Shown: one piece after another, positions 1 through 64,000 of the stretch
Position numbering within the stretch: the stretch's first letter is position 1
Layout of the letters: each line of letters begins with the position of its first letter
Made by a program: the position numbers and the translations under genes
Notes under the pieces: generated by a model
Seen by the model: only the letters and a program-made list of their open reading frames with translations
What the model was told of the DNA's origin: nothing
Database searches by the model: none
Origin: Candidatus Moraniibacteriota bacterium
GTDB taxonomy: Bacteria > Patescibacteriota > Minisyncoccia > Moranbacterales > UBA1568
Assembly: GCA_028688415.1 (NCBI GenBank)
Contig: JAQTYF010000001.1
Location: 10,385-74,384 of the forward strand
Direction: 5' to 3'
DNA length: 64,000 nucleotides

Positions 1-113
1 AGGGGAAGTATAGGGGCTGACACCTGACCAGTGCTGGAACGTTAACGGGAGCGGTGCAAGCCAATCCCCGAAGCGCCAGTGAACGTCGGCGATAACTATA
101 ATCGTCCTAAGGT

Positions 114-384
114 TTCGGAACGCTCGCAAGAGAGTTTCGAAAGGACTGGGACGATTGTAGGAAGTGTGATAAAGAGATAGAAGAGCTGCTTCGTTCTCTA
201 GTAATAGAGAACAGGTCCTAAAAAATACATGGCCATATGCTGGAAATCTGCTTTGCAGACAATCAGCAGGAAAGATTCTTTATTCTTTTATATAAGGATA
301 AAGAAAATCCTCAGAGACTATATGCCATGCTCCTATAGTGAAATATAGGATGAAGATAGAGTCCTTCGCCAAAAAGGAGCGAAA
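114..384 (+). mobile_element. Intervening sequence 1 in 23S rRNA (probable group I intron without ORF). It sits between CCTAAGGT and AGCGAAATTCC, the I-CeuI-type homing site in domain IV.
   Basis: Conserved 23S sequence ...CGTCCTAAGGT stops at 113 and resumes with AGCGAAATTCCTTGTC at 385. The ~270 nt in between have no 23S counterpart. Confidence 0.55.
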
Positions 385-406
385 AGCGAAATTCCTTGTC
401 AGGTAA

Positions 407-1129
407 ATTGTCAGAATTGCCTGAATATCGTGGTAACATGGTATAAGTAACCCGGCTTATAACGGTGAAGCCTAACATCTGCCAATCGGCTGATTATGGT
501 AATACCGTGGGAAGTCCCCTGAGAAGAATCAAAGGGTGACCCCGTAACGACTGATGCGAAAGCAGAGGCCCCCGCCTATTGCGCGGAGGCAACACGCCGG
601 CTCTTATCTAACCCAAAAGAAACATATGGATCTTGCTTCTTACATTTCCGGTTTTGTAGATGGTGAAGGATGCTTTAGTGTATCTTTTACTCTTCGCGCA
701 AAATTGAAAACAGGAATAGAAGTTCGACCGAGTTTTTCGATCGGACAGAATAAGCGCAGTTTGAAACTGTTACAAGAAATAGAACAGTTTTTCAAATGCG
801 GAAGTATACGCTTTTCATCACGTGATAATTGCTATAAGTATGAAACACGAGATATAAGTGAGCTTATGCGGAAAATTATTCCGCACTTTGAAAAATTCCC
901 TCTTCAATCAGATAAAGCGAAAGATTTCAAAATTTTTCGTGATATATGCAAAGAGATATCTACTGCAAAACATCTCAATCCAGAGCATTTGAAACAGATT
1001 ATTCATCTGGCCTATCAAATGAATGGATCGGGAAAAAGGAAATATCCAGAAGCAGAACTCCTACGTGTTCTGGATAAGATGAAGATATAGTCTAATGAAG
1101 CGTGAAAACGTGAGAAGATAATATAAATG
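407..1129 (+). mobile_element. Intervening sequence 2 in 23S rRNA (probable group I intron) carrying a LAGLIDADG homing endonuclease gene
   Basis: 23S block ...TTGTCAGGTAA ends near 406 and continues with AGTTCTGACGCGCATGAAAGGTGTAATGA at about 1130 (equivalent to GGGTAA|GTTCCGACCTGCACGAATGGCGTAATGA). The ~720-bp insert contains ORF 554..1090. Confidence 0.6.
626..1090 (+). CDS. LAGLIDADG-family homing endonuclease (intron-encoded). Likely start is the ATG at 626 (MDLASYISGFVDGEGCF...); the listed ORF begins at 554.
   Basis: N-terminal LAGLIDADG-type motif (SYISGFVDGEGCFSV) and its location inside a 23S rRNA insertion. Size about 155 aa fits single-motif LAGLIDADG enzymes. Confidence 0.75.
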   Translation: MDLASYISGFVDGEGCFSVSFTLRAKLKTGIEVRPSFSIGQNKRSLKLLQEIEQFFKCGSIRFSSRDNCYKYETRDISELMRKIIPHFEKFPLQSDKAKDFKIFRDICKEISTAKHLNPEHLKQIIHLAYQMNGSGKRKYPEAELLRVLDKMKI

Positions 1130-1414
1130 AAGTTCTGACGCGCATGAAAGGTGTAATGACTTGGAAACTGTCTCAACGAACATCCCGGTGAAATTGCAAT
1201 GACGGTAAAGATGCCGTCGACCTACAGCTAGACGAAAAGACCCCATGGAGCTTTACTATAACTTGGTATTGAATTAAAGTTTTTGTTGCCGAGCATAGGT
1301 GGGAGACTATGAAGCACCCCTTCTGGGGGGTGTGGAGTCATCACTGGAATACCACTCTGCAGAGATTTTAATTCTAACCCGCGGCCATTATCTGGTCGGG
1401 GGACAGTGCCTGGT

Positions 1415-1446
<32 letters not shown>

Positions 1447-1668
1447 GTGCAACGGAGGCGTTTACAAAGGTTCTCTAGGTCCGGATGGAAATCGGACCGA
1501 TAGCGCAAAAGCATAAGAGAGCTTTACTGAAAGACCGATCAGTCGATCAGTTACGAAAGTAGAATTTAGTGAACCGACCATTACTCGTAGGAGTGTGGAA
1601 GATCATCAGATAAAAGTTACCCTGGGGATAACAGGCTGATCTTGCCCAAGAGTCCATATCGACGGCAA

Positions 1669-1706
<38 letters not shown>

Positions 1707-1916
1707 GTGGAGAAGCTCCCAAGGGTTTGGCTGTTCGCCAATTAAAGTGGTACGTGAGCTGGGTTCAAACCGTCGTGAGACAGGTTGGTTTCCTATCTGC
1801 TGTAGGCGTGTGTTGCTTGAGAGAACTCTTTCCTAGTACGAGAGGACCGGAAAGAACGAACCTCTGGTGTATCTGCTGTTCCGCCAGGAGCATCGCAGAG
1901 TAGCTACGTTCGGGTA

Positions 1917-1949
<33 letters not shown>

Positions 1950-2261
1950 AAGCTCAAGATAAGGCAACAGTATCAGTTTACTGATACAAAATTTCCTAGA
2001 AGATTACTAGGTTGATAGGCTGCAGATGTAAGTCCCGAGAGGGATTCAGTCAAGCAGTACTAATAAATTTATTCAACTTTCTTTTTTCTAACCTTGTTTT
2101 ATTCTCGCAAGAGAGTAATATGAGTTACGGTTAGCAGTGAAGAGTGCTTGTTAAATGGGGACACAACATTATATATTAGACAGACAATTTGGAGGCCCGC
2201 CTGCAACGCTATGCGTAGCATTGCGGGCAGGGGAATTTCCCATACGTTTTTGAGAGCAGAG

Positions 2262-2376
2262 TATCCGGTGCTTCTAGCGAAGTGGAAACACCTGATCCCA
2301 TACCGAACTCAGCAGTTAAGCACTTCAGCACCGATGGTAGCCTTCAGTGGCAAGAGTAGGACAGTGCCGGGTACTC
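2262..2376 (+). rRNA. rrf: 5S rRNA
   Basis: ...CCTGATCCCATACCGAACTCAGCAGTTAAGCACTTCAGCACCGATGGTAGCC...AGAGTAGGACAGTGCCGGG matches the universal 5S core (CCGAACTCAG..GTGAAAC..GCCGATGGTAG..AGAGTAGG). It sits about 190 nt after the 23S end. Confidence 0.8.
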
Positions 2377-2430
2377 TGAACTCAAAAAATAATGTAAAAA
2401 TGGTGCAGTTTCCGCCCGAGGCGGACCAGC

Positions 2431-2482
2431 CTTGGGCTGGAAGCATCAGCACCGATGGTAGCCTTCAGTGGCAAGAGTAGGA
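2431..2482 (+). repeat. Duplicated fragment of the 5S rRNA 3' half (pseudo-5S remnant)
   Basis: AGCATCAGCACCGATGGTAGCCTTCAGTGGCAAGAGTAGGACAGTGCCGGG repeats 5S positions about 2326-2372 almost exactly, about 60 nt after the complete 5S. Confidence 0.7.
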
Positions 2483-2527
2483 CAGTGCCGGGAACATTCC
2501 TCTTCAAATCTTTCAAAAATTACAAAT

Positions 2528-2556
2528 ACAGCCTGAACAAGGTTGTTTTTTTGTTT
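2528..2556 (+). repeat. Direct repeat copy 1 (AGCCTGAACAAGGTTGTTTTTTTGTTT), a weak hairpin plus T-tract, possibly a terminator
   Basis: The same ~27-nt string recurs at 3186-3212. The two copies bracket ORF 2632..3165. Confidence 0.5.
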
Positions 2557-2631
2557 GTCTTGACTTATTCTAGGGGGGTAAAATAGGGTTATGAACTGCA
2601 TAGTTTATTATTCTTTTAGTAAAAAATTTTT

Positions 2632-3165
2632 ATGTCATTTGAATTCTTCAATAAGAACGACAAGTCATTGAAAAAAGTAAGTAATACTGAAGATACTCCA
2701 GAAGCACAAAAAATGCTTTCAAGAGTATCCGATAAATCTGTTCAAGAAGAAATTATTTCAAACGCAGAGAGTAAGAAGACTGGTGTAAAGGAAAATATTA
2801 AGAGTATAAAAAATGAGATTAAGGATACAGAGGCTACATTGTTGTCCTTGAAGACACAGAAGGAAATGTTAGATATAGATATGAAAAACTTATTAAATAA
2901 AATAAGACGTATTCGGAATGAAGAGAAAAAAATAGATGATCATTTGGTCTCTATGAAGGCATATCTAAAGGGATCTGCTTTGTATGAAACTCAGAATGGA
3001 ACTTTGATATCAAGCCTTCCTGATGAACATCCTGTTATTAAGGAAATTGAACGAAAAAACACCGATTCTGATGCAAAGAAATCAGAGAATATGCAATCGA
3101 TTATCAACAGAGTTCTTAAAGCTACTGATACAGAGGAAATGCTAAAGAAAAAGAGAGAGAAATAA
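2632..3165 (+). CDS. Hypothetical K/E-rich coiled-coil protein (177 aa)
   Basis: Long ORF with strongly charged heptad-like composition and no recognisable catalytic motif. Flanked by 27-nt direct repeats. Confidence 0.5.
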   Translation: MSFEFFNKNDKSLKKVSNTEDTPEAQKMLSRVSDKSVQEEIISNAESKKTGVKENIKSIKNEIKDTEATLLSLKTQKEMLDIDMKNLLNKIRRIRNEEKKIDDHLVSMKAYLKGSALYETQNGTLISSLPDEHPVIKEIERKNTDSDAKKSENMQSIINRVLKATDTEEMLKKKREK

Positions 3166-3185
3166 TCTAGATTTTTTATAAAATA

Positions 3186-3212
3186 TAGCCTGAACAAGGT
3201 TGTTTTTTTGTT
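3186..3212 (+). repeat. Direct repeat copy 2 (AGCCTGAACAAGGTTGTTTTTTTGTTT)
   Basis: Identical to 2530-2556. Confidence 0.5.
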
Positions 3213-3235
3213 TATTTTTGAAATAAAAAACTATT

Positions 3236-3348
3236 GAATTGTCATTCTCGCGAAGGCGGGAATCTAGGTCTTGTAGTAATAAAGATATTGCCTTTCTAGA
3301 TTCCCGCCGGATGTTTATCCGCCAACTGGAGGACGGGAATGACAGAGA
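3236..3348. repeat. About 110-bp nested-palindrome element (TGTCATTCTCGCGAAGGCGGGAATCTAG ... CTAGATTCCCGCC ... CGGGAATGACA). A partial second copy lies at 62137-62167.
   Basis: Outer inverted repeat TGTCATTC.CG / CGGGAATGACA and inner inverted repeat GGCGGGAATCTAG / CTAGATTCCCGCC. The element is GC-rich relative to its surroundings and is followed by an extended -10 (TGCTATAAT, about 3353-3361). Confidence 0.55.
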
Positions 3349-3415
3349 GAAGTGTGCTATAATAGAGTCAATATTTCACCGATGAAGGTGATATGAATAA
3401 TCATTTTTTACACTT

Positions 3416-4255
3416 ATGTCTCGAAAGACGAAACAATTTTTTGTAGCCATGATTTATATTTTCCTTTTCTCACTTCTGTTCACTGTTGTCTATTTTGCTT
3501 TTATCAAAGCCCCAGAGACCTGTTTTGATGGTAAGAAAAATCAGAACGAACAGGGAATAGACTGTAGCGGAGTCTGCTCTGTCGCATGCAAAGAAATCGT
3601 GATTGGGACAGCGCTTCAGATAAAAGAACAATCCTTTATGAAAAGCCGAGAAAATACTTATGATATTCTTGCTAAAGTTTTCAATCCCAATGGAGAGATA
3701 GGTGCAGTTTCATTTTCTTATACCGCTTCGCTTCTTGACGCTACAGGAATAGTACTCGCTTCACGTACTGGCACAGCAAATACTTTGCCTCTGGAAAATA
3801 AATATCTTTTGGTATTCAATCTGGAAACACGAGGGATACCTGTTGCTGTGTCTCTTGAAATGAATGATATTGTCTGGGAACGATTCTCTGGATATCAAGA
3901 AAAACCAGCCGTGAATATCTATCGTAAAGAATACAATGAAGTTTCTTCGAGTGCAGTATTCAGCGAAGCGACGGGACTTGTCTCCAATGAAAGTTCTTAT
4001 GACTTCCAATCACTGATCGTACAGGTTATTTTGCGTGATGTTTTTGGCAAACCACTTGCCGTCAATTCAACCGAAATGAACACGATGCTTTCTCGAGAGA
4101 ATCGTGATTTCCGTCTCGTCTGGCCGACTGCTTTCCCAGGACGCGTGGAAGATATCGAGATGGTTGTTGATGTCGATGCTTATCATTCTCTGAATTTCAT
4201 CAAACAATATCTCCGAGAAGGAGCGTCTCAAGATTTTATCCCATCCAAGAGATAA
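3416..4255 (+). CDS. Hypothetical membrane-anchored protein (N-terminal TM helix, Cys-containing extracytoplasmic domain)
   Basis: ORF of 279 aa with a hydrophobic N-terminus (FFVAMIYIFLFSLLFTVVYFAF). Immediately upstream of and co-directional with the SEDS gene. Confidence 0.5.
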   Translation: MSRKTKQFFVAMIYIFLFSLLFTVVYFAFIKAPETCFDGKKNQNEQGIDCSGVCSVACKEIVIGTALQIKEQSFMKSRENTYDILAKVFNPNGEIGAVSFSYTASLLDATGIVLASRTGTANTLPLENKYLLVFNLETRGIPVAVSLEMNDIVWERFSGYQEKPAVNIYRKEYNEVSSSAVFSEATGLVSNESSYDFQSLIVQVILRDVFGKPLAVNSTEMNTMLSRENRDFRLVWPTAFPGRVEDIEMVVDVDAYHSLNFIKQYLREGASQDFIPSKR

Positions 4256-4267
4256 TCACATTTTTTT

Positions 4268-5413
4268 GTGCTTCGACTATTTTCCAAGTTTGACTTTGTG
4301 TTGATTGCGGTGACGCTTCTTCTTGTAGCCGTCAGTTTGCTCACGCTCTATAGTCTTTCCGTGACTTCAGATGCAGATTATTTTACCAAACAGTTGATAT
4401 TTTCTGTCATAGGATTCTCAGTACTGTCTTTCGTAGCCTTCTTTGATTATCGACATATACAGAAATATAGTACGCTCTTCTATTTCGGAACTCTTTTTGT
4501 CTTATCCAGCGTCTTGATACTGGGTACGACGGTTCGCGGAACAGCAGGATGGATTTCTTTCGGTATATTTCAGGTACAGCCGGTTGAGTTTTCCAAAATT
4601 ACGCTGATCATTTTTCTCGCGAGTTTTATTTCCAAGAAGAAGTCGGAGCTCGGTGAATGGGCGAGAGTGATTGCTTCTCTTGTTTTATCGGCCATTCTTA
4701 TTTTCCTTGTTTTGAAACAACCGGATCTCGGATCAAGTATTGTACTCGCGAGTATATGGATAGGAATGATTCTTTCATCAGGACTCAGAATGAAACATCT
4801 TATCGTACTCTTTGTTCTCGGGATGATGCTTATTGGAGGAAGCTGGTTCGCGCTCGCGGATTATCAGAAGGACCGTATCAACAACTTCATTCATCCAGAA
4901 TCCGATCCCAAGGGGAGTGGATACAACGTTCTTCAGTCTATCGTTGCTGTTGGTTCGGGAGGATTGTTTGGCAAGGGTATTGGTCATGGGTCGCAGTCTC
5001 AGCTCAACTTCCTTCCCGAGAAACACACGGACTTCATTTTCGCTGTTATTGCCGAAGAGCTCGGACTTATTGGTTCATTTTTTGTAATAAGTTTGTATCT
5101 TGTACTTTTATACCGTATCAAGCGTATTGGCGATATGGCGAGTGATAATTTTGGTTATTTGATCGCTGTTGGAGTGCTGGTGATGCTCTTTGTGCAGATT
5201 GTGATCAATATCGGTATGAATATTGGCTTGCTTCCAGTGACCGGATTACCTGCCCCACTCGTGAGCTATGGCGGAAGCTCTCTTGTTACCACTCTTTTGG
5301 CCCTTGGACTGCTTCTTAATATTTATCAGAAACGTCGAGAGAATACCGATCTTCATATTTCTCTCGAGAAGAGTGTGCTCGACGAGCATATGATTGTCGA
5401 AAGAGAAGCATAA
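4268..5413 (+). CDS. SEDS-family peptidoglycan glycosyltransferase (FtsW/RodA/SpoVE)
   Basis: Multi-TM protein with the characteristic C-terminal block ...FIFAVIAEELGLIGS...GLLPVTGLPAPLVSYGGSSLVT... (RodA/FtsW signature PLxSYGGSS). Confidence 0.85.
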   Translation: MLRLFSKFDFVLIAVTLLLVAVSLLTLYSLSVTSDADYFTKQLIFSVIGFSVLSFVAFFDYRHIQKYSTLFYFGTLFVLSSVLILGTTVRGTAGWISFGIFQVQPVEFSKITLIIFLASFISKKKSELGEWARVIASLVLSAILIFLVLKQPDLGSSIVLASIWIGMILSSGLRMKHLIVLFVLGMMLIGGSWFALADYQKDRINNFIHPESDPKGSGYNVLQSIVAVGSGGLFGKGIGHGSQSQLNFLPEKHTDFIFAVIAEELGLIGSFFVISLYLVLLYRIKRIGDMASDNFGYLIAVGVLVMLFVQIVINIGMNIGLLPVTGLPAPLVSYGGSSLVTTLLALGLLLNIYQKRRENTDLHISLEKSVLDEHMIVEREA

Positions 5414-5483
5414 TACCTGTCAGGAGAGTGATAAAGAATCGGAGAAAATCGTATGATGATGTATATATCTGCGCAGAGTGCGT

Positions 5484-5512
5484 TTGACGAATATCTCCTT
5501 TCTTGCTACAAT
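5484..5512 (+). promoter_or_regulatory. Sigma70-like promoter TTGACG-17-TACAAT upstream of secG
   Basis: TTGACG (5484-5489), 17-nt spacer, TACAAT (5507-5512). Confidence 0.45.
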
Positions 5513-5540
5513 AAAAAGGCTTAAAAAAAGCATTCCCTCT

Positions 5541-5559
5541 ATTCTATCACTGATAGAAT
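5541..5559. promoter_or_regulatory. Perfect 19-bp palindrome ATTCTATCACTGATAGAAT (tetO-like core CTATCACTGATAG), a candidate operator just downstream of the secG promoter
   Basis: Exact self-complementarity over 19 bp, about 30 nt downstream of the predicted -10. Confidence 0.4.
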
Positions 5560-5581
5560 ATCTTTATTTCTTATCAATCTT

Positions 5582-5806
5582 ATGAGAAGTTTCCTTATCG
5601 TGCAGGCCGTGGTCGCCATTTTGCTTACCCTCTCTATCCTTCTTCAGAATCGAGGCTCTGGTCTCGGGAGTACTTTTGGGGGTGATTTTGGTGGATATTA
5701 TACCAAAAGAGGTATGGAAAAATTCCTTATTTACGCGACAGTCGTTTTGGCGATTATTTTTTTCGCACTTGCCATTCTCAATGTCTGGCTCCCACTTCAT
5801 TCTTAA
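5582..5806 (+). CDS. secG: Preprotein translocase subunit SecG
   Basis: 74 aa with two TM segments and the SecG loop motif LLQNRGSGLGSTFGG (compare LLQxGKGxxxGxxFGG). Confidence 0.75.
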   Translation: MRSFLIVQAVVAILLTLSILLQNRGSGLGSTFGGDFGGYYTKRGMEKFLIYATVVLAIIFFALAILNVWLPLHS

Positions 5807-5878
5807 TATACGCGTATTCGTATCTTTGAATCCATCCTCATCTTAAAGAGACTCAAATGGGCACGTCTGTTCCAGGCT

Positions 5879-7522
5879 TTGAGAATGAGAGATAAAATTA
5901 TTATTTCCTTTTTTATTGTAACGAGTGTTACAGCGCTTGTTTTTTGGCTTGGTGCACTGTATGTCGTGTCGACAGTTACTGTCCCGCAAGCAGGCGGTGA
6001 ATACACTGAGGGGATTGTGGCTCAACCACGTTATATCAATCCTATCCTTTCTCAGACGAGTGATGCTGATGCTGATCTCGTAGAATTGATCTATAGCGGA
6101 CTGTTTTCATACGATGCTGATGGGAATCTGATCAATCGTTTGGCGGAAGATTATTCCGTTTCTTCTGATGGAAAAGTATACACGATACATATCCGTCAGG
6201 GTGTCAAATGGCATGACGGCGAAGAGCTCACAGCCGATGATGTTGTCTATACTATTCGATCGATTCAGAATCCAGCTTACAAAAGTCCTCTCCGATCAAA
6301 TTGGTTGTCTGTAGAGACCGATGCTCCTGAGAAATACACTGTAACGTTTACTCTTCAAAAATCGTATTCTCGATTCTTGAATAACTTGACCGTAGGTATA
6401 TTGCCGAAGCATATCTGGAAAAACATTGCACAAGAAAGCTTCTTTCTCGCAGATTATAATCTTGCTCCTGTTGGTAGTGGTCCATACATTTTTTTTAATT
6501 CCGAAAAAGATTCAAGTGGAAATATTCTTTCGTACGAACTTCGTGCATGGAAGGAATATTTCGATGGCGCACCGTATATTTCGAAAATTGTTTTCCATTT
6601 CTATCCTGACGAACAGACACTGATCGACGCATACAATAAGAAAGAAGTGCTTGGTATCAATTCGCTTGTCCCTGAAAATATTTCCAAACTCAAGGCACGC
6701 AAGAGTACTCGCATCTATGATATCAATACACCTCGAGTTTTTTCTGTCTTCTTCAATCCGACAACGAGTGTTCCTCTTGCAAATGATGAAGTGCGCGAAG
6801 CTTTGAGTTATGCTATTGATCGGGAAACCATTGTACGTGAAGTGCTCTCGGGCAAGGGTCAGCCTGCCTTCGGTCCACTCCTTTCTTTTATGAGTGGATA
6901 TACTCCTGATTTTGCATTGCCGTCTTTTGATCAGGAGAGAGCCAATGCTCTTTTTGATGAGCATGGCTGGACACGTGGTACGGATGGTATTCGTTCCAAG
7001 GGTGGTGTGGCTCTCGAATTCAGTCTCGCTGTACCAGAGTGGCCAGAACTTGTGAAAACAGCAGATATTCTCAAATCAGGATGGGAACAAATAGGAGCAC
7101 GAGTGACGGTGAATATTGTGAACACTGCTGATTTGCAACAAAATATCATTCGTCCTCGTCAGTATGACGCCCTTCTTTTCGGTGAAGCATCATCGGTTGC
7201 TTCTGATCCTTATCCTTTCTGGCATTCCAGTCAAAAACGTGACCCAGGACTCAATCTCGCGTTGCTTGATAACAAAGATGTAGATGATGTTCTTGTCTCG
7301 CTTCGCGAAGAATTAGATGGAGAGAAACAAAAAGAACAATACAGAAAGTTTCAAGAGCTTCTTCTTCGGGAAAAGCCAGCCATTTTCTTGTATTCGCCGA
7401 CCTATCTCTATCTCGTGAGTAGTGTCGTGCAGGGTATCGATATACACACGATGGATACATCTCATTTTCGTTTGAGTAATGTCAAAAATTGGTACATCAA
7501 AACCGATCGGGTGAAAAAGTAA
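5879..7522 (+). CDS. ABC transporter substrate-binding protein, family 5 (peptide/nickel/oligosaccharide type), membrane-anchored
   Basis: N-terminal TM helix, then SBP_bac_5-like blocks (YTEGIVAQPRYINPIL..., GSGPY...). 547 aa. Confidence 0.65.
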   Translation: MRMRDKIIISFFIVTSVTALVFWLGALYVVSTVTVPQAGGEYTEGIVAQPRYINPILSQTSDADADLVELIYSGLFSYDADGNLINRLAEDYSVSSDGKVYTIHIRQGVKWHDGEELTADDVVYTIRSIQNPAYKSPLRSNWLSVETDAPEKYTVTFTLQKSYSRFLNNLTVGILPKHIWKNIAQESFFLADYNLAPVGSGPYIFFNSEKDSSGNILSYELRAWKEYFDGAPYISKIVFHFYPDEQTLIDAYNKKEVLGINSLVPENISKLKARKSTRIYDINTPRVFSVFFNPTTSVPLANDEVREALSYAIDRETIVREVLSGKGQPAFGPLLSFMSGYTPDFALPSFDQERANALFDEHGWTRGTDGIRSKGGVALEFSLAVPEWPELVKTADILKSGWEQIGARVTVNIVNTADLQQNIIRPRQYDALLFGEASSVASDPYPFWHSSQKRDPGLNLALLDNKDVDDVLVSLREELDGEKQKEQYRKFQELLLREKPAIFLYSPTYLYLVSSVVQGIDIHTMDTSHFRLSNVKNWYIKTDRVKK

Positions 7523-7628
7523 TTTTCAATTTTCAAACAATGATTGAATTTTAAAATTTCGAAATTGGTTCATTGGAAATTGTTTAGAAATTAGAAATTG
7601 AAAATTAAAAACATTAAAAAATATTCTT

Positions 7629-8666
7629 ATGTTAAATCCTCTCGACACCTATAATTTTCGTCAGATGATCATTGATAGTCCTCTCCAGTTTCGGACAGGA
7701 TTTGATCTCGCCAAGGATATAAAAATACCAGGAACATTTACTTCTATTATGATTTCTGGTATGGGGGGCTCGGCACTTCCGGGTAATATTTTCCGTACCT
7801 ATCTCGACAATGCGTTCATTCAAGAAAAAAAAGATCCGACCAAGGAATCTCCCATTGCCGTGTATCAGAATCGTTCATACAGTCTTCCTCGAGAAGCTTT
7901 CAAAGATTGTCTCAATTTTATTTGTTCGTATTCTGGTAATACCGAAGAGACGATTGCTTCTTTTGAAGAAGCTCTCAAGAATAATTTGCCTTGCATCGGA
8001 CTTTCGAGTGGAGGAAAGATAGAAGAGATGTGTAAAGCAAATGATGTCCCTCATATCAAACTTCCTATTCCTTTTCCAGGATTTCAGCCTCGTGTCGGCA
8101 CTGGATATTTTTTCAGTACGATGCTTCAGGTACTCGTGAATCAGAGAATGACTCGTGATACGACTACAGAGCTTTTGCAGGAGGTAGAGCTCATGCAGAC
8201 GAGAATCACCGATATCGAAGAACAAGGAAAGAATTTTGCCAAACAGGTCATCGGGAAAACGCCCGTGATATATACTACACCAGAATATCAGTCCGTAGCG
8301 ATGGTGTGGAAAATCAAGTTCAATGAGAATGCCAAGACACCAGCTTTTTGGAATTTTTTTCCAGAACTGAATCACAACGAAATGGTAGGATGGACTCTTC
8401 CTCAGGGAAAGTTTATTGTCTTTATGCTTCGTGATACACTTGCACATCCACGCATTCTGAAACGTTTTGAAATAACCGCAGGACTGCTCCGTGAGAAGGG
8501 TGTCGAAGTGGTGACAGTCGATATGGTAGGAGAAACTGTTTTTGACAAGATATTTTCGAGTATTCTCTTGGCTGATTTCACTTCATATTTTCTCGCTCTG
8601 GAATACGGAGAGAATCCGACGCCTGTCGATATGGTGGAATCGCTCAAAGAACTTTTGGTAGCGTAA
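7629..8666 (+). CDS. Bifunctional phosphoglucose/phosphomannose isomerase (SIS-domain, archaeal/bacterial PGI-PMI type)
   Basis: SIS motif IMISGMGGSALPGNIF and overall length and pattern of the PGI/PMI family. Adjacent to manC. Confidence 0.6.
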   Translation: MLNPLDTYNFRQMIIDSPLQFRTGFDLAKDIKIPGTFTSIMISGMGGSALPGNIFRTYLDNAFIQEKKDPTKESPIAVYQNRSYSLPREAFKDCLNFICSYSGNTEETIASFEEALKNNLPCIGLSSGGKIEEMCKANDVPHIKLPIPFPGFQPRVGTGYFFSTMLQVLVNQRMTRDTTTELLQEVELMQTRITDIEEQGKNFAKQVIGKTPVIYTTPEYQSVAMVWKIKFNENAKTPAFWNFFPELNHNEMVGWTLPQGKFIVFMLRDTLAHPRILKRFEITAGLLREKGVEVVTVDMVGETVFDKIFSSILLADFTSYFLALEYGENPTPVDMVESLKELLVA

Positions 8667-8684
8667 CAATTTGAATGATATTCT

Positions 8685-9713
8685 ATGTATAGTGTTATTC
8701 TCTGTGGTGGATCTGGGACGCGTCTGTGGCCGATGAGTCGAAAAAATCTCCCGAAACAATTTTTGAAACTCTATGGAGACAAGTCGCTCCTTCAGGAAAC
8801 GTTTGATCGTATCCATAAACTCCTCCCTGTCGAACACATATTTTTTGTAACCAACAAAGACAACGCTTCATATGTGCTCAGTCAGATACGAAAAAGGGAT
8901 CGGAAATTTTCAGAAAAAAATATTATCATAGAACCATCTGCTCGCAATACTGCACCAGCGATCGCTCTTGCGATGAAATACTTGACTGAGAAAATGAAAA
9001 TGAATGTTTCAGAGAATGTCCTCTTCCTCCCATCAGACCATTACATTGGTCAGGAAACCGCTTATATGGATATCGTGCGAAAGATAGCTGATTTGAAAGA
9101 TGATATCATCGGGACCATCGGTATCGTCCCGACCAAACCAGAAACAGGGTATGGGTATATTCGTCGAGGCAAAGAATCCCGAGGCATCTTTCCTGTTCTC
9201 GAATTCAAAGAAAAACCGGATCTAAAAACAGCTAAGAAATATCTCGCATCCGGGAAATATCTCTGGAACTCGGGTATGTATTTTTTCAACGCACGCACGT
9301 TCTTCTCAGAACTCTCGCTCTGTGCTCCTGAAATAGCAGGTTTTTTCACGGGGACATATAGAGAGATTTTGAAAAAATACAAAACTATTCCATCTGTCTC
9401 TATCGATTATGCATTATCAGAGAAGTCAGAAAAAGTAGGCGTCATCGCAGGGAATTTTGGGTGGAGTGATATTGGATCTTTCGATAGTTTGGCGGATGTC
9501 TTGGGACACAATTCTGCGATGCGACATATCGGTATTGATTCCAAGAATGTATTTACCTACAGTACTGAAAATCGGTTGATAACGACGATTGGGGTAGAGG
9601 ATCTCATCATTGTCGAAACCAAAGGAAGCATTCTCGTATGTAAGAGGGGACGAGCAGAAGATGTAAAAAAAATCGTCGAAAAATTGAAAGAAATCGAGCC
9701 TACAGAGCTGTAA
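8685..9713 (+). CDS. manC: Mannose-1-phosphate guanylyltransferase (GDP-mannose pyrophosphorylase)
   Basis: Nucleotidyltransferase N-terminus ILCGGSGTRLWPMSRKNLPKQF, size 342 aa. Operon partner of the PGI/PMI gene. Confidence 0.7.
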   Translation: MYSVILCGGSGTRLWPMSRKNLPKQFLKLYGDKSLLQETFDRIHKLLPVEHIFFVTNKDNASYVLSQIRKRDRKFSEKNIIIEPSARNTAPAIALAMKYLTEKMKMNVSENVLFLPSDHYIGQETAYMDIVRKIADLKDDIIGTIGIVPTKPETGYGYIRRGKESRGIFPVLEFKEKPDLKTAKKYLASGKYLWNSGMYFFNARTFFSELSLCAPEIAGFFTGTYREILKKYKTIPSVSIDYALSEKSEKVGVIAGNFGWSDIGSFDSLADVLGHNSAMRHIGIDSKNVFTYSTENRLITTIGVEDLIIVETKGSILVCKRGRAEDVKKIVEKLKEIEPTEL

Positions 9714-9748
9714 AATAGTTCCTCATATTGTTTTGAAGCTAATCACTA

Positions 9749-9905
9749 CCCAAAAGAATTTTTTCAGCATCCTTTCCACACTGACTGAGCAAGAGCTCTC
9801 AGATCGAAAAAAGAAGTTGTGATTGTGTAGATTGGGGACTGCTTTTTTCGTAATACTGAGAGCTCTTGTGAGAGGTGGAACGATGATGAAAAATTGGCTT
9901 TTGGG
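9749..9905 (+). mobile_element. MITE-like element, family 1 copy A (about 157 bp) with terminal inverted repeats CCCAAAAGAATTTTT / AAAAATTGGCTTTTGGG and an internal GAGCAAGAGCTCTCAG / CTGAGAGCTCTTGTGAG palindrome
   Basis: Near-identical reverse-complement copy at 26710-26871. The ends are inverted repeats of each other and are shared with family 2 (49995-50144, 62693-62843). Confidence 0.65.
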
Positions 9906-9967
9906 CGGTGAATAGAGACTTTCTCTTGTGGAGATTTGCACTTTAAAAGATGGTTTAAGTGCGCTTT

Positions 9968-9998
9968 ATTGACAAGAAGAAAAAGTTGTGCTACAATA
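9968..9998 (+). promoter_or_regulatory. Strong sigma70-like promoter TTGACA-17-(TGC)TACAAT driving tRNA-Leu
   Basis: TTATTGACAAGAAGAAAAAGTTGTGCTACAATAG, about 125 nt upstream of the tRNA. Confidence 0.5.
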
Positions 9999-10125
9999 GA
10001 GAACTGAGAAATTCGAACAAAGTGATCGAATTCTATCTTTCTTTTTGTTGTGTATAGGGGATTTTCCCGTATATGAGACCTTTTTGTCTTTGGAAGAAAA
10101 AAGAACAGAAGAAAAAAGAATAGAG

Positions 10126-10209
10126 GCCCTGGTGGCGGAATTGGTAGACGCACTAGCTTCAGGTGCTAGCGTGAGCAATCACATGGGAGTTCGAGTCTCC
10201 CCTAGGGCA
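10126..10209 (+). tRNA. tRNA-Leu (anticodon CAG), type II with long variable arm
   Basis: GCCCTGGTGGCGGAATTGGTAGACGC...CTAGCTTCAGGTGCTAG (anticodon loop TTCAGGT gives CAG)...long variable arm...GGGAGTTCGAGTCTCCCCTAGGGCA. Confidence 0.85.
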
Positions 10210-10381
10210 CAACGTAAAAAGAGAACTTCTCCTCGTGAGAAGAGCATCTTTCGTAATAATTCATTCTTGTTGATGGCTAAAAAATACCTCAACAAGAAAT
10301 AATCAATCTCAAAGATATTTTCTTTTTGGCATCTTTTTCAAAGGTGGACAAAAACAGGGTATCAGAGAAAAAGTAAACAGT

Positions 10382-12493
10382 ATGCAGACGAATAATTCGT
10401 TTCAAAAAAACAGAGACACTGGTATATCAGCTCACACGAGCCATACCAATGGTGTTCTCGGAGGAGGAGAAAAACCTCCTGTCGCAGGTGCGTTCGAGGG
10501 TATCGTCGCACATGCCCAGGCGCCACGTGCGACACAGAATAAATCATACGGACATGTCGCGTCCAAGCAGACTTCATTCGTGAAGCCTCTTTCGTTGTCG
10601 ACACAAAAGTCAGGTACCTCTGTCTCTAAAGGACAGTCAGCCTCAAATAAGTCGAGCCTAGGCGGTCCAGCTTCGAATAAACCAAGTCTGAACAGGCAAC
10701 CGATGAAAAAATCTGGAGTGCCAGGGAAAAAGAGTGGTCAGAAAAACAATCGTCGTTTTCCGATGCCAATGAAGAGTCGACTCGAATCGACGCACAACGG
10801 TGTCTCGGTTCCTGTACTCGGTGAAAAACGTCTCCGTATCATCCCTCTTGGTGGTCAGGAAGAAGTTGGTCGCAATATGACTGTGTTCGAATACGGCAAC
10901 GATATTGTGATTGTTGATATGGGACTTCAGTTTCCAGAAGAAGATATGCCAGGTATTGACTATATCATTCCGAATGCCAATTATCTGAAGGGGAAAGAAA
11001 AAAATATCCGTGGTGTCGTATTTACCCATGGTCACCTCGATCATATTGGTGCTGCGCCACTCCTCTTGAAACAACTTGGATATCCGCCAGTCGTGTCTCG
11101 TGACTTGACTTTGGCGCTTATCAAACACAAGGTTGACGATCAAGAAAAAGGTGCTGCGAGCCGTCTCAAGATGGTACGTATCAAAACCGTTGAAGACCGT
11201 ATCAAACTCGGCGCATTCGAAGCACGTTTCTTCGATGTCGAGCATTCTATTATGGACGCTATCGGAATTGTACTTCTGACACCAGTCGGATCAGTTATTC
11301 ATATGGGTGACTGGACAATTGCCAATGATCCTCTCGAAGAAAAAGAAATTTCCTACAAACATCTCGCCAATCTGCCACGACCGACGATACTCATGCTTGA
11401 AAGTTTGGGAGCACTGAAGAAAGGACTTCCACCGTCAGAACAGGAAGTGCATCAGAATTTGAAGAACCTCATTCGTACGGTTCCTGGACGTTTGATTATT
11501 GGTACGTTTGCTTCACAGATTCGTCGTATCAGCTACCTCATCGAATATGCAGAACAGTTGGGGAAGAAAGTGGCACTTGAGGGGTACAGTATGAAAATGA
11601 ACATCGAAGTCGCCAAGGAACTCGGGTATATCAAAGTGAGAAAAGATACACTCATCACCGTCAATGATATTCATAAATACGCCGATAACCAAGTTGTCGT
11701 CATTTGTACAGGTGCGCAAGGTGAGCTCAATGCGGCTCTCTCTCGTATCGTCACTGACAATCATCGATTCATCAAACTCCAGAAGAATGACACAATCGTG
11801 TTTTCCTCCTCAGTTATTCCAGGCAACGAACGAACGATCCAACGTCTGAAAGACAACCTCTATCGCAAGTGTGATAACATCATCCACAGTGATATTATGG
11901 AAATTCACATCGGTGGTCACTCGACTGCACAGGGGATGGAGGAGATGCTCCGTCAGGTACAGCCGACGTATTTCTTGCCGGTGTATGCCAATCATTATTT
12001 CTTGAAAGAAGCTGCCAAGATCGCCTTCCGAATGGGCTTTCCAGAGAAAAATGTTTTTGTGCTCGACAACGGTGGAGTATTCGAAGTCGGTGAGAACAAT
12101 TTTTCAGCTGTTTTGAAAGAAAAAGCAGATACGAGTTACGTCTTCATCGACGGTCTCGGTGTTGGAGATATCGGACATGTTGTGCTTCGCGATCGCCAGG
12201 TGCTTGCTCAGGATGGTATGGTAGTGATTACTGCTATTATCGATTCCAAGACCAAAACTGCTGTCGGAAATATCCAGATCACTTCACGCGGATTCATCCA
12301 TGTGAAAGAAAACTTTGATCTCGTCAATGAGACGAAACGCAAAGTAGAAAAAATCATTCGAGAAAATACTTCGAAAGACGTGTCTCTTGATGCTGATCTC
12401 ATCCGAAATCAAATCCGTGATATTATCGGTCAGTTCCTCTTTACCAAGACGGAACGTCGCCCGATGGTCCTCCCAGTGGTCATCGAAGTCTAA
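10382..12493 (+). CDS. rnj: Ribonuclease J (metallo-beta-lactamase/beta-CASP RNase) with a ~130-aa low-complexity S/K/G-rich N-terminal extension
   Basis: HxHxDH motif (THGHLDHIGAAP), beta-CASP region, and RNase J-like C-terminal domain. 703 aa. Confidence 0.8.
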   Translation: MQTNNSFQKNRDTGISAHTSHTNGVLGGGEKPPVAGAFEGIVAHAQAPRATQNKSYGHVASKQTSFVKPLSLSTQKSGTSVSKGQSASNKSSLGGPASNKPSLNRQPMKKSGVPGKKSGQKNNRRFPMPMKSRLESTHNGVSVPVLGEKRLRIIPLGGQEEVGRNMTVFEYGNDIVIVDMGLQFPEEDMPGIDYIIPNANYLKGKEKNIRGVVFTHGHLDHIGAAPLLLKQLGYPPVVSRDLTLALIKHKVDDQEKGAASRLKMVRIKTVEDRIKLGAFEARFFDVEHSIMDAIGIVLLTPVGSVIHMGDWTIANDPLEEKEISYKHLANLPRPTILMLESLGALKKGLPPSEQEVHQNLKNLIRTVPGRLIIGTFASQIRRISYLIEYAEQLGKKVALEGYSMKMNIEVAKELGYIKVRKDTLITVNDIHKYADNQVVVICTGAQGELNAALSRIVTDNHRFIKLQKNDTIVFSSSVIPGNERTIQRLKDNLYRKCDNIIHSDIMEIHIGGHSTAQGMEEMLRQVQPTYFLPVYANHYFLKEAAKIAFRMGFPEKNVFVLDNGGVFEVGENNFSAVLKEKADTSYVFIDGLGVGDIGHVVLRDRQVLAQDGMVVITAIIDSKTKTAVGNIQITSRGFIHVKENFDLVNETKRKVEKIIRENTSKDVSLDADLIRNQIRDIIGQFLFTKTERRPMVLPVVIEV

Positions 12494-12569
12494 TAGAGAC
12501 AATAGGTATCAAAAAAAACTCTCCTGCCATCTGGTTGGAGAGTTTTTTTGTTTTTTCAGGCTTTCTGCT

Positions 12570-14153
12570 CTACTGTATATATTCAAACTTCTCTCGAGAA
12601 AATTGTTTTTTGAGAATCATTCTTTGTACTTTGCCTGTCGATGTCCTCGGTAATTTTTCAGGAGAGAGCGAGAGAAGGTATTTTGGTGCCTCGTATGCTC
12701 CGATGAGGGGTGTATGAGAGAGAATGTTTTTTTTGAGCTTCTTGAATGCCTGATCGGTATCGACATGTTTTTTCCAACAAATGATGGCAGCTACTTCTTC
12801 CCCGTATCGATCATCGACGACACCTATGACATAGACCTGATCGATATCTACCGATACCTTCTTTAGTCTATTTTCTACAGCAGTAGGAGAGATGTTCACG
12901 CCTCCCTTGATGATGATTTCTTTTTTCCTTCCTTTCAAAAAGAAGAACTTTTTTTTATCGATAATTTTGAAATATCCGATATCGCCCGTCAAGAAATATC
13001 CGTTTTGAAAAGCAGGTTCCTTACCTACGTATCCTCGCATAACAGCATCACCTCTTACGATCAATTCTCCCTCTTCATTTTCACCGAGATGTTCTCCTGT
13101 ATTGCTAGCAATCTGGACATCTGCCCACGGCATCGATATACCGATAGAGTTTTCTTCCACAATCTTTTTGTGGAGAGCGGAAGAGAGTGAGAGAGGGACG
13201 CCAGTCACCCGTAGCGCTGTTTCTGTCTGTCCATAACCTTGGTAAAGGGGAATATGGTATGTATCTTCGAATTCGAGGGCACTGTGCGCTATGACTGGGG
13301 CGGAACCGATCTGAATTCTATTGAGCAGGATATCGTTTTTTACGTGCATAAACTCTGATTCACGTACCAATTGATCATATACGATTGATTGAACGATTGA
13401 TGTGATGGTGGATTGTGTTTTACTTACTTGATTCCAGAAGTTTGAGCTGGAATATGTCGGAGGAATAGCAATAGATCCTCCAGAAAGGAGTATAGAGAGA
13501 CAAAATGTTGTCGAATTGATGTGATGAAGAGGAAGATTGACGAGGAAGCGATCAGTATCTCTGATATCGAACCATCGCCGAATACCATCAGCATTGACAA
13601 TCAAATTTTGTAGAGAAAGTTGCGCTCCCTTAGGATGTCCAGTCGTTCCAGAAGTAAAGAGAATGAGAGCAATGTGATCTGGATTCTTCTGTAATATTGG
13701 CAGTTCTTTCTCTGACCGATAAAGAAATCCAGAAAAGATTTCGATACGCACTCCTTCAATCGATGCCTGATCGATTGATTTTTGTATTTTTTCTTGAACG
13801 ATGAGATATTTTGATTGAGTGATGCGTATTTTGTAGGCATAGAGTTCGCCAATGTCATTTTTCGTATCGAGAGGAATGGTGATGATACCCATACTCCATG
13901 CCGACCAACTGAGTATGAGGAGATCGATCGAATTGGTAAAAGCGAGAGCAATACAATCTTTTTCTTTGAGACCAAGGGTCTGTAGATAATGGAGAGCACG
14001 CTCCATTTTTTCGAGCAGTGCTTCATACGAGAGAGTTTCGAGAAGAGACCCGTCTGATGAACAGGACATGAGGGCAATGTTGCGCGGTGATTTTTTAGCT
14101 ACTTCAGAAACGAAAAGGTAGATATTGCTGATTGGATGGAGAGGAATGTTCAT
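12570..14153 (-). CDS. AMP-dependent synthetase/ligase (acyl-CoA or acyl-ACP ligase, FAAL-like candidate starter-loading enzyme). Start taken at MNIPLHP (14153); the ORF extends to 14225.
   Basis: AMP-binding signature LFTSGTTGHPKGAQLS and adenylation-domain architecture. Divergently arranged next to the PKS-like operon. Confidence 0.8.
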   Translation of the reverse strand: MNIPLHPISNIYLFVSEVAKKSPRNIALMSCSSDGSLLETLSYEALLEKMERALHYLQTLGLKEKDCIALAFTNSIDLLILSWSAWSMGIITIPLDTKNDIGELYAYKIRITQSKYLIVQEKIQKSIDQASIEGVRIEIFSGFLYRSEKELPILQKNPDHIALILFTSGTTGHPKGAQLSLQNLIVNADGIRRWFDIRDTDRFLVNLPLHHINSTTFCLSILLSGGSIAIPPTYSSSNFWNQVSKTQSTITSIVQSIVYDQLVRESEFMHVKNDILLNRIQIGSAPVIAHSALEFEDTYHIPLYQGYGQTETALRVTGVPLSLSSALHKKIVEENSIGISMPWADVQIASNTGEHLGENEEGELIVRGDAVMRGYVGKEPAFQNGYFLTGDIGYFKIIDKKKFFFLKGRKKEIIIKGGVNISPTAVENRLKKVSVDIDQVYVIGVVDDRYGEEVAAIICWKKHVDTDQAFKKLKKNILSHTPLIGAYEAPKYLLSLSPEKLPRTSTGKVQRMILKKQFSREKFEYIQ

Positions 14154-14238
14154 ACTGAAGAAAAAAGATAGATGTGTATGAGAACAATGACATATTAAGC
14201 CTAGTATATCACAAAAAACGATCAAAGTATTTGGTGAT

Positions 14239-14264
14239 ATTTCAGTACTTTGCTATACTGAAAT
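14239..14264. promoter_or_regulatory. Inverted repeat ATTTCAGTA-N8-TACTGAAAT overlapping an extended -10 (TGCTATACT) in the divergent ligase/PKS-operon intergenic region
   Basis: 9-bp perfect arms. TATAAT also at 14265-14270. Confidence 0.35.
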
Positions 14265-14284
14265 CGTATAATTTATGAAAAAGT

Positions 14285-14662
14285 ATGAAACAAAAAATTC
14301 TTCTTGAGATTTCGACAGCGTATTTTGTTGTTCTCGCTCTTTCAGTTTCTTTTGTTCCTGAAATTTTTGGATTAGATGTCTCTGGGGATATGCTCAAAAG
14401 ATCTCTTATAGCAATTCTCTTTTTTGTAGCAGGAATTGCAACATTTTTTGTTTCAAGACGAAATGAATCATCTTCTTCAATTCACTTACTCATCTCTTTT
14501 TTTATCTTTCTTTTTACTTCTCTTTCTCTTTTTGGTCTTATAGGTATAGTGTCTGGTTATAACATTGCTCACCCGTTACTCTTTTCTGTGGACGGACTTT
14601 TTCTTGTTATTCATACATCTTTTGCTACAGCTTTTTTCTTTGTTCGTAAGCAATTGCAATAA
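14285..14662 (+). CDS. Hypothetical small integral membrane protein (125 aa)
   Basis: Three to four hydrophobic helices. First gene downstream of the divergent promoter region. Confidence 0.5.
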   Translation: MKQKILLEISTAYFVVLALSVSFVPEIFGLDVSGDMLKRSLIAILFFVAGIATFFVSRRNESSSSIHLLISFFIFLFTSLSLFGLIGIVSGYNIAHPLLFSVDGLFLVIHTSFATAFFFVRKQLQ

Positions 14663-14749
14663 TAATATTTTTCTTCTTTTTTGATACAATGACTTGATAC
14701 TCGTGTATTTATGGTACAAGACATGGTGATATAATCAGAATGATCCGAT

Positions 14750-16819
14750 ATGAAAGAGAGACCGATGTACCAACCAAATGACATCTGTATTGTGGGGAGA
14801 GGTTGTGTCTTGCCAGAAGCATCTCGTCCAGAGGAATTCTGGACAAATATCATCTCAGGTACGTGTTCTATCAGGCAGATGCCAGAGGAAAGGTTTGATA
14901 AGCGTCTTTATTTCAGTCGAGAGAGATTGGCAAAAGATAAGTCGTATTCTTCGTACGCTGGTTTCGTCGATGATGAGGACCTGAAGAAAATCAGTAAACG
15001 TCTTGGTCTCGTATTCTCTCGGAATAGGAGATTGGAGATTATGTCTCTTGAGGCCACAAGACAGGCATTCGCTTGTCTGAAGCAGAAAAGAAAAAAAATA
15101 TTAGAGAATACAACTCTCTTTATTGGCTGTATGGAAGCGAGCGATGGATTTTCGCTTGAGAATTTCTTTGCATTCAATAAAAAATTCTTGAAGCAGTATA
15201 TACAAAAAAGTAATATAAAAAGCAAGAAAAAAGCCTTTGATGCGATAGAGCAATATTTCAATCATGAAGTGGATGATGCTTTACAAATCGATGCTGTATT
15301 AACGACATCTGTTATTGATGTCTTGAAGAAAAAATTTCATTTGAAAGGGGAGGGGGTGCTTGTTGATGCGGCTTGTGCTTCATCTCTGGCAGCAATCGAG
15401 AGTGCTGTGGACGCTCTGAAGAATTATGAGACGGATATGGCCGTAACTGGAGGTATAGAAAGTAATTTACGACCCGATTCATTTGTTTTATTCAGTAAAG
15501 TCGGAGCTCTCTCTGAAAAAAGATGTCTTCCTTTTGATGAACAAACTGACGGATTGTCTCAGGGTGAAGGCGCAGTCATTTTTGTTCTTCAAAGGATGGA
15601 AGATGCTTTGCGAGATGGGAATACCATTTATGGCATCATACGATCAGTAGGAAGTGCGAGCGATGGGAATAGTTCGAGCCTCTTTTCCCCGTCTATAGAA
15701 GGGCAACTCTTGTCGTATGATCGAGCCTATCAAAGTATAGACCCACAGAGTATTGATTATATAGAGTGTCATGGTACGGGTACGAAACTTGGAGATAAGA
15801 CAGAAATCAATTCCCTAAACGCTTTTTTCAAAAAGAAAATACCTATTGGATCAGTGAAATCTCTTGTCGGTCATACCAAAGGATCTGCTGGAGCTGTTGG
15901 TCTTCTCAAATGTTTATTATTGATGGAACAAAAGATTATTCCACCTACTCGATACATTACATCATCGATGGCTCCTCAGAATGGAAATGTGTATGTAAAC
16001 AAAAGACCTCTTTCTTTACGTAAAAAATCTAAACATAAGGCCTTGCGTTGTGGAGTGTCTGCTTTTGGATTTGGTAATATCAACTATCATGTTGTTGTTG
16101 AAGAATGGAAAAAGGAAGGAAAAATAAAGTCTCAATTGATGTTGCAGGAACCAGAAACAATAGTGGTTATAGGGGAGGGAATTGCCGTATACAAAGATAT
16201 CGATTCGGATGTATTGGTCAGACAATTCAATATTCCTCCAAAGAGTATTGCCTCTATAGATAAAATTCAATTACTCGCGCTTTCTGCTGTACAGGATGCT
16301 TTCGAAAAATCTCATATAGCTATTGATTCACTCAAGAAAGAATCGGTTTCTGTTCTCTCTGCTTCTATCATCGGTTTGGAGTCTGCTCTTCATTTCTCTT
16401 ACCGTATTATAACGGCTGAGTTTGAGAAAGTATTCGATCCATCCGATGAAAATATGAAAAAGATGTTTGCAAAGTATAAAGACAGATTCCCTGAAGTCAC
16501 TGAGGATACTGGTCCAGGTATTTTAAACAACGTGATCGCAGGAAGAATATGTAACACTTTCGATTTCAAGGGAAAAAATTTCAATGTTGATGCTGATTTC
16601 AATTCTTTTGCATCAGCACTCAAGCTTGCCAAGAGGGAACTTCAGAAAAATGATGGAATAGTAATACTTGTTTTTTGTCGAGAGAAACTTGATACGGAGA
16701 GAAAATATATACTAAGAAAAGACGAGGTGTCATGTCTTTTATTGACGACGCTTCGTCGGGCAAAAGAAGAAAGCTATCCGATCCAAAAATTGATACAATC
16801 AATCCGATATGATGAATAA
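14750..16819 (+). CDS. Beta-ketoacyl synthase (type I PKS/PUFA-synthase-like KS) followed by a truncated, cysteine-less second KS-like N-terminal fragment (CLF-like)
   Basis: KS N-terminus ICIVGRGCVLPEASRPEEFW, active-site Cys in VDAACASSLAAIESA, catalytic His motifs ECHGTGTKLGD and VGHTKGSAGAVG. The C-terminal ~230 aa repeat the KS N-half pattern (IVVIGEGIAV..., GPGILNNVIAGRICNTFDFKGKNFNVDADFNSFASALKLA) with Cys replaced (DADFNS) and no His-His half. Confidence 0.85.
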   Translation: MKERPMYQPNDICIVGRGCVLPEASRPEEFWTNIISGTCSIRQMPEERFDKRLYFSRERLAKDKSYSSYAGFVDDEDLKKISKRLGLVFSRNRRLEIMSLEATRQAFACLKQKRKKILENTTLFIGCMEASDGFSLENFFAFNKKFLKQYIQKSNIKSKKKAFDAIEQYFNHEVDDALQIDAVLTTSVIDVLKKKFHLKGEGVLVDAACASSLAAIESAVDALKNYETDMAVTGGIESNLRPDSFVLFSKVGALSEKRCLPFDEQTDGLSQGEGAVIFVLQRMEDALRDGNTIYGIIRSVGSASDGNSSSLFSPSIEGQLLSYDRAYQSIDPQSIDYIECHGTGTKLGDKTEINSLNAFFKKKIPIGSVKSLVGHTKGSAGAVGLLKCLLLMEQKIIPPTRYITSSMAPQNGNVYVNKRPLSLRKKSKHKALRCGVSAFGFGNINYHVVVEEWKKEGKIKSQLMLQEPETIVVIGEGIAVYKDIDSDVLVRQFNIPPKSIASIDKIQLLALSAVQDAFEKSHIAIDSLKKESVSVLSASIIGLESALHFSYRIITAEFEKVFDPSDENMKKMFAKYKDRFPEVTEDTGPGILNNVIAGRICNTFDFKGKNFNVDADFNSFASALKLAKRELQKNDGIVILVFCREKLDTERKYILRKDEVSCLLLTTLRRAKEESYPIQKLIQSIRYDE

Positions 16820-19800
16820 AAGTCAGGGGTATTATTACGGTACATATACTGTTTCGATGAAGCCATACTCCGGAGTGGATTTTTCGAGACGATGTTTTAT
16901 TTTTGCTGGTCAAGGATCTACTTTTCCAGGTATGTTTCGTGATGAATATCTCAAATCAATCCTTATCCGTGAGAAGTTCGCGCTTGCAGATAGATTGATG
17001 AGACGATTTCATTTACCCAAGATTTCGGACTATATTATGCATCCCGAGAATTTACAGGAAAAGACATTACCAGTAGTATCCAATATTGCTTTGTTTACAT
17101 TAGAAATGGCTCTTTTTGATATGTTACGAGCATCTCAAATCATTCCAGAAAAAGTAACGGGGCATAGTTTTGGCGAATACTCAGCCCTCGTGGCTTCGGG
17201 TGTCGTATCTTTTGAGGAGATGCTTATGATTATTTATCACCGAGATATCTTTTGTCCGAAAGCGCATACGGCAGGCTTCTTGATAGCAGTGAATGCAGAT
17301 GTACGATACATCAAGGCTGTTTTGAAACATCAAAAATATTTCATTAGCAATATCAATAGTCCGAATCAGACGGTTATTGCCGTCGTTCCTGAATGCGTCG
17401 ATGAAATTGTGGATATTTTTCGAGAAAATGAAACGAAATGCAAAGTTCTGTACGGCGTACCACAGCCATATCATTCCCCGTATCTTCTGAGTTCACAGAA
17501 GAAAATTGAGGCATTTCTTCGGAAGAAGCAATTTACTTTTCGAAAACCGACTATACCATTTTTTTCTTCGGTATTGAAAAAGGAAATCAATCAGCAAAAT
17601 TTTCGAAAAAGTGATATTGAGAAGATTCTCTGCACCCAGATTACAACTCAAGTGAACTTTATCTATCAGGTACGATCAATGTATAATTTAGGATGTTTTT
17701 CTTTTTTGGAAATCGGTCCGAAAAAAATATTCTCTGTCTTTGTCGAAGATATTTTGGCAGAGAAAAAACAGTCAGTAAAAACAGAATGTATACAATCTTT
17801 TTTTCAAAAAGAACAGAAAGCGAATACGGCAGGAAAAAATGTGAAAAATGCAAAATTATTCACAATTATATGTAAAACTATTAGAGAGATAACGGGATAT
17901 GAGATAAAAAGTATTCATCCCAATGGAAGATTCCAGGAAGATTTTGGGATAGATTCTATCAAGAGAACGGACATTCTTCTGACTATTTTTCGGAGATTAA
18001 AAATATCTCTCGGTGATGATTTTAATACGTCTCATTTCAAGAGTATTGATGATGTTATCTTATACATTGAAACAATACAAAAAAAATCTTTGTCATCGAT
18101 ACAAGATACCGAGACAAAGAAGGTGCATAAAAAAAGAAAAACAGAATTCCAAAGATATGCTTTTCTTCCAGTAACAGAAGAGCTTTCTATTGCTTCTTCT
18201 CAATGTTCGAGAGACGATCGAGCTAACCTGTTTGTTTTAGACATCGAGAATATTTTTGAATCTGATAGTGTTGTTTTGAAACGATGGTTTTCTTTCGTAA
18301 GGAGGGTAGTTGATAAAAATCAGACATTTACTCTCGTGATACGAGCACAAGATATACAGTGGGAGTATAAAAAAATGTTGTCCCTCTTTCAATTCTTCCG
18401 AGGTTTTTTACAGCCAATCAAACAGAGTACATTTTGTTGTTTGTGCCTTTCATTTGGATCGGAACAGAGTATTGCCGTTTCCAGTCTTGCATCTTTCCTG
18501 AAATCTCTCAAAAGAGAATTTTCAGGAATGTTCTTTCGATATGTTCATAGTGATGCAGTGAAAGATTTTAAGGAGTTTCTTCCCGAGAAAGAGGGAATGA
18601 ATGGAGATGACATTGTATATACACGAGGGAAGAGATATCGCATGCAACCAGTTTTGATACAAAATAATCCAATTATCCCTTTCAAAAAAGATGCTGTCAT
18701 AATAGTGATCGGAGGAGCGAGCGGAATTACTTTTTCTCTCATAAAGCATATCGCAAAAGAGGAAAAGCCGATTTTCTACGTGATCGGTCGTAGGAATGAA
18801 CAAGAAAAGATCATACGCGAACATATACGTATACTCAAAAAATATACGCCACATGTTTTTTATGTTTCATTGGACGCTCGTGACAAAGTTGCTCTGGAGA
18901 AGGTGTGGAAACGTGTTATGCGAGAACAGAAACGAATTGATTATGTAATCAATGGTGCAGGTACAGTCGATATTGATTTTTTTGACCAGAAAACAGAGCT
19001 TTCAATAGAGTCCGAATTTTGTAATAAAGTGGTACCGACATTGAATGTTTTGCAATTGGCTCTGAAATATCATCCAAAAAGAGTTATCAATTTTGCATCA
19101 ATCATCTCGCGGTATGGGAGTGCTGGTCAAAGTATCTATACCGCAGCCAATGCATGGGTGAGTGAGATGACTCAGAAATACGGTAAAGAATTAGAGAAAT
19201 ATGGTTCGGTGGCAACGGCTATTCATTGGCCAGCTTGGGAGAATACGGGTATGACAGCAGAAAAAAGCGTTTCTCAGAAATTGGATGAATACGAAGTGTC
19301 ATTGCTTGATCCAGATGATGCGAATCGATTGTTTGCCCTTGATCTCTCATTGCAGAAGAGTGGACCAGTCTATTATTTGGATGCATCGGATGATAGCGCC
19401 TTATCCTTTCCTTCTAATAATTTCATAAAATACGCACCGATTCTTGGCTCACCCTCTGACTTGTCTTCACTGACTTTTTCTCAGAATATTTTCAGGAAAA
19501 GTTTTCATACGACGAGCGATAAGTGGCTCAGAGATCATAAAATACAGGGAGCAATGTATGTTCCTTTGGCAATTGGCATAGGAATGTTTCTGTGTTTGGG
19601 AAAAATGTATTGGAAGAAAGTTCCTCTATTGAAAAATATTTCTGCACAGAATCCTCTTATAGTAAGAAAGGCTGTGGTGGAATGTACACTCGAACGGAAG
19701 AATGTTGATAATAAGAATACTCTTTCTTTGAAATCAGATGTATCTTATTTTTCCGCCGAAGAAATCAAGGAGGAAAAAGAAGAACAAAAGTTATTTTGTA

Positions 19801-20252
19801 TAATCAAAAAAAATGGTACAAAAATATCAAAAAAGGATATTTACGATTTCTTTGAAAAAGAAACAAGAATATCATTTGGACCCACCTTTCAGACATTGCA
19901 GGCAGTGTGGAAAAATGAAGACGGTTCTTCTTGTGCTGTCATTGATACTGCCAAGCTTCTTCCGATATTTGGAATAGAAACTTTCGACAGACTGATTCAG
20001 TGGATCGATGCTTCTTTTCAGATGCTCGGGCTACAATCTGCGGATCAACAAAGAACTTTTGTGCTTCCGATTAGTATTGATTGGATGAAATATTATGAAG
20101 AGATCGAAAAAACACGCTTTGTATACCCGGTACTTTTGTCTTTTACTCCTACCGAAACAGGTGTGCGTGGTGATGTCTCTGTCGTAAACGAAAAAGGAGA
20201 AGTTATCCTTGAAATGAAGGGCATTTTTCTTCGCAAAGGAAGTTTTTCTTGA
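16809..20252 (+). CDS. Multidomain PKS-like protein: acyltransferase, ACP, ketoreductase and dehydratase (AT-ACP-KR-DH)
   Basis: AT motifs FAGQGSTFPGM and GHSFGEYSA (GHSxG). ACP with DFGIDSIKRTDIL (DSL-type Ser). KR Rossmann IVIGGASGITFS and YTAANAW. DH motif LRDHKIQGAMYVPLA (HxxxGxxxxP). Overlaps the KS gene by 11 nt. Confidence 0.85.
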   Translation: MMNKSQGYYYGTYTVSMKPYSGVDFSRRCFIFAGQGSTFPGMFRDEYLKSILIREKFALADRLMRRFHLPKISDYIMHPENLQEKTLPVVSNIALFTLEMALFDMLRASQIIPEKVTGHSFGEYSALVASGVVSFEEMLMIIYHRDIFCPKAHTAGFLIAVNADVRYIKAVLKHQKYFISNINSPNQTVIAVVPECVDEIVDIFRENETKCKVLYGVPQPYHSPYLLSSQKKIEAFLRKKQFTFRKPTIPFFSSVLKKEINQQNFRKSDIEKILCTQITTQVNFIYQVRSMYNLGCFSFLEIGPKKIFSVFVEDILAEKKQSVKTECIQSFFQKEQKANTAGKNVKNAKLFTIICKTIREITGYEIKSIHPNGRFQEDFGIDSIKRTDILLTIFRRLKISLGDDFNTSHFKSIDDVILYIETIQKKSLSSIQDTETKKVHKKRKTEFQRYAFLPVTEELSIASSQCSRDDRANLFVLDIENIFESDSVVLKRWFSFVRRVVDKNQTFTLVIRAQDIQWEYKKMLSLFQFFRGFLQPIKQSTFCCLCLSFGSEQSIAVSSLASFLKSLKREFSGMFFRYVHSDAVKDFKEFLPEKEGMNGDDIVYTRGKRYRMQPVLIQNNPIIPFKKDAVIIVIGGASGITFSLIKHIAKEEKPIFYVIGRRNEQEKIIREHIRILKKYTPHVFYVSLDARDKVALEKVWKRVMREQKRIDYVINGAGTVDIDFFDQKTELSIESEFCNKVVPTLNVLQLALKYHPKRVINFASIISRYGSAGQSIYTAANAWVSEMTQKYGKELEKYGSVATAIHWPAWENTGMTAEKSVSQKLDEYEVSLLDPDDANRLFALDLSLQKSGPVYYLDASDDSALSFPSNNFIKYAPILGSPSDLSSLTFSQNIFRKSFHTTSDKWLRDHKIQGAMYVPLAIGIGMFLCLGKMYWKKVPLLKNISAQNPLIVRKAVVECTLERKNVDNKNTLSLKSDVSYFSAEEIKEEKEEQKLFCIIKKNGTKISKKDIYDFFEKETRISFGPTFQTLQAVWKNEDGSSCAVIDTAKLLPIFGIETFDRLIQWIDASFQMLGLQSADQQRTFVLPISIDWMKYYEEIEKTRFVYPVLLSFTPTETGVRGDVSVVNEKGEVILEMKGIFLRKGSFS

Positions 20253-20884
20253 AAAAAGATATGAGAAACCTCTTTTCATCACGAGGAAATATGAATCTAC
20301 TGCGTTGTCTCGCTCAGCCAACGAGAATATTTCGTCATCAGGGATGGGATATAGAGAAGCAACGTTCGATAGCTGATTTTTTGGTATACATTCTTTCGGG
20401 AGAAGAACTCAAGCATTCGGAGACCGGAAGACCGATAATCAACGACTTCACCGATGTGTCGATTTCACATAAACCGCACTATATCGTTGTCGCTACGATC
20501 CAGTCTCCGTATAAGATTGGAATTGATATTGAATACCTCTTGACGGATATACAAACAGTGTTCTTTATCGGTCCAGTAATCAAAAAGAACGAACAGTTTG
20601 TACTGGATTGTTTCTGCAGAGAAAATAACCTTTCCTATTCTTCTGGAGTAATCGCTTTTTGGTCTCTCAAAGAATCTTTCTTCAAATGTCTTGATGTTGA
20701 TATGAAACCTGCTCAGATTTTTGTATCGCGGATTTATAATGAGAAAGTATTTTTTTCTTTTTCAAACTCTATCAAAGAATGTATGAAGGAAAGAAAAATA
20801 CAGTTTGAATATGCTACAATAGAAATTCGAGGGGAATATGTCCTGACACAGACGATTATGTGTGAGATGAAAAAATATGAATAA
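20249..20884 (+). CDS. 4'-phosphopantetheinyl transferase (Sfp/EntD type)
   Basis: PPTase motifs IGIDIEYL (GxDxE) and WSLKESFFKCL (WxxKEa..K). 4-nt overlap with the upstream gene. Confidence 0.75.
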   Translation: MKKDMRNLFSSRGNMNLLRCLAQPTRIFRHQGWDIEKQRSIADFLVYILSGEELKHSETGRPIINDFTDVSISHKPHYIVVATIQSPYKIGIDIEYLLTDIQTVFFIGPVIKKNEQFVLDCFCRENNLSYSSGVIAFWSLKESFFKCLDVDMKPAQIFVSRIYNEKVFFSFSNSIKECMKERKIQFEYATIEIRGEYVLTQTIMCEMKKYE

Positions 20885-21905
20885 AAATATGCCGTCACAA
20901 TATCGTTGGCAAACACTCGATATTATCAAAACTATCGGATGTCTTGGAGCTATTTTTAGCCATATATTGATATGGCAATTTGGCACCACTCATCGTGGTG
21001 TAGGTATAGATCTGTATGATATGAATGCTGTTTCTTGGCCGATACTTACTTTTTGTTTCGTGATAGTGCACATTCTCTTTCTTTCAGCAGGAGCGTCTTT
21101 TTATTTTTATATTGAGAAATATCACCCTTCAATGCGTCAAGTTGGTACTCGATTGATACCTATTATCCTTCTGGGATTTCTTTTTGGTCTCAATTATCAC
21201 CCGTTTATTCTGTATTGGAATGTTTTTTTCTTTTATACTCTTTCTATCCTCACTCTTTTTTTCTTACAGCGTTTTTTCGGATATACGATTATTTTTCTTG
21301 TCACTTCACTGACGCTTTTTCTCACACCATTGCTCCGCATGTTTTTCGATGATGGATTTTTGGAAAATTATTTTATCACCTTTTTCTTTACTGATGCACA
21401 GAATACTATCAATTTCTATCCATTTTTCCCGTTCTTTTCTCTGATCGGATTTGGATTTCTCACGAGTCATATCTATTACACGTATCAGAAAAAGAAGTTA
21501 TTCATACGAAGCCTCGCCTCCGGGACGTTGGCATTATTCTTCCTCACCCTAATCCTAGAACGAGTGGATGTCTCTGATATCTTTGGCGTAACAGCCCATC
21601 TCCCTATACGTTTTCTTCTCCTAACCATTGCTTTTTTTGTTGTAATTCTCTCTCTCATCGAGCTGATTGCTCATGGCAGAATGATAACGAAAAAATACCA
21701 CCCATTGGTGATTATCGGACGACATATTCTCCCCGTGTATGTCTTGACCCTTTTGAGCTCACTAGTTTTCTTGAATTTTTTCCAACGACTGAGTTTTTAT
21801 AACAAAGAGAGTATAGGAGTTTTTCTTTTTTCTCTTTTCATAACATTTGATATTGCGTATGCGATAGCGGTGATACTCACATATCGGAACAGGCAGAATG
21901 CCTAG
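20877..21905 (+). CDS. Polytopic membrane protein, probable acyltransferase-3 (OafA/OatA-like) family
   Basis: About 10 TM helices. N-terminal R-x3-LD-x2-K-x-I-G-x3-A-x4-H pattern (RWQTLDIIKTIGCLGAIFSHI) typical of AT3-family membrane O-acyltransferases. Overlaps the PPTase stop. Confidence 0.45.
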   Translation: MNKNMPSQYRWQTLDIIKTIGCLGAIFSHILIWQFGTTHRGVGIDLYDMNAVSWPILTFCFVIVHILFLSAGASFYFYIEKYHPSMRQVGTRLIPIILLGFLFGLNYHPFILYWNVFFFYTLSILTLFFLQRFFGYTIIFLVTSLTLFLTPLLRMFFDDGFLENYFITFFFTDAQNTINFYPFFPFFSLIGFGFLTSHIYYTYQKKKLFIRSLASGTLALFFLTLILERVDVSDIFGVTAHLPIRFLLLTIAFFVVILSLIELIAHGRMITKKYHPLVIIGRHILPVYVLTLLSSLVFLNFFQRLSFYNKESIGVFLFSLFITFDIAYAIAVILTYRNRQNA

Positions 21906-21960
21906 TGCACATTTTCTTTGTTTGGTATATACTATACATGTATTCGTAACAGCAATCTTT

Positions 21961-23013
21961 ATGAAAAAAAGTTTCTTTGCCATTTTCTTTGTATTGGTTT
22001 TTGCAGTAAGCATAGGTATGCCTCAGCCAGTGCATGCTGGTGGTGTCGTCGATGCAATCGTGGATGCGGTGACGAATGTTGTTGCGATAGCCGCTGGTGT
22101 CGTACAGGGCTCATTGTCACTTATTAGTGGGGGGAGTTTCTCTGATGGATATGCTCAGGGATTCTGCAGTGTATCGAGTAATGGGAATGGGATATTCAGT
22201 CCTGGAGGGTGTCAGAATGCGGGAGGGCAAATTGTTTCGTCTACAGGAGTTCCATGTGTAGCGAATTACAATGTTGCATGTATTGCCACTAATGCTTGTG
22301 GAACAACTAATAGCGGTACATATGATTGTGTAGGTACGTGTACTGCTGTCGCCCCACCAATGCCCCCTAATCAAGGAGCTTCTTGTGATTCTGCTCAAAA
22401 TAATTGTGGATCGAAAAATGTAGGCACTATGAACTGTGGAGTATGTTCTGCTGTTGCTCCTGCTGATGCGTGGTTTTATCCTGGAGTTGCTTGTCTCTCC
22501 GCTCCGAACCAATGTGGTATGCAAAATGCCAATGGAACGTATAATTGCTTGGGACAATGTGCTGGGTCAACCTCTCCTTCACCAGCTCTCTGCTCCTCAT
22601 ACAATACCAATAAACCAACAGTATCACTGACAGCAAATCCGCTCGTACGTACATCGGCAGGATCGACCACTCTCACATGGACCGTAGGCAATGCAACGAG
22701 TTGTCGTCATTCAAGTAGTGATACCTCTATCTGGTCTGATGCACCAATAACCCCCGCTAACGATTCAGCTAACGTCTCTGTTACAGCTCCTACTACCTCT
22801 TTCACCATCTCCTGTTCGAATGCCTCAGGAGTAACCAACAGAACGGTATATGTCAAAGTTCAGAATGATTGTTCTCCTCTCGATTGTGGAGGCACAGCAA
22901 AATCTGATCAAGTGTGTGTAGGGAAACGATACAATGACATAAAAGGTTGTGGCGTGAATAACTGTACCGGTACCCGTTATTGTGACTTCAATTGGAAAGA
23001 GACGGCGTTGTAA
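21961..23013 (+). CDS. Secreted cysteine-rich repeat protein (signal peptide, then three or more CG..N.GTY.C.G.C.AVAP modules and an S/T-rich C-terminal domain). Start taken at MKKSFF (21961).
   Basis: Signal-peptide-like MKKSFFAIFFVLVFAVSIGMPQPVHA. Repeats CGTTNSGTYDCVGTCTAVAP / CGSKNVGTMNCGVCSAVAP / CGMQNANGTYNCLGQCAGS. Confidence 0.55.
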   Translation: MKKSFFAIFFVLVFAVSIGMPQPVHAGGVVDAIVDAVTNVVAIAAGVVQGSLSLISGGSFSDGYAQGFCSVSSNGNGIFSPGGCQNAGGQIVSSTGVPCVANYNVACIATNACGTTNSGTYDCVGTCTAVAPPMPPNQGASCDSAQNNCGSKNVGTMNCGVCSAVAPADAWFYPGVACLSAPNQCGMQNANGTYNCLGQCAGSTSPSPALCSSYNTNKPTVSLTANPLVRTSAGSTTLTWTVGNATSCRHSSSDTSIWSDAPITPANDSANVSVTAPTTSFTISCSNASGVTNRTVYVKVQNDCSPLDCGGTAKSDQVCVGKRYNDIKGCGVNNCTGTRYCDFNWKETAL

Positions 23014-23029
23014 GAAATAAACAAGAGAC

Positions 23030-23359
23030 ATGTCAGAAAAGATAGTACAAATAATGATAATGATTTTATTGTTAAGTATCACGCTCTTTGTCATGACACT
23101 TGTTTTTGTTGTTCTAATGAGACCGACGACAATGATTGAAACAGTCTCTCCTTTGCCTGTTTCTGATCTGCCTATGATACAGATTTCTCCAGAAATCGAT
23201 CAGCAGACGTCTCCGAATCCAGCATTGTATTCTGATGATGCAGATTTACGAATCATTGACGAGCAGGTGCGACGAGGAGTATTGACACCTGAAGAGGCGA
23301 AACAACGATTACAGGAAATTGTCAAGCAAAAAAGTAATACCGTTTCCACAACGCCATAG
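23030..23359 (+). CDS. Hypothetical small membrane-anchored protein
   Basis: N-terminal TM helix (IMIMILLLSITLFVMTLVFVVLM). 109 aa. Confidence 0.45.
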   Translation: MSEKIVQIMIMILLLSITLFVMTLVFVVLMRPTTMIETVSPLPVSDLPMIQISPEIDQQTSPNPALYSDDADLRIIDEQVRRGVLTPEEAKQRLQEIVKQKSNTVSTTP

Positions 23360-23388
23360 AGGTAAAAGATTTTCTGACTGAGCATCCA

Positions 23389-24030
23389 ATGATATACAAG
23401 ATACTTATTGCCGTTCTCGTGATACTTCTGCTTGTTGGGGGATTTTTTTCGTATCAGCGTTTTTCACAGAGAGATGTTCCGACGGAGACTCTGGCTCCAG
23501 TAGTGATCGAGAAAACTCCTTCTATAAAGAAGGTAGTCCCACCAAAAAAAGATCCAGAAGACACGCTCGCACTCTTTGGAGTTGCCAATTATGAAAGTGA
23601 AAATTTCCGTGTCGGAGATATCGCTATCGGAGGGGAATCAGAGTTCCTCCTTTCTGAAGATACTCCTGATCCGCTCACGATTACTGAGATTCGTGGTGAG
23701 GCATTTACGGAGAAGAATAAACCAGAAGTGAAACTCGTCATCACATGGAAAACAAACAAGCTTGCCAAATCAAATATTGCTTATTCGAAGGGTGTTGGTC
23801 AACCCAAGAAAACAGTCAATGAGGTAGACTATACGACCAATCATAGTCTGATTCTTCCTGGTCTTGATCAATCTTCGACATACCTCTACACTATCGTCTC
23901 TGATGATCGATTTGGCAATACAGCAACAAGCGATCAGCATGCTATCTATACGGGATCAAAGTCCGTCTCTCTCTTTGATTTGATAGCTGGAGCGGTAGGT
24001 GACGTCTTTGGTTGGGCTGCTCCCAAATAG
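23389..24030 (+). CDS. Hypothetical membrane-anchored protein (213 aa)
   Basis: N-terminal TM helix (ILIAVLVILLLVGGFF), then a soluble domain. Confidence 0.5.
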   Translation: MIYKILIAVLVILLLVGGFFSYQRFSQRDVPTETLAPVVIEKTPSIKKVVPPKKDPEDTLALFGVANYESENFRVGDIAIGGESEFLLSEDTPDPLTITEIRGEAFTEKNKPEVKLVITWKTNKLAKSNIAYSKGVGQPKKTVNEVDYTTNHSLILPGLDQSSTYLYTIVSDDRFGNTATSDQHAIYTGSKSVSLFDLIAGAVGDVFGWAAPK

Positions 24031-24142
24031 TGGAGTATTATACCAGAATAAAGCCTCTATTTGACTTTATGGTATACTAGAGGAGTGATGTTTGAAGGAA
24101 TATTTTTATAAGGAAGCATAATTTGAATTTCTCGTACTCTGT

Positions 24143-25129
24143 ATGAAACAAAGAATATTTTCAGGAATACAGCCATCAGGAAACCTGCATCTTGGGAATT
24201 ATCTCGGTGCTATCGCGCAGTGGCTCACGCTTCAGGATGAATATGATACGCTTTTTTGTATTGTCGATCTTCATGCTATCACCGTCCCGCAAGACCCTGA
24301 AGCGCTCCGCAAAAAAACGCTCGAGATTGCCAAAATTTATCTCGCTTCTGGTATCGATCCGAGTAAATCAACGCTTTTCGTCCAATCACATGTGAAAGAA
24401 CATACCGAGCTTGGCTGGATACTTAATACTATTGCACGTTTTGGTGATTTGGAAAAAATGACACAGTTTAAGGACAAGTCAGTCAAAAGCGACAAAGAAA
24501 CTGTTGGTATTGGATTGTTTGATTACCCAGTGTTGATGGCTTCTGATATTTTGCTCTATGATACCCATGTTGTACCGGTAGGCAAGGATCAGATGCAACA
24601 CGTTGAACTTACCCGTACACTTGCCAAGCGTTTCAATGAAAGATTTGGTGAAACGTTTGTAGTGCCCGAAGGCAGAGTATCGAAAGAAGGTCAGCTCATT
24701 ATGGCGCTTGATGATGAGACGAAGAAGATGTCCAAATCTGCTGTCAGTGAGTATAATTTCATTGCCCTTACCGATGATGCAGATACGGTGAGGCGGAAAA
24801 TCCGCAAGGCTGTCACTGATGGTGAATCAGAGGTTGTTTATTCCGATGAGAAACCAGCACTGAAGAATCTCATCAATATCTATACTCTTCTTTCGCAGAA
24901 AACTTCAGAGGAAATAGAAATATTGTACAGAGGAAAGGGATATGGTGATTTCAAAACTGATCTCGCAGAAGTAATAGTAAATTTCCTCACACCATTTCAA
25001 GAACGTCTCGCCCATATTTCTGATGAAGAAGTCTTGAGTATTCTTCACGCTGGTGCAGAGAAGGCGCGAGGGCTTGCACAGAAAAAAATGCAATCTGTTC
25101 GCAAGAACATTGGTTTTTTGGTAGAATAA
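24143..25129 (+). CDS. trpS: Tryptophan--tRNA ligase
   Basis: Class I aaRS motifs: HIGH-type (PSGNLHLGNYLGAI) and KMSKS (KKMSKS). 328 aa. Confidence 0.9.
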   Translation: MKQRIFSGIQPSGNLHLGNYLGAIAQWLTLQDEYDTLFCIVDLHAITVPQDPEALRKKTLEIAKIYLASGIDPSKSTLFVQSHVKEHTELGWILNTIARFGDLEKMTQFKDKSVKSDKETVGIGLFDYPVLMASDILLYDTHVVPVGKDQMQHVELTRTLAKRFNERFGETFVVPEGRVSKEGQLIMALDDETKKMSKSAVSEYNFIALTDDADTVRRKIRKAVTDGESEVVYSDEKPALKNLINIYTLLSQKTSEEIEILYRGKGYGDFKTDLAEVIVNFLTPFQERLAHISDEEVLSILHAGAEKARGLAQKKMQSVRKNIGFLVE

Positions 25130-25159
25130 AAGGAAGGTATAATTATTATTGATACAGTT

Positions 25160-25630
25160 ATGTTCGAATCCATGCCAGAGCCAAAGAAAGAAGCAGTAGT
25201 GATAAAGCCCTTTCGTGAGAAGACGCCTGTATGGAAAAGTATTGTCGAAGAAGGTGTGGAATCCGTACTTATCGATGACATTATCGATCGAGTCACCGCC
25301 TCCCCAAATGAGTTGTATAGTTTCAGTCTCGAATCGAAATTTCGCGAGAAACTGGTCTTACTCGCGACAGAGGCTATCAATGAATTGTTGCAGAATGATC
25401 AGAAGAATTTTGCTGATCCAATCGACCGACAGACGAGCGGATGGGATCGTGAGATAGCGCACAGCAGCGAAGATCCCGATAAAGAGATCGCAAATCGAGG
25501 AAATGTTCTGATGAAGAGTCTTGTGACACTCTCTGGCGGGAAGGCGAATTTTGTTGAGAAAGTGGTTGCTTTGATGCAAGAAAAAGAGAGACAAAAAAAA
25601 TCTCTTGATCATCAAAAGAATATGCAGTAA
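25160..25630 (+). CDS. Hypothetical protein (156 aa)
   Basis: ORF with plausible context and a terminator immediately downstream. No motif recognised. Confidence 0.45.
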   Translation: MFESMPEPKKEAVVIKPFREKTPVWKSIVEEGVESVLIDDIIDRVTASPNELYSFSLESKFREKLVLLATEAINELLQNDQKNFADPIDRQTSGWDREIAHSSEDPDKEIANRGNVLMKSLVTLSGGKANFVEKVVALMQEKERQKKSLDHQKNMQ

Positions 25631-25638
25631 GAAAAAAA

Positions 25639-25672
25639 GAAGACGTATCCGAGGTTCCGGTACGTCTTTTTG
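25639..25672. terminator. Rho-independent terminator (bidirectional hairpin AAGACGTA-loop-TACGTCTT with flanking A/T runs)
   Basis: 8-bp perfect stem with 13-nt loop, T-tract after the stem, A-tract before it. Confidence 0.6.
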
Positions 25673-25700
25673 ATTGCGAGTTTCCGCTTGTTTATGGACA

Positions 25701-26039
25701 CTAGAGACGACAGCTCCAGTGAATCTCCAGCATAATGAAGAAGAGAAGGCTTCGTCGCGGTTCAGGTGTATTTGCGAGAAAGACCTGTAGCGACGCGAGT
25801 GTCTCTTGGGACCATGAAGGGAGAACATCGAGCGACCTCGTTTTATGAGATTTATCGTTCGAGAAGTGAGCAATTTTTTCTAAAAGAGAATATATTTCTT
25901 CTTCTGGCCAAAGTATCTCATACCCTGGATCTGGTACGTAATTCTCGAGAAGACATCGATCAGCATGACTGATAATCTCATCTTGTTCGAGAATTTGGAG
26001 CAAGGCACTTATTTGCGCCAGAGCGTTTACTGTTCCCAT
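25701..26039 (-). CDS. Hypothetical protein (112 aa)
   Basis: ORF convergent with 25160..25630 and sharing its terminator. No motif recognised. Confidence 0.3.
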   Translation of the reverse strand: MGTVNALAQISALLQILEQDEIISHADRCLLENYVPDPGYEILWPEEEIYSLLEKIAHFSNDKSHKTRSLDVLPSWSQETLASLQVFLANTPEPRRSLLFFIMLEIHWSCRL

Positions 26040-26157
26040 CTTCTTTCTCCAGTTGTTAAGGAAAGATAATCATCACACAAGAATGTAGAAAAGTCAAGAA
26101 AAAAGACAGGACTATGAGTAGTGGTCCTGTCTCATTCTATTCCACGTTGGGAGGGGA

Positions 26158-26400
26158 TTAGGCATTGCAATAAATGAGTCTCCTGGTGCTTCTTTGAACA
26201 GGAGGATCTATTTCTTTCTTCGCTTCGATAGGAAATGCTTTCAGAGGAAAACATTGTGAAGAATCGCAACACGTCGACTTTATTTCGAGCAGTTTTGCTC
26301 TTGTCTTTGGTATATTGCAGGAACGCAACTCATCTCTGTATGATTCTCCCATGAGAGGGCAGATCACCTTTGGCACTAAAAAGAACAATGTGGTATTCAT
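26158..26400 (-). CDS. Hypothetical small Cys-containing protein (80 aa)
   Basis: ORF only. Contains CPLMGE and CCDSSQC patches. Confidence 0.25.
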   Translation of the reverse strand: MNTTLFFLVPKVICPLMGESYRDELRSCNIPKTRAKLLEIKSTCCDSSQCFPLKAFPIEAKKEIDPPVQRSTRRLIYCNA

Positions 26401-26557
26401 AGGGATCCTTTCTCTATCAGTTGAGGCTTGTTGTTAAGGAACGATTTTTGAATATGAAAAAACCACCCTAGAAGGTGGTTTTGAAAAAAATATGAATCCA
26501 AGAGAGGGGAGTGAATATTCTCTTTTGGAGTATTTCTTTTTTCATATGTTGATAGTA

Positions 26558-26655
26558 GTATACTCCCACACCAACCTTTTCGCAAGTATAAAAATTTGTA
26601 TGTCAAAAGTTTGTTTGTTCTCGGTAGTTGAAGGTTGGTGTGGGAGTATACTCCT
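26558..26655. repeat. Long hairpin: perfect 22-bp inverted repeat AGTATACTCCCACACCAACCTT ... AAGGTTGGTGTGGGAGTATACT separated by about 52 nt
   Basis: Exact complementarity of the two arms. Lies next to MITE copy B. Confidence 0.6.
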
Positions 26656-26709
26656 AAAAAACAAATTGGCAATATTCTGTCAAGAGGAGTCTTTTGAAGA
26701 AGAGTCGTT

Positions 26710-26871
26710 GTGACCTATTAAAAGCCAATTTTTCATCATCGTTCCACCTCTCACAAGAGCTCTCAGTAAAACGAAAAAAGAAGCCTCCAATCAACACACT
26801 CTTAGCTTCTTTTTTCGATCTGAGAGCTCTTGCTCAGTCAGAGTGGAAAGGATGCTGAGAAAATTCTTTTG
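26710..26871 (-). mobile_element. MITE-like element, family 1 copy B (inverted relative to copy A at 9749-9905)
   Basis: The reverse complement aligns over about 160 bp to copy A, including the internal GAGAGCTCTTG palindrome and the TTCTTTTTTCGATCTGAGAGCTCTTGCTCAGTCAG block. Confidence 0.65.
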
Positions 26872-26900
26872 ATAGGTCTGCAAGTTTTTTTGAAAAGAGT

Positions 26901-28256
26901 TTATGATCGTATGAGAGCGAGGAGTTCGGCTTGTTTTTCTTCCATCATCTCCAGTGTTTTTGCTTCGAGGTTAAGACGAAGAAGGGGTTCGGTGTTCGAT
27001 GGACGGACATTGAACCACCAATCATCATAATCAACTTTCAGTCCGTCGAGTTCGCTTATTGTGCCATCGCTGTATGTTTCTTTGAGTTTAGTGAGGATAG
27101 CATCTTTGCCTGTCTCGCCGGTAGGTAGGTCGGCAACTTCACTATTGATCTCCACAGAATGAGAATAGCGTTTGAGGTCTTGTACTAATTCGGAAATAGT
27201 TTTTCCTGTCTCGGTCATCAAATTGAGGAGCAAAATAGCAACTAAAGTACTGGCTTCAGCAAAAGAGTTTTCTTCGAAATAGTAGTGTCCAGACAGTTCG
27301 CCGGCGAATATCGCTCCGTCAGCACGCATCTGTCGCTTGATAAAGGCATGTCCGACACGGCATTCTTTGGCAATACCTCCATTTTCCTCGATGACTTCTC
27401 GTACAGCACGAGAGGATCTGAGATCATAGAGAATTGTCGCTCCTGGTTTTTTGGTGAGAATGATTTTTGCGATGAGCCCAGTGATGAGGTCCATTGGAAT
27501 GATGGTTCCTGTTTCGTCGGTAAATCCGACACGATCAGCATCGCCGTCGTAAGCGATACCAAGATCGGCGTGTGTTTCCTTGACCTTGGCACAGAGTTCA
27601 TCGAGAGTCTCGGTCTTGAGAGGATTGGCTTCATGACACTGGAACGGATGATCGAGGTCGTTCCAGAGATTCACGACTTTGATGTTGTCAGAGAATCGTT
27701 CGTACATTGGCAATTCGAGTACTCCCATCGAGTTGGCAGTATCAATGACTACTGTGAATTTTTTGTCCCTGAATGATGCAAAAGAAGAAAAATAGTCATA
27801 GTACACCGGGCGAATATCTTGATTCGTCATTGTTCCTTGTCGTGGTGATGTTTCCCATTGACTCGCCAGTGCGAGATCACGAATTTCACGGAGACCAGAA
27901 TCTTCTCCGACAGGGAGTGCTCCACGGAGAGCGATTTTCACACCATTGTATTGAATAGGATTGTGTGAAGCAGTGAGAGAAATAGCTGCATCGACATCGA
28001 GCCGACCAGCGGCGAAATACACCATCGGCGTTGTGATGACTCCGAGATCGATGACATCGCAACCGCCTTCCATCACGCCACGAGCAAAATGCATAAAGAG
28101 AGCGGGGCTCGATGGTCGAATATCTCGTCCGATAGCGAGACATTTTGGTTTCAGATATGCCACGACGGCTCGTCCGATGTTGTAGGCGTCATCTTCATTG
28201 ATATCGTCTGGATAGACTCCTCGGATATCATAAGCCTTGAAAATTGTTGATTTCAT
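26901..28256 (-). CDS. Phosphomannomutase/phosphoglucomutase (alpha-D-phosphohexomutase family)
   Basis: N-terminal FKAYDIRGVYPDD and phosphoserine loop TASHNP. Mg-binding DGDADR region. 451 aa. Confidence 0.8.
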   Translation of the reverse strand: MKSTIFKAYDIRGVYPDDINEDDAYNIGRAVVAYLKPKCLAIGRDIRPSSPALFMHFARGVMEGGCDVIDLGVITTPMVYFAAGRLDVDAAISLTASHNPIQYNGVKIALRGALPVGEDSGLREIRDLALASQWETSPRQGTMTNQDIRPVYYDYFSSFASFRDKKFTVVIDTANSMGVLELPMYERFSDNIKVVNLWNDLDHPFQCHEANPLKTETLDELCAKVKETHADLGIAYDGDADRVGFTDETGTIIPMDLITGLIAKIILTKKPGATILYDLRSSRAVREVIEENGGIAKECRVGHAFIKRQMRADGAIFAGELSGHYYFEENSFAEASTLVAILLLNLMTETGKTISELVQDLKRYSHSVEINSEVADLPTGETGKDAILTKLKETYSDGTISELDGLKVDYDDWWFNVRPSNTEPLLRLNLEAKTLEMMEEKQAELLALIRS

Positions 28257-28335
28257 AGCAAGAGTATAAAAAATAATACTTCCAGTATATCACAATAATT
28301 TCCTCTTGGTTTCCAAATATGAAAAAATGAGCACA

Positions 28336-28364
28336 TTTTATTTCTTGACGAAAAAGCAAAAAAG
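28336..28364 (+). promoter_or_regulatory. Sigma70-like promoter TTGACG-17-TATAAT
   Basis: TTCTTGACGAAAAAGCAAAAAAGATGTATAATAT, followed by GGAGG (28399-28403) and ATG 28410. Confidence 0.5.
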
Positions 28365-28409
28365 ATGTATAATATAAGTTCAGTTCTTTTACTTTTTTGG
28401 AGGTTTCAA

Positions 28410-29150
28410 ATGGAAAAAGCACTTGTTATTCCAGGGTTCAAAACGAACCTCGTTCGAGTACTCGATGACGATACCGCGTCATTCGATCAGTTGGCGAAAT
28501 TACTCGTTTTTCAGCCATCGATCATTGCGTTGCTCTTTGGTGCGGCAGTAAAAATCTGTAACGAGATGCACTGTGCGATTTTGCACCGACCACAGTCCGT
28601 ACATGGCATAATAAACGTCCTTGGTTTCAATGGTGTCATCAGGCAAATCGACAATATTGAAGAAGTATCGTACGAGAAGCGGGATGATATCGTCCAGAAC
28701 GCTATCGTCCAGAATGCACGCGATACCTATGAATCGTCGCGGGTATTGGCGAGGTTTGCTGAGATAGAGTTTGGGTGGGTCGTCCAGAATCGGGTCCAGG
28801 CACAAAACTTTTTCCTCTACGGGTGTCTTGCCGGAACAGGGGATCAAGAGCTCATAGATTCTTTCAATGAGTCACAAGAGTTTTCTCGCCATCTGTCTTC
28901 CAGTAAAGATGCGAATATTCCATCACCGGCAATAGCGACTGCTCTTGTGAAACAATTCCGTAAACATGGACGGACACATGTTGACGGTTTCTTCACAGAA
29001 GGTTTCTGCGGATACAAAGAAGAATCTTTCAAGAAACGAACCTGGAGTAGTCTTTATGACGAATGGGAATCGGCGGATCATGATATTAGTTTCATGTTCA
29101 GACGTATCGCAGAAGAATCTAAGAGCGACCGTCCTCTCTACGCTCCATGA
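28410..29150 (+). CDS. Hypothetical protein, possibly HDOD-like. Start taken at MEKAL (28410) after the RBS; the ORF extends to 28365.
   Basis: Segment IPGFKTNLVRVLDDDTASFDQLAKLLVFQPSIIALLFGAA weakly resembles the HDOD N-terminal pattern. Confidence 0.4.
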   Translation: MEKALVIPGFKTNLVRVLDDDTASFDQLAKLLVFQPSIIALLFGAAVKICNEMHCAILHRPQSVHGIINVLGFNGVIRQIDNIEEVSYEKRDDIVQNAIVQNARDTYESSRVLARFAEIEFGWVVQNRVQAQNFFLYGCLAGTGDQELIDSFNESQEFSRHLSSSKDANIPSPAIATALVKQFRKHGRTHVDGFFTEGFCGYKEESFKKRTWSSLYDEWESADHDISFMFRRIAEESKSDRPLYAP

Positions 29151-29298
29151 GAGTTCATGCCGCAGGCACTTGTTGTTTAGTAAACAGCAGGTGCCTTTTT
29201 TTTGACTTTACTGTTTCTTTCTGTAAGAATAGAGTATGCTTTTGATTTTTCTTTGAGCTAAAAAGCTAACAAAGTTAATAAACTACAAGCTTTTCCTT

Positions 29299-30390
29299 AT
29301 GGCATTACAAGTAGGTATTGTGGGACTCCCGAACGTCGGAAAATCAACATTGTTCAAAGCGCTCACTCGGAAAGCAGTGGATATTAACAATTATCCGTTT
29401 TGTACGATTGAGCCGAACGTCGGTATTGTCGAAGTGCCTGATGAACGTCTCGCGCAACTTGCCAAAATCTCAGGAACGAAAAAAATCATCCCAGCGGTGA
29501 TTGAGTTTGTCGATATTGCTGGTCTGGTGAAAGGTGCGAGTGAGGGAGAAGGACTCGGGAACAAGTTTCTTGCGAACATCCGAGAAGTGGATGCTATCGT
29601 CGAAGTCGTCAGAGTATTCCCCGCTCAAAGCGGGTCCGCCTCGGGCGGAGAGATTATTCATGTCTATCAGACAATCGACCCAGAGCGAGATATCGATATC
29701 ATCAATACTGAGCTTATCTTGGCTGATATGGAAACCGTCGAAAAAAGAAAATTGAAATCAGGAAAAGATGCTCGTGCCGGGAAGAAAGAGGCTGTGATAG
29801 AAATGGCGGTACTCGAAAAACTGGAAGCGGAATTCCAGGCTGGCCGTCTGCCTCATGCCATCATGGAAACATTCTCTACCGAAGAAAAAAAAGTCGTGAA
29901 GGGTCTCCAGCTCCTCACAACCAAACCGTTTCTCTATGTCTACAATGTTTCAGATATCGATCGTGCGCTCAGTGGAGAACTCGAAGCGAGACCGCACGTG
30001 AAAATCGATATTAAAATTGAGGAAGAATTGATCGAGATGTCTCCCGAAGAAATTACCGAAATGGGACTCGTTTCGCATATCGGAGACCTCGCCAAGCAAG
30101 CGTATACGCTTCTCGGACTCATGACGTATTTCACGACTGGCGTGGAAGAAACCCGTGCCTGGACTATTCCTCTCGGCTCGACTGCACCACAGGCAGGCAG
30201 TGCTATTCACAATGATTTTGAAGAGAAATTTATCAGAGCTGAAGTAATCCATGAGACGTTACTCCTCGAAGTTGCCAGTCTTTCAGTGGGTAAAGATCCA
30301 TGGAGCGCTTCACGTGACACTGGAGCCCTCCGCCTCGAAGGCAAAAACTACATCGTGCAGGACGGCGATGTGATGGTGTTCAAGGTATAG
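29299..30390 (+). CDS. ychF: Ribosome-binding ATPase YchF (Obg-family GTPase)
   Basis: P-loop [21 protein letters not shown]-like C-terminus ending ...[16 protein letters not shown]. Confidence 0.9.
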
Positions 30391-30445
30391 CACTCTCGTC
30401 GAATGATCTTTTAGAAAAGTAATGAGCATGCTGAAAGCAAAGGTC

Positions 30446-30486
30446 TTGACACTCATTTTCTGGCAGTCTATAATAGAGAGTGCTAA
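30446..30486 (+). promoter_or_regulatory. groEL promoter TTGACA-17-TATAAT overlapped by a degenerate CIRCE-like inverted repeat (CTGGCAGTC-N9-GAGTGCTAA)
   Basis: TTGACA 30446-30451 and TATAAT 30469-30474. Right half-site GAGTGCTAA (30478-30486) is a perfect CIRCE half. The left half matches TTAGCACTC at 6/9 positions. Confidence 0.4.
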
Positions 30487-30558
30487 TAGATAAATTGTTT
30501 CATACATTTTATTCTTTCGTTTTTTGTTTCTTGTTGAACAATAAAAAAGAAAGAATAA

Positions 30559-32217
<1,659 letters not shown>

Positions 32218-32341
32218 TTTTGAAGCAATTTCCTAAATATCAATTGCAGGACAGTGAGCATGAATGAAAAAAAGAGACTCTCGAAACAGAGTCTCTTTTT
32301 GTATGGTATAATAAAAACAAATAAAAATAATTTCGAGTTCT

Positions 32342-34090
32342 ATGCGTATAGAAAATAAAGACCTGGAAAAATTCTTAATTGATTCGAATATTCTTTCGAA
32401 AGAAGTTGTCGAAGAGAATGTGCTCGAGGCACAAAAAGAGAAGAAAAATCTCGGGATATTGCTTCTTGAAAAAAAATTAGTCGAGGAGGCAGAACTTCAG
32501 AAAATGTACGCGTATATTCTCGGAATCCCGTTTGTAGATCTGACCAAGGAAACTATTTCGATGGAAGTATTGCAGATCGTTCCAGAACTTATTGCCAAAA
32601 AATACAATATCGTTTCTTTTGAGAAAAATGGTGCCAATCTGAAAATTGCGATGCTCAATCCTGAAGATCTGCAAACGATTGATTTTATTCGCAAAAAAAC
32701 AGGACTCAAAATAGTGCCATGCCTGACAACCCGAGAGAGTATTCAAGGAGTGCTTCGTCAGTATGAGAAGAGTCTCAAGGCAGAATTTGGTGACATGTTG
32801 ACGGGAGATATCACGGCTGAGGGTGAGAGTAGAGAGGATGAGAATCTCGAACAAGTCGCTGCAGGGTTACCTATTATTCGTATTGTCGACACGCTTCTCA
32901 AACATGCTATTCTCGAATCTGCCAGTGATATCCATATCGAACCAGATGAGAAGGAAGTTCACGTGCGCTATCGTATTGATGGAGTGCTCCATGATGCTAT
33001 GACACTTCCGAAGGATGTTGCTGGAGGTATCGTCGCTCGTATCAAGGTGCTCGCGAACCTGAAACTCGATGAACATAGATTGCCACAAGATGGTCGTTTC
33101 AAGATTCAGAATGATGAATATAAGATATCGTTTCGTGTGAGTATGCTCCCGGTGTTTGATGGTGAGAAAATCGTAATGCGTCTCTTAGATGAATCTTCCA
33201 AGGGTCTTACGCTTGAGAAAATGGGACTTGCAGGAACGGCACTTGAGGCAGTTCATCGCGAAATCGGCAAGCCAAACGGTATGATTCTTGTGACAGGACC
33301 GACGGGTTCAGGGAAAACGACGACACTCTATACGGTGATGGACATTCTGAACAGACCGGAAGTAAACATCAGTACCGTGGAAGATCCAGTAGAGTATCGT
33401 ATGCCGAGAGTGAATCAGACTCAGATCAATCCGAAGGTCGGTATGACTTTTGCAGCAGCTCTTCGTTCGCTTCTCCGTCAGGATCCAGATATCATTATGG
33501 TGGGTGAAATCCGTGATCAAGAGACGCTCGAGATTGCGATGCATGCAGCTATGACAGGACATCTTGTACTTTCGACCCTTCATACCAACAGTGCTGCTGC
33601 GACACTTCCTCGTATGATTGATATGGGTGCTGAGCCATTCCTCATTGCATCGACTGTCAATGTCATTATTGCTCAACGTCTCATCCGTCGTCTCTGCGTC
33701 GAATGTCGCAAACCGTATACACTTGATCCAAAAGAAATTGATTCTCTTTCCAAATCATACAATATCGAAAATATTTTCACATTTCTCAAGAATGATCCTG
33801 TAGGAAAGAAATTTGTTGAGAAGGCAAAAAATTGGAACGAGATCACTTTTTATAAAGCTACTGGTTGTGAGCAATGTGGTGGTGAAGGTTATCATGGACG
33901 AAATGGTGTCTATGAAGTGCTTGCAATGGATACAACGATCCGTAAACTCATCACACAATCTGCAACGACCGAAGAACTCGAAGCGGAAGCAAAAAAAGCT
34001 GGTATGACGACGATGGTAGAGGACGGCTTTCTCAAAATGGTGCAGGGGATTACATCACTCGAAGAAGTGATGCTCGCAACAAAGGAATAG
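32342..34090 (+). CDS. pilB: Type IV pilus / type II secretion assembly ATPase (PilB/GspE family)
   Basis: N-terminal T2SSE_N-like domain, Walker A VTGPTGSGKTTTL, Asp box, His box, and tetracysteine cluster CVECRK...CEQCGGEGYHGR. Confidence 0.75.
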   Translation: MRIENKDLEKFLIDSNILSKEVVEENVLEAQKEKKNLGILLLEKKLVEEAELQKMYAYILGIPFVDLTKETISMEVLQIVPELIAKKYNIVSFEKNGANLKIAMLNPEDLQTIDFIRKKTGLKIVPCLTTRESIQGVLRQYEKSLKAEFGDMLTGDITAEGESREDENLEQVAAGLPIIRIVDTLLKHAILESASDIHIEPDEKEVHVRYRIDGVLHDAMTLPKDVAGGIVARIKVLANLKLDEHRLPQDGRFKIQNDEYKISFRVSMLPVFDGEKIVMRLLDESSKGLTLEKMGLAGTALEAVHREIGKPNGMILVTGPTGSGKTTTLYTVMDILNRPEVNISTVEDPVEYRMPRVNQTQINPKVGMTFAAALRSLLRQDPDIIMVGEIRDQETLEIAMHAAMTGHLVLSTLHTNSAAATLPRMIDMGAEPFLIASTVNVIIAQRLIRRLCVECRKPYTLDPKEIDSLSKSYNIENIFTFLKNDPVGKKFVEKAKNWNEITFYKATGCEQCGGEGYHGRNGVYEVLAMDTTIRKLITQSATTEELEAEAKKAGMTTMVEDGFLKMVQGITSLEEVMLATKE

Positions 34091-34145
34091 AGAGAAGAGA
34101 CAGATACAGGATAAGTGGTAAAAGATAGAGAAGAATGAAAGAGTA

Positions 34146-34175
34146 AAAAAACCGCGGATGCGCGGTTTTTATTTT
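34146..34175. terminator. Bidirectional rho-independent terminator (AAAAACCGCG-GATG-CGCGGTTTTT)
   Basis: Perfect GC-rich 6-bp core stem extended by A/T pairs, with T-runs on both strands. Between convergent pilB and rel. Confidence 0.7.
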
Positions 34176-34185
34176 TCATCAATTA

Positions 34186-35691
34186 TCACTTCTCGGGCTT
34201 GAATTCGTTATTATGATGTTCTTGACGAATACGTGATTTGGCAGTGGATGTCTTTACAAAGTTGAGCCAGTCGCGACTTGGCTTTTTCTTTTCTTTGGTA
34301 GTGAGGATTTCTATCACTTGACCATTCTGGATATGATAATCGAGAGGAACCATTTTCCTGTCTGCTTTGGCACCGATAGTTCTGTTTCCTATCTCACTAT
34401 GGATAGCATAAGCAAAATCAATGGGCGTAGCTTCTTCGGGAAGCTCGATAATATCCCCTTGTGGAGTGAACGCAAAAATGTGATTTTTGAAAAATTCGAT
34501 ACGGAGTCCCTCAGCAAATTCTTTGTCATCACGTCCGATTTCTTTCTGCCATTCTTTGAGCTGTTTGACCCATGTGAGCTCTCGAGGAAGGGTTGCTGGA
34601 TCTGTTTTCTTGGGAAAAAAGAGATCCTTCCAATGAGTTTTTGCTTTTTCAGTATACATCCAGTGAGCAGCGATACCATATTCGGATTCATCGTGCATTT
34701 TTTGTGTACGAATTTGGATCTCGAGGATTCGCCCATCCGGACCAAAGACAGTCGTGTGGAGTGATTGGTAGCCATTGGGTTTTGGAAGAGAGATATAGTC
34801 TTTGATACGACCGACCATCGGACGATACTCACGATGGATGATACCGAGCACTTCATAGCAATCAGCAATCGTCTGAACGACTATTCGGATAGCGATGAAA
34901 TCATAGATATGAGTGACGTCCATATCATGACGCTTGAGTTTCTGATAGAGCCTGTATGGGTGTTTTGTACGCCCGCTTATGTTGAGTGTCTGTATCTTTT
35001 CCTTCTCGAGTACTTCACCAAAAAGTTTGAGTACACGATTCATATATTCTGTACCTTTGTTGAGATAGGTCTCTTCTATTTTTTTTGTTTCGGCATAATG
35101 TTCTGGCTCGAGGTGTTTGAAACAGAGGTCTTCGAGTTCACCTTTTATTTCTCCGATACCAAGACGGTTGGCGATAGGGGCGTAGACTTCCATTGTCTCT
35201 CGTGCGATACGTTCTTGTTTCTCTGGAGGGAGATATTCAAGTGTTCGCATATTATGGAGACGGTCTGCGAGTTTGATAATGACGACACGAATATCCTGAG
35301 CCATGGCAAGAAACATCTTTCGGAGGTTCTCGAGATGATATTCTTCTTTTGTTCCACGAAGCTTTATTTTTCCGAGCTTGGTGATGCCATCGATGAGATA
35401 AGTCACTTCCTTTCCGAATTTTTTTTCGATTTCTGACAAAGTTATCGGAGTATCTTCTGGGACATCATGGAGGAGAGATGCGATGATCGTCGTCGTATCC
35501 ATACCAATTTCAGTGAGTGTCTTGGCAACATGGAGACAATGGACGATATAGTCAGCTCCTGATTTCCTCTTCTGTCCTCGGTGGGCATTTTCTGCAAATT
35601 GGTATGCTTCAGTGATAGCTTTCTGGTCAGTACTCGAGAGAGGGCGAGCAGCAGATCGGAATATATCGTTGAGAGTGATGGGAGTGGGCAT
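34186..35691 (-). CDS. rel: Bifunctional (p)ppGpp synthetase/hydrolase, RelA/SpoT (Rel) family. Short form with HD, synthetase and TGS domains.
   Basis: HD hydrolase motif (HCLHVAKTL...HDVPED), RelA_SpoT synthetase region (GRTKHPYRLYQKL...IYDFIAIRIVV), TGS domain (IFAFTPQGDIIELPEEATPIDFAYAIHSEIG). Confidence 0.8.
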   Translation of the reverse strand: MPTPITLNDIFRSAARPLSSTDQKAITEAYQFAENAHRGQKRKSGADYIVHCLHVAKTLTEIGMDTTTIIASLLHDVPEDTPITLSEIEKKFGKEVTYLIDGITKLGKIKLRGTKEEYHLENLRKMFLAMAQDIRVVIIKLADRLHNMRTLEYLPPEKQERIARETMEVYAPIANRLGIGEIKGELEDLCFKHLEPEHYAETKKIEETYLNKGTEYMNRVLKLFGEVLEKEKIQTLNISGRTKHPYRLYQKLKRHDMDVTHIYDFIAIRIVVQTIADCYEVLGIIHREYRPMVGRIKDYISLPKPNGYQSLHTTVFGPDGRILEIQIRTQKMHDESEYGIAAHWMYTEKAKTHWKDLFFPKKTDPATLPRELTWVKQLKEWQKEIGRDDKEFAEGLRIEFFKNHIFAFTPQGDIIELPEEATPIDFAYAIHSEIGNRTIGAKADRKMVPLDYHIQNGQVIEILTTKEKKKPSRDWLNFVKTSTAKSRIRQEHHNNEFKPEK

Positions 35692-35751
35692 ATTGTTGAA
35701 AGAATAAGGATAATATCAATATATCCAGTATAGACCAAACTGAAAGGAGAG

Positions 35752-35826
35752 CAACCCCGCCCGCATCGCTTCGCCAGCCCGCAGTAGATACAGCGTTTCT
35801 GGCGGGCGTAGCGATGCGGGCGGGCC
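35752..35826. repeat. GC-rich imperfect palindrome (CCCGCCCGCATCGCT...CGCCAG...CTGGCG...AGCGATGCGGGCGGG) in the divergent rel / Fur-family intergenic region
   Basis: 15-bp perfect outer arms plus inner CGCCAG/CTGGCG arms. The local GC content is far above the window average. Confidence 0.6.
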
Positions 35827-35898
35827 TATTCACTCATTATTTTTTTAGAACACTGTTTCAGCTTGACAAATGCAACTGAGTTGCGTTAATATGAACAC

Positions 35899-36342
35899 AT
35901 GGGAAAATATACAGAAGAAATATATCGAATACTTGAGGAGAATCATCTCCGCCTGACTCAGACGAGGAAGGTGTTGCTTGATATTCTTTTTTTAGAGGAA
36001 GATCCTCTTTCTGCTACTCATATTCTCGGAAAAATGTCAGAGCGAGAGTGTGATGTGAACAAAACGACCGTCTATCGAGCGCTCGAACAATTTGAAGAGA
36101 GAGGTATAGTGAGGGGAGTGCAACTCGGAGATCGTACAAAATACTACGAACTTGCTTCTCGTGATCATCATCACCATCTCGTCTGTGTGCAGTGTGAGTG
36201 TGTCGAGGATATCGATATGGACGAGACGACACTTTCGGAGGAAGAGAAGAAAGTGGGTCAGGAGAGGGGATTCGCTATTCTGAGGCATTCTCTCGAATTC
36301 TTTGGAATATGCAGAAACTGTCATACATCACCAAGTAAGTAA
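35899..36342 (+). CDS. Fur-family metalloregulator (probable Zur, given the downstream metal ABC uptake operon)
   Basis: Winged-helix N-terminus, HHHH plus C-x2-C ... C-x2-C metal sites (DHHHHLVCVQCECV...GICRNC). Confidence 0.75.
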   Translation: MGKYTEEIYRILEENHLRLTQTRKVLLDILFLEEDPLSATHILGKMSERECDVNKTTVYRALEQFEERGIVRGVQLGDRTKYYELASRDHHHHLVCVQCECVEDIDMDETTLSEEEKKVGQERGFAILRHSLEFFGICRNCHTSPSK

Positions 36343-36425
36343 TTTTATATCAAAATCCCACGGCCGTGGAATTATGATAGGATTTGAATAAGGAGGCTAT
36401 TTTGTAAGACTAACTATAAGAAAGT

Positions 36426-37367
36426 ATGAATATGCAGAAAAAAATATTTTTCATTATCTTGATTATAACTCTTATTGGCGGTGGAATTTTTGGTCTCACA
36501 CGAATGAAATCGAAAATAGAAACAAGTGAGAAAAAAATACAGGTAGTAACAACACTTTTCCCTCTGTATGACTTTGTCAGAGTGATAGGGCAAGAGAGAG
36601 TAGATGTGTCGCTCCTCCTTCCTCCAGGAGTGGAAGCTCATTCTTTCGAACCTAGACCAAGTGATATTGTGAAGATCAATACATCTGACCTTTTTGTGTA
36701 CACTGGAAAATTTATGGAACCGTGGGCAGAAGACATCATCAATGGTGTCACAAATAAAAAGGTACAATTCGTCAATACTGGGAATGGTATAGAGCTTCTC
36801 AAACTTACCGAGGGTATGCCCGATGAGGCTCATGGAATCGATCCTCATATCTGGCTTGATTTTGATAACAACAAAATGATGATTGACAGTATAGTACAGG
36901 CACTCGTAGCAAGAGATCCTGCGAATGTGTCGTTCTATGAAAAAAATGCTACCGACTACAAAAAGAAATTAGAAGAGTTGGATAGCCAATACAAAACATC
37001 ATCGACAACATGTGAAAACAGAATGATTGTATACGGAGGACACTATGCTTTTGGATATTTGGCCAAGAGATATCATCTGGAATACCTCGCCGCCCAGGGT
37101 CTCGCACCAGATGCTGAACCTACTGCGAATGATCTGGTGAAATTGGTCAAACAGGTCAAACAAAATAATATCAAGTATGTTTTCTATGAAGAGATGACCA
37201 CTCCAGAAATTGCTGAAACCATTGCCAATGAGACAGACGCGAAAATGCTTCTTCTGAATGCCGCGCATAATGTGAGTAGAGAAGACATTGAAAACAATAT
37301 TTCTTTCCTTTCAATGATGACAGAAAATTTAACCAATCTAAAAACTGGTCTTGGTTGTAGTGAATAA
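36426..37367 (+). CDS. Metal ABC transporter substrate-binding protein (ZnuA/TroA cluster-9 family)
   Basis: N-terminal TM/signal sequence, VVTTLFPLYDF..., HSFEP and DPHIWLD metal-binding motifs. Confidence 0.75.
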   Translation: MNMQKKIFFIILIITLIGGGIFGLTRMKSKIETSEKKIQVVTTLFPLYDFVRVIGQERVDVSLLLPPGVEAHSFEPRPSDIVKINTSDLFVYTGKFMEPWAEDIINGVTNKKVQFVNTGNGIELLKLTEGMPDEAHGIDPHIWLDFDNNKMMIDSIVQALVARDPANVSFYEKNATDYKKKLEELDSQYKTSSTTCENRMIVYGGHYAFGYLAKRYHLEYLAAQGLAPDAEPTANDLVKLVKQVKQNNIKYVFYEEMTTPEIAETIANETDAKMLLLNAAHNVSREDIENNISFLSMMTENLTNLKTGLGCSE

Positions 37368-38124
37368 AATTATGGAAACAATCATTGAAACAAAAAACCT
37401 TTCCGTGAATTACGGACAGACAGAAGTATTGAAAGATATTTCTTTTGCCGTTGAACAAGGTGATTTTATAGGGCTTGCCGGACCCAATGGCGCAGGGAAA
37501 ACAACGCTTGTAAAAGCTCTCCTCGGGTTGTTGCCCATTTCCAAAGGAGAAATTGAACTCTTCGGAAAGACAAAAGAAAACTTTGATGAGTGGGGGAAAA
37601 TTGGGTATCTCCCTCAGAAATTCTCTACCATGAATGCACTTTTTCCTGCCACCGTTGCTGAGGTAGTGATGCTTGGTCTTCTATCACAAAAGAAATTTCC
37701 CAAAAAGATAACGACAAAGGATCACGAAAAAGTTGATAAGATTTTGCAAGAACTCGGCGTGAGCAATCTGAAAAAAAGAATGCTTTCAGAACTTTCTGGT
37801 GGACAACAGCAAAAAGTGTTTTTGGCGCGTGCTTTGGTTCCAGATCCGAAAGTTCTTATTTTTGATGAGCCGTCGACCGCTCTCGATCCCGAATCCAGGG
37901 AATCATTTTTTCAACTGATACAAAAACTCAATAAACAAAATGGTATTACTATTATTCTCATCACCCACGACACGGGTTATATCGGGCAATACACCAATAA
38001 ACTCCTTTATATTGATAAAAGCGTTATTTATTTTGGTAAATTTTCCGATTTTTGTATTTCCGAAAAAATGAATTCTTATTTTGGAAAATATGAACAACAT
38101 ATAATTTGCCATCAGCACGACTAA
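37351..38124 (+). CDS. Metal ABC transporter ATP-binding protein (ZnuC-like)
   Basis: Walker A GLAGPNGAGKTTL, signature LSGGQQQKV, Walker B LIFDEPS. Confidence 0.8.
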   Translation: MVVVNKIMETIIETKNLSVNYGQTEVLKDISFAVEQGDFIGLAGPNGAGKTTLVKALLGLLPISKGEIELFGKTKENFDEWGKIGYLPQKFSTMNALFPATVAEVVMLGLLSQKKFPKKITTKDHEKVDKILQELGVSNLKKRMLSELSGGQQQKVFLARALVPDPKVLIFDEPSTALDPESRESFFQLIQKLNKQNGITIILITHDTGYIGQYTNKLLYIDKSVIYFGKFSDFCISEKMNSYFGKYEQHIICHQHD

Positions 38125-38125
38125 T

Positions 38126-38932
38126 ATGGAAATACTCACTTTTTTACAGTACACGTTCATTCAAAAAGCATTTTTCGCTGGCTCATTCGTGGCGATTGTT
38201 TGTTCAGCGCTTGGTCTGTTTCTTGTGTTGCGAAAAATGTCACTCATTGGCGACGGACTTTCTCATGTCAGTTTTGGTGCTATTGCACTCGGTTTATTCC
38301 TGGGAATATATCCTTTCTATATTGCTGTTCCGATCGTGATGATTGCGTCTCTCTTTATCTTGAAAATTAGCGAAAAAGCTAGAGTATATGGCGACGCTGC
38401 AATTGGTATTGTTTCAGCTGTTGGGATTGCTTCGGGTGTTATTCTTGCGAGTGTTTCCAAGGGATTCAGTGTTGATCTTTTCAGTTATCTTTTCGGAAAC
38501 ATCTTAGCTATTAGCACTATCGAAGTTGTTTTGTCGGTTATGCTTTCCTTTGTGGTTTTAGCAGTGATATATTTTTTCTATTGGGACTTGTTCTCCGCAA
38601 CTTTTGATGAAGAATACGCCAAGACGACTGGTATAAAAACGAACTTTATTCATACACTTTTGACATTACTCACCGCTGTGACAGTAGTTCTGTCTGTCAA
38701 AATGGTTGGAATTATGCTTGTCTCCGCACTTCTTATTCTCCCTGCTGTTACATCTCTGCAGTGTGCCAAAGGTTTCAAGGGAGCGATGATCATTGCTGGT
38801 TTTGTTTCACTTTTTTCGGTGCTATTTGGGATAACCTTTTCTTTTTTCCTTGATTTTCCGACGGGAGCGACAATCGTGATGATGAATGTTTTCTTTTTCG
38901 TGCTTGCACTGATATACAAACGTTTGGAATAA
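38126..38932 (+). CDS. Metal ABC transporter permease (ABC-3/ZnuB-like)
   Basis: Eight or nine TM helices. Directly follows the ATPase with a 1-nt gap. Confidence 0.75.
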   Translation: MEILTFLQYTFIQKAFFAGSFVAIVCSALGLFLVLRKMSLIGDGLSHVSFGAIALGLFLGIYPFYIAVPIVMIASLFILKISEKARVYGDAAIGIVSAVGIASGVILASVSKGFSVDLFSYLFGNILAISTIEVVLSVMLSFVVLAVIYFFYWDLFSATFDEEYAKTTGIKTNFIHTLLTLLTAVTVVLSVKMVGIMLVSALLILPAVTSLQCAKGFKGAMIIAGFVSLFSVLFGITFSFFLDFPTGATIVMMNVFFFVLALIYKRLE

Positions 38933-39006
38933 GAATACTTTTCTCTTTTTGTCTTCTCGTTTGACAAGTGGTATACTGAGAATACTAATTCTTTTGTCGT
39001 GATGTT

Positions 39007-39459
39007 ATGAAACTTCGAGGATCTGCGCTCGTATTCTCTCTTGTGGTACTTTCTTTTCTTTTGATGAGTGCTCTGTCTGTCGCCACTATTTCTGTAACGA
39101 ACAAGCGTTCTATTCTCGCAAGTAAGAATTCGACAATCTCTTTTCAATTTGCTGACACGGTAGCAGAAAATATATTAACAAAAATTTATAAAATACATGA
39201 TTCTGTCGCTGGACCACACTATGCTGATTTAGATGCATTGGCTGGTGCGTTGACGGGAGCGGCTTGTGATAACAGTGTTATCACCGGGACAGGATATGCA
39301 GTAACATTCTATAGTTGTGCAGATGCCGATACGTGTTCTGATATTACTTGTTCGAGTAATACTTGGCGCGCCGATGTTTCAAAGATGAAAATCTTGGGTA
39401 CATTCGGTGGAGTGACGAGAGCTATCGAAGTAGGGATTACTCCTGCCACAACACCATAA
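39007..39459 (+). CDS. Hypothetical exported/membrane-anchored Cys-containing protein (150 aa)
   Basis: Hydrophobic N-terminus MKLRGSALVFSLVVLSFLLMSAL. C-terminal Cys cluster. Confidence 0.45.
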   Translation: MKLRGSALVFSLVVLSFLLMSALSVATISVTNKRSILASKNSTISFQFADTVAENILTKIYKIHDSVAGPHYADLDALAGALTGAACDNSVITGTGYAVTFYSCADADTCSDITCSSNTWRADVSKMKILGTFGGVTRAIEVGITPATTP

Positions 39460-39480
39460 ACATTTTCTTTTTATACAGTA

Positions 39481-39516
39481 AAAAACAGAGAACAATTGCT
39501 CTCTGTTTTTTTATTG
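39481..39516. terminator. Bidirectional terminator hairpin (AACAGAGAAC-AATT-GCTCTCTGTT) with A-run on the left and T-run on the right
   Basis: 10-bp stem with one mismatch. Sits between convergent genes. Confidence 0.6.
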
Positions 39517-39518
39517 TA

Positions 39519-41687
39519 TTATTCCTTTTTCAACTTGTCTGGTCGATTATTCGGGCACTCTTTTTTGCTACACCGTTCGGGGATAGTTTTGGTCCCTTGC
39601 ATCATAAGGGAACCACAGAGGGAACAGAGAGTACCGGTTGGTTTGGCTTTGATAGCATTTTTGCAATCAGGATAATTGGAACAACTATAGAAAATACCAA
39701 ATCGTCCTTTGCGTTCTGTCATTTTTCCTTTCTTGCAAACAGGACAATCGACGTCGGTCGAGGGGAGAGCATTCTCATCTTTCTTGATGAATTTGCATTT
39801 GGGATAGTTAGAGCAGGCGATGAATGTCCCAAATCGTCCTGTACGTTCCATAAGTTTTCCGTCTTTGCATTTCGGACAATCTTCTCCTGTTTCTTTGGGT
39901 GGTTCAATTTCTTTGCCTTCGAAAGTGAGTGCTCCGGTACACTCAGGGAACCGTGAACAACTGAAGAACTTACCATTGCGCGCGAGCTTGATCACCATTG
40001 TTGCATTACATTTCGGGCAGAGAGTCCCTTCTGGTGCATCGCCCATGTTGGTGACTTTTTCTATATCATCTTTACTCTTCACTTCTTTCTGAAAAGGGAG
40101 ATAGAAATCCTTGAGTGTTTTCTCATACTCACGAGTCCCTGCTGCTATATCATCGAGCTTGTTTTCCATATCGGCCGTGAACACTTCTGAGACAATGTTC
40201 TCAAAATGTTTGAAGAGAAAATCATCGACGACCATTCCAGTATCAGTGACACTGAGGGCTTTACCTGTTTTTTCGACGTAGCCTCGGTCTTGGATGGTTT
40301 TGATAATCGAGGCGTAGGTACTCGGACGACCGATACCTCTTTTTTCGAGTTCTTTCACGAGTCCAGCTTCAGAATATCTTTGTGGTGGTTCGGTTTGTTT
40401 TTCTTCGGAAGCAATGGTGTCTAGCGTGAGAGGATCGGATGTCGCGATTCTCGGTACCTCGACATTATCTCCTCGTGCGGCGGTATCGAGAGCGAGCCAT
40501 CCATCGAACAGGAGATGTGAACCACTGACGGAGAAATTTGGCAATGCTCGATCAATTGTATTGGCGATGATTTTGGTGCGGAGTATTTCTGCGTCACTCA
40601 TCTGTGAAGCGAGTGTTCGTATGCGAATCAGTGCATAGAGTTTCTTTTCGTCCTCGGTAAATCCAGCTGTTTTCTTGGACGGATCAGTCGGACGTATCGC
40701 TTCGTGGGCTTCTTGGGCATTTTTACTCTTGGTTTTGTAGTGCCTGACAGAGAGATATTTTTCACCGAACTCTTTCGTCACTGCCTGAATGATTTCAGGT
40801 AAAATAGTTTCAGAAAGAGAAATGCTATCCGTACGCATATACGTGATATATCCTTTTTCGTAGAGTTTCTGAGCAGTACTCATCGTGCGAGATGGAGACA
40901 TGCCGAGACGAGAGCTGCTGGCTTGTTGGAGTGTCGACGTGGTAAACGGTGCGTACGGTCGACGGAGTGCTTCGGTTGTTTTTACTTCGACGACTTCCCA
41001 TTTTTTTTCTTTGGCGAGACGAAGAATGTTCTCTGCCGTTTCCTTGTCTTTGGGTTGTTCAGAACAGGTAAAAAGTATCTTTTCTTTTTTTTCTGTCGAA
41101 CACTCTGCTGTAATGACGAAATATGTCTCGGGAATGAATTCTCTGATTTCTTTCTCTCTTTCTGCGAGAATGTGGAGTGCTGGGGATTGGACGCGTCCAG
41201 CAGAGAGTCCATAACGAACCTTCTTCCAGATGAGACCGGAGAGATCATAGCCGACGAGACGATCAAGGACACGACGAGCCTCCTGTGCTTTTCGGAGATT
41301 GGTATCGAGAATGCCTGGATGAGCGACTGCTTCCTTCACTGCTTTTTCAGTAATTTCATAGAAGAGGACACGCTTTGGATTTTTGATACCACAGGTCTCA
41401 GCGACATGCCACGCGATAGCCTCACCTTCGCGGTCGGGATCGCTTGCAAGGAGTACTGCTTCACTTTTTTTGACGAGGGATTTGATATCTCGCACAACAG
41501 ACTCTTTGCCAGGAGAGACGATGTATCGAGGAATGAAACCACCAGGGATATCGATAGCGTCTTTGTTGGATTTCGGGAGATCGCGGACATGTCCGACGGA
41601 AGCGACGACACGATACTCACCACCGAGATATTTCTCGATGGTTTTGGCTTTGGACGGTGATTCGACAATGAGAAGTTTCATAGACAA
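39519..41687 (-). CDS. topA: DNA topoisomerase I
   Basis: TOPRIM N-terminus MKLLIVESPSKAKTIEKYLG...VGHVRDLP, active-site Tyr region, three C-terminal C4 zinc ribbons (CPKC...C..C). Confidence 0.95.
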   Translation of the reverse strand: MSMKLLIVESPSKAKTIEKYLGGEYRVVASVGHVRDLPKSNKDAIDIPGGFIPRYIVSPGKESVVRDIKSLVKKSEAVLLASDPDREGEAIAWHVAETCGIKNPKRVLFYEITEKAVKEAVAHPGILDTNLRKAQEARRVLDRLVGYDLSGLIWKKVRYGLSAGRVQSPALHILAEREKEIREFIPETYFVITAECSTEKKEKILFTCSEQPKDKETAENILRLAKEKKWEVVEVKTTEALRRPYAPFTTSTLQQASSSRLGMSPSRTMSTAQKLYEKGYITYMRTDSISLSETILPEIIQAVTKEFGEKYLSVRHYKTKSKNAQEAHEAIRPTDPSKKTAGFTEDEKKLYALIRIRTLASQMSDAEILRTKIIANTIDRALPNFSVSGSHLLFDGWLALDTAARGDNVEVPRIATSDPLTLDTIASEEKQTEPPQRYSEAGLVKELEKRGIGRPSTYASIIKTIQDRGYVEKTGKALSVTDTGMVVDDFLFKHFENIVSEVFTADMENKLDDIAAGTREYEKTLKDFYLPFQKEVKSKDDIEKVTNMGDAPEGTLCPKCNATMVIKLARNGKFFSCSRFPECTGALTFEGKEIEPPKETGEDCPKCKDGKLMERTGRFGTFIACSNYPKCKFIKKDENALPSTDVDCPVCKKGKMTERKGRFGIFYSCSNYPDCKNAIKAKPTGTLCSLCGSLMMQGTKTIPERCSKKECPNNRPDKLKKE

Positions 41688-41716
41688 TAAAATGTTTGGA
41701 AATTTGTACTTTTTTT

Positions 41717-41801
41717 AAAAATAGGAAAAAAACTTTTTTAGAAAACCATTGGGCGAAACTGCTTCGGACGGGTTTATCTAAAAAGTTTTTTTCCTATTTT
41801 T
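41717..41801. ncRNA. Structured element, copy 1: 24-bp AT-rich perfect stem enclosing a conserved 38-nt core GAAAACCATTGGGCGAAACTGCTTCGGACGGGTTTATC
   Basis: Left arm AAAAATAGGAAAAAAACTTTTTTA and right arm TAAAAAGTTTTTTTCCTATTTTT. The same core with a different but still complementary stem occurs at 48221-48297. Confidence 0.55.
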
Positions 41802-41819
41802 AAAAAACCATTGCTCTCT

Positions 41820-42932
41820 CTATTTTCTGATATAATTCATCCCTCCGATATTACGTATGAGACCTTTGATCTCGAGGAGACCGAGAGTGGAGTTGAGAGA
41901 CGATGTTTCTAGTCTAACTGCTTTGACAATCTTGTCAACGTGGAGTGGTTCATGAGAGAGAATGGAAAGTATCGTATTCTCTTCTTTTGAGAGAGAACTT
42001 TGTTCTTGGAAAAGAGTCTCTTGTGATGAGAGAATATTTTTTTCTGGAAGAGGAAATTCTTCGAGAATGTCTGAAACAGAAGTCACTATTTTCGCGCCAG
42101 ACTTGATGAGGTGATTGGTGCCGACAGAGAAAGGAGAAAAGATGGATCCTGGTACAGCAAATACTTCACGATTATAATCAAGGGCGAGATGAGCTGTGAT
42201 GAGTGCCCCGCTCCTCTCCGGTGCTTCGATGACGATGGTGCCGAGACACATTCCAGCAACGATACGATTACGAGCGGGGAATGTTCCGACATTGACTTCG
42301 GTCCCAGGAGCGTATTCGGAAATGATTGCTCCAGTACGGATGATATTCCGAGCAAGAGGGAGATGTGTCTGAGGAGCGATAGAAAAATCATCGACACCAC
42401 CAGCGAGCACCGCTATTGTCTCGGCACCGGCTTCGAGTGTGGCTTTGTGAGCAATAGAGTCGATGCCAAATGCCAATCCAGAAACAATGACGTATCCTGC
42501 CTGAGCCAGATCGCAAGCAAGTTGGTGGGCCACTTGTTTTCCGTAATCAGTACATTTACGTGAGCCGACGATTGCAATGAGTGATTTTTCTTTCCAATCA
42601 TAATTCCCACGCACAAAAAGAATCATGGGCGCGTCTGGAATTTCTTTGAGTAATCGAGGGTATTTTTTATCGGTAAACGCGAGAGTGTCGATACCTTGAT
42701 CGCTGATTTTTTGCCATTCCTTATCAGGATCAAAAGTATTTCTCCCGTGAAGGATGTCGGCTACCGTTTTTGGTCCGAGGCCTTTGATGTTGAGGAGGGT
42801 TTCTTGAGAGGCTTCCCAGAGTGCTTCGACACTGCCAAAATGTTCGAGGAGTTCTCGGAGAGTTCTGTTTCCGAGACCAGGTACGAGACTGAGTGTATAG
42901 AGGAGAGCTGATGAACGTTGTGTTATATCCAT
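41820..42932 (-). CDS. dprA: DNA processing protein DprA (Smf)
   Basis: N-terminal SAM/HhH region (LSLVPGLGNRTLRELLEHFGS...), Rossmann-like DprA domain (IVGSRKCTDYG...VSGLAFGIDSIAH), C-terminal winged helix. Confidence 0.85.
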   Translation of the reverse strand: MDITQRSSALLYTLSLVPGLGNRTLRELLEHFGSVEALWEASQETLLNIKGLGPKTVADILHGRNTFDPDKEWQKISDQGIDTLAFTDKKYPRLLKEIPDAPMILFVRGNYDWKEKSLIAIVGSRKCTDYGKQVAHQLACDLAQAGYVIVSGLAFGIDSIAHKATLEAGAETIAVLAGGVDDFSIAPQTHLPLARNIIRTGAIISEYAPGTEVNVGTFPARNRIVAGMCLGTIVIEAPERSGALITAHLALDYNREVFAVPGSIFSPFSVGTNHLIKSGAKIVTSVSDILEEFPLPEKNILSSQETLFQEQSSLSKEENTILSILSHEPLHVDKIVKAVRLETSSLNSTLGLLEIKGLIRNIGGMNYIRK

Positions 42933-42965
42933 TTGTAGAATGAAGAAATATTTCTTAGAAAAAAA

Positions 42966-44603
42966 TTATTCTTTGTCTGGAAAAACATATCGTCCTGGTG
43001 CAATCAATCGTTTTGGATCAATTGATGTCTTGAGTATACTGGCGAGATGTGTAGAGCTAGGAGCGAGATCTTTGAGAAGATGCATTGATGAAAGACTGAG
43101 TCTATAGGGGATGTACCCCATTTTTTGCCCTGCTTGAAAAAGTTCTTCGTAACAACGCTTGGCACGCTCTGCATCCTCTGTGTCATTGAGTCGGAAGAGG
43201 ATAGGAACAGTCACGTCAAAGCAACGCGAGGAGAGACTAGTAAATGTCATAAGTGGCTCGATACCATTTTTTTCACAGATGTCCTGAATCATGCGAGCAC
43301 AAGCGCGGACATCAGAGGATTTGAAAGGGACCAGAGGAGAATACCAGTACAAACCGCAACCGTCACGAGCGGGATCGAGTGGTTTGCCTGTAGGCATATC
43401 AACACCCGATTTCCAGTAGGCGAGAGGGAGAGCGACCTCATTTGGTTTCCCGTGAAGTATTTCAAAAAGAGAAAGGAGAGAATCAATAGTACCAGAGAGA
43501 TGTCTTCCAAAATGTCCTGGAACAAGTTTGGCAAAAGAAGATGCTTGACGTATGAGGGCAGGTGAGAGAAATGTGAGATGTGAGACATGAGGACTGAGTG
43601 TTTCTTTGAGTATAGTCTTGGCTCCTTTGACGAGAGCCTTGTGTCCATAGATAGCACCGATACCAGTCCATGCAGTCACCTGATCAGCGTGCGCCATCAT
43701 ATCGATAATTTTTTGAGGAACAATAGATCCTATCATCGTACTCGTTTCCGGATAGGCTTCTTGCATAGAGAGTACTCGTCTCGCATTCATAATATTGAAT
43801 GATCCAGTGACTGTTCCTGTCAGACTGAGAGATTTCTGAAGAGCCTCGATGGCTTTTTCGAGGTCTGCTTCCTCATTCACACGGAAAAAAACGAGCTCGA
43901 CTTTCTCAGGAACAGGAGCGAGGACAAGCGTCATAGATGTAACAATGCCAAAATTTCCTTGTGAGAAGAGTCCATCGAGATACGGACCGATACCCCATTT
44001 GTGAAGACGATTGACTTCTACACCACCCATTTCATCGAGTGCTCGACGATAGAGTGATCCGTCTGGCAGTACTGCCTCGAGTGAAGTGATAGCAGAGAAA
44101 TGGTCTGCATAAGGAGTGATACCGAAACCTCTTTCGAGTGCATTGCCGACGATACTGCACGTAGGACCTCCTCCGTGTACTGGTACAAGAAACTGAGTTT
44201 TCTTTTTTCGAAGAAAATTATAGAGGTCTTTTTGTGTAACGCCTGGTTCGAGAGTGATGATACCAAGTACTGGATCGAAATTCGAGATTTCTTTCATGAG
44301 AGAGAGGTCTATGACAACGGCTTGTTCTGGAGGAAGACTGTTTCCGTAGCCCCAATTTTTCCCTCCACTCACAGGATAAACTGGAATGTTAAATTTTTGA
44401 GCAATCTCGACCACTCGAATTATATCGGCTGTTTTTTTACAGACGAGTGCCCCGAGGACAGTATAAGTTGTCGTAAAGGTTGTTTTCCCATATTTTTCTC
44501 TACTTTGTTCTTGATCGAGAACATTTCTTTTCCCAAGAATTTTCTGCCAATCAATGAAGGCTCTGTGCAATTCTTTTTCAAAAGATGTGAGATGAAACCC
44601 CAT
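42966..44603 (-). CDS. FAD-linked oxidase (FAD_binding_4 / PCMH-type flavoprotein dehydrogenase)
   Basis: FAD-binding N-terminal domain (ADIIRVVEIAQKFNIPVYPVSGGKNWGYGNS). 545 aa. Confidence 0.65.
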   Translation of the reverse strand: MGFHLTSFEKELHRAFIDWQKILGKRNVLDQEQSREKYGKTTFTTTYTVLGALVCKKTADIIRVVEIAQKFNIPVYPVSGGKNWGYGNSLPPEQAVVIDLSLMKEISNFDPVLGIITLEPGVTQKDLYNFLRKKKTQFLVPVHGGGPTCSIVGNALERGFGITPYADHFSAITSLEAVLPDGSLYRRALDEMGGVEVNRLHKWGIGPYLDGLFSQGNFGIVTSMTLVLAPVPEKVELVFFRVNEEADLEKAIEALQKSLSLTGTVTGSFNIMNARRVLSMQEAYPETSTMIGSIVPQKIIDMMAHADQVTAWTGIGAIYGHKALVKGAKTILKETLSPHVSHLTFLSPALIRQASSFAKLVPGHFGRHLSGTIDSLLSLFEILHGKPNEVALPLAYWKSGVDMPTGKPLDPARDGCGLYWYSPLVPFKSSDVRACARMIQDICEKNGIEPLMTFTSLSSRCFDVTVPILFRLNDTEDAERAKRCYEELFQAGQKMGYIPYRLSLSSMHLLKDLAPSSTHLASILKTSIDPKRLIAPGRYVFPDKE

Positions 44604-44818
44604 ATGTTTATTGAAAGTATTAAAAAGTATAGAGTACTTCTTTCTCTCTCATAGTATCATATATCGATAGAGAAGGAGAAACAAGTTTACTGTGTTATCG
44701 GGCAAGTGTCTTGTTTTGAAATGAGTTTAGTTTTAGAAATAAGGAAAACTTGCTTTATAAGAGGTTTTATCATACTCTATAAGAGTAAAAAACGAACATA
44801 AATGAAGAAAGGAAGTCT

Positions 44819-45046
44819 ATGGAAAAGTTGTTCTTTACCTTGCAAGAAAGGTTTCCTGAAACGAAAGAAGAAGTTCTTCGTTTTGCTCTGAATGTTTTTT
44901 TGTATCAACAAGAAAAGCAAACAGGAAACAAAGCCTCAGTCGACGATGCAACCGCTTTTTTTCGTCGATTCAATTCGAGCAATGACATTGCGTTATGGCT
45001 TCTCGATATTGATGTTGCCGTTCTCAGGGAAATAACCAAAAAATAA
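44819..45046 (+). CDS. Hypothetical small protein (75 aa)
   Basis: ORF with reasonable context upstream of the GGDEF-like gene. No motif. Confidence 0.3.
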   Translation: MEKLFFTLQERFPETKEEVLRFALNVFLYQQEKQTGNKASVDDATAFFRRFNSSNDIALWLLDIDVAVLREITKK

Positions 45047-45093
45047 GAGCGCTTCTGTTTTACACAACAGGAACGCTCTTTTTTCGAAAAAAT

Positions 45094-46245
45094 ATGAGTA
45101 ACGAATGGAAGCAAGGAGGGGAATATCCAATCGAAAGAATATCGAATGAACAAGAAGTTTCTCAAGATTCTCTTTCGAGTCTCATCGCACGACAATCAAA
45201 TCCTGAGCTTCTCAAAAAATACGAGGAGAGTTTACGTGATGTACAAAAAGTTCTTGAGGAAAATAATCGATTGCGACGTGAAGGAGAGGAACAGAAGAGA
45301 ACTATTCATGAACTCTCCTACGACAGTATTACAGACTTGAAGATTCGTTCATTATTTTATAAGCAGTTGAATACCCTCGTATCAGAGGAAATTGCTACTC
45401 TGTTCGGCGAAGATATCGCCATGTGGGAGACGCTTCCTCTTGATCAGCTCACTGAAAGAATTTTTAATATTGATATCTCAAACAGTGAAAACACATCCCT
45501 TGCCTTGCTCATGGGTGATGTCGCTTATCTTTCGCTCGCCAATACGAGTAATCATGCTCTCGGTGATGAGTTGTTGAAGAATATCGGGAAAGCTGGCAAG
45601 ACAACAAGCGAACTCTTTCCGGAATCAGCAGAGTTTTTTCGGTATGGTGGAGATGAAATAGTAGGTGTTCTCCGTGCAGAGAGTGAATCGGGTGTCAAAA
45701 ATATCGCTGACTCTTTTGAATCTGAGGTTTCTCAAACTCCATTTGCACATTTAGAAACACTTGGTATCACTCCCCATCTTCATATTGATATTGGAACATC
45801 TCGTTTTTTTGAGGGATTCTCTGCTTTCCGGAATCTCTTAGTGACCATACAAGAAGAAAATAAGAAACGTCAGTTAGCAGGAGAAGATCCTCTCGATATT
45901 CCTTGTGATGATCGCAGGAAAGTGCTCATCGATATGTGGCTCGGTATTGCTGATGAGAAATCTATCCTGCGAAAAGCGGAGAGACGTCTGCCAACACTCA
46001 AATTTTATAAAGAAAACACGCCTGATGTCTACACGGGTATTATCGGTTCTATGAGAAAAGGGGCTCTCAATGTCACTGATGAAGAACTTGATGTCTTGAG
46101 CAATGATCTTGCCTCCATCAGGCAATTTATTGTAGAAAAGAGGCTCCTCACAAAAACAGAAAGTGAGAAAACCTTATCGAGACGCAATGCTCTTGTGAAC
46201 GGAATTATCTATCGTATTGCAACAGACGAATTTCTTTCTGAGTAA
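45094..46245 (+). CDS. GGDEF-domain protein with degenerate signature (RYGGDEI) and N-terminal coiled coil
   Basis: GGDEF-like blocks DSITDLKIRSLFYKQL (D.lTgL.NR), LALLMGDVAYLSLANTSNHALGDELL (llLDlDhFK.iND..GH..GD.vL) and FFRYGGDEIVGVL (R.GGDEF..ll). Confidence 0.55.
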   Translation: MSNEWKQGGEYPIERISNEQEVSQDSLSSLIARQSNPELLKKYEESLRDVQKVLEENNRLRREGEEQKRTIHELSYDSITDLKIRSLFYKQLNTLVSEEIATLFGEDIAMWETLPLDQLTERIFNIDISNSENTSLALLMGDVAYLSLANTSNHALGDELLKNIGKAGKTTSELFPESAEFFRYGGDEIVGVLRAESESGVKNIADSFESEVSQTPFAHLETLGITPHLHIDIGTSRFFEGFSAFRNLLVTIQEENKKRQLAGEDPLDIPCDDRRKVLIDMWLGIADEKSILRKAERRLPTLKFYKENTPDVYTGIIGSMRKGALNVTDEELDVLSNDLASIRQFIVEKRLLTKTESEKTLSRRNALVNGIIYRIATDEFLSE

Positions 46246-46320
46246 TTTCTGAAGAAGGAAAAATGTTATCCTCTGTCTGGACAAAAAATGATTCTTTCGT
46301 TACAATAACTTCATTCGTTA

Positions 46321-46394
46321 TGGGCCGTTAGCTCAGTTGGTTAGAGCACCGCATTTGCAATGCGGGGGTCGTCGGTTCGAATCCGACACGGTCC
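46321..46394 (+). tRNA. tRNA-Ala (anticodon TGC), with G3:U70
   Basis: GGGCCGTTAGCTCAGTTGGTTAGAGCACCGCATTTGCAATGCGGGGGTCGTCGGTTCGAATCCGACACGGTCCA. Confidence 0.9.
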
Positions 46395-46492
46395 ACTCTG
46401 TTTTCCTCTTGATTTTTTTTTCATTTGTGATATCATTTGAAATACCATTCTATGAATAGGAGGTGTTTTGGATTGAGAACAAGGGAAAATAT

Positions 46493-46566
46493 GGGTGATT
46501 AGCTCAGTTGGTTAGAGCGCTACACTGATAATGTAGAGGTCCCAAGTTCGAATCTTGGATCACCCA
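46493..46566 (+). tRNA. tRNA-Ile (anticodon GAT)
   Basis: GGGTGATTAGCTCAGTTGGTTAGAGCGCTACACTGATAATGTAGAGGTCCCAAGTTCGAATCTTGGATCACCCA. Confidence 0.9.
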
Positions 46567-46692
46567 CCCACGAAAAATGTGAAACACATATCGTGGCAAG
46601 ACGGGGATTGCTCGGCTTGTCGAAGAGTATGCTGTATGATGATTGAGTAAGGTTTATAGTTTGCTACGTGGCGAACAGAGTGAGTTTTACGT

Positions 46693-46766
46693 AGCGGGGT
46701 AGAGCAGTCTGGCAGCTCGTCTGGCTCATAACCAGAAGGTCGGTGGTTCGAATCCACCCCCCGCAA
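46693..46766 (+). tRNA. Initiator tRNA-fMet (anticodon CAT)
   Basis: AGCGGGGTAGAGCAGTCTGGCAGCTCGTCTGGCTCATAACCAGAAGGTCGGTGGTTCGAATCCACCCCCCGCAA. Near-identity to E. coli tRNA-fMet, including the unpaired 1:72 position. Confidence 0.85.
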
Positions 46767-47125
46767 CACACGAAAGAATTGAGTGAGTAAGGAGGAAGAC
46801 ACAAACGATTTTGTGTCTGTGTGGATGAGAAGGGATGTTTTCTTGAAAAGAAAAATCCCAGGCTCCTCGAACGAATCCACCCCCCGCAACACACGAAAGA
46901 ATTGAGTGAGTAAGGAGGAAGACACAAACGATTTTGTATCTGTGTGGATGAGAAGGGATGTTTTCTTGAAAAGAAAAATCCCAGGCTCCTCGAACGAATC
47001 CACCCCCCGCAACAAACGGAACAAAGTGAAGTGCAGAGAGGAGGGAATGAGCGAACTGCTTCGCTCATGTGTGGATGAGAAGGGTCGAAGTTCCGCGACG
47101 ACCCAGGCTTCTCGAACGAATCCAC
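46749..47125 (+). repeat. Tandem array (about 3.1 copies of a 123-bp unit). Every unit begins with the 3' end of tRNA-fMet (CGAATCCACCCCCCGCAACA). Copies 1 and 2 are almost identical; copy 3 diverged internally.
   Basis: Period 123 bp: CGAATCCAC at 46749, 46872, 46995 and 47117. Unit = tRNA 3' end + CACGAAAGAATTGAGTGAGTAAGGAGGAAGACACAAACGATTTTGTGTCTGTGTGGATGAGAAGGGATGTTTTCTTGAAAAGAAAAATCCCAGGCTCCT. Confidence 0.8.
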
Positions 47126-47188
47126 TTGAGTAGTGAAGAAAAATATAATGAAGAGCGAGTGTTCATCGTTTTGTTATGAACTATCTCT

Positions 47189-47262
47189 GGCAGGGTAGCT
47201 CAGTTGGTTAGAGCATAGCCTTCATAAGGCTGGGGTCGCGAGTTCGAATCTCGCCCCTGCTA
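47189..47262 (+). tRNA. tRNA-Met (anticodon CAT; elongator or possibly tRNA-Ile2/lysidine type)
   Basis: GGCAGGGTAGCTCAGTTGGTTAGAGCATAGCCTTCATAAGGCTGGGGTCGCGAGTTCGAATCTCGCCCCTGCTA. Confidence 0.75.
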
Positions 47263-47283
47263 CACAGAAACAAGAAAATACAC

Positions 47284-47357
47284 GGGGGCGTAGCTCAGCT
47301 GGTTAGAGCGACTGCCTGTCACGCAGTAGGTCGCCGGTTCGAGTCCGGTCGCTCCCG
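47284..47357 (+). tRNA. tRNA-Asp (anticodon GTC)
   Basis: GGGGGCGTAGCTCAGCTGGTTAGAGCGACTGCCTGTCACGCAGTAGGTCGCCGGTTCGAGTCCGGTCGCTCCCG. Confidence 0.85.
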
Positions 47358-47361
47358 CAGA

Positions 47362-47389
47362 GAAAAACACCCGCAAGGGTGTTTTTTTG
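47362..47389 (+). terminator. Rho-independent terminator ACACCC-GCAA-GGGTGT + T7 after the tRNA cluster
   Basis: 6-bp GC-rich stem, tetraloop, TTTTTTT. Confidence 0.7.
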
Positions 47390-47505
47390 TGGGCGATTGG
47401 CTCGAACGAGGAAGGGGGTCGGGGAAACGGGAGTTTCACCGTTGGCGGAGAGCAGGACTTTGTCCGCTGAGAACGGAGGCGTTCTCAGAGCGAAGCTGTT
47501 CGATT

Positions 47506-47524
47506 GTCCGGTCGCTCCCGCAGA
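47506..47524 (+). repeat. Direct repeat of the tRNA-Asp 3' end (GTCCGGTCGCTCCCGCAGA; extended match TTCGAKTGTCCGGTCGCTCCCGCAGA), an att-like scar 146 bp downstream of the tRNA
   Basis: Identical 19-mer at 47343-47361 (inside tRNA-Asp) and 47506-47524. The intervening ~145 bp are GC-rich compared with the rest of the window. Confidence 0.7.
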
Positions 47525-47556
47525 ATAAAGAACTTGGCCCTTGTGGCTGAGTTTTT

Positions 47557-48195
47557 TTGTATAAAAATTCTTTTGATGATACATTGAAAATCAATATGAA
47601 ACACGTATTCTCACAATTAGAAAAAAAGAGAAACACAAACACTCAATCACGTGAGCAGTTCCTTCTTCATGTTTGTTGCGCACCGTGTAGTATCGCGGTG
47701 ATTGATGAACTGGCGACAGAGTATGATCTCGTCGTGCTTTTCTATAATCCCAACATCCATCCGGAAGAGGAATATCTAAAACGGAAACGAGAAGTAGTCC
47801 GTGTGTGTGAAGAATGGAAAGTGCCGATGATCGATCATGATTATGATATTGAAAAATGGGAAAAAGATATACGAGGATTGGAAAATGAACCAGAAGGAGG
47901 GCTCCGTTGTGTCTCGTGTATCAGTATGCGACTTCTCCATACTGCAGAAATAGCTAAAGAAAAAAACATAGAGCTATTTGGTACGACGCTCACGATGGGA
48001 CGAAACAAGAGAGAGATAGTCATCACGCCTCTTGGAAAATCGGCAGGGGAGAAATATGGTAGAGAATATTATGTCGAAGACTGGAAAAAGAAAGGACGCG
48101 AAATAAAAGCACGGGCTATGGTGAAAGAACGGGACATCTATCGTCAAACGTACTGCGGATGCAAGTACTCGATACGTGTCCAGAGAGAGGAATAA
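47557..48195 (+). CDS. queH: Epoxyqueuosine reductase QueH (DUF208)
   Basis: Conserved HVCCAPCS motif and C-terminal CGCKYS. 212 aa. Confidence 0.75.
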   Translation: MYKNSFDDTLKINMKHVFSQLEKKRNTNTQSREQFLLHVCCAPCSIAVIDELATEYDLVVLFYNPNIHPEEEYLKRKREVVRVCEEWKVPMIDHDYDIEKWEKDIRGLENEPEGGLRCVSCISMRLLHTAEIAKEKNIELFGTTLTMGRNKREIVITPLGKSAGEKYGREYYVEDWKKKGREIKARAMVKERDIYRQTYCGCKYSIRVQREE

Positions 48196-48220
48196 GAAAA
48201 AATAACGAGAAATGAAAAAA

Positions 48221-48297
48221 GAATCTTCAAAGAATTTTTAGGAAACCATTGGGCGAAACTGCTTCGGACGGGTTTATCTAAAATTTTTTGAAGATTC
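48221..48297. ncRNA. Structured element, copy 2: stem GAATCTTCAAAGAATTTTTA / TAAAATTTTTTGAAGATTC enclosing the same conserved core GGAAACCATTGGGCGAAACTGCTTCGGACGGGTTTATC
   Basis: Core identical to copy 1 except 1 nt. The stem sequence is unrelated to copy 1 but remains complementary (covariation). Confidence 0.55.
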
Positions 48298-48330
48298 TTT
48301 TTATTCTATATAAGTAAAATACTATGGATT

Positions 48331-49950
48331 TTGTTTTTGTTGCGAAGTACGATGAGACAGGATAAGATAGGAATACATTTATTGATAAATATTATGACAC
48401 AGAGTGAAGCGCTGGCTCTCCTCAAAACAGGAGCAAATGTCTTCCTTACGGGTGAGGCGGGATCAGGAAAGACCTATACTATCAATCAATATACCGACTA
48501 TCTTCGTTCTCATGAGATCGATTTTGCTGTGACGGCTTCGACAGGTATCGCTGCGACACATATCCATGGTATGACGATACATTCGTGGAGTGGTATCGGT
48601 GTCCATCAAGAAGCGGACGAAGATGAACTCAAACACATTGCAGAGAATCGCTATGTCGCGAAACGTATCAAAAGAGCCAAGGTACTCATCATTGATGAGG
48701 TATCGATGCTTGATGGAAAAGTTTTGACACTCGTCGAACGGGTGTGTCGCAAGGCGCGAAAACTACGATTGCCGTTTGGAGGACTGCAGGTGGTGCTTGT
48801 GGGAGATTTTTTTCAGTTGCCACCAATAGCTAAAAAAGAAACAGCAATAGAATTTGCTTTTGATTCAGATGCATGGCAGGGATCGATGCCAATCGTGTGT
48901 TATCTCACGGAACAACACCGTCAGGAAGATAGTAAATTTTTGGATATTCTTTCGGCTATTCGGAATAATACGTTTGATGAAATGCACTTTGAAAGTTTGA
49001 GCGAACGGATTATATCACACGAAGAATTGCCGGACGATATGACGCGTCTGTTTTCTCATAATACCAATGTCGATACGATCAATACGAAAGAATTGCAAAA
49101 ACTCCCAGGGAAAACAAAACTCTTTGTGATGGCAGCACGTGGCCCAGAAACACTGACCGATGCACTCATCCGCGGGTGTCTCTCTCCGGAACGTCTCGAA
49201 CTCAAAGAGGGAGCAGCGGTGATGTTTACCAAGAACAATGCGAATCAGGGTTTCGTCAACGGAACACTCGGTACCGTCATCGGGTTTGATACGACAACTC
49301 ATTATCCGATTGTGAGAACATCGAGCGGGACACATATCGAGACAGAGCCAATGGAGTGGACGATTGCAGAGGGGGATGAAATATTTGCCAAGATCACTCA
49401 GATACCACTCCGTCTCGCCTGGGCAATGACGATTCACAAGAGCCAGGGAGTGAGTCTTGATGCTGCAGTAATCGACCTCTCACAAACGTTCGAATATGGT
49501 CAGGGATATGTTGCTCTGTCACGAGTACGTACACTCTCAGGTATCCATCTCCTCGGTGTGAACGCACGAGCGTTTCAGGTCCATCCACTCGTTTCTGAAA
49601 AAGATGAACAATTTCGTCGTACTTCTGAGACTGCGAGAGAAGAATATCGACAATTTTCGAAAGAGAGAGTCGAAGAAATGGAAAAGAATTTTATTGTGTT
49701 GTGCGAAGGAAAACATCAGATCAAAAAACAGAAGAGTGTGAAGAAAAAAAAGACAGTATCAGTCGGAAAATCATTGGAGGAAATCCGCGAGAAACATCCG
49801 AAAGCATACGCGAAATGGACCACTGAGGAAGATGAAAAACTACGAAAATTATGGAACAAAGGAACGCAAGTCCTCGCACTCACCGAGGTATTTGGCCGTA
49901 AAAAAGGAGCTATCACATCACGTCTCAAAAAATTATTGCTTCTCCACTAG
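48331..49950 (+). CDS. Pif1/RecD-family ATP-dependent DNA helicase (AAA_30 / UvrD_C_2 type) with a basic C-terminal tail. Start may be the downstream MTQSEALALL (48394).
   Basis: Walker A LTGEAGSGKTYTI, Walker B VLIIDEVSMLD, motif GDFFQLPP, C-terminal helicase motif TIHKSQGVSLD. Confidence 0.75.
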   Translation: MFLLRSTMRQDKIGIHLLINIMTQSEALALLKTGANVFLTGEAGSGKTYTINQYTDYLRSHEIDFAVTASTGIAATHIHGMTIHSWSGIGVHQEADEDELKHIAENRYVAKRIKRAKVLIIDEVSMLDGKVLTLVERVCRKARKLRLPFGGLQVVLVGDFFQLPPIAKKETAIEFAFDSDAWQGSMPIVCYLTEQHRQEDSKFLDILSAIRNNTFDEMHFESLSERIISHEELPDDMTRLFSHNTNVDTINTKELQKLPGKTKLFVMAARGPETLTDALIRGCLSPERLELKEGAAVMFTKNNANQGFVNGTLGTVIGFDTTTHYPIVRTSSGTHIETEPMEWTIAEGDEIFAKITQIPLRLAWAMTIHKSQGVSLDAAVIDLSQTFEYGQGYVALSRVRTLSGIHLLGVNARAFQVHPLVSEKDEQFRRTSETAREEYRQFSKERVEEMEKNFIVLCEGKHQIKKQKSVKKKKTVSVGKSLEEIREKHPKAYAKWTTEEDEKLRKLWNKGTQVLALTEVFGRKKGAITSRLKKLLLLH

Positions 49951-49994
49951 AGAACGGATGAAAAAGAATAGTTTTTTCTACTTTTCTCTCAATA

Positions 49995-50144
49995 CCCAAA
50001 AGAATATTTTGTTGGTTGCTCCACTTGTTTGAGACGGCTTTCTTTCTTCTAAAAATTTCCTATGGATGCCGTAGAGTGAGGGAATATTTTTAGCAAAGAA
50101 AGAAGGCTTTCGAGGCTGGAGCAGAAACAAAAGATTGCTTTTGG
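49995..50144 (+). mobile_element. MITE-like element, family 2 copy 1 (about 150 bp). TIRs CCCAAAAGAATATTTTGTT / AACAAAAGATTGCTTTTGGG.
   Basis: Near-identical direct copy at 62693-62843. Terminal sequences shared with family 1. Followed by a TTGACA-17-TATGCT promoter-like sequence (50190-50218). Confidence 0.65.
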
Positions 50145-50278
50145 GTGGTGAGAGAAACTGTACTTCTTAAAAGGAATGGAAGTTTTTTATTGACAAGAAA
50201 GAGAGATACCTCTATGCTACATCGTCGTTGAGAATTGCTTCTCTACGAATATTTATGCAACTTTCCAAGGAGTAAAGA

Positions 50279-50650
50279 ATGAGCAATGTCAAAACTACGG
50301 CAAATCAACCGGTTCAGTGGTTTGTTGAATGTGATACTTTCACGAATGAAAGTATCGAACGGGAACTCTCAGCACGAGGACTCGAGAGTGATGCTATTAG
50401 TGCGCATTTTGATGCGCTGGGCAATGATGGGAAATTGCACAATGTGCTCGGTATCCCATCGACGTTTATCAAAATGTTGAAAGGAGCAAGGGTAAACGAT
50501 ACCCGATTCCAATTTCGTTTTTGGAAACGCAATGGTACGAAAGGAGTACTTTTTCCTGCCGACTTTGTCGAAAAGAAACCGCTCAGTCAGACAGCAGAAG
50601 TGAAGCGTGTCATCGCCAGGATCGGTGCCTTGAAAGACAAGAAAAAATGA
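50279..50650 (+). CDS. Hypothetical protein (123 aa)
   Basis: ORF downstream of a promoter-like sequence with an RBS (GGAG at about 50268). No motif. Confidence 0.45.
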   Translation: MSNVKTTANQPVQWFVECDTFTNESIERELSARGLESDAISAHFDALGNDGKLHNVLGIPSTFIKMLKGARVNDTRFQFRFWKRNGTKGVLFPADFVEKKPLSQTAEVKRVIARIGALKDKKK

Positions 50651-50758
50651 GAATGAGGAAAGAGAAATTTCTTCCCCGGTGAGGGTATCAATGATACTCT
50701 CACTTTTTCTTTTTCTGGCTTATTGTTAGCAAAAAAAGTCATCCTATGATATTCTAGA

Positions 50759-52597
50759 ATGACTTTTATAGAGAAAAGAAGTATGAATAAAAAAGGAAAA
50801 CCACTATCTGTTTGGAGCGTTCTCCGGTCGTATGCTTTCTCGGTCCGCCGATACAAATGGTCTGCGGTGAGTGTGTTTGTGGTGTATGGATTGGCATCGG
50901 TAGTGAGTGGCATACTCTCCCCACTTGTGTATAGACGTATTATTGATACACTTTCTGGTGCCACAGATCGAATATTAGTATCGGAAATCCTCTTTCAGAG
51001 TTTATGGATGCTTATTGGTGTTATCGTTTCCTATCAATTCTTCTATCGAGCAGGAGATTTCATTATCACTTTTGTCGAAAGCAAGACGATAGAAGACCTG
51101 AACAATCGAGCCTTCCAGTCTTTTATGCGTCAGGGACACACATTCTTCATCGACCGTTTCTCAGGAAGTCTCGTGGCACAAGCGAGAAGGTATGCTCGTA
51201 TTTTCGAAGATGTTGCTGATCAACTCGTGTTCAATTTTTGGATGCCATTTGTTCATCTGACAGGTGTTATTGTTACGCTCTTTTTTATTGAATCAAAAGT
51301 TGCTGTTATTTTCCTTGTTTGGATTCCGATTTACATCACTATTGCTATTTGGATTACCAAAAAGAAATTGCCGTATGATACCAGAAGTGCTGAGCAAGAC
51401 TCTCTTTTGACAGCCAAACTCTCTGACGCACTTTCAAATATTTTTGCTGTCAAAACATTTGCTTCTGAAGAACATGAAACAGACGTATTCTCGCTCACTG
51501 CAAAAAGCGATGAGCAGGCACGACTCAAGTCCTGGCGTTTCAATAATGTTCTGATCGCCATTCAGACGATTATGTTTAGCATACTCGAAATCATGGCTAT
51601 GTACGTCGTGCTCAAAATGTGGATTGTGGGAAGTGTGAGTACGGGAACGGTTGTCTTGGTGCAGGTCTATATTGGATCGATTTTTAGTGAATTGTTTGGA
51701 CTTGGGCGTGCTTTCGGGAGATTGATGAAAAATGTTGCCGATGCCTCTGAAATGATTGAGACACTCGAACGTACAGACGGAGAAGTTTTGGAAATGGAAG
51801 ATACTTTGGACAATACAACAGTTCTTTCTTCTGGCGGAATTACCTTTGATCATATTGTCTTTCGTTATTCCGCAAATAATGCGGTTTTCGATGATTTCTC
51901 TCTCGCTATCCGTCCTGGTGAGAAAGTGGGGCTTGTAGGTGCTTCTGGATCAGGCAAGAGTACACTTACCAAATTGTTACTCGGATTTATTGTCCCAGAA
52001 TCAGGGACGATTTCGGTCGGTGGACAGAATGTCTCACCACTTTCTCTCCAATCACTTCGTCGTCTCATCGCGTATGTTCCTCAGGATACCGCACTCTTTC
52101 ATCGAACGATTGCCGAGAACATTTCATACGGCAAAAAGGATGCTTCACGAAGTGAGATTGAGGCAGTGGCCAAGAAGGCTCATGCTCATGATTTCATCAC
52201 AGCTCTTCCTCTGGGATACGACACCTTGGTCGGAGAGCGCGGAGTAAAACTTTCTGGAGGGGAGCGTCAGCGCGTGGCTATCGCTCGGGCACTTCTCAAA
52301 GATGCTCCGATACTCGTACTTGATGAAGCAACGAGTGCTCTCGATACGACGAGCGAGCACCATATTCAAGAAGCACTCCACGAATTGATGCAGGGGAGGA
52401 CGACGCTCGTAATCGCTCATCGACTGAGTACCGTACGGGAGATGGATCGTATTATCGTTCTTGAGAATGGGAAACTGGCTGAATCAGGATCACATACAGA
52501 ACTGATTACACAGGGAGGTATCTATGCTGGTTTCTGGAATCGTCAGACAGCCTCATTCGGCGATGTGTTACTTGTTGATGAGGAAGAAGAGAAATAA
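50759..52597 (+). CDS. ABC exporter, fused permease/ATPase (MsbA/ABCB-like)
   Basis: Six-TM N-terminal domain, Walker A GASGSGKSTL, signature LSGGERQRVAIARAL, Walker B ILVLDEATSALD, H-loop. Confidence 0.85.
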   Translation: MTFIEKRSMNKKGKPLSVWSVLRSYAFSVRRYKWSAVSVFVVYGLASVVSGILSPLVYRRIIDTLSGATDRILVSEILFQSLWMLIGVIVSYQFFYRAGDFIITFVESKTIEDLNNRAFQSFMRQGHTFFIDRFSGSLVAQARRYARIFEDVADQLVFNFWMPFVHLTGVIVTLFFIESKVAVIFLVWIPIYITIAIWITKKKLPYDTRSAEQDSLLTAKLSDALSNIFAVKTFASEEHETDVFSLTAKSDEQARLKSWRFNNVLIAIQTIMFSILEIMAMYVVLKMWIVGSVSTGTVVLVQVYIGSIFSELFGLGRAFGRLMKNVADASEMIETLERTDGEVLEMEDTLDNTTVLSSGGITFDHIVFRYSANNAVFDDFSLAIRPGEKVGLVGASGSGKSTLTKLLLGFIVPESGTISVGGQNVSPLSLQSLRRLIAYVPQDTALFHRTIAENISYGKKDASRSEIEAVAKKAHAHDFITALPLGYDTLVGERGVKLSGGERQRVAIARALLKDAPILVLDEATSALDTTSEHHIQEALHELMQGRTTLVIAHRLSTVREMDRIIVLENGKLAESGSHTELITQGGIYAGFWNRQTASFGDVLLVDEEEEK

Positions 52598-52653
52598 GAT
52601 GCTGATGATATGGTATACTGGGAGGGGTAATTCGTGGAGAATATACATATCTT

Positions 52654-53829
52654 ATGAACAATAAAACACTCGTTGAATACGTTGCAGGGAGACTCCGTAC
52701 CGGTATCACTCGAGTAACTCTTGAAGAAGAATTGCGTACTGTCGGATGGTCAGAAGAAGAAGTCGAGGATGCATATCGATCAGGATTGATTGACTGTGGA
52801 TTGCCAATTCCGGATGAGAAAAATCGTGCCGTACTTTCTCGTACATCTTCTACCGTAGATATCGTGATCAACTTTTTCTCGTTTATCCTCCTCGGTATTG
52901 TAGCAACCGCACTAGGAATATTGCTTTTTGGTGTTGTGAACAAATTTTTTCCTGACGTACTGGATACCGTGAATATGTATACAGAGGCTTCGACGTCGAG
53001 TGCTATTCATTATGCTATCGCTGCACTCATCATCGGTTTTCCTCTGTATTATTTTTCAATACGTTTGTGGTTCCGTACCTTCCGTGAAGATGAAGGACGG
53101 ACAGAATCCAAACTTTCTCAGTGGTTGACGTATCTCGTATTACTCATTACCGCCGTGACGATTGTTGGAGACCTGATCACAGTCGTTTTTACTCTTCTAC
53201 AAGGAGAAATTACGGTGCGATTTTTCCTCAAAGCACTCGTTATCCTGATGATTGTTGGTATTGTCTTCGGATTCTATTATTTGGAGCGTCGTAAAGTCCA
53301 ATATCACGTTGATATTCCACGAACTCTTTTTCTCGTTTTCGGACGTATCGTGACAGGAATTCTTCTTCTTTCTATCGCACTTGGATTTTTTGCCTCTGGA
53401 TCACCTACAACAGAACGACAACGAACTTTCGATCGTACTCGATCAGAACATCTGGAGACGCTTTCGGATTGCGTCACGAGTTACGCAAAGACATTTGGAA
53501 AACTTCCTGTATCGTTGGATGATATACGTTATACGAGTGAATTGAATTATTGTGGAAATTCGATGCAAGATCCCGAAACAGCTCTTCTGTATGAATACCG
53601 CGTGATCACTCCTTCGACTGAAGAAGGTTTGGTGCGTGTCGGAGAATTTGAATTGTGTGCTACTTTCGCATTAGACTTCATGGTGAGTACGGATTTGATA
53701 CGCGTAGGGAACGAGTGGGCAGTACATCCTGCTGGAAGAAGTTGTGATATACGGAAAACACAACTTTCTGTTCCCGAAGGATCTATTCAAAAATCAGTTG
53801 ATGAAGTTCCGTTGGATTTTATTCGATAA
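52654..53829 (+). CDS. Hypothetical polytopic membrane protein with cytoplasmic N-terminal domain and C-terminal extracytoplasmic Cys-containing domain (391 aa)
   Basis: Four or five hydrophobic helices. Precedes the ECF sigma / anti-sigma pair. Confidence 0.5.
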   Translation: MNNKTLVEYVAGRLRTGITRVTLEEELRTVGWSEEEVEDAYRSGLIDCGLPIPDEKNRAVLSRTSSTVDIVINFFSFILLGIVATALGILLFGVVNKFFPDVLDTVNMYTEASTSSAIHYAIAALIIGFPLYYFSIRLWFRTFREDEGRTESKLSQWLTYLVLLITAVTIVGDLITVVFTLLQGEITVRFFLKALVILMIVGIVFGFYYLERRKVQYHVDIPRTLFLVFGRIVTGILLLSIALGFFASGSPTTERQRTFDRTRSEHLETLSDCVTSYAKTFGKLPVSLDDIRYTSELNYCGNSMQDPETALLYEYRVITPSTEEGLVRVGEFELCATFALDFMVSTDLIRVGNEWAVHPAGRSCDIRKTQLSVPEGSIQKSVDEVPLDFIR

Positions 53830-53872
53830 AAAGAAGATGAGAATTCTTTTTATAAGTGACTCTCGGTGTAGT

Positions 53873-54418
53873 ATGCGAAAAGAAATACTGGAGAAAAAAT
53901 TTCATTTACTCTATGACAATCAGTCAGACGCTCTTTTTCGATTTGTTTCATTTCGTGTGAATGATCGAGAAATGGCCCTTGATATTGTCCAGAATACTTT
54001 CCTCAAAATGTGGGAAGTATTGGAATCTGGACGCGCTATAGAGAATGAACGAGCATTTCTTTTTCGTATTGCTTCGAATCTTGTTATTGATTATTATCGG
54101 AAGTCCAAGGAATATTCGCTGGATAGTCTCGCTGAGGAAGGATTTGACGCTCCTTCTGATCCTGGTATTCCTATCGAAACACAGATCGATGCTGATGGAG
54201 CACTCGCTTGTTTGCAGTCTTTGTCAGAGAAATATCGAGAGCCGGTCTGGCTTCGCACGGTTGAGGATTGGTCAGTAAAGGATATTGCAGAGGTGCTCAA
54301 TGAGACAGAGAATGTGGTATCGGTACGTATCCATCGTGGATTGAAGCTCTGGAGAAGTGAAATTGGTAAAAAAAACGGTAAGAAATCAGCTTCTGAAACG
54401 TCAAGAAAGTATGTATAA
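53873..54418 (+). CDS. ECF-type RNA polymerase sigma-70 factor. Start taken at 53873; an alternative ATG lies at 53837.
   Basis: Region 2 (DALFRFVSFRVNDREMALDIVQNTFLKMWE) and region 4 HTH (WLRTVEDWSVKDIAEVLNETENVVSVRIHRGLKLWR). Confidence 0.75.
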   Translation: MRKEILEKKFHLLYDNQSDALFRFVSFRVNDREMALDIVQNTFLKMWEVLESGRAIENERAFLFRIASNLVIDYYRKSKEYSLDSLAEEGFDAPSDPGIPIETQIDADGALACLQSLSEKYREPVWLRTVEDWSVKDIAEVLNETENVVSVRIHRGLKLWRSEIGKKNGKKSASETSRKYV

Positions 54419-55412
54419 GAACAACCAACCAAAATATAGTCAGGGTGAGCGTGCAGTATTCGCTCGTTTTCGCGCCACACATCTTTCTTTAGGAGAGAAA
54501 CGGGTGCTATGGAAGCATATTCGATATTCGATGCAAAACAGAAACAATCCATCTGTATATGAGTCAAGGAGTATTTTTCTTAATTTTTTCTCGTTTTTGA
54601 CACATCGTTCATTTGCGATGCTTTCGTTGTCTCTCGTGATTATTCTTGGGAGTGGATTCGGTATCGCTCGTGCTTCTGAAAACGCTCTCCCTGGTCAGAG
54701 ATTGTATTCGGTAAAAATAAATGTGAATGAGGCTTTTATAAGAAGTTTGAAGCGTTCTGATGATGATCGAGCAGAATGGGAGAGAGAATTAACGAGTCGG
54801 AGAATTACAGAAGCCGAGACACTTGCAGAAGAAGGGCATCTAGGAATTGAAGAAAAAGATGAAATAGAACGACATCTTTCAGAGAACCGCAAGGCATTAG
54901 AAGAGATTGAAGGTCGAACAGTGACCGATGAAGAATTTCTTCCACAGAACATTCAGTCTATGACGAAGAAAATCAATGTACGCGTCGAACACACTGAGGA
55001 AGAAACATTTATTCATATCGAAGAAAAATTTGAAACCGAAGAGGATGAAGAAAGAGAACAAGAACAGGGTTTTGTCGACGGAGAAGAATGGCACACATCC
55101 AATATCGAATCCACAGACAATGATGTGGAAATTCCTGAATCATTGGAACAAGAAAAAGTATTAGGAGAGGATGATAAGAACGAAGATCTAGAATCCAGAA
55201 AGTCTTCTTCAAAAAAGGAAGTAAAACAACAAGATACACAGGATTCCTCCTCTGACATACAGACTGATACAAAGAAAAAACAAGAAACTACTCAAAGTAA
55301 ACAATCCTCGTCTTCACAAGAAGATAATCAAGACGATAGAGAAGAGGAGAAACAGAATGTAGAAGATGAGTCAAGCGTCGACACATCAGACGATGAAGAT
55401 TTGGAAGAGTAA
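54411..55412 (+). CDS. Putative anti-sigma factor: single-pass membrane protein with a highly acidic E/D/S-rich C-terminal domain. Start at 54411 overlaps the sigma stop (ATGTATAA).
   Basis: Position and translational coupling immediately after the ECF sigma. One TM segment (FAMLSLSLVIILGSGFGIA). Low-complexity acidic tail. Confidence 0.5.
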   Translation: MYKNNQPKYSQGERAVFARFRATHLSLGEKRVLWKHIRYSMQNRNNPSVYESRSIFLNFFSFLTHRSFAMLSLSLVIILGSGFGIARASENALPGQRLYSVKINVNEAFIRSLKRSDDDRAEWERELTSRRITEAETLAEEGHLGIEEKDEIERHLSENRKALEEIEGRTVTDEEFLPQNIQSMTKKINVRVEHTEEETFIHIEEKFETEEDEEREQEQGFVDGEEWHTSNIESTDNDVEIPESLEQEKVLGEDDKNEDLESRKSSSKKEVKQQDTQDSSSDIQTDTKKKQETTQSKQSSSSQEDNQDDREEEKQNVEDESSVDTSDDEDLEE

Positions 55413-55526
55413 AAATATTTTTGCTTTCTTATTGTTTTTTCTCGAGAAACATGTATGCTGGCAGTGGTAAAGTATTTCTATCAAGGTCAGTTTTTTAACA
55501 TTTTATGACTGTAAAAGGAGTTTATC

Positions 55527-57050
55527 GTGAACAAAACAACTATTCGAAGCGTACGGAAACCCGTTATTCCCGTTGTGAGGAAAGCTGTCCCCAAAGAGCC
55601 TTCACCATTGGTGAAAAAACTCTTGGGAAACGCAAGCCGTTTCGGCCCCAAGAAATTATTCGTCTTGGATACGAATGTACTCATGCATGATCCGATGAGC
55701 CTGTTTCGTTTCGAGGAGCACGATGTGTATATCCCGATGATGACTCTCGAAGAACTCGATGGTCACAAGAGGGGACAATCCGAAGTGGCTCGGAGTGCGA
55801 GGCAAGTCAGTCGGACGCTTGACGAGCTTGTTTCTGGAAGCAAGACAAACATCAAGGAAGGTGTTGATCTGCAGGAAAAATCTCAGGGTCAGGCGACTGG
55901 TCGTCTTTTTTTTCAGACAGAAGCTCTCGGCGATGCATTGCCAGATTTCTTACCGAAGGCCAAAGCCGATAATCAAATCATCGGCGTCCTCATTGCACTC
56001 AAAAAGTGTTATCCGAACCGCGAAGTGATATTGGTATCCAAGGATATCAATATGCGCATCAAAGCCAATGCTATCGGTCAGGTGGCACAGGACTATTTCA
56101 GTGACAAGGTCCTGGAAGATACGGATCTCCTCTATTCCGGCACCACAGAGCTTCCGGAAAATTTCTGGGGAAAAAATACAGAAACCTGGAAGGCTGGCGG
56201 ACATGATTTTTATCGAGTGCGGGGAAAATTGTGTTCTCAACTGTTTGTCAACGAGTTCGTATGGCAAGATGGTGATCATCCGTTTCGTGCGATCGTACAC
56301 GAGCGTGCTGGTCAGATGGCGATACTTCGGACATTCAAAGATTATGTCCATCAGAAGAATGCCGTATGGAGTATCACAGCTCGCAATCGTGAACAGAGTT
56401 TTGCTTTGTGTCTGCTCATGGATCCGGAGATTGATTTCGTGTCTCTCTCAGGGCAGGCGGGTACCGGCAAGACACTCCTCACGCTTGCGGCGGCTTTGGA
56501 ACAGACGCTCAACAAGAAACTGTACAGCGATATCATTTTCACACGGGTGACGATGCCTATTGGTGAAGACATCGGATTTCTCCCGGGCACAGAAGAAGAA
56601 AAGATGTTGCCATGGATGGGCGCGATGGAAGACAACCTCGATGTTCTTGGAGCGAATAACCCTCCAGAATTGCACAAGGAAGGGGAAAAGAAACACCCAG
56701 TTGATTGGAATCGTGTCGCTGGTTTGACCGATCTGATTCGTTCCCGTCTCAAAGTGAAGTCACTTAACTTTATGCGCGGGCGTACTTTCGTCAACAAGTT
56801 CATCATCATTGATGAAGCGCAGAACCTGACTCCTCATCAGATGAAAACCCTTATCACTCGTGCAGGACCAGGGACCAAGATAGTGTGTCTTGGCAATATC
56901 GCGCAGATCGATACGCCGTATCTGACAGAAGGGGGATCGGGATTGACGTATGTTGTCGATCGCTTCAAAGATTGGGAACACGGTGGGCACGTCACACTCC
57001 TCCGTGGCGAACGTTCACGACTTGCAGATCACGCAGCTGAAGTACTCTAA
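55527..57050 (+). CDS. PhoH-like ATPase with N-terminal PIN domain (YlaK type)
   Basis: PIN segment LFVLDTNVLMHDP...MMTLEELDG. P-loop GQAGTGKTLLTLAAAL. PhoH C-terminal region. Confidence 0.8.
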   Translation: MNKTTIRSVRKPVIPVVRKAVPKEPSPLVKKLLGNASRFGPKKLFVLDTNVLMHDPMSLFRFEEHDVYIPMMTLEELDGHKRGQSEVARSARQVSRTLDELVSGSKTNIKEGVDLQEKSQGQATGRLFFQTEALGDALPDFLPKAKADNQIIGVLIALKKCYPNREVILVSKDINMRIKANAIGQVAQDYFSDKVLEDTDLLYSGTTELPENFWGKNTETWKAGGHDFYRVRGKLCSQLFVNEFVWQDGDHPFRAIVHERAGQMAILRTFKDYVHQKNAVWSITARNREQSFALCLLMDPEIDFVSLSGQAGTGKTLLTLAAALEQTLNKKLYSDIIFTRVTMPIGEDIGFLPGTEEEKMLPWMGAMEDNLDVLGANNPPELHKEGEKKHPVDWNRVAGLTDLIRSRLKVKSLNFMRGRTFVNKFIIIDEAQNLTPHQMKTLITRAGPGTKIVCLGNIAQIDTPYLTEGGSGLTYVVDRFKDWEHGGHVTLLRGERSRLADHAAEVL

Positions 57051-57065
57051 CAGAGACAGAGTTCG

Positions 57066-57104
57066 AGAAACCGCACAGAAAGAATATTTCTTGTGCGGTT
57101 TTTT
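57066..57104. terminator. Bidirectional terminator (AACCGCACAGAAA ... TTTCTTGTGCGGTT) with T-run
   Basis: About 12-bp stem with a small bulge, followed by TTTTTTC. Confidence 0.65.
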
Positions 57105-57106
57105 CT

Positions 57107-57331
57107 TTATCGTCTGTATGTTCTCTCCGTTTCTTCCTCATCTTCGTTCTTGGCAATCTCACGGAGCCTTGTTTTCTCTGCCTCTGGATCAGTAATAGCA
57201 TTCATTATGGCGTCTTTTTCGAGCATGACATGAGGCACTACCCCGACAATTTCTTTGTATTTTGCTCTGAGTCTCTGTGATTCTTCCTCTGGTGTTTCGG
57301 AGGTGAAATTGAGTTCAAATTGTTTTGGCAT
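57107..57331 (-). CDS. Hypothetical small acidic protein (74 aa)
   Basis: ORF convergent with phoH and sharing its terminator. Confidence 0.35.
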   Translation of the reverse strand: MPKQFELNFTSETPEEESQRLRAKYKEIVGVVPHVMLEKDAIMNAITDPEAEKTRLREIAKNEDEEETERTYRR

Positions 57332-57458
57332 AGAATATTTATGAAGGATTATACTATCAGTATACCAGTATCATTTGTTTTGTGAATATCATAAGAAGGA
57401 TCTACTTTCAGAAGAACAAAAAAATGCTATACTAGAAAAGTAAAAAGTAAAAAAAATT

Positions 57459-58073
57459 ATGAATACAAACACACGTTTCCTATCGTGGTTGACAGGTATA
57501 TACGTCGTTCTTTTTTTGCTTCTCTCCATCAATCCAATTGATCGCACGACGTGGTTTGTCGAGAATCTGACGGTATGGATTATTCTCGCAGGAATACTCG
57601 GTCTCTTCTGGGGCGGGGTGCGTTTTTCACGCACTGCGTATGCGCTTATGTTCGTCCTCATTTATATGCATACTATTGGGGGGCATTATACTTTTGCCCT
57701 CGTTCCTTTTGATTGGGTCACTGATTTTTTTGGATTTACACGCAATCATTATGATCGTGTCGCTCATTTCACAGTCGGTTTCTATGCGTTCGCCATTGCA
57801 GAATATCTCTGGACCAAGAAACTTGTTGTAGGGAAATTCCTTTTGTTCACGTATCCTGTTTTTGTGATTGCGACACTTGCGATGAGTTATGAGCTTATTG
57901 AATGGATCTATGCTGCCACAGCCAATCCAGAAGCAGGGATGGCCTATCTCGGGAGTCAGGGAGACATCTGGGATGCTCAGAAAGATATGCTCGCAGATAC
58001 TCTTGGTGCTCTTTCTGCAATGATGCTTTTTTTCTGGTCGAAGAATATCTGGAAGAAAAGAGAAAATATTTGA
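57459..58073 (+). CDS. Hypothetical integral membrane protein (possibly YjdF/DUF2238-like)
   Basis: Five or six TM helices. Weak resemblance to the DUF2238 N-terminal pattern. Confidence 0.45.
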   Translation: MNTNTRFLSWLTGIYVVLFLLLSINPIDRTTWFVENLTVWIILAGILGLFWGGVRFSRTAYALMFVLIYMHTIGGHYTFALVPFDWVTDFFGFTRNHYDRVAHFTVGFYAFAIAEYLWTKKLVVGKFLLFTYPVFVIATLAMSYELIEWIYAATANPEAGMAYLGSQGDIWDAQKDMLADTLGALSAMMLFFWSKNIWKKRENI

Positions 58074-58077
58074 ACAT

Positions 58078-58809
58078 ATGCGAGAAATAATTATGGGTAC
58101 GGTGGCAGGCGTTATGCTGAGTATGCTGGGCGTCGTATTGTTTTATCTGTATGTATCAGATGATTCGTATCGTTTTGATACGCCCCAGAGCATTCCTTGT
58201 ACCGAAGAAGTAATGCTTTGTGCAGATGGATCTTCTGTAAGTCGCACTGGCTTGCAATGTGAATTTGCACCATGTCCGACTTCTGTTCTACCAGATATTC
58301 GTAAAGAGGTTTTTGGAGCACCGCTTGATCAGGCAAGCGAGAGAATAATGAAGAAACCATTTGGCATCTTGATCGATTCGAAGACATCCCCGGTACAGCC
58401 CGAGCGATTTGGTGGCTATCATACGGGGACTGATTTTGAAACATTTCCGAATGAAAAATCTGTCGATGTTTCGGTGCGTGCGATATGTACAGGAGAGATA
58501 AATATGAAACGACAGGCTTCTGGATATGGGGGACTGGTTGTACAACAGTGTACTTTGGATGGAGAGGCAATATCGATTGTCTATGGTCACCTCGCTCTTA
58601 GGAGTGTGACAGCAGAGAAGGGTGATATTCTCATACAAGGAGATGTGATAGGAATCTTGGAGATGGCAGAGAGTATTGATACGGACGGTGAGCGCAAGCA
58701 TCTTCATCTTGGAATATTCAGAGGTGATGCAATAAATATTCTTGGCTATGTTCCTTCACAGAAAGAACTTGACCAATGGATTGATCCCTGTATTCTCGTC
58801 TGTAAATAA
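58078..58809 (+). CDS. M23-family metallopeptidase (LytM/lysostaphin-like), membrane-anchored
   Basis: N-terminal TM helix. M23 motifs GYHTGTDFE (HxxxD) and KHLHLGI (HxH). Confidence 0.65.
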   Translation: MREIIMGTVAGVMLSMLGVVLFYLYVSDDSYRFDTPQSIPCTEEVMLCADGSSVSRTGLQCEFAPCPTSVLPDIRKEVFGAPLDQASERIMKKPFGILIDSKTSPVQPERFGGYHTGTDFETFPNEKSVDVSVRAICTGEINMKRQASGYGGLVVQQCTLDGEAISIVYGHLALRSVTAEKGDILIQGDVIGILEMAESIDTDGERKHLHLGIFRGDAINILGYVPSQKELDQWIDPCILVCK

Positions 58810-58830
58810 CAAAACAAAGTAAGAACACTT

Positions 58831-59097
58831 ATGGCGACTCTTTTCATTGATGTTCGTACCAAGGAAGAATATAAGAAACGTCATGTGACGGGTGCGATGA
58901 ATCTTCCTGTTGAGGAAATAATCGACGGAAAACTTGGCATGCTTCATGATATGAATCGTGACACAGTACTGTATCTTTATTGTCGGTCTGGCGGTCGCGC
59001 AGAAAAAGCGAAGGAAATTCTTTTTTCTCTTGGTTTTACAAATGTTTCCAATCTTGGTTGGCTTGAGAACGCAGAAAACTTTTCTCGTGAGCAATAA
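58831..59097 (+). CDS. Single-domain rhodanese-like sulfurtransferase
   Basis: Active-site loop YLYCRSGGRAEKA (CRxGxR). 88 aa. Confidence 0.75.
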   Translation: MATLFIDVRTKEEYKKRHVTGAMNLPVEEIIDGKLGMLHDMNRDTVLYLYCRSGGRAEKAKEILFSLGFTNVSNLGWLENAENFSREQ

Positions 59098-59186
59098 GTA
59101 TTCCTTTGGTGATCTGGAGTTTGATGGCAAAACAACAGAATAATGTGGTATGATAGGAAGGTAAAAGAGAAAACTCTATCGAATAT

Positions 59187-59570
59187 ATGTATAAGCGTCG
59201 TCTTTTAGATGTAAAAAAATTGATTGATTTTTGGTCTATACCACATTTCCTTTTTGGTACGTTGCTTGCTCTTGCAACGATTACTTTCGTTCTCTCGATC
59301 GAATACATGTTTCTTGTTACACTATTCTTGGCTATTGTGTGGGAATTGATTGAGATGAAATGGAGACTCTGCGAAGCACCAGGCAATGGTTTTGTAGATG
59401 TTCTTCTCGCACTCGTAGGCTTTACAGTGACGTTTCTTCTGGTAAATCGCGTAGGGGTGAGTCCAGAGCGGTATGGTTCTCTTTTGATTTTCACAACTTT
59501 GCTCTTTTTGTGTTTGAATTTTTTCGCATGGCGAGCTCGCTTCGAACACGACAGAGAGTTTCAAGGGTAA
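59187..59570 (+). CDS. Hypothetical membrane protein (127 aa)
   Basis: Three or four hydrophobic helices. Confidence 0.45.
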   Translation: MYKRRLLDVKKLIDFWSIPHFLFGTLLALATITFVLSIEYMFLVTLFLAIVWELIEMKWRLCEAPGNGFVDVLLALVGFTVTFLLVNRVGVSPERYGSLLIFTTLLFLCLNFFAWRARFEHDREFQG

Positions 59571-59588
59571 TTCATATAAAAAAAGAAT

Positions 59589-59990
59589 ATGGCAGAAGAA
59601 CAAGATATTTGGGAAAGAAAAAAAGTATGTATCATCGATGATAACGAAGATATTCGTTCTATTTATCAGACGAAATTCAGCGCGGAAGGATTTGAAGTCT
59701 TTATGGCCGTGAATGGAGAAGAGGGATTGAAAGTTATCAACCAAGCAAAACCAGATATTATTCTTTTGGATATAGAAATGCCAATCATGAATGGAATAGA
59801 GGTTTTGAAAAAACTTCGCGAAGATACTGCGTTATCACGTATTCCAGTGATTATGCTTACCAATCAAGATAGTGAAGATTCTTTTCGTACCGTTGGAAAA
59901 TTTGATACACAATTTTACATTATCAAATCTCTCGCTACTCCTCAGAAGGTAGTGAATATTGTCAGGGAAGTATTGCGTGCCAGAAGATAA
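59589..59990 (+). CDS. Stand-alone response regulator receiver domain (CheY-like)
   Basis: Receiver motifs: acidic pocket IIDDNED, phospho-acceptor LLDIEMP, and MLT...KS region. 133 aa. Confidence 0.8.
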   Translation: MAEEQDIWERKKVCIIDDNEDIRSIYQTKFSAEGFEVFMAVNGEEGLKVINQAKPDIILLDIEMPIMNGIEVLKKLREDTALSRIPVIMLTNQDSEDSFRTVGKFDTQFYIIKSLATPQKVVNIVREVLRARR

Positions 59991-60009
59991 TTCACCGATA
60001 GCTTTCCTT

Positions 60010-60411
60010 ATGATTCCCTGGAAAAAAGAATATTGTCTCGGTATTGAATCTATTGATACCCAGCACAAACAACTGATAGATATTATCAATGTTTTGTCTC
60101 AAAGGATTGCGAGTGGTATAGCCAAGCACGATGTTGAGATAGCTATCGTTGATATGGAACGCTATGTACAGACACATTTTCTTTTTGAAGAGAAATTTTT
60201 TACGGCTTGTCGTTACGAAAAGACATCAGAACATATCGCAGAGCACCATCTTTTTCTTGAAAAAACTCAAGAGTTTCGTACACGAGCTCTGACAGGAGAT
60301 ATCTCTCTTTCTCTCGAAATGCTTGGCTATCTCGAGGATTGGTTCTTGCATCATGTACTTGTCATCGATAGGCAGTACGTGGACGACTTCAAGAAGTTTG
60401 GCGTACAATAG
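60010..60411 (+). CDS. Hemerythrin-like (bacteriohemerythrin) protein. Start taken at MIPWKKEY (60010).
   Basis: W-x-x-E/Y...GIESIDTQHKQL (hemerythrin HHE cation-binding N-terminus), with further His/Glu ligand positions downstream. Confidence 0.65.
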   Translation: MIPWKKEYCLGIESIDTQHKQLIDIINVLSQRIASGIAKHDVEIAIVDMERYVQTHFLFEEKFFTACRYEKTSEHIAEHHLFLEKTQEFRTRALTGDISLSLEMLGYLEDWFLHHVLVIDRQYVDDFKKFGVQ

Positions 60412-60429
60412 ATCATACAATAAAAATAT

Positions 60430-61644
60430 TTGAGCACTATGCAAAAAAGTTATTTGCCAGTTTTGTTTTTTACACTTTTGATCGATATGATCGGCATTGG
60501 AATGATTATTCCTATCATACCGATTATTTTCACTGATCCATCATCGCCACATTTTCTTCTGGTTCATTATTCGACAGGGGAGCAGTATGTGTTCGCTGGT
60601 GCTGTGACGGCACTTTTTGGACTGATGCAATTTATCACCGCGCCACTTTTAGGAGAACTCTCTGATGTGTTCGGGAGGAAGCGACTTCTCACTATCGGAG
60701 TTGGTATTCTTGCGCTCTCTCAGATTCTTTTTGGATTTGGTATCGAGATTGTTTCTCTTCCGCTTATCATTCTCAGCCGTGCAATTGCTGGTATTGCTGG
60801 TGCGAACTTCAGTATCGCTCAAGCAAGCATTGCCGATGTGACCGCACCGAAAGACCGTGCGAAGAACTTCGGACTGATTGGAGCAGCATTTGGTCTAGGA
60901 TTCATCATTGGTCCGATGCTTGGAGGATTCATCGCCTCTACCACTGGGAGCCCTGCAGCACCGTTTTGGTTGGCAGGTATGCTTGGCGTGTTGAATGTGA
61001 TGTCTATCTCTCTTTTCTTGCCAGAGACGAATATGCACAGGAGTGAGAAAAAACATTTTACTCTCCTCAAAGGAATACATAATATCCAATCCGCTCTTCG
61101 TGATAAGAATGAGAAACCTCTTTATATCGCCAACTTCCTCTATGTGTCTGGGTTTACTTTCTTCACTTCGTTTATTAGTATTCTTCTCGTCTCACGATTT
61201 CATTTTACTGAATCCAACATCGGCACCTTCTTTGGTGTGTTGGGAATATGGATTGTTTTCACTCAAGGATTCATTCTTCGTATCTTGACCAAGAAGTATG
61301 ATGAGAGAACGATACTTCGCTACTCACTTCTGTTTCTTATGTCGGGTCTCGCACTCTACGCAATCGTTCCGAGTACTCTACTTCTTTATGTGTTGATGCC
61401 TGTCGTCGCTGTCTCGAATGGACTCTCGATGGCCAACATGGCATCGCTTATTAGTAAGGGCGTCTCCGAGACCAAGCAGGGGGCAGCGCTTGGCATCAAC
61501 GGATCGCTCATGGCACTCTCGCAGGGCATTATCCCTCTTCTCGCAGGATTCGGCTCAGGAGTTGTTGGTATTCAGGGTCCATTTTTCGCTGGTGCGCTTT
61601 CTGTATTCTGTGCTTGGTACATTCTTTTTGATCGTAAGGCATAA
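60430..61644 (+). CDS. MFS transporter
   Basis: 12-TM organisation with MFS motif A-like G..SD.FGRKR (GELSDVFGRKRLL). Confidence 0.8.
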   Translation: MSTMQKSYLPVLFFTLLIDMIGIGMIIPIIPIIFTDPSSPHFLLVHYSTGEQYVFAGAVTALFGLMQFITAPLLGELSDVFGRKRLLTIGVGILALSQILFGFGIEIVSLPLIILSRAIAGIAGANFSIAQASIADVTAPKDRAKNFGLIGAAFGLGFIIGPMLGGFIASTTGSPAAPFWLAGMLGVLNVMSISLFLPETNMHRSEKKHFTLLKGIHNIQSALRDKNEKPLYIANFLYVSGFTFFTSFISILLVSRFHFTESNIGTFFGVLGIWIVFTQGFILRILTKKYDERTILRYSLLFLMSGLALYAIVPSTLLLYVLMPVVAVSNGLSMANMASLISKGVSETKQGAALGINGSLMALSQGIIPLLAGFGSGVVGIQGPFFAGALSVFCAWYILFDRKA

Positions 61645-61815
61645 AGAATCGAAAATGAGTATTTTTGATACGATAAAAAGCTTTATAAAAGGGATAAAGA
61701 GGATTTTCTGATTGACAAAAACGAGAGAGTGCGCTATAATACAAACGTGTAATAAAGGCACAGCAAAAAACGGAGTCGAGTTTTCGCAGTATATAAGCAA
61801 CCGTAAAAAAATCGT

Positions 61816-62013
61816 ATGCAAGGAACTATCAAAACCCTTACAGACCGAGGATTCGGATTCATTTCTCGCGATGGCGAAGCAAAGGATCTTTTCTTCCACT
61901 CTAAGGAACTCGTAGGAGTCACTTACGACGAATTGAAAGTAGGCGACACTGTCTCTTTCGAAGTTGTCAATGGTGAAAAAGGCCCAGCAGCTACAGGCGT
62001 ATCTCGCATCTAG
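61816..62013 (+). CDS. cspA: Cold-shock protein (CspA family)
   Basis: MQGTIKTLTDRGFGFISRDGEAKDLFFH (RNP1 GFGFI and RNP2-like FFH). 65 aa. Confidence 0.9.
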   Translation: MQGTIKTLTDRGFGFISRDGEAKDLFFHSKELVGVTYDELKVGDTVSFEVVNGEKGPAATGVSRI

Positions 62014-62026
62014 TTGTCGCTTTCAA

Positions 62027-62065
62027 GAAACACCCTGAGCTTGTCGAAGGGTGTTTTTTGTTTTT
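62027..62065 (+). terminator. Rho-independent terminator AACACCC-loop-GGGTGTT + T-run after cspA
   Basis: 7-bp stem, 13-nt loop, TTTTTTGTTTTT. Confidence 0.7.
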
Positions 62066-62136
62066 CATTTTCATCTTTTTCCTTCTTGTTATTCCTACTT
62101 TTCTTTATTTTTCCTCTGTCATTTCAACTTCTCCTT

Positions 62137-62167
62137 TGTCATTCTCGCGTAGGCAGGAATCCAGAGT
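62137..62167. repeat. Partial second copy of the TGTCATTCTCGCG(A/T)AGGC(G/A)GGAATC element (compare 3238-3264)
   Basis: 27/31 identity with the left arm of the 3236-3348 element. The right-arm partner is not obvious here. Confidence 0.45.
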
Positions 62168-62244
62168 TTTGTTCTCACTCCGACCCGATGAATTCTACAA
62201 TGGTGTATAATGAGAGTGCTGTTAATTTCTTTTGAAGAACGATT

Positions 62245-62667
62245 ATGACTGCACCATTGTTTAGTATTTTTGCTCTCGGAGCAGAATTTTGTGTGACTGG
62301 CGTCGTGTTCTATGTTATTTGGCAAGCAGTGGAAAAAGTGAAGTTTAACAAAAAGCTCGGTTTTGGCGTGTTGGCATACGAAGTCATCTTCAATATTTCA
62401 TATATGGTCATGAGGTCTCTCGAGCATGTGAATGAGAAGCCGGACGTTGTAGAGAGGCCAGGGGAGACGGCGCTTGTTATTTTTCATGGAACATTTTCGC
62501 TCGTCATGTTTGTCGCGCTGGTCATCTTCTTTGTCATCGCCGAGCGACACTATGCCAAGGGTGAGAATTTCTTCGTCCATCATCATCGTCTGACGAGTAT
62601 CTTCCTCTATGCCTGGGGCATCTCTGTTTTTTCTGGAGCCCTCTTCTTCGTTCGTCTGTATATGTAA
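62245..62667 (+). CDS. Hypothetical membrane protein (140 aa)
   Basis: Four hydrophobic helices. Confidence 0.45.
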   Translation: MTAPLFSIFALGAEFCVTGVVFYVIWQAVEKVKFNKKLGFGVLAYEVIFNISYMVMRSLEHVNEKPDVVERPGETALVIFHGTFSLVMFVALVIFFVIAERHYAKGENFFVHHHRLTSIFLYAWGISVFSGALFFVRLYM

Positions 62668-62692
62668 AGAGTGTAGAAGGGTAAACAGAGTG

Positions 62693-62843
62693 CCAAAAAG
62701 AATATTTTGTTGGTTGCTCCACTTGTTTGAGACGGCTTTCTTTCTTCTAAAAATTTCCTATGGATGCCGTAGAGTGAGGGAATATTTTTAGCAAAGAAAG
62801 AAGGCTTTCGAGGCTGGAGCAGAAACAAAAGATTGCTTTTTGG
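62693..62843 (+). mobile_element. MITE-like element, family 2 copy 2 (direct repeat of 49995-50144)
   Basis: About 97% identity over about 150 bp with copy 1. Confidence 0.65.
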
Positions 62844-63063
62844 TAGTCTGTTCCAGTATCTCGTGTTGTCATAAAAAAGAAAAAAAGAAATGTGCTATAC
62901 TGGGAGTGAAAAGCCTTCAGAAAGGACTGCGAAAAATTGAGACCCACCTGGACTTCCGGGGAAAAATGTAATTTTTTCCGTTAATCTTTTTCAAGGGACT
63001 CAGCCGCTCTCCCGCATTGAAGGCTTTTTATTACCCTGAAAAGATATTGTTCTGTGTTCGAAA

Positions 63064-63477
63064 ATGGTCTATACTGATACTATGAAATACTTCCAAAAAA
63101 CAATCGTATTTAGTTTGATAGTGATGCTTGTATCGTCTGCGGGTGGTTTCTGTATGAACCCGATGATGGCAGAAGCGAACACTTCTGAGATGAACAAGGA
63201 GATGAATCATCTGCTCGTTATGGCACATGATGCTGTGGCCGCACAATCTGAGACATCATCTGCTATCGATGTGTGTATTGTCGATTGTGTTACAACGGTC
63301 CTTCAGATAACCACTACCAAGAAATCTGTTGTTGATCACATTCTGCAAGTTTCTTCTCTTACCCCGCTCACTCTCTTTCGAGGGTCGTCTTCGGATGGGA
63401 TACTCGTGAGCGACGATGCCTTTGGTATTTCGCCGCCGTCACCCGATATCCTTTCTTCTGTTTTCAAACGGGAATAA
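63064..63477 (+). CDS. Hypothetical exported protein (signal-peptide-like N-terminus). Start could be 63082 (MKYFQK).
   Basis: Hydrophobic h-region IVFSLIVMLVSSAGG. Confidence 0.4.
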   Translation: MVYTDTMKYFQKTIVFSLIVMLVSSAGGFCMNPMMAEANTSEMNKEMNHLLVMAHDAVAAQSETSSAIDVCIVDCVTTVLQITTTKKSVVDHILQVSSLTPLTLFRGSSSDGILVSDDAFGISPPSPDILSSVFKRE

Positions 63478-63615
63478 ATTTGTTTTTGACGTTTCTACCA
63501 GGCCCGATTTTTCGGTTGCTCTTTTGGGGACGTCAGAGTACCATTTCTTTAGAGAGAGATGGTTTTTGTTTTTCTTTCGCAGATAATATATCCAAGAGTA
63601 TAAAATACAAAATTT

Positions 63616-64000
63616 ATGAATAAAATAATTGTCGATATTACAGGAATGACCTGTCGTTCGTGCGAGCTTATCACAGAAGATGAGCTCGGTAGTGTGTCTG
63701 GTGTGACCAAAGTGAAAACAAATTTCCGTACAGGAAAAGCGGAACTCTGGTATGATGGCGCGCGGCCGAGCGATACGAGTATTGCTCGTGCGATACAGAA
63801 ATCCGGGTACGCAGTAGGCAAAGGAAAGAAAAACTGGATCAATAATGATGTGTCTGCCTGGGTGGAAACTCTTTTCGCGCTCGGAATCGTCTTTGTGCTG
63901 TTCGTGATTGCTCAATCATTGGGACTCTTCAATATTTCTCTCGGAGCATCTGAGAAACTCACTAATCTCTCATTTGTACTGCTTCTTGGTGTGGTCGCTG
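63616..64000 (+). CDS. Heavy-metal-associated (HMA) domain followed by TM helices. 5' part of a longer membrane protein (e.g. metal transport, CcdA or DsbD-like) that runs off the window.
   Basis: GMTCRSCE metal-binding motif (GMxCxxC) starting at MNKIIVDITGMTCRSCEL. Open through the window end. Confidence 0.55.
   Translation, partial: MNKIIVDITGMTCRSCELITEDELGSVSGVTKVKTNFRTGKAELWYDGARPSDTSIARAIQKSGYAVGKGKKNWINNDVSAWVETLFALGIVFVLFVIAQSLGLFNISLGASEKLTNLSFVLLLGVVA

Follow-up and report, generated by a model that had tools for sequence, protein, structure and literature searches.

The two inverted repeats, copies A and B, of the 64-kb stretch of DNA analysed here (the window) were most probably inserted independently of each other, as members of a dispersed MITE-/REPIN-like family of non-autonomous hairpin repeats in one Candidatus Moranbacteria (CPR/Patescibacteria) lineage. 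Each copy occupies a short spacer between a stop codon and a promoter, among the few spots that tolerate extra DNA in a compact genome. The 16.8 kb between the copies have the order and orientation common to related Moranbacteria, with the exception of a PKS-like cluster.

The inverted repeat pair

A repeat search returned one long inverted pair in the window, with arms of 152 nt at 9751-9902 and 26720-26871 that are 92% complementary and have 16,817 nt between them. The original prediction was correct in describing two inverted copies, and slightly high in its estimate of about 95% identity: copies A and B differ at 12 of the 152 positions. Their uninterrupted identical runs measure 36 and 49 nt. 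A 29-nt piece of the element matched at copies A and B only, with 0 matches expected from shuffles. The predicted internal palindrome CTGAGAGCTCTTG has four occurrences, one on either strand of each copy, and folding supported the predicted terminal inverted repeats, as each copy forms a near full-length hairpin of ~170 nt. The features around the pair are as follows.

8685..9713, + strand: manC-like gene (mannose-1-phosphate guanylyltransferase; Pfam NTP_transferase and ManC_GMP_beta-helix), just upstream of copy A
9743..9911, + strand: copy A with outer stems (MFE -77.8 kcal/mol, z = -8.8), outer stem TCACTACC/GGCGGTGA
9751-9903, + strand: core of copy A, CAAAAGAAT...GGCTTTTG
~9787-9802 and ~9856-9872: arms of the internal palindrome of copy A
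9969..9997, + strand: promoter-like site of the tRNA-Leu unit, TTGACA-17-TACAAT, conserved in relatives 5-25 nt past the manC stop
10126..10210, + strand: tRNA-Leu(CAG), position and strand identical in nine relatives
12570..23359, no strand assigned: PKS-like cluster (AMP-ligase, KS, AT-ACP-KR-DH, PPTase, hypotheticals), absent from all relatives and of lower GC
26645..26683, - strand: conserved promoter-like block downstream of PMM, CTCTTGACA...TTGCCA-16-TATACT
26712..26878, - strand: copy B with outer stems (MFE -73.5 kcal/mol, z = -6.8), outer stem GACCTAT/ATAGGTC
26720-26871, - strand: core of copy B
26901..28256, - strand: phosphomannomutase/phosphoglucomutase (PMM) gene, Pfam PGM_PMM domains I-IV, just upstream of copy B

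Both copies have the same orientation relative to their respective upstream gene; each follows the stop codon of that gene and precedes the promoter-like site of the transcription unit that comes next. The core of copy A starts 37 nt after the end of the manC-like ORF and that of copy B 29 nt after the end of the PMM ORF, in agreement with the predicted 36 and 30 bp.

Related genomes have the same two spacers without the element. In relatives, 5-25 nt separate the manC stop from TTGACA, versus 255 nt here, and 4-30 nt separate the PMM stop from TTGACA, versus ~215 nt here; in L017, the promoter-like block begins 4 nt past the PMM stop codon. In total, empty orthologous sites were found in L011, L012, L017, L106 and L107. 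Conversely, the window's own genome (L106, L107) lacks the element at the loci where L001 and L003 have it. Every filled site contains, besides the conserved core, another 60-100 bp of unique DNA, which counts against the mobile-element reading. With this excess, and with relatives that are different species, filled and empty sites do not align cleanly. The empty sites of relatives contain no palindrome.

A dispersed family

The family comprises eight loci, in two subfamilies and two species. Besides copies A and B, it includes the following copies.

L107, 2793-2944: L107a, in the same MAG as the window, between convergent genes
L107, 13712-13885: L107b, in the same MAG as the window
L001/L002 (one locus) and L003: copies of the second species, in JGI metagenomes
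49983..50157, + strand of the window: D1a, second subfamily, with termini TCAATACCCAAAAGAAT...ATTGCTTTTGGGTGGTGA as in the first subfamily and a different interior (MFE -77 kcal/mol, z = -8.2)
62684..62852, + strand of the window: D1b, second subfamily, 98% identical to D1a over 155 nt, with a different outer stem, AACAGAGTGC/GTAGTCTGTT

The conserved core measures 151-172 nt among the copies, and all of them, the second subfamily included, share the termini (C/T)CAAAAGAAT...ATTG(G)CTTTT(G/A)(G/A). Copy B shares 96% identity with L107a and 98% with L107b, as against 92% with copy A. Since copy B is nearer to the L107 copies than to copy A, A and B are not a pair. The description of the element as MITE-like was apt: short and non-coding, it folds into a hairpin, has termini in common between copies, is intergenic in at least two species, and is missing from the orthologous sites of relatives.

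Six copies were present in ~119 kb sampled, or about one copy per 20 kb, and the genome probably holds tens of copies. A scan of JGI metagenomes for the core palindrome yielded three true contigs, representing two loci; a further match, L004, was rejected as an unrelated perfect palindrome. Pattern scans gave 0 matches to the core palindrome in GTDB species representatives and 0 matches to the core pattern in viral contigs. The termini-only pattern matched viral contigs six times, and these matches, which are coding-like and have no hairpin fold, were attributed to chance. Loci of relatives, ~1.2 Mb in all, yielded no copy. The distant Moranbacteria genome L031 has a conserved match to the apex of the second subfamily (nhmmer E = 1e-7).

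Complementary flanks

All eight copies are flanked by mutually complementary sequences of 7-10 bp that are specific to the locus, and such flanks also surround an unrelated repeat family with a 55-nt core in this genome. Where direct target-site duplications would be expected of a MITE, the copies have these inverted-complementary flanks instead. Local flank alignment of copies A, B, L001 and L003 detected no significant direct duplication apart from an imperfect 14-nt direct repeat a few nt outside the outer stem of copy B (p ~0.006, uncorrected for eight tests); at the other copies, direct repeats were judged by eye. A TA duplication of the IS630/mariner type fits copy B and no other copy, and was rejected. 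The outer flanks had no paralogues in ~140 kb, and their origin by nested insertion in another repeat family was rejected on that ground. Solo palindromic targets were sought as the 7-mers TCAMTAC/GYGKTGA.

No transposase or RAYT-like gene was present among the ORFs scanned in the 64-kb window, and the analysis revealed no parent IS whose ends match those of the element. The copies may be mobilised in trans by an enzyme encoded elsewhere. Moreover, cores that are 96-98% identical carry flanks that are unrelated between copies, yet still pair with each other, which suggests that the folded single-stranded hairpin matters for the mechanism.

It is rather unlikely that the hairpin repeats (the 152-nt family, the second subfamily and the 55-nt-core family) all spread by a mechanism that makes no direct target duplications. 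In a first version, the tips of palindromes or hairpins would be the specific insertion sites of the elements. In a second, insertion would itself duplicate 7-10 bp of the target in inverted form, for instance if the hairpin of the element folds back and primes its own synthesis. If true, either version would be an insertion mode undescribed for bacterial MITEs, and would explain why each copy is embedded in a longer, locus-specific palindrome.

Coding potential and RNA structure

No reading frame is conserved across the copies, and a search of the protein database with the longest ORF that crosses the element found no homologue. A small protein encoded by the element was rejected because neither frames nor stop codons are conserved. 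At the 3' end, an SD-like GAGAGGTGG precedes ATGATG, but translation from there would give only peptides of 10-20 aa, which differ between copies.

The element could instead be a functional structured RNA (a 3'-UTR stabiliser, terminator, insulator or sRNA precursor) that was duplicated behind several genes and selected as a sense hairpin. We consider this improbable. The hairpins are very stable, the sense strand is richer in G-U pairs and, for three of four copies, the better fold, pairing is kept in all outer stems, the apical stem shows one compensatory change (U:A to C:G), and L031 has conserved the apex of the second subfamily. Furthermore, the element lies in sense to the flanking genes at six of the seven informative loci (one-sided p ~0.06; L107a, between convergent genes, is uninformative). 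An orientation bias is not predicted for a purely neutral mobile element, and would allow for some function of the RNA.

Against a selected RNA, the scan called no promoter-like site and no terminator within the element, and Rfam gave nothing at the gathering threshold and only generic hairpin matches below it. Close relatives do without the element at the corresponding loci. The upstream genes are functionally unrelated: those of the six copies other than A and B encode SerS, a VTT-domain protein, a Pif1 helicase, a ferric-reductase-like protein, GreA and a hypothetical protein. In L003, greA retains its own terminator upstream of an antisense copy. Near-identical cores within unrelated flanks, in two species, resemble mobility rather than vertical descent. 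The outer stems were also considered as remnants of intrinsic terminators, which was rejected, as they are AT-rich and not followed by a T-run, and greA in L003 has a separate terminator. As 3'-UTR hairpins, the copies of this mobile family probably have little or only a mild effect.

Gene order in related genomes

The order FtsW-SBP5-PGI-manC-RNase J-...-trpS-...-PMM(-)-YchF-GroEL is conserved in L012, L013, L015, L016, L017, L022, L024 and L028. The contig of L011 stops past the tRNA-Leu gene, and synteny is visible there for FtsW-SBP5-PGI-manC only. The tRNA-Leu(CAG) gene lies between manC and RNase J in nine related Moranbacteria genomes. Strands in the relatives match those of the window, i.e. 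manC(+), tRNA-Leu(+), RNase J(+), trpS(+) and PMM(-), and the repeat is absent. Because relatives have the same order and orientations without the repeat, the 16.8-kb block was neither inserted nor inverted. This is the outcome that had been named beforehand as speaking against a rearrangement. GC skew agrees, being positive throughout the segment, with a monotonic rise of the cumulative skew over 1-40 kb.

The gene content between the copies is as originally described: tRNA-Leu(CAG), RNase J, the AMP-ligase/KS/AT-KR-DH/PPTase cluster, trpS and several hypotheticals. The PKS-like cluster is the only lineage-specific DNA inside the segment. It is inserted between RNase J (which ends at 12493) and hyp213 (which starts at 23389), ~2.7 kb and ~3.4 kb inward of the repeats, which are hence not its borders. 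The idea that the copies bracket a unit is not supported by this position, nor by the relationship between A and B, which are not one another's nearest kin in the family.

An inversion of the 16.8-kb segment by homologous recombination between the copies, past or ongoing, is very improbable. The identical runs of 36 and 49 nt shared by A and B speak for it, and uninterrupted runs of this length are sufficient in principle for RecA-dependent recombination. However, the present orientation is the ancestral one, matching all nine relatives (L011 in part), and the GC skew shows no reversal. The arrangement in the NCBI MAG contig is identical, and one further contig of 0.2-1 Mb has mostly the same neighbouring genes according to a look-up report only.

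The proposal that copies A and B form the two ends of a composite transposon, or delimit an acquired 16.8-kb block that split manC from PMM, is ruled out by synteny and has next to no probability. The lineage-specific, lower-GC PKS-like cluster inside the segment would suit such a block. However, both ends of that cluster lie well inside the repeats, the tRNA-Leu gene, RNase J, hyp213, trpS and small ORFs are syntenic in repeat-free relatives, and copies A and B come from different sub-lineages of the family. The two GDP-mannose genes, which the block was thought to split, are apart in every relative too, and the other six copies follow genes unrelated to mannose. The association with mannose genes appears coincidental.

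An assembly artefact, collapsed or mis-joined, is the least credible explanation: short-read Logan contigs do break within every copy, terminating 28-48 nt inside, but independent metagenomes hold intact copies with unique flanks on either side, copies A and B differ at 12 positions and are therefore not collapsed, and at all four junctions of the two copies the joined genes are neighbours in relatives as well, so that the MAG join is not a misassembly.

Comparison with known repeat families

Prokaryotic MITEs are non-coding, AT-rich elements of <500 bp with terminal inverted repeats; they are intergenic, their transcripts are predicted to form stable stem-loops, their subfamilies have common termini, and their copies break short-read assemblies (PMC10969869). 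The family described here shares all of these properties, including size and composition, with MITEs such as Correia/NEMIS in Neisseria, ERIC in enterobacteria and RUP/BOX/SPRITE in pneumococcus. It differs in having no direct target-site duplication, even with cores 96-98% identical, in its locus-specific inverted complements as flanks, and in that the analysis found no parent IS with corresponding ends. Unlike the listed MITEs, it lives in a CPR bacterium, whose genome measures ~0.94 Mb. A full-text literature search found no description of such elements in CPR/Patescibacteria.

REPINs, as reportedly described by Bertels and Rainey in 2011, are REP doublets that form hairpins and are mobilised by RAYT (TnpA-REP, an HUH Y1 transposase). 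The present elements are similar in that the whole element is one long imperfect hairpin, that they are extragenic, often just 3' of genes and without target-site duplication, and that the hairpin (single-strand) structure appears to be what is maintained. However, their core of 152-172 nt exceeds the roughly 70-110 nt of typical REPINs, and no RAYT gene was found among the scanned ORFs of the window. Their copy number, probably in the tens, is a further difference. Locus-specific complementary flanks are, to our knowledge, no feature of REPINs.

IS1397 and ISKpn1 target the loops of palindromic units. An element that had entered a palindrome at its centre would be left with complementary flanks, as observed at all eight copies and in the unrelated 55-nt-core family. 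In contrast to the targets of such IS elements, the flanks here are unique rather than a repeat family, and the empty sites of relatives have no palindrome; the elements themselves are non-coding. The IS110-family element ISPpu9 inserts into REP sequences (PMC12288879).

Implications

Overall, this is an ordinary repeat family with one odd feature, its complementary flanks. Neither a rearrangement nor a mobile 16.8-kb unit is involved, and the repeats are linked neither to the GDP-mannose genes nor to the PKS-like cluster. In practical terms, short-read assemblies of these organisms are broken up by the repeats, which could also give rise to misjoins. Biologically, they are previously undescribed small hairpin repeats in a CPR genome of ~0.94 Mb, and point to recent activity of mobile elements in two species of a lineage that is usually considered streamlined. 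Their locus-specific complementary flanks may indicate a hairpin-dependent mechanism of insertion.

The inverted repeat pair

A repeat search of the whole window returned a single long inverted repeat, with arms at 9751-9902 and 26720-26871 (152 nt, 92% complementary) lying 16,817 nt apart. The observation of the repeat pair is thus confirmed, although the originally quoted identity of about 95% was too high. A 29-nt piece of the element matched only at copies A and B in the window, where shuffles lead one to expect none, and the internal palindrome described earlier, CTGAGAGCTCTTG, was recovered on both strands of both copies. The terminal sequences of the element are CCCAAAAGAAT...CTTTTGGG. 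Both copies form near full-length hairpins, with an MFE of -77.8 kcal/mol (z = -8.8 relative to dinucleotide shuffles) in copy A and -73.5 kcal/mol (z = -6.8) in copy B. No coding capacity was found in the element, which is non-coding; it matched no Rfam family, and simple scans detected neither promoter-like nor terminator-like sites inside it.

The gene annotations of the original prediction were upheld, as follows.

Genes and element copies in the A-B region of the window
7629-8666, PGI-like gene
8685-9713, manC-like gene
9743-9911, plus strand, element copy A
10126-10210, tRNA-Leu(CAG)
10382-12493, RNase J gene
12570-23359, AMP-ligase/KS/AT-ACP-KR-DH/PPTase cluster (PKS-like)
24143-25129, trpS
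26712-26878, minus strand, element copy B
26901-28256, minus strand, PMM gene

Each copy is located between the stop codon of its upstream gene and the promoter-like site of the next unit, and both have the same orientation relative to that upstream gene.

Elsewhere in the window, the 23S rRNA gene (1-2085) holds a group I intron at 169-379 (Rfam RF00028, 67.7 bits). A 50-nt stretch that overlaps the 5S rRNA gene at its 3' end recurs 121 nt further on (2325-2374 and 2446-2495), and a 123-nt unit with its start in tRNA-Met (46693-46767) forms a tandem duplication of 99% identity at 46749-46994.

Gene order in related genomes

The manC neighbourhoods of 80 genomes were retrieved, and the window proteins were mapped onto them. 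The closest genomes all belonged to Candidatus Moranbacteria/Moraniibacteriota. The order FtsW - SBP5 - PGI - manC - RNase J - (variable) - trpS - (small ORFs) - PMM(-) - YchF - GroEL recurred, with the same orientations, in the related loci L012, L013, L015, L016, L017, L022, L024 and L028, at manC identities from 81% down to 54%. In L011 (manC identity 86%) the contig stops past the tRNA-Leu gene and only the FtsW-SBP5-PGI-manC part is visible. Nine relatives carried tRNA-Leu(CAG) on the plus strand between manC and RNase J.

Neither blastn, nhmmer nor a scan for termini plus fold found the element in the loci of the nine syntenic relatives. No palindrome was present at the empty sites of relatives. 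The distance from the manC stop to the promoter-like TTGACA of tRNA-Leu was 5-25 nt in relatives versus 255 nt in the window, and that from the PMM stop to a conserved CTCTTGACA block was 4-30 nt (4 nt in L017) versus about 215 nt. None of the window ORFs scanned contained a transposase domain. Cumulative GC skew rose without a break through 1-40 kb of the window. The original prediction had read the pair as bracketing a rearranged segment that splits the GDP-mannose pathway genes, and had named an unchanged gene order without repeats in relatives as grounds for refuting it; relatives show exactly this, which refutes rearrangement, bracketing and pathway splitting alike.

The sole lineage-specific part of the A-B segment is the PKS-like cluster (acyl-AMP ligase, KS, AT-ACP-KR-DH, PPTase and four hypotheticals), which no related Moranbacteria locus contains and whose GC content is lower, at 0.36-0.38 versus 0.41-0.45. 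In L012, a hyp213 homologue directly follows RNase J, with no PKS-like cluster between them. The repeats do not delimit the cluster, because its edges lie ~2.7 kb and ~3.4 kb inside them. The gap from RNase J to hyp213/trpS, in which the cluster sits, is also variable in L013 and L022. Downstream of PMM (26459-26656, minus strand) lies a conserved unit consisting, in order, of a 26-bp-stem hairpin (cccacaccaa...ttggtgtggg), an ORF of 22-25 codons whose product has a hydrophobic C-terminus (MKKEILQKRIFTPLSWIHIFFKTTF) and a GC-rich terminator. L017 has the full arrangement; in L012 the cccacaccaa hairpin is missing, and just the small ORF and terminator are present.

Soundness of the assembly

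Exact protein matches for window genes occurred in the NCBI MAG GCA_028699965.1 (contig JAQVTP010000005.1). One further contig of 0.2-1 Mb was listed as having mostly the same neighbouring genes, and other proteins of the window's genome map to a second NCBI assembly, on a contig of 939,379 bp. Logan short-read contigs from runs SRR22315503 and SRR22315507 end 28-48 nt inside the copies, which is the expected effect of a multi-copy repeat on de Bruijn assembly. The MAG joins are correct, since all four junctions link genes that are adjacent in relatives and copies A and B differ at 12 positions.

A dispersed element family

A search of JGI metagenomes for the core palindrome pattern yielded two more loci, L001 (also represented by L002) and L003. 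The proteins that flank these copies (RluB-like, GreA) share only 86% identity with their orthologues in the window's genome, which assigns the copies to a second species. The orthologous sites in the window's genome, on its loci L106 and L107, were both empty, with spacers of 53 bp and 104 bp, respectively. The 20 kb around greA (L107) contained two new copies (2793-2944 and 13712-13885; the copies at this locus are termed L107a and L107b). The copy at 13712-13885 is itself interrupted in its 3' arm by a nested 21-nt GC-rich mini-hairpin (CCTGCCTGTCGGCAGACAGG), which shows that insertion of small hairpins into hairpins does occur in this genome. In L004 (3342-3407; Ga0181420_1002464), the matched pattern lies within a long, perfect palindrome that is unrelated to the element and probably an assembly fold-back artefact.

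A direct repeat in the window (49995-50149 and 62693-62847) represents a second subfamily, which has the same termini (CCCAAAAGAAT...ATTGCTTTTGGG) around a different interior and likewise forms a long hairpin (z = -8.2). Its copies D1a (49983-50157) and D1b (62684-62852) are 98% identical, and each is found directly downstream of a gene, in the sense direction. Logan contig L091 begins inside D1b. In L031, a distant Moranbacteria genome (UBA8518), the apex of a hairpin at 4230-4370 (GGATGCCGTAGAATGAGGGAA) matches the second-subfamily apex (nhmmer E = 1e-7); its stems differ yet pair, and the CCCAAAAG termini are absent. Possibly, this apex is an RNA or DNA motif of older origin that the mobile element has captured.

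In total, six copies were present in about 119 kb of the window's genome, which by rough extrapolation suggests tens of copies per 0.94 Mb. Copies A and B are not a pair, because B is closer to L107a (96%) and L107b (98%) than to A (92%), and A matches L003 and L107b equally well, at 93%. No mannose theme links the genes that lie upstream of the eight copies (manC, PMM, VTT-domain protein, serS, Pif1 helicase, hypothetical, ferric-reductase-like protein and greA).

Orientation of the copies

The element was in sense orientation at six of the seven loci with co-directional flanking genes, a bias that falls short of significance with this number of loci (one-sided p about 0.06). L107a, between convergent genes, is uninformative and was left out of this count. 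Copies A and B are mutually inverted yet both sense to their own gene; the bias, if real, therefore tracks transcription rather than replication. Such a bias would keep alive a role of the element at the RNA level, a minority view that we regard as improbable.

Element class and complementary flanks

'MITE-like' is a fair label for the element's behaviour. Like the prokaryotic MITEs described in PMC10969869, it is small, AT-rich and intergenic, its copies share terminal inverted repeats, its transcript forms a stem-loop, and its subfamilies have their ends in common. However, one MITE hallmark is missing, as no direct target-site duplication was found at the copies. REPINs combine a whole-length hairpin with the absence of target duplication, and the element resembles them in both respects. 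In all eight copies, the flanks are mutually reverse-complementary.

Left and right flanks of the eight element copies
Copy A: left TCACTACC, right GGCGGTGA
Copy B: left GACCTAT, right ATAGGTC
Copy L001: left TCAATACC, right GGCGTTGA
Copy L003: left CTTAACAAC, right GTTGCTAAG
Copy L107a: left ATTCTTCT, right AGAAGAAT
Copy L107b: left GCCAATTTAT, right ATGATTTGGC
Copy D1a: left TCAATACC, right GGTGGTGA
Copy D1b: left AACAGAGTGC, right GTAGTCTGTT

Left and right flanks of the same copy formed on average 7.75 Watson-Crick pairs per 10, compared with 3.0 (maximum 6) for flanks of different copies. Copies B, L107a and L107b have cores that are 96-98% identical and flanks that are unrelated, which excludes point mutation as the source of the outer stems. 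Hence, the outer stems either arise with insertion or are pre-existing palindromic targets. No paralogues of the flanks were found in about 140 kb.

An unrelated hairpin family with a 55-nt core (window 41711-41807 and 48216-48302; L106 13174-13252) shows the same flank behaviour. Its conserved core (TTTTTAGGAAACCATTGGGCGAAACTGCTTCGGACGGGTTTATCTAAAA) lies at the apex of ~80-97-nt hairpins, whose A/T-rich outer stems are wholly different between copies and still complementary; it gave nothing above threshold in Rfam.

The complementary flanks may have one of three origins: the element may insert into palindromes at their tips, fold-back and self-primed synthesis may give an inverted target duplication, or template switching after insertion may extend the palindrome. 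A hairpin-dependent mode of insertion is possible, but we consider it rather unlikely. We classify the element as a small palindromic repeat, non-autonomous and hosted by a CPR bacterium, whose flanks are, atypically, complementary instead of forming direct duplications.

What the first reader, a model, noticed from the sequence alone, without database searches (positions are those of the whole stretch)
12570..23013. Compact type-I-PKS / PUFA-synthase-like operon (ligase, KS-KS°, AT-ACP-KR-DH, PPTase, membrane acyltransferase, secreted Cys-rich protein) in a minimal CPR-like genome
Seen directly: a ketosynthase with an intact Cys-His-His triad (DAACASSL, ECHGTGT, VGHTKGS); a second ORF with AT (GQGST, GHSFG), ACP (GIDSI), KR (GGASGITFS, YTAANAW) and DH (HKIQGAMYVP = HxxxGxxxxP) motifs; an Sfp-type PPTase (GIDIE, WSLKESFFK); and a divergently transcribed AMP-binding ligase (TSGTTGHPKG). 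Gene overlaps of 11, 4 and 8 nt indicate one translationally coupled operon. The operon continues into a probable AT3-family membrane O-acyltransferase and a secreted Cys-rich repeat protein. Established knowledge: this is the minimal domain set for iterative reduced polyketide or fatty-acyl chain synthesis, and the ligase could act as a FAAL-type starter loader. No enoylreductase is present, so an unsaturated or hydroxylated chain is predicted. Inference: CPR-like genomes normally lack fatty-acid and polyketide synthesis, so a self-contained acyl-chain assembly line linked to a membrane acyltransferase and an exported protein could be an undescribed surface lipidation or glycolipid pathway. 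GDP-mannose genes flank the region.
Basis: partly seen in the sequence, partly recalled or inferred. Interest (0 to 1): 0.85.

Follow-up and report, generated by a model that had tools for sequence, protein, structure and literature searches.

The report
Compact polyketide-lipid cassette with membrane acyltransferase
A tiny symbiotic-type bacterium that should not be able to make lipid chains carries a self-contained four-gene kit (a split polyketide synthase, its activating enzyme and a dedicated membrane acyltransferase) that also turns up in nano-archaea and predatory bacteria and has not been described.

Summary

The conserved unit is four genes (14750-21905):
- a KS carrying a degenerate half-KS tail;
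- an AT-ACP-KR-DH protein;
- an Sfp-type PPTase;
- a polytopic membrane protein with the AT3/HGSNAT acyltransferase fold.

The KS/AT-ACP-KR-DH pair recurs in 29 loci, and the membrane protein accompanies it in 27 of them. Hosts include Patescibacteria, DPANN archaea (one contig also carries TBP and MCM), Bdellovibrionota and others.

The KS forms its own clade (200/200 bootstraps). It groups with PUFA, heterocyst-glycolipid and enediyne synthase KSs, away from FabF/FabB. No enoylreductase and no thioesterase is encoded.

The ligase is not FAAL-like. It belongs to a family found across CPR genomes that elsewhere sits among housekeeping genes. The ligase, the Cys-rich protein and the GDP-mannose genes are neighbours with native GC content, not conserved parts.

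Best reading: an iterative synthase builds an unsaturated or hydroxylated acyl chain, and the membrane acyltransferase releases it onto a membrane or surface acceptor. The release step is inferred, not shown. I found no description of this cassette in the searchable literature.

The parts
14750..16819 (+). Ketosynthase protein (689 aa). It has an active KS (residues 10-401, about 14777-15952), a KS C-terminal extension, and a conserved degenerate half-KS domain (residues about 504-686, about 16259-16807).
   Evidence: Pfam. Cys209/His341/His375 are invariant. hhalign of the C-terminal domain against the KS N-half gives 95.6% probability, E 1e-8, with Cys replaced by Phe. The AF2 model matches the actinorhodin CLF, KSQ and FabF, TMq 0.5-0.59. 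The motif VTEDTGPGILNNVIAGR is nearly invariant.
16809..20252 (+). AT-ACP-KR-DH protein (1147 aa). AT about 16896-17864, single ACP about 17868-18020, KR about 18696-19241, double-hotdog DH about 19461-20237. It overlaps the KS gene by 11 nt.
   Evidence: Pfam. Motif conservation in 24 homologues. Collinear with the enediyne synthase SgcE, residues 577-884 and 1197-1524.
20249..20884 (+). Sfp-type 4'-phosphopantetheinyl transferase (211 aa; an alternative ATG start lies at about 20261).
   Evidence: Pfam ACPS 1.4e-6, above the cut-off. Found with the PKS pair in 15 loci.
20877..21905 (+). Polytopic membrane protein (342 aa) with the AT3/HGSNAT transmembrane acyltransferase fold. It is the conserved fourth component. 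It overlaps the PPTase gene by 8 nt.
   Evidence: Present in 27 of 29 family loci, usually abutting the KS start. Full-length but weak Acyl_transf_3 match; 7 of 8 homologues hit PF01757 and 3 of 8 hit HGSNAT_cat. The AF2 model (pLDDT 78, pTM 0.81) has human HGSNAT as its ten best PDB matches, probability 1.0, TMq 0.53-0.61. A K18-X10-H29 motif in TM1 is conserved.
14285..14662 (+). Small membrane protein (125 aa, about 4 TM helices) between the ligase and the KS. Membership is uncertain.
   Evidence: A collinear but non-significant match (24% identity, E 0.6) to the 134-aa ORF at the same position in L001. Low GC of 0.325. No family hits.
12570..14225 (-). Adenylate-forming acyl-CoA-ligase-like enzyme, divergently transcribed. 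Probably a native neighbour rather than a dedicated part.
   Evidence: Pfam. PDB relatives are all CoA ligases. The family is CPR-wide. Housekeeping context elsewhere. Background GC of 0.415. Adjacent to the cassette only in the window and L001.
21898..23013 (+). Secreted Cys-rich repeat protein (likely start 21961). An adjacent native gene, not a conserved part.
   Evidence: Homologue found only in the Moranbacteria locus L001. GC of 0.460. No family hits. NCBI start at M22.

Best explanation
The core of the finding (14750-21905, perhaps from 14285) is a self-contained accessory cassette that appears to spread horizontally. It has four genes.

1. A ketosynthase with a Cys-less half-KS tail.
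2. An AT-ACP-KR-DH protein.
3. An Sfp-type PPTase that activates the single ACP.
4. A membrane protein of the AT3/HGSNAT acyltransferase fold.

Proposed mechanism:
- The AT loads malonyl units onto the ACP. It has the FabD-type Arg and a YHS motif.
- The single KS extends the chain, iteratively if the product is longer than one unit.
- KR and DH process each beta-keto group.
- With no ER encoded, the chain stays unsaturated (polyenoyl) or beta-hydroxylated.
- No thioesterase, reductase or condensation release domain is present. The one universally co-inherited partner, the AT3-fold membrane protein, therefore most likely takes the finished acyl chain at the cytoplasmic face. Its conserved TM1 Lys-X10-His motif would then pass the chain to an acceptor in or beyond the membrane, giving a specialised lipid or a lipidated surface molecule.

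Shown: the gene content, the intact motifs, the fold assignments, the co-occurrence and the separate KS clade.
Inferred: iterative use, the nature of the product, release by the membrane protein, and the acceptor.

The ligase, the Cys-rich protein and the GDP-mannose genes are probably bystanders.
For: - Domains and motifs.
- The same KS/AT-ACP-KR-DH pair is found in 29 loci. The AT3-like gene accompanies it in 27, often overlapping the KS start. The PPTase is present in 15.
- AT3/HGSNAT assignment.
- The membrane-protein family is small and specific: 118 representatives among 1.8 billion.
- No TE or ER was found in any cluster ORF or in the CPR/DPANN loci examined.
- One Parcubacteria locus carries BC-BCCP, carboxyltransferase, a BirA-like gene and an ABC exporter divergently next to the cassette, which amounts to its own malonyl-CoA supply.
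- The Bdellovibrionota versions add CrtD/CrtI-like desaturases, OlsE-like lipid hydroxylases, a fatty-acid desaturase and halogenase-like flavoproteins. All of these act on long hydrophobic chains.
- KS clade: family 200/200, and family plus Pfa/Hgl/SgcE apart from FabF/FabB 200/200.
- The core genes are 4-10 GC points below their flanks in three CPR genomes.
Against: - No biochemical or expression data exist.
- The window's membrane protein does not itself reach Pfam significance (E 0.33).
- Known AT3/HGSNAT enzymes mostly move acetyl from acetyl-CoA, not long chains from an ACP. That statement is from my own knowledge.
- The AT3-like protein could instead tailor or export the product.
- No acceptor gene is conserved.
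- No malonyl-CoA source is visible in the 64-kb window.
- An ER or a releasing enzyme could be encoded elsewhere in the genome.
- Two family loci lack the membrane gene within the DNA available.
- The KS tree is neighbour-joining with few references and contains no modular PKS.
Confidence: 0.55

Rival explanations
1. The synthase makes a diffusible secondary metabolite (a conjugated polyene or a relative of the enediyne/polyyne type). The chain would be released by hydrolysis or by an enzyme encoded elsewhere. The AT3-fold protein would then be a tailoring O-acyltransferase, an immunity factor or an export factor.
For: - The gene order KS, AT-ACP-KR-DH, PPTase matches the domain order of the enediyne synthase SgcE, and the alignment is collinear.
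- Homologues of SgcE5 (UnbU) and SgcE4 (UnbV) lie beside the family PKS in four Bdellovibrionota loci.
- Halogenase-like genes lie beside it in L003, L010 and L042.
Against: - The CPR and DPANN loci have no UnbU, UnbV, DUF1702 or hot-dog TE homologues.
- The KS never groups with SgcE (0/200).
- The accessory genes are lipid-type enzymes.
- The membrane protein, not a TE, is the constant partner.
Confidence: 0.2
2. The full seven-gene pathway. The ligase would load a fatty-acyl starter in the manner of a FAAL. The PKS would extend it. The AT3 protein would attach the chain to the adjacent secreted Cys-rich protein or to a mannose glycolipid.
For: - The ligase and a Cys-rich homologue flank the cassette in both Moranbacteria genomes, even though the outer flanks differ.
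- PMI, ManC and PMM genes lie within 15 kb.
Against: - The ligase resembles CoA ligases, not FAALs.
- Its family is found throughout CPR and sits in housekeeping contexts elsewhere.
- The ligase and the Cys-rich gene have native GC, unlike the core.
- Neither gene is found with the cassette in the other 27 loci.
- The mannose genes are separated from the cluster by housekeeping genes and are absent from the L001 flanks.
Confidence: 0.1
3. A replacement fatty-acid synthase or elongase that supplies bulk membrane acyl chains to an organism lacking FAS II. In this reading the membrane protein would act as the glycerolipid acyltransferase.
For: - CPR genomes lack complete lipid synthesis pathways (PMC7242380).
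- An ACC set lies next to the cassette in L005.
- A PlsC-type acyltransferase lies near it in the archaeal locus L042.
Against: - No ER is encoded.
- The cassette is rare: 5 Patescibacteria among 185,579 species representatives matched.
- Its low GC marks it as an accessory island.
- It also occurs in Bdellovibrionota, which I expect to have their own FAS II. That is from my own knowledge and was not tested.
Confidence: 0.1
4. An artefact: a mis-binned or chimeric fragment, or a decaying relic with no function.
For: The GC dip across the core genes.
Against: - The cassette lies inside a contiguous stretch that carries CPR-type rRNA with an intron, tRNAs and housekeeping genes.
- An identical sequence was recovered in an independent assembly.
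- The same arrangement occurs in a 767-kb Moranbacteria contig.
- All catalytic motifs are intact and conserved.
Confidence: 0.03

Closest known systems
PUFA synthase PfaA and the wider 'secondary lipid' Pfa/Hgl synthases
   Same: - The domain order KS, AT, ACP, KR, PKS-type DH.
- The best NCBIfam hit for the KS is TIGR02813 PfaA (6e-82, full-length KS).
- The best single-domain PDB match is the PfaC KS-CLF of Moritella (6riw; my identification of the chain name 'ORF10').
- A PPTase is encoded alongside.
- The KS groups with Pfa/Hgl-type KSs, away from FabF/FabB.
   Different: - The synthase is split into two proteins.
- It has one ACP instead of a tandem array.
- There is no PfaC (FabA-type DH), no PfaD (ER) and no PfaB.
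- It scores far below the family cut-off (275 against 1010 bits).
- Its KS forms a separate clade (200/200).
- It has a half-KS tail and an AT3-fold membrane partner that Pfa clusters lack.
Enediyne polyketide synthase PKSE (SgcE of C-1027) and its UnbL/UnbV/UnbU/TE cassette
   Same: - The order KS-AT-ACP-KR-DH-PPTase.
- No ER.
- Collinear alignment with SgcE (KS 201 bits; AT and KR-DH segments).
- UnbU-like and UnbV-like genes lie next to family members in four Bdellovibrionota loci.
   Different: - Three separate proteins rather than one.
- No hot-dog TE and no DUF1702 anywhere. No UnbU or UnbV in the CPR and DPANN loci.
- The PPTase shows no detectable similarity to the SgcE C-terminus.
- The KS never pairs with SgcE in bootstraps (0/200).
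- The constant partner is an AT3-fold protein rather than the RnfD-like UnbU.
AT3 / HGSNAT transmembrane acyltransferases
   Same: - Polytopic fold.
- A TM1 basic-X10-His motif.
- Weak but consistent Pfam matches.
- Human HGSNAT as the top structural match.
   Different: - A divergent small family of 118 representatives.
- No SGNH or other fused domain.
- Genetically tied to a PKS, so the likely donor is a long polyketide acyl chain rather than acetyl-CoA. This last point is inference.
Type II PKS KS/CLF and PfaC/HglC KS-CLF pairs
   Same: A second, Cys-less KS-like module follows the active KS. Its best structural match is the actinorhodin chain-length factor.
   Different: Only the N-terminal half of the thiolase fold is present (about 200 aa). 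It is fused to the KS, and its own motif (VTEDTGPGILNNVIAGR) is more conserved than most of the protein. Its function is unknown.

Membership tests
Type I PKS / FAS-like megasynthase (general) | KS with a Cys-His-His triad, an AT with GHSxG, and a phosphopantetheine carrier with a DS motif | tested here: met
   Pfam hits above the cut-offs. Residues are invariant or conserved in homologues.
PUFA synthase PfaA (TIGR02813) | Score at or above the curated family cut-off (1010 bits), with tandem ACPs | tested here: not met
   275 bits for the KS protein and 149 bits for the AT-ACP-KR-DH protein. Only one PP-binding domain.
PUFA synthase system (pfaABCD) | Partner genes PfaC (KS-CLF with FabA-type DH) and PfaD (enoylreductase) | tested here: not met
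   No such domains in the cluster ORFs, among the ORFs scanned across the 64-kb window (about 50, all of those over about 200 aa), or in the conserved neighbours of related loci. The rest of the genome was not available.
PUFA / Hgl / enediyne-type KS supergroup | The KS groups with these synthases rather than with FabF/FabB | tested here: met
   NJ tree: 200/200 against E. coli FabF/FabB. BLAST gives 163-237 bits to Pfa/Hgl KSs and 201 to SgcE, against 91-100 to FabF/FabB. No modular PKS references were included.
Enediyne PKSE cassette | A single PKSE polypeptide together with a hot-dog TE, UnbL (DUF1702), UnbV and UnbU | tested here: not met
   BLAST of the SgcE2/3/4/5/10 proteins finds nothing in the window or in the CPR/DPANN loci. 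UnbU and UnbV homologues occur only in L022, L024, L026 and L030.
Heterocyst glycolipid synthase (Hgl) | The HglE/HglD/HglC [KS-CLF-AT] set with a reductase and a glycosyltransferase, and a KS inside the Hgl clade | tested here: not met
   The Chrysosporum locus L036 has a different architecture, and its KSs fall outside the family clade. The HglC architecture is taken from PMC3098273.
AT3 / HGSNAT clan (the membrane protein) | Significant match to PF01757 or PF07786 | tested here: inconclusive
   The window protein scores E 0.33 and 1. Among its homologues, 7 of 8 hit PF01757 (best 1.5e-4) and 3 of 8 hit HGSNAT_cat (best 9.7e-6). The orthologue in L043 carries an unmarked HGSNAT_cat hit.
AT3 / HGSNAT clan (the membrane protein) | The polytopic fold and a TM1 basic-X10-His motif | tested here: met
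   Foldseek: the top 10 matches are HGSNAT, probability 1.0, TMq 0.53-0.61, and the next hits have TM about 0.2. The K18...H29 motif is conserved in the wider family. The motif definition is recalled from the literature.
AT3 / HGSNAT clan (the membrane protein) | Acyl transfer across the membrane to an acceptor | not testable with these tools
   This needs biochemistry.
Fatty acyl-AMP ligase (FAAL) for the ligase | Closest relatives are FAALs, the gene is dedicated to a PKS/ACP partner, and the FAAL-specific insertion is present | tested here: not met
   All 31 PDB relatives at E<=1e-20 are CoA ligases or adenylation domains, and none is named as a FAAL. The alignment to FadD13 runs full length (query 11-519 against chain 18-512). 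Orthologues sit in housekeeping contexts. The insertion itself was not mapped residue by residue.
Sfp-type PPTase | An ACPS-superfamily match, a length of about 200-240 aa, and the WxxKES motif | tested here: met
   Pfam ACPS scores 28.8 bits against a cut-off of 25. The protein is 211 aa and contains WSLKESFFK.

The most novel reading that the evidence does not exclude
The AT3/HGSNAT-fold protein is a new kind of polyketide chain-release enzyme. It would take the finished unsaturated acyl chain from the synthase and carry it through the membrane onto a surface acceptor. This would give ultra-small episymbionts (CPR bacteria, DPANN archaea) and predatory Bdellovibrionota a shared, horizontally exchanged way of making a specialised surface lipid, possibly used in contact with host or prey cells.
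Probability: 0.3. Interest if true: 0.85.

Novelty: new variant of a known kind. Interest (0 to 1): 0.68.

Why it matters
CPR bacteria and DPANN archaea are thought to depend on hosts for lipids (PMC7242380 for CPR). Four things follow if this reading is right.

- A self-contained acyl-chain assembly line, in one genome with its own acetyl-CoA carboxylase, shows that some of these organisms can make at least one specialised lipid themselves.
- The obligatory pairing of a release-domain-less PKS with an AT3-fold membrane protein points to a chain-termination route that has not been described for polyketide or fatty-acid synthases.
- The same cassette on a bacterial CPR contig and on an archaeal contig next to TBP and MCM is a clear case of cross-domain sharing of a lipid pathway.
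- The link to UnbU/UnbV genes in Bdellovibrionota may also shed light on how enediyne-type synthases arose.

The cassette is only about 7 kb, which makes it practical to express and test.

Tried and rejected
- Self-BLAST of the KS tail against the KS N-half was not significant. The relationship only appeared with profile comparison and fold search.
- Pfam and NCBIfam gave nothing significant for the window's membrane protein, the 125-aa protein or the Cys-rich protein.
- NCBIfam gave nothing for the Bdellovibrionota UnbU/UnbV-like and other accessory ORFs.
- Promoter and terminator scans matched the shuffled expectation, so they say nothing about operon boundaries.
- The afdb50 fold library was unavailable.
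- Seven literature searches for this cassette in CPR, DPANN or Bdellovibrionota found nothing relevant. The papers I opened did not mention it. An eighth search located the 2011 secondary-lipid survey, which has no Bdellovibrio or CPR type.
- Ligase as a malonyl-CoA synthetase: suggested by the ACC set occupying the equivalent position in L005. MatB is only a mid-ranking relative and the ligase family is CPR-wide, so I left this as a minor possibility.
- I also rejected FabF-type FAS II, a true PUFA synthase, an enediyne cluster and a heterocyst-glycolipid cluster. The membership tests give the reasons.

Full report
**1. Where the window comes from**

The window begins inside a 23S rRNA gene. 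That gene is interrupted by a group I intron carrying a LAGLIDADG endonuclease ORF, and a 5S rRNA gene follows. The rest of the window is housekeeping: FtsW, RNase J, TrpRS, GroEL, PilB, RelA, TopA, DprA, ABC transporters and six tRNAs. About 50 ORFs were scanned, including all of those over about 200 aa, and none is a fab gene.

The 342-aa membrane protein is 100% identical to a protein that NCBI assigns to a Candidatus Moranbacteria MAG (GCA_028699965.1, contig JAQVTP010000005.1). The same sequence was assembled independently from a public read set. The CPR attribution therefore rests on physical linkage, not on binning alone.

**2. The observation**

Pfam confirms each domain:

| ORF | Domain | E-value |
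|---|---|---|
| 12570-14225(-) | AMP-binding | 9e-56 |
| 14750-16819 | KS N-terminal / C-terminal | 4e-52 / 3e-30 |
| 16809-20252 | AT | 2e-24 |
| 16809-20252 | PP-binding | 2e-4 (just above the cut-off) |
| 16809-20252 | KR | 3e-21 |
| 16809-20252 | PKS_DH_N / PS-DH | 2.5e-8 / 2e-11 |
| 20249-20884 | ACPS | 1.4e-6 |

- KS Cys209, His341 and His375 are invariant in 16 homologues.
- The AT, ACP, KR and DH catalytic motifs are conserved in 24 homologues. These include the FabD-type Arg, the HxxxGxxxxP histidine and the [DE]xxxQ motif.
- The 11-nt and 8-nt overlaps are real.
- The 4-nt overlap and the overlap with the Cys-rich ORF depend on the choice of start codon. NCBI starts the Cys-rich gene at M22, which gives a standard signal peptide.

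**3. Two corrections to the anatomy**

*The 'KS°'.* This is only half a ketosynthase. Residues about 504-686 align to the N-terminal half of the KS itself (hhalign 95.6%, E 1e-8), with Phe in place of the catalytic Cys. An AF2 model of this domain (pLDDT 76) matches KS folds, and the actinorhodin chain-length factor ranks first. Its motif VTEDTGPGILNNVIAGR is among the most conserved stretches of the protein. The domain is therefore under selection, although its role is unknown. Docking onto the separately encoded AT protein and a CLF-like role are both possible.

*The 342-aa membrane protein.* It has no significant Pfam hit of its own. Several lines of evidence nevertheless place it in the AT3/HGSNAT clan:
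- It matches Acyl_transf_3 end to end, at E 0.33.
- Seven of its 8 close homologues hit PF01757, and 3 of 8 hit HGSNAT_cat.
- Orthologues in other loci carry precomputed HGSNAT_cat hits.
- Its AF2 model (pLDDT 78, pTM 0.81) has human HGSNAT as its ten best PDB matches, at probability 1.0 and TMq 0.53-0.61. The next hits have a TM-score near 0.2.
- A Lys-X10-His motif in the first helix is conserved across the wider family.

**4. What is conserved elsewhere**

I used the family-specific half-KS domain as the query and scanned one genome per species (185,579 species). This returned 33 loci. Together with the look-ups, they give 29 non-redundant loci that hold the same KS plus AT-ACP-KR-DH pair:
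- 5 Patescibacteria, plus the window;
- a Woesearchaeota MAG;
- a MAG labelled Methanosarcinales;
- Lentisphaerales, Nitrospinia and Opitutales;
- about 20 Bdellovibrionota, Bacteriovoracaceae and Oligoflexia.

Findings from these loci:
- The AT3-like gene is present in 27 of the 29. It usually lies immediately upstream of the KS, with abutting or overlapping codons. It is absent from 5 ordinary PfaA/Hgl-type loci that the scan also picked up.
- The PPTase is present in 15 loci.
- In one locus the two PKS proteins are fused (L022, 1843 aa).
- A Nanoarchaeota contig carries the cassette directly next to RNase P p30, TBP, MCM and an eIF gene. The archaeal occurrence is therefore physically anchored.
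- The membrane-protein family is small: 118 representatives at E<=1e-3 among 1.8 billion.

**5. What is not conserved**

*The ligase and the Cys-rich protein.* Both accompany the cassette only in the two Moranbacteria genomes.

*The ligase in more detail.*
- Its closest solved relatives are oxalyl-CoA synthetase, FadD13, MenE and MatB, and no FAAL appears.
- It belongs to a family found throughout CPR at 53-68% identity. Most members are about 750 aa and carry an uncharacterised C-terminal extension.
- In three other CPR genomes the orthologue sits among carAB, uvrC and ddl, with no PKS nearby.

*GC content.*

| Gene(s) | GC |
|---|---|
| Four core genes | 0.365-0.387 |
| 125-aa ORF | 0.325 |
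| Ligase | 0.415 |
| Cys-rich gene | 0.460 |
| Rest of the window | 0.425 |

The same dip is seen in L001 and L043. The simplest reading is that the cassette was inserted between two native genes in a Moranbacteria ancestor.

*The GDP-mannose genes.* They are real, but housekeeping genes separate them from the cluster, and they are absent from the L001 flanks.

**6. Relationship to known synthases**

- NCBIfam ranks PfaA first for the KS (275 bits, far below the 1010-bit cut-off), with FabF at 166 bits.
- Apart from a two-KS bimodule chain (7zma) whose top score sums several matched stretches, the best PDB match is the PfaC-type KS-CLF 6riw. Type I PKS KSs follow.
- A plasmid search found the C-1027 enediyne synthase SgcE among the most collinear hits.
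- Direct BLAST against SgcE gives 201 bits for the KS and collinear AT and KR-DH segments. It finds no match for the PPTase or the membrane protein.

I built a neighbour-joining tree with 200 bootstraps:

| Grouping | Bootstrap support |
|---|---|
| Family monophyletic | 200/200 |
| CPR sequences monophyletic | 194/200 |
| CPR plus DPANN | 125/200 |
| Family with Pfa/Hgl/SgcE, apart from E. coli FabF/FabB | 200/200 |
| Family pairing with SgcE | 0/200 |

The branching order among the family, Pfa/Hgl and SgcE is unresolved. The cassette is therefore a distinct lineage inside the PUFA/Hgl/enediyne-type group.

Caveats: the tree is distance-based, uses few references and contains no modular PKS.

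**7. Clues to the product**

- No ER, TE, thioester reductase or condensation domain is encoded in the window cluster or in the CPR/DPANN loci examined.
- One Parcubacteria locus carries biotin carboxylase-BCCP, carboxyltransferase, a BirA-like gene and an ABC exporter divergently next to the KS. That is a private malonyl-CoA supply.
- The Bdellovibrionota versions add CrtD/CrtI-like desaturases, OlsE-like lipid hydroxylases (up to four in tandem), a fatty-acid desaturase and halogenase-like flavoproteins. All of these act on long hydrophobic chains.
- Four Bdellovibrionota loci also hold homologues of the enediyne proteins UnbU (RnfD-like) and UnbV (FG-GAP/ASPIC).

**8. Most likely mechanism**

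- The AT loads malonyl units onto the single ACP, which the PPTase has activated.
- The KS elongates the chain, iteratively if the product is longer than one unit.
- KR and DH act in each round. Without an ER the chain stays polyunsaturated or beta-hydroxylated. Enediyne synthases with the same domain set behave this way, which is established knowledge that I recall and did not test.
- No release domain exists, and the AT3-fold protein is the one constant partner. That protein is therefore the best candidate for taking the chain off the synthase and passing it to an acceptor in or across the membrane.

The gene content, motifs, folds, co-occurrence and phylogeny are shown. Iteration, the product, the release role and the acceptor are inferred.

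**9. Rival explanations**

- A diffusible polyene or enediyne-like metabolite, with the membrane protein acting as a tailoring or export factor.
- A bulk fatty-acid synthase.
- An assembly artefact.

The evidence for and against each is given in the Rival explanations section.

**10. Novelty**

- Seven full-text searches for this cassette in CPR, DPANN or Bdellovibrionota found no description.
- The 2011 survey of secondary lipid synthases does not include these lineages.
- CPR bacteria are reported to lack complete lipid pathways (PMC7242380).

I rate this as a new variant of a known kind: an iterative type I synthase of the PUFA/enediyne type, but with a split architecture, a half-KS module and a dedicated AT3-fold membrane partner. 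It is rare and patchy in CPR, and it is shared across domains.

Noticed in passing
window 1-2372: The partial 23S rRNA (model positions 1836-2925 spread over 2085 nt) is interrupted by a group I intron (169-379). An ORF at 554-1090 is a LAGLIDADG homing endonuclease (Pfam 3.5e-28). A 5S rRNA follows at 2264-2372.
   Followed up: partly
L005:1868-7402 (Parcubacteria MAG CAIWCR010000009.1): Biotin carboxylase-BCCP, a BirA-like biotin ligase, carboxyltransferase and an ABC exporter lie divergently next to the same PKS cassette. This is an acetyl-CoA carboxylase set in a CPR genome that appears dedicated to the synthase.
   Followed up: partly
L042:1763-21780 (Nanoarchaeota MAG GCA_030697845.1): The cassette (AT3-like, an 839-aa halogenase-like protein, KS, AT-ACP-KR-DH, PPTase) sits directly beside RNase P p30, TBP, MCM and an eIF gene on an archaeal contig. 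A PlsC-type acyltransferase lies 3.5 kb upstream.
   Followed up: partly
L022:8022-13000, L024:3648-6386, L026:302-3664, L030:8351-11560: In four Bdellovibrionota loci, homologues of the enediyne-cassette proteins SgcE5/UnbU (RnfD-like) and SgcE4/UnbV (FG-GAP plus UnbV_ASPIC) flank the family PKS. In L024 they are fused. No DUF1702 or hot-dog TE is present.
   Followed up: partly
L018:2789-6117; L021:10256-12553: The Bacteriovoracaceae versions carry a CrtD/CrtI-like desaturase. L021 has one OlsE-like fatty-acid hydroxylase gene next to the cassette, and L018 has four paralogues of that family in tandem.
   Followed up: partly
window 12570-14225 (-); L039-L041:8001-10247: The ligase belongs to a very conserved family found across CPR (53-68% identity between classes). 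Most members are about 750 aa and have a C-terminal extension of about 220 aa with no Pfam match, and they often sit next to ddl. The window copy lacks the extension. The family's function is unknown.
   Followed up: partly
window 21961-23013: A secreted protein with three Cys-rich repeats (C..CG..N.GT..C.G.C), an Ig-like middle part and a Cys-rich C-terminal end. It matches no family. Its only homologue is a 732-aa protein in the other Moranbacteria genome.
   Followed up: no
L022:967-6498: In one Bdellovibrionales MAG the KS-half-KS and AT-ACP-KR-DH proteins are fused into a single 1843-aa ORF. This shows that the split is not universal.
   Followed up: no
window 46322-47358: A cluster of five tRNA genes (Ala-TGC, Ile-GAT, Met, Met, Asp) lies far from the rRNA genes. 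Ala and Ile tRNAs usually sit in the 16S-23S spacer.
   Followed up: no
window 23030-24030: Two small membrane-anchored ORFs (109 and 213 aa) follow the Cys-rich gene. The second has a weak match to the N-terminal domain of purple acid phosphatase (E 4e-4). Neither is conserved with the cassette.
   Followed up: no

What the first reader, a model, noticed from the sequence alone, without database searches (positions are those of the whole stretch)
20877..23013. Membrane AT3-like acyltransferase and secreted Cys-rich repeat protein translationally coupled to the PKS/PPTase genes
ORF 20877..21905 (about 10 TM helices; RWQTLDIIKTIGCLGAIFSHI resembles the AT3/OafA N-terminal R..LD..R/K...H motif) overlaps the PPTase stop. 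It is followed by a signal-peptide protein with three CG-x-N-x-GTY-x-C-x-G-x-C-x-AVAP repeats and an S/T-rich tail. Inference: the acyl chain made by the PKS-like enzymes may be transferred across the membrane onto a glycan or onto this exported protein. The Cys-rich modules could be disulfide-knotted adhesin or binding repeats.
Basis: inference. Interest (0 to 1): 0.5.

Follow-up and report, generated by a model that had tools for sequence, protein, structure and literature searches.

The report
PKS-linked membrane acyltransferase with secreted partner
In a tiny uncultured (Moranbacteria) bacterium, a very divergent membrane acyl-transfer enzyme sits directly after a polyketide synthase and directly before a secreted protein whose first ~60 residues are conserved wherever this enzyme occurs, which suggests, but does not prove, that the exported protein (or a surface sugar) receives a custom-made acyl chain.

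Summary

The secreted gene really starts at 21961, not 21898, so a 55-nt spacer separates it from the acyltransferase. It has three Cys-rich repeats. The "S/T tail" is an Ig-like domain plus a Cys-rich C-terminal module.

I found nine lineages of the close clade. Six place the acyltransferase after a KS | AT-ACP-KR-DH | PPTase set. Two place it after an overlapping short-chain acyl-CoA-ligase-like gene. Six have, immediately downstream, a secreted protein sharing only a signal peptide and a ~60-aa N-terminal module; the Cys repeats are dispensable.

Best reading: the enzyme moves an acyl thioester across the membrane. The N-terminal module is the leading acceptor candidate and a glycan is the main rival. 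Nothing about the transfer itself has been tested.

The parts
20877..21905 (+). Divergent TmAT-superfamily (AT3/HGSNAT-like) 10-TM membrane acyltransferase, 342 aa. Candidate catalytic or donor-binding residues are D15, K18, H29, F68/G72, R92, G193 and Y288.
   Evidence: ORF. Fold. Relatives and Pfam. Topology. Signature residues compared with PMC12423673 and PMC7448272.
21961..23013 (+). Secreted protein, 350 aa (PHH40_00100).
21961..22038 (+). Sec-type signal peptide (MKK, then a hydrophobic core, then VHA|GG). The invariant A26-G27 would make Gly27 the mature N-terminus.
   Evidence: Read from the sequence and from alignments A2/A3. No signal-peptide predictor was available.
22039..22215 (+). 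Conserved N-terminal module (GGVVDAIVDAV...VVQGSLSLISGGSFSDGYAQGFC...C). This is the only part of the secreted protein that co-occurs with the acyltransferase. It is the proposed acceptor or docking module.
22273..22584 (+). Three Cys-rich repeats of about 30-36 aa with 4 Cys each.
   Evidence: A paralogue (P0010) and L014 carry them without the N-module.
22609..22866 (+). Ig-like beta domain (PTVSLTANP...TLTWT...C...FTISCSN...VYVKV).
   Evidence: Weak matches to repeated modules in P0011/P0012. Beta strands appear in the low-confidence model.
22870..23013 (+). Cys-rich C-terminal module ending in GTRYCDFNWKE. Otherwise different secreted proteins share it.
20249..20884 (+). 4'-phosphopantetheinyl transferase. 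GIDIE and WSLKES motifs are present. Its stop overlaps the acyltransferase start.
16809..20252 (+). PKS subunit AT-ACP-KR-DH. GHSFG, GIDS, the YTAAN Tyr and HxxxGxxxxP are all present.
14750..16819 (+). PKS ketosynthase subunit with an intact C209/H341/H375 triad, plus a degenerate second KS-like piece at its C-terminus.
14285..14662 (+). Small 4-TM-like membrane protein at the head of the + strand gene row. A gene of similar size and position occurs in L001, but no sequence similarity was detected.
12570..14225 (-). Divergently oriented AMP-forming acyl ligase, long-chain fatty-acid-CoA-ligase-like. It is 63-70% identical to the ligases next to the same genes in L001 and L014.
23030..23359 (+). 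109-aa protein with an N-terminal TM helix and a weak SHOCT-like C-terminus. A counterpart lies directly after the secreted protein in L014 (44% identical) and, by position, size and the same weak SHOCT-like Pfam match, in L001.

Best explanation
ORF 20877..21905 encodes a highly divergent member of the transmembrane acyltransferase (TmAT) superfamily, which includes AT3/OafA, HGSNAT and GWT1. It is nearest to the HGSNAT_cat/DUF1624 branch.

How such enzymes work (known for the superfamily). They form a pore. The pantetheine arm of an acyl thioester enters the pore from the cytoplasm, and the acyl group is handed to an acceptor on the outer face.

What the gene layout shows (shown here). The gene is translationally coupled to a split iterative PKS with PPTase. 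The gene order KS | AT-ACP-KR-DH | PPTase matches the domain order of the enediyne PKS. No ER or thioesterase is present, so the expected product is a hydroxy/polyene-type acyl-S-pantetheine.

Proposed mechanism (inferred).
- The enzyme off-loads this chain, or a CoA ester of it made with the neighbouring acyl ligase, to the outside of the membrane.
- The most likely acceptor is the ~60-aa N-terminal module of the Sec-exported protein encoded 55 nt downstream.
- Candidate nucleophiles in that module are the invariant new N-terminal Gly27, the conserved Ser/Thr51, Tyr64 and Cys84.
- Acylation would lipidate or anchor a variable surface protein.
For: Identity.
- In Foldseek, only HGSNAT entries stand out, with TM 0.53-0.61 against about 0.2 for all others.
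- The profile of 8 homologues matches an archaeal protein that passes the PF07786 cut-off (43.8 bits against a 22-bit threshold), with hhalign probability 99.5%.
- Of 55 relatives, 40 hit PF07786 (best 4e-17), 18 hit PF01757 (best 4.5e-9), and no other family is hit.
- Signature residues sit in the right helices of the model. D15xxK18 and K18-x10-H29 are in TMH1, G72 in TMH2, R92 in TMH3, G193 in TMH6 and Y288 in the kinked TMH9.

Linkage to acyl activation.
- PPTase, and where the contig reaches far enough the PKS, lie directly upstream in the window, L001/L002, L008=L018, L009, L010 and L011.
- An overlapping acetate/propionate-CoA-ligase-like gene lies upstream in L006 and L007.
- The PKS catalytic motifs are intact.

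Linkage to the N-module.
- The module lies immediately downstream in 6 of 9 lineages, although the rest of the secreted protein differs.
- It also occurs as a stand-alone 94-aa secreted protein beside the same ligase and SHOCT-like genes.

Precedents within the superfamily. TraX is required for acetylation of a protein, F-pilin. GWT1 uses a C16 acyl-CoA donor. The AT3 enzyme that acylates an ansamitocin precursor accepts several different acyl donors.
Against: - No biochemical data exist, and the window protein itself is below every Pfam and NCBIfam threshold.
- Almost all characterised TmAT acceptors are carbohydrates.
- No TmAT enzyme is known to take its acyl group from an ACP rather than from CoA.
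- Three of nine lineages (L003-5, L007, L011) have no N-module gene in the sequence held, and L011 does have the PKS.
- More distant clade members (about 31% identity) sit alone.
- No strictly invariant Ser/Thr/Lys marks an acceptor site in the module.
- Gene adjacency in small CPR genomes may reflect shared envelope function rather than an enzyme-substrate pair.
- No model of the secreted protein could be obtained.
Confidence: 0.4

Rival explanations
1. The protein is the same TmAT acyltransferase, but its acceptor is a cell-envelope glycan or glycolipid (peptidoglycan, a teichoic-acid-like polymer, or the glycan of a glycoprotein). This is what nearly all known AT3/HGSNAT enzymes do. The neighbouring secreted protein would be co-regulated envelope cargo, or would bind the modified polymer.
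For: Characterised superfamily members overwhelmingly acylate sugars. L011 has the PKS, PPTase and acyltransferase without an N-module gene nearby, and L003-5 and L007 also lack one. In two lineages the donor-side partner is an acetate/propionate-CoA-ligase-like enzyme, which fits ordinary short-chain O-acylation.
Against: No glycosyltransferase, SGNH/esterase-like partner or polysaccharide genes were seen beside the gene in any of the loci. The N-module is strikingly conserved directly downstream while the rest of that protein varies.
Confidence: 0.33
2. The membrane protein is the release or export step of the PKS. In place of a thioesterase, it would move the chain to water, to a lipid head group or to a membrane lipid precursor. 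The result would be a free or lipid-bound polyene or hydroxy-fatty acid for an organism that probably cannot make ordinary fatty acids.
Against: The same clade also occurs with a short-chain acyl-CoA-ligase-like partner and no PKS. This reading does not explain the conserved N-module.
Confidence: 0.15
3. There is no functional link. The acyltransferase-like protein, the PKS and the secreted protein are neighbours by descent in a small, syntenic genome region, and the membrane protein may not be catalytically active.
For: The window protein is below all curated family thresholds. The close homologues all appear to come from Patescibacteria-type organisms; those with an organism name are Moranbacteria or Parcubacteria.
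Against: The association survives rearrangement and partner swaps (PKS against ligase; fused against stand-alone N-module) at 37-58% identity. The genes overlap in several lineages. The superfamily's functional residues, including His29, are conserved across 55 relatives.
Confidence: 0.08

Closest known systems
HGSNAT / HGSNAT_cat (PF07786, formerly DUF1624; TCDB 9.B.169)
   Different: The window protein scores only 9.3 bits against a 22-bit cut-off. It has no luminal domain or extra helix. It is 14% identical. Its conserved His (H29) sits within TMH1 at K-x10-H, which is the AT3 pattern. Its gene context is a PKS and a secreted protein rather than glycan catabolism.
AT3 O-acyltransferases (Acyl_transf_3 PF01757; OafA/OafB, Oac, OatA)
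   Same: It shows a full-length but weak alignment to the profile (residues 13-331 against profile positions 3-325). It has the R/K-x10-H motif in TMH1 and an S/A-G motif in TMH2. The inferred mechanism is transmembrane transfer of an acyl group from a cytoplasmic thioester.
   Different: It scores 10.4 bits against a 31-bit cut-off. Only the first Arg of the TMH3 RxxR motif is present (R92-L-I-P). There is no fused SGNH domain. The implied donor is not simply acetyl-CoA.
GWT1/PIGW inositol acyltransferase
   Different: [quoted passage not shown] The window protein has both.
TraX (F-pilin N-terminal acetylation)
   Same: TraX is a TmAT-clan member whose substrate is a protein, F-pilin. That F-pilin is acetylated at its N-terminus after leader cleavage is my recollection, not taken from the papers read. 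TraX often has Lys in place of the TMH1 Arg, as here. This would parallel acylation of the new N-terminal Gly27 of the N-module.
   Different: TraX lacks the bent TMH9 and TMH10. No Pfam TraX hit was obtained. TraX transfers acetyl, and its partner pilin is unrelated to the N-module.
Dlt system (DltA ligase, DltC carrier protein, DltB membrane acyltransferase); recalled from general knowledge
   Same: The logic is the same: an adenylate-forming ligase, a phosphopantetheinylated carrier domain and a polytopic membrane acyltransferase that takes the acyl group from the pantetheine arm to the outside.
   Different: DltB is an MBOAT, a fold unrelated to TmAT. Its cargo is D-alanine and its acceptor is teichoic acid.
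Enediyne polyketide synthase PKSE
   Same: The order of catalytic units is identical: KS, AT, ACP, KR, DH, PPTase (PMC9992847). There is no ER, so a polyene-type chain is expected.
   Different: Here the units are split into three overlapping genes. The KS subunit carries an extra degenerate KS-like piece. No enediyne thioesterase or cassette genes are nearby. The best NCBIfam similarity is to PfaA-type PUFA synthases. No phylogeny was made.

Membership tests
TmAT superfamily (Pfam clan CL0316; AT3/HGSNAT/GWT1) | Core 10-TMH fold with a kinked TMH9 | tested here: met
TmAT superfamily (Pfam clan CL0316; AT3/HGSNAT/GWT1) | TMH1 D-x-x-R motif at the cytosolic end (Arg is replaced by Lys in the Cas1_AcylT and TraX families) | tested here: met
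   D15-I-I-K18 lies in helix 8-35. D15 is invariant in 8 homologues, and K18 is >=90% conserved in 55.
TmAT superfamily (Pfam clan CL0316; AT3/HGSNAT/GWT1) | TMH2 F-x4-G motif | tested here: inconclusive
   G72 (with A71) is >=90% conserved. The Phe is F68, which is spaced x3 rather than x4, and the wider family has Pro at that position. No residue-level superposition was available.
TmAT superfamily (Pfam clan CL0316; AT3/HGSNAT/GWT1) | TMH3 Arg, TMH6 Gly and TMH9 Tyr lining the acyl-CoA site | tested here: met
   R92 lies in helix 86-104. G193, invariant in 55 sequences, lies in helix 183-203. Y288, >=90% conserved, lies in kinked helix 276-303. The assignment rests on helix position and conservation, not on a structural alignment.
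Acyl_transf_3 (PF01757) | Score at or above the Pfam gathering threshold (31 bits) | tested here: not met
   The score is 10.4 bits, E=0.33, although the alignment is full-length. Seven of 8 close homologues give sub-threshold hits, best 1.5e-4.
Acyl_transf_3 (PF01757) | R/K-x10-H in TMH1, with the essential His | tested here: met
   K18-x10-H29 is present, and H29 is invariant in 55 relatives.
Acyl_transf_3 (PF01757) | R-x-x-R motif in TMH3 or loop 2-3 | tested here: not met
   Only the first Arg is present (T-R92-L-I-P).
HGSNAT_cat (PF07786) | Score at or above the Pfam gathering threshold (22 bits) | tested here: not met
   The window protein scores 9.3 bits, E=1. Relatives do pass: the L013 protein scores 43.8 bits, and 40 of 55 relatives hit at E<=1e-3. 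Membership is therefore transitive only.
Enediyne-type PKS (PKSE) | Domain order KS-AT-ACP-KR-DH-PPTase | tested here: met
   Pfam domains and motifs appear in this order across genes 14750..20884 (order taken from PMC9992847).
Enediyne-type PKS (PKSE) | A single polypeptide accompanied by the enediyne thioesterase and cassette genes | tested here: not met
   There are three separate genes. No thioesterase or other enediyne cassette domain was found in the flanking ORFs by Pfam.
Protein-acylating TmAT (TraX-like function) | The acyl group ends up on a protein acceptor | not testable with these tools
   Only genomic association is available: the N-module gene lies directly downstream in 6 of 9 lineages.

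The most novel reading that the evidence does not exclude
Some CPR (Moranbacteria/Parcubacteria) bacteria may have a dedicated protein-lipidation pathway. A split PKSE-like synthase, or in some lineages a simple acyl-CoA ligase, would make an acyl thioester. A TmAT-fold enzyme would pass it through the membrane. The chain would be attached to a portable ~60-aa N-terminal acceptor module, exposed by signal-peptide cleavage, on otherwise variable surface proteins. This would be an anchoring or activation route independent of the classical Lgt/Lsp/Lnt lipoprotein pathway. It would also be the first TmAT enzyme fed by a PKS carrier protein.
Probability: 0.2. Interest if true: 0.85.

Novelty: new variant of a known kind. 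Interest (0 to 1): 0.58.

Why it matters
- CPR bacteria are tiny, uncultured and thought to depend on hosts, and how they build and decorate their surface is poorly understood.
- This region offers a conserved three-part unit: an acyl-activating machinery, a transmembrane acyltransferase and a portable secreted module. It is a concrete, testable candidate for a new surface-modification route.
- It extends the recently unified TmAT superfamily to a clade that curated profiles miss.
- It links that superfamily to a polyketide synthase, raising the question of whether a TmAT pore can accept an ACP-borne pantetheine arm.
- It points to a possible second protein acceptor for the superfamily, after F-pilin.
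- If the acceptor proves to be a glycan, the finding reduces to a divergent but ordinary O-acyltransferase in an unusual operon.

Tried and rejected
- **Direct family assignment.** Pfam and NCBIfam scans of the window protein gave nothing at normal thresholds.
- **PDB sequence search.** Profiles of 8 and of 55 sequences against PDB sequences gave no hit, even at E<=10.
- **AlphaFold database search.** The afdb50 Foldseek library was unavailable.
- **Metagenome scan with the acyltransferase profile.** It found nothing. The second scan, with the N-module, gave only L017 (=L014), L018 (=L008 extended) and a spurious match in a 5225-aa protein.
- **Search of 5.8 billion proteins with the N-module profile.** It returned a single hit, P0014, so the distribution of the module could not be measured.
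- **Structure prediction of the secreted protein.** It failed with pLDDT 34 and pTM 0.26, so no fold could be assigned to the repeats or the N-module.
- **Promoter and terminator scans over 12-25.5 kb.** Counts were at chance level, so operon boundaries are not defined.
- **Common ligase partner.** I considered whether the two kinds of upstream AMP-ligase are orthologous. They are not: BLAST found no match at 1e-3 between the window/L001/L014 type and the L006/L007 type.
- **Shared downstream partner in loci without the N-module.** The convergent downstream genes of L007 and L020 are unrelated.
Full report
**Origin and layout.** The window comes from a Candidatus Moranbacteria metagenome-assembled genome. 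ORF 20877..21905 is PHH40_00095, and the next gene is PHH40_00100.

The region holds the following genes:
- an AMP-forming acyl ligase on the minus strand, 12570..14225;
- a small membrane protein, 14285..14662;
- a ketosynthase subunit, 14750..16819;
- an AT-ACP-KR-DH subunit, 16809..20252;
- a PPTase, 20249..20884;
- the membrane ORF, 20877..21905;
- a secreted protein ending at 23013;
- a 109-aa protein with a TM helix and a SHOCT-like end, 23030..23359;
- a 213-aa protein, and then a class I (Trp/Tyr-type) tRNA synthetase.

The PKS looks catalytically competent. It has the KS triad C209/H341/H375, AT GHSFG, ACP GIDS, a KR Tyr, DH HxxxGxxxxP and the PPTase motifs. The unit order KS, AT, ACP, KR, DH, PPTase is that of the enediyne PKSE (PMC9992847). 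Here the units are split into three overlapping genes, and no ER or thioesterase lies nearby.

**Checking the observation.** The 342-aa ORF and its 8-nt overlap with the PPTase stop are real. An AlphaFold2 model built on 8 homologues (pLDDT 78, pTM 0.81) shows ten transmembrane helices. The charge distribution fits an N-in/C-in topology.

The second gene needs correction. The longest ORF starts at 21898, but all homologues and the NCBI call start at Met22, which is 21961. In one homologue an in-frame stop precedes that Met. A 55-nt spacer therefore separates the two genes.

The three Cys-rich repeats are real, and a homologue carries up to eight of them. The supposed S/T-rich tail is an Ig-like domain followed by a Cys-rich C-terminal module ending in CDFNWKE.

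**What the membrane protein is.** Curated profiles do not recognise it. Acyl_transf_3 gives E=0.33 (10.4 bits, but aligned end to end), HGSNAT_cat gives E=1, and NCBIfam gives nothing. Three independent lines nevertheless place it in the transmembrane acyltransferase (TmAT) superfamily.

- **Fold.**
  - Foldseek singles out HGSNAT alone.
- **Transitive sequence similarity.**
  - An exhaustive HMM search of 1.84 billion representatives found 118 relatives.
  - Of 55 aligned relatives, 40 hit HGSNAT_cat (best 4e-17), 18 hit Acyl_transf_3 (best 4.5e-9), and no other family appears.
  - The 8-sequence profile matches a Woesearchaeota protein that passes the PF07786 cut-off, at hhalign probability 99.5%.
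- **Signature residues** (definitions from PMC12423673 and PMC7448272).
  - D15-x-x-K18 lies in TMH1. Lys replaces Arg here, as it does in the Cas1 and TraX families.
  - The AT3 motif K18-x10-H29 is present, and H29 is invariant in all 55 relatives.
  - G72 lies in TMH2, R92 in TMH3, G193 in TMH6 and Y288 in the kinked TMH9.
  - The TMH2 Phe is offset by one residue, and the second Arg of RxxR is missing.

The correct label is therefore a divergent TmAT-superfamily member nearest to HGSNAT_cat/DUF1624. It is not a PF01757 member in the strict sense.

**Genomic association.** I recovered nine lineages of the close clade, at 37-58% identity.
- PPTase, and where the contig reaches far enough the same two PKS subunits, lie directly upstream in the window, L001/L002, L008=L018, L009, L010 and L011. 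The genes often overlap.
- In L011, acetyl-CoA carboxylase and biotin ligase genes sit divergently next to the PKS.
- In L006 and L007 the upstream gene overlaps the acyltransferase. It is an acetate/propionate-CoA-ligase-like enzyme, unrelated by BLAST to the long-chain-ligase-like gene of the window.
- In L003-5 the gene stands alone.
- More distant members, at about 31% identity, show no such context.

**The secreted partner.** In six of the nine lineages (window, L001/L002, L006, L008/18, L009, L010) the next gene encodes a secreted protein. These proteins share a signal peptide ending in A-x-A|G and a ~60-aa module. Its consensus is G-G-v-v-D-A-v, then 0-2 extra DAVG-like units, then N-v-v-a-I-a-S-G-v-v-Q-G-[ST]-l-N-L-i-T-G-G-S-F-s-D-G-Y-k-Q-G-F-C-x14-C.

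Beyond this module the proteins diverge. The window, L001 and L008 have Cys-rich repeats, while L006, L009 and L010 have quite different bodies.

In L014 the module is a separate 94-aa secreted protein. It is followed by a Cys-repeat protein with its own N-terminus, then the SHOCT-like gene and the same type of acyl ligase. An RNase J gene lies next to this set, as in the window.

A paralogue elsewhere in the window's genome (P0010) has the repeats, the Ig-like domain and the CDFNWKE end but no module.

So the N-terminal module, not the Cys-rich repeats, is what travels with the acyltransferase. L011 and L003-5 lack the module. They instead have a related small 2-TM gene lying convergently just downstream.

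**Mechanism.**
- *Shown:* the fold, the conserved donor-site residues, the topology, the intact PKS and PPTase, and the recurrent gene linkage.
- *Established for the superfamily:* the pantetheine arm of an acyl-CoA enters a pore from the cytoplasm, and the acyl group is transferred to an acceptor on the far side. GWT1 handles C16 chains, and TraX is needed to acetylate a protein, F-pilin.
- *Inferred:* the enzyme takes the PKS-made chain, either from the ACP pantetheine or as a CoA ester, and transfers it outside the membrane.

The acceptor is open. I favour the N-module, with the invariant new N-terminal Gly27, Ser/Thr51, Tyr64 and Cys84 as candidate nucleophiles. The reason is its tight, rearrangement-resistant association with the acyltransferase gene. 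A glycan or glycolipid acceptor is nearly as likely, given the family's record and the loci that lack the module. A thioesterase-substitute or lipid-forming role comes third, and mere neighbourhood last.

**Comparison and novelty.**
- It works like an AT3/HGSNAT/GWT1 enzyme and belongs to that superfamily.
- It fails the curated thresholds of both PF01757 and PF07786 and lacks RxxR.
- It resembles the Dlt logic of ligase, carrier and membrane acyltransferase, but with an unrelated fold.
- Searches of the literature held here found no description of a TmAT enzyme coupled to a PKS, or of this N-terminal module. These searches were limited.
- I rate it a new variant of a known kind. A moderate chance remains that it marks a new protein-lipidation route in CPR bacteria.

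**Limits.**
- Most contigs are short.
- The distribution of the N-module could not be measured.
- The secreted protein could not be modelled.
- The residue mapping for TMH2, 3, 6 and 9 rests on helix position and conservation, not on a structural superposition.
- No experiment exists.

Noticed in passing
window 16157..16819 (C-terminal ~220 aa of the KS protein): After the intact KS domain there is a degenerate second KS-like (chain-length-factor-like) piece, NVIAGRICNTFDFKGKNFNVDADFNSF, in which the active-site Cys is replaced by Phe. The L001 orthologue shows a second PF00109 hit.
   Followed up: partly
window 14750..20884: The three overlapping genes KS | AT-ACP-KR-DH | PPTase reproduce the domain order of the single-chain enediyne PKS (PKSE). 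There is no ER and no thioesterase nearby. The best NCBIfam similarity is to PfaA-type PUFA synthases. A PKS of this type in a CPR genome is unusual in itself.
   Followed up: partly
window 14001..22000: G+C is 0.36-0.38 across the PKS, PPTase and acyltransferase block, against 0.42-0.45 on both sides. The secreted-protein gene has the higher value. This may reflect amino-acid composition or a separate origin of the block.
   Followed up: no
L011 11112..11357 (-) and L003 1756..1947 (-): A small 2-TM protein (63-81 aa, 50% identical between the two loci) lies convergently just downstream of the acyltransferase. It appears in two of the three lineages that lack the N-module gene (L011 and L003-5) and may be an alternative partner.
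   Followed up: partly
L014 352..636 and 721..2553: Here the N-terminal module is a stand-alone 94-aa secreted protein (P0014). A separate 610-aa protein with its own N-terminal hydrophobic segment, the Cys repeats, an Ig-like domain and the CDFNWKE end follows it. The genes lie next to an RNase J C-terminus, the SHOCT-like gene and the acyl ligase, as in the window but in a different order.
   Followed up: partly
window 22870..23013; also the C-termini of P0010, P0013 and the L001/L014 proteins: A Cys-rich C-terminal module (C..dC....vC.G..Y.D..GCG.nNC.GTRYCDfNWKE[VT]AP) ends otherwise unrelated secreted proteins. It might be a sorting or attachment signal. No Pfam or NCBIfam model matches it.
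   Followed up: no
window 23030..23359; L001 13383..13685; L014 2588..2899: A ~100-aa protein with an N-terminal TM helix and a weak SHOCT-like C-terminus (LTPEEAK.RLQEI) follows the secreted protein in the window and has a counterpart in the same position in L001 and L014. BLAST detects the L014 copy (44% identity) but not the L001 copy, which is matched only by position, size and the same weak Pfam hit.
   Followed up: partly
L013 7852..10821 (Woesearchaeota archaeon): The nearest bona fide PF07786 relative (28% identical) follows an S-adenosylmethionine decarboxylase gene and a spermidine synthase fused to a membrane domain. This hints at a polyamine-related role in that archaeal lineage.
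   Followed up: no
L011 66..3779 (-): Acetyl-CoA carboxylase genes (carboxyltransferase, and biotin carboxylase with BCCP) and a biotin ligase gene lie divergently next to the PKS. They would supply malonyl-CoA in a lineage expected to lack fatty-acid synthesis.
   Followed up: no
L020 5007..11035: A more distant clade member (about 31% identical) stands alone, divergent from a type IV pilus operon with T2SSE, T2SSF and N_methyl pilin genes. This is curious given that TraX, of the same superfamily, modifies a pilin.
   Followed up: no
window 21906..21933 (+): A sigma-70-like hexamer pair (TGCACA-16-TATACT) sits in the 55-nt spacer just before the 21961 start. The overall count of such sites in the region is at chance level.
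   Followed up: no
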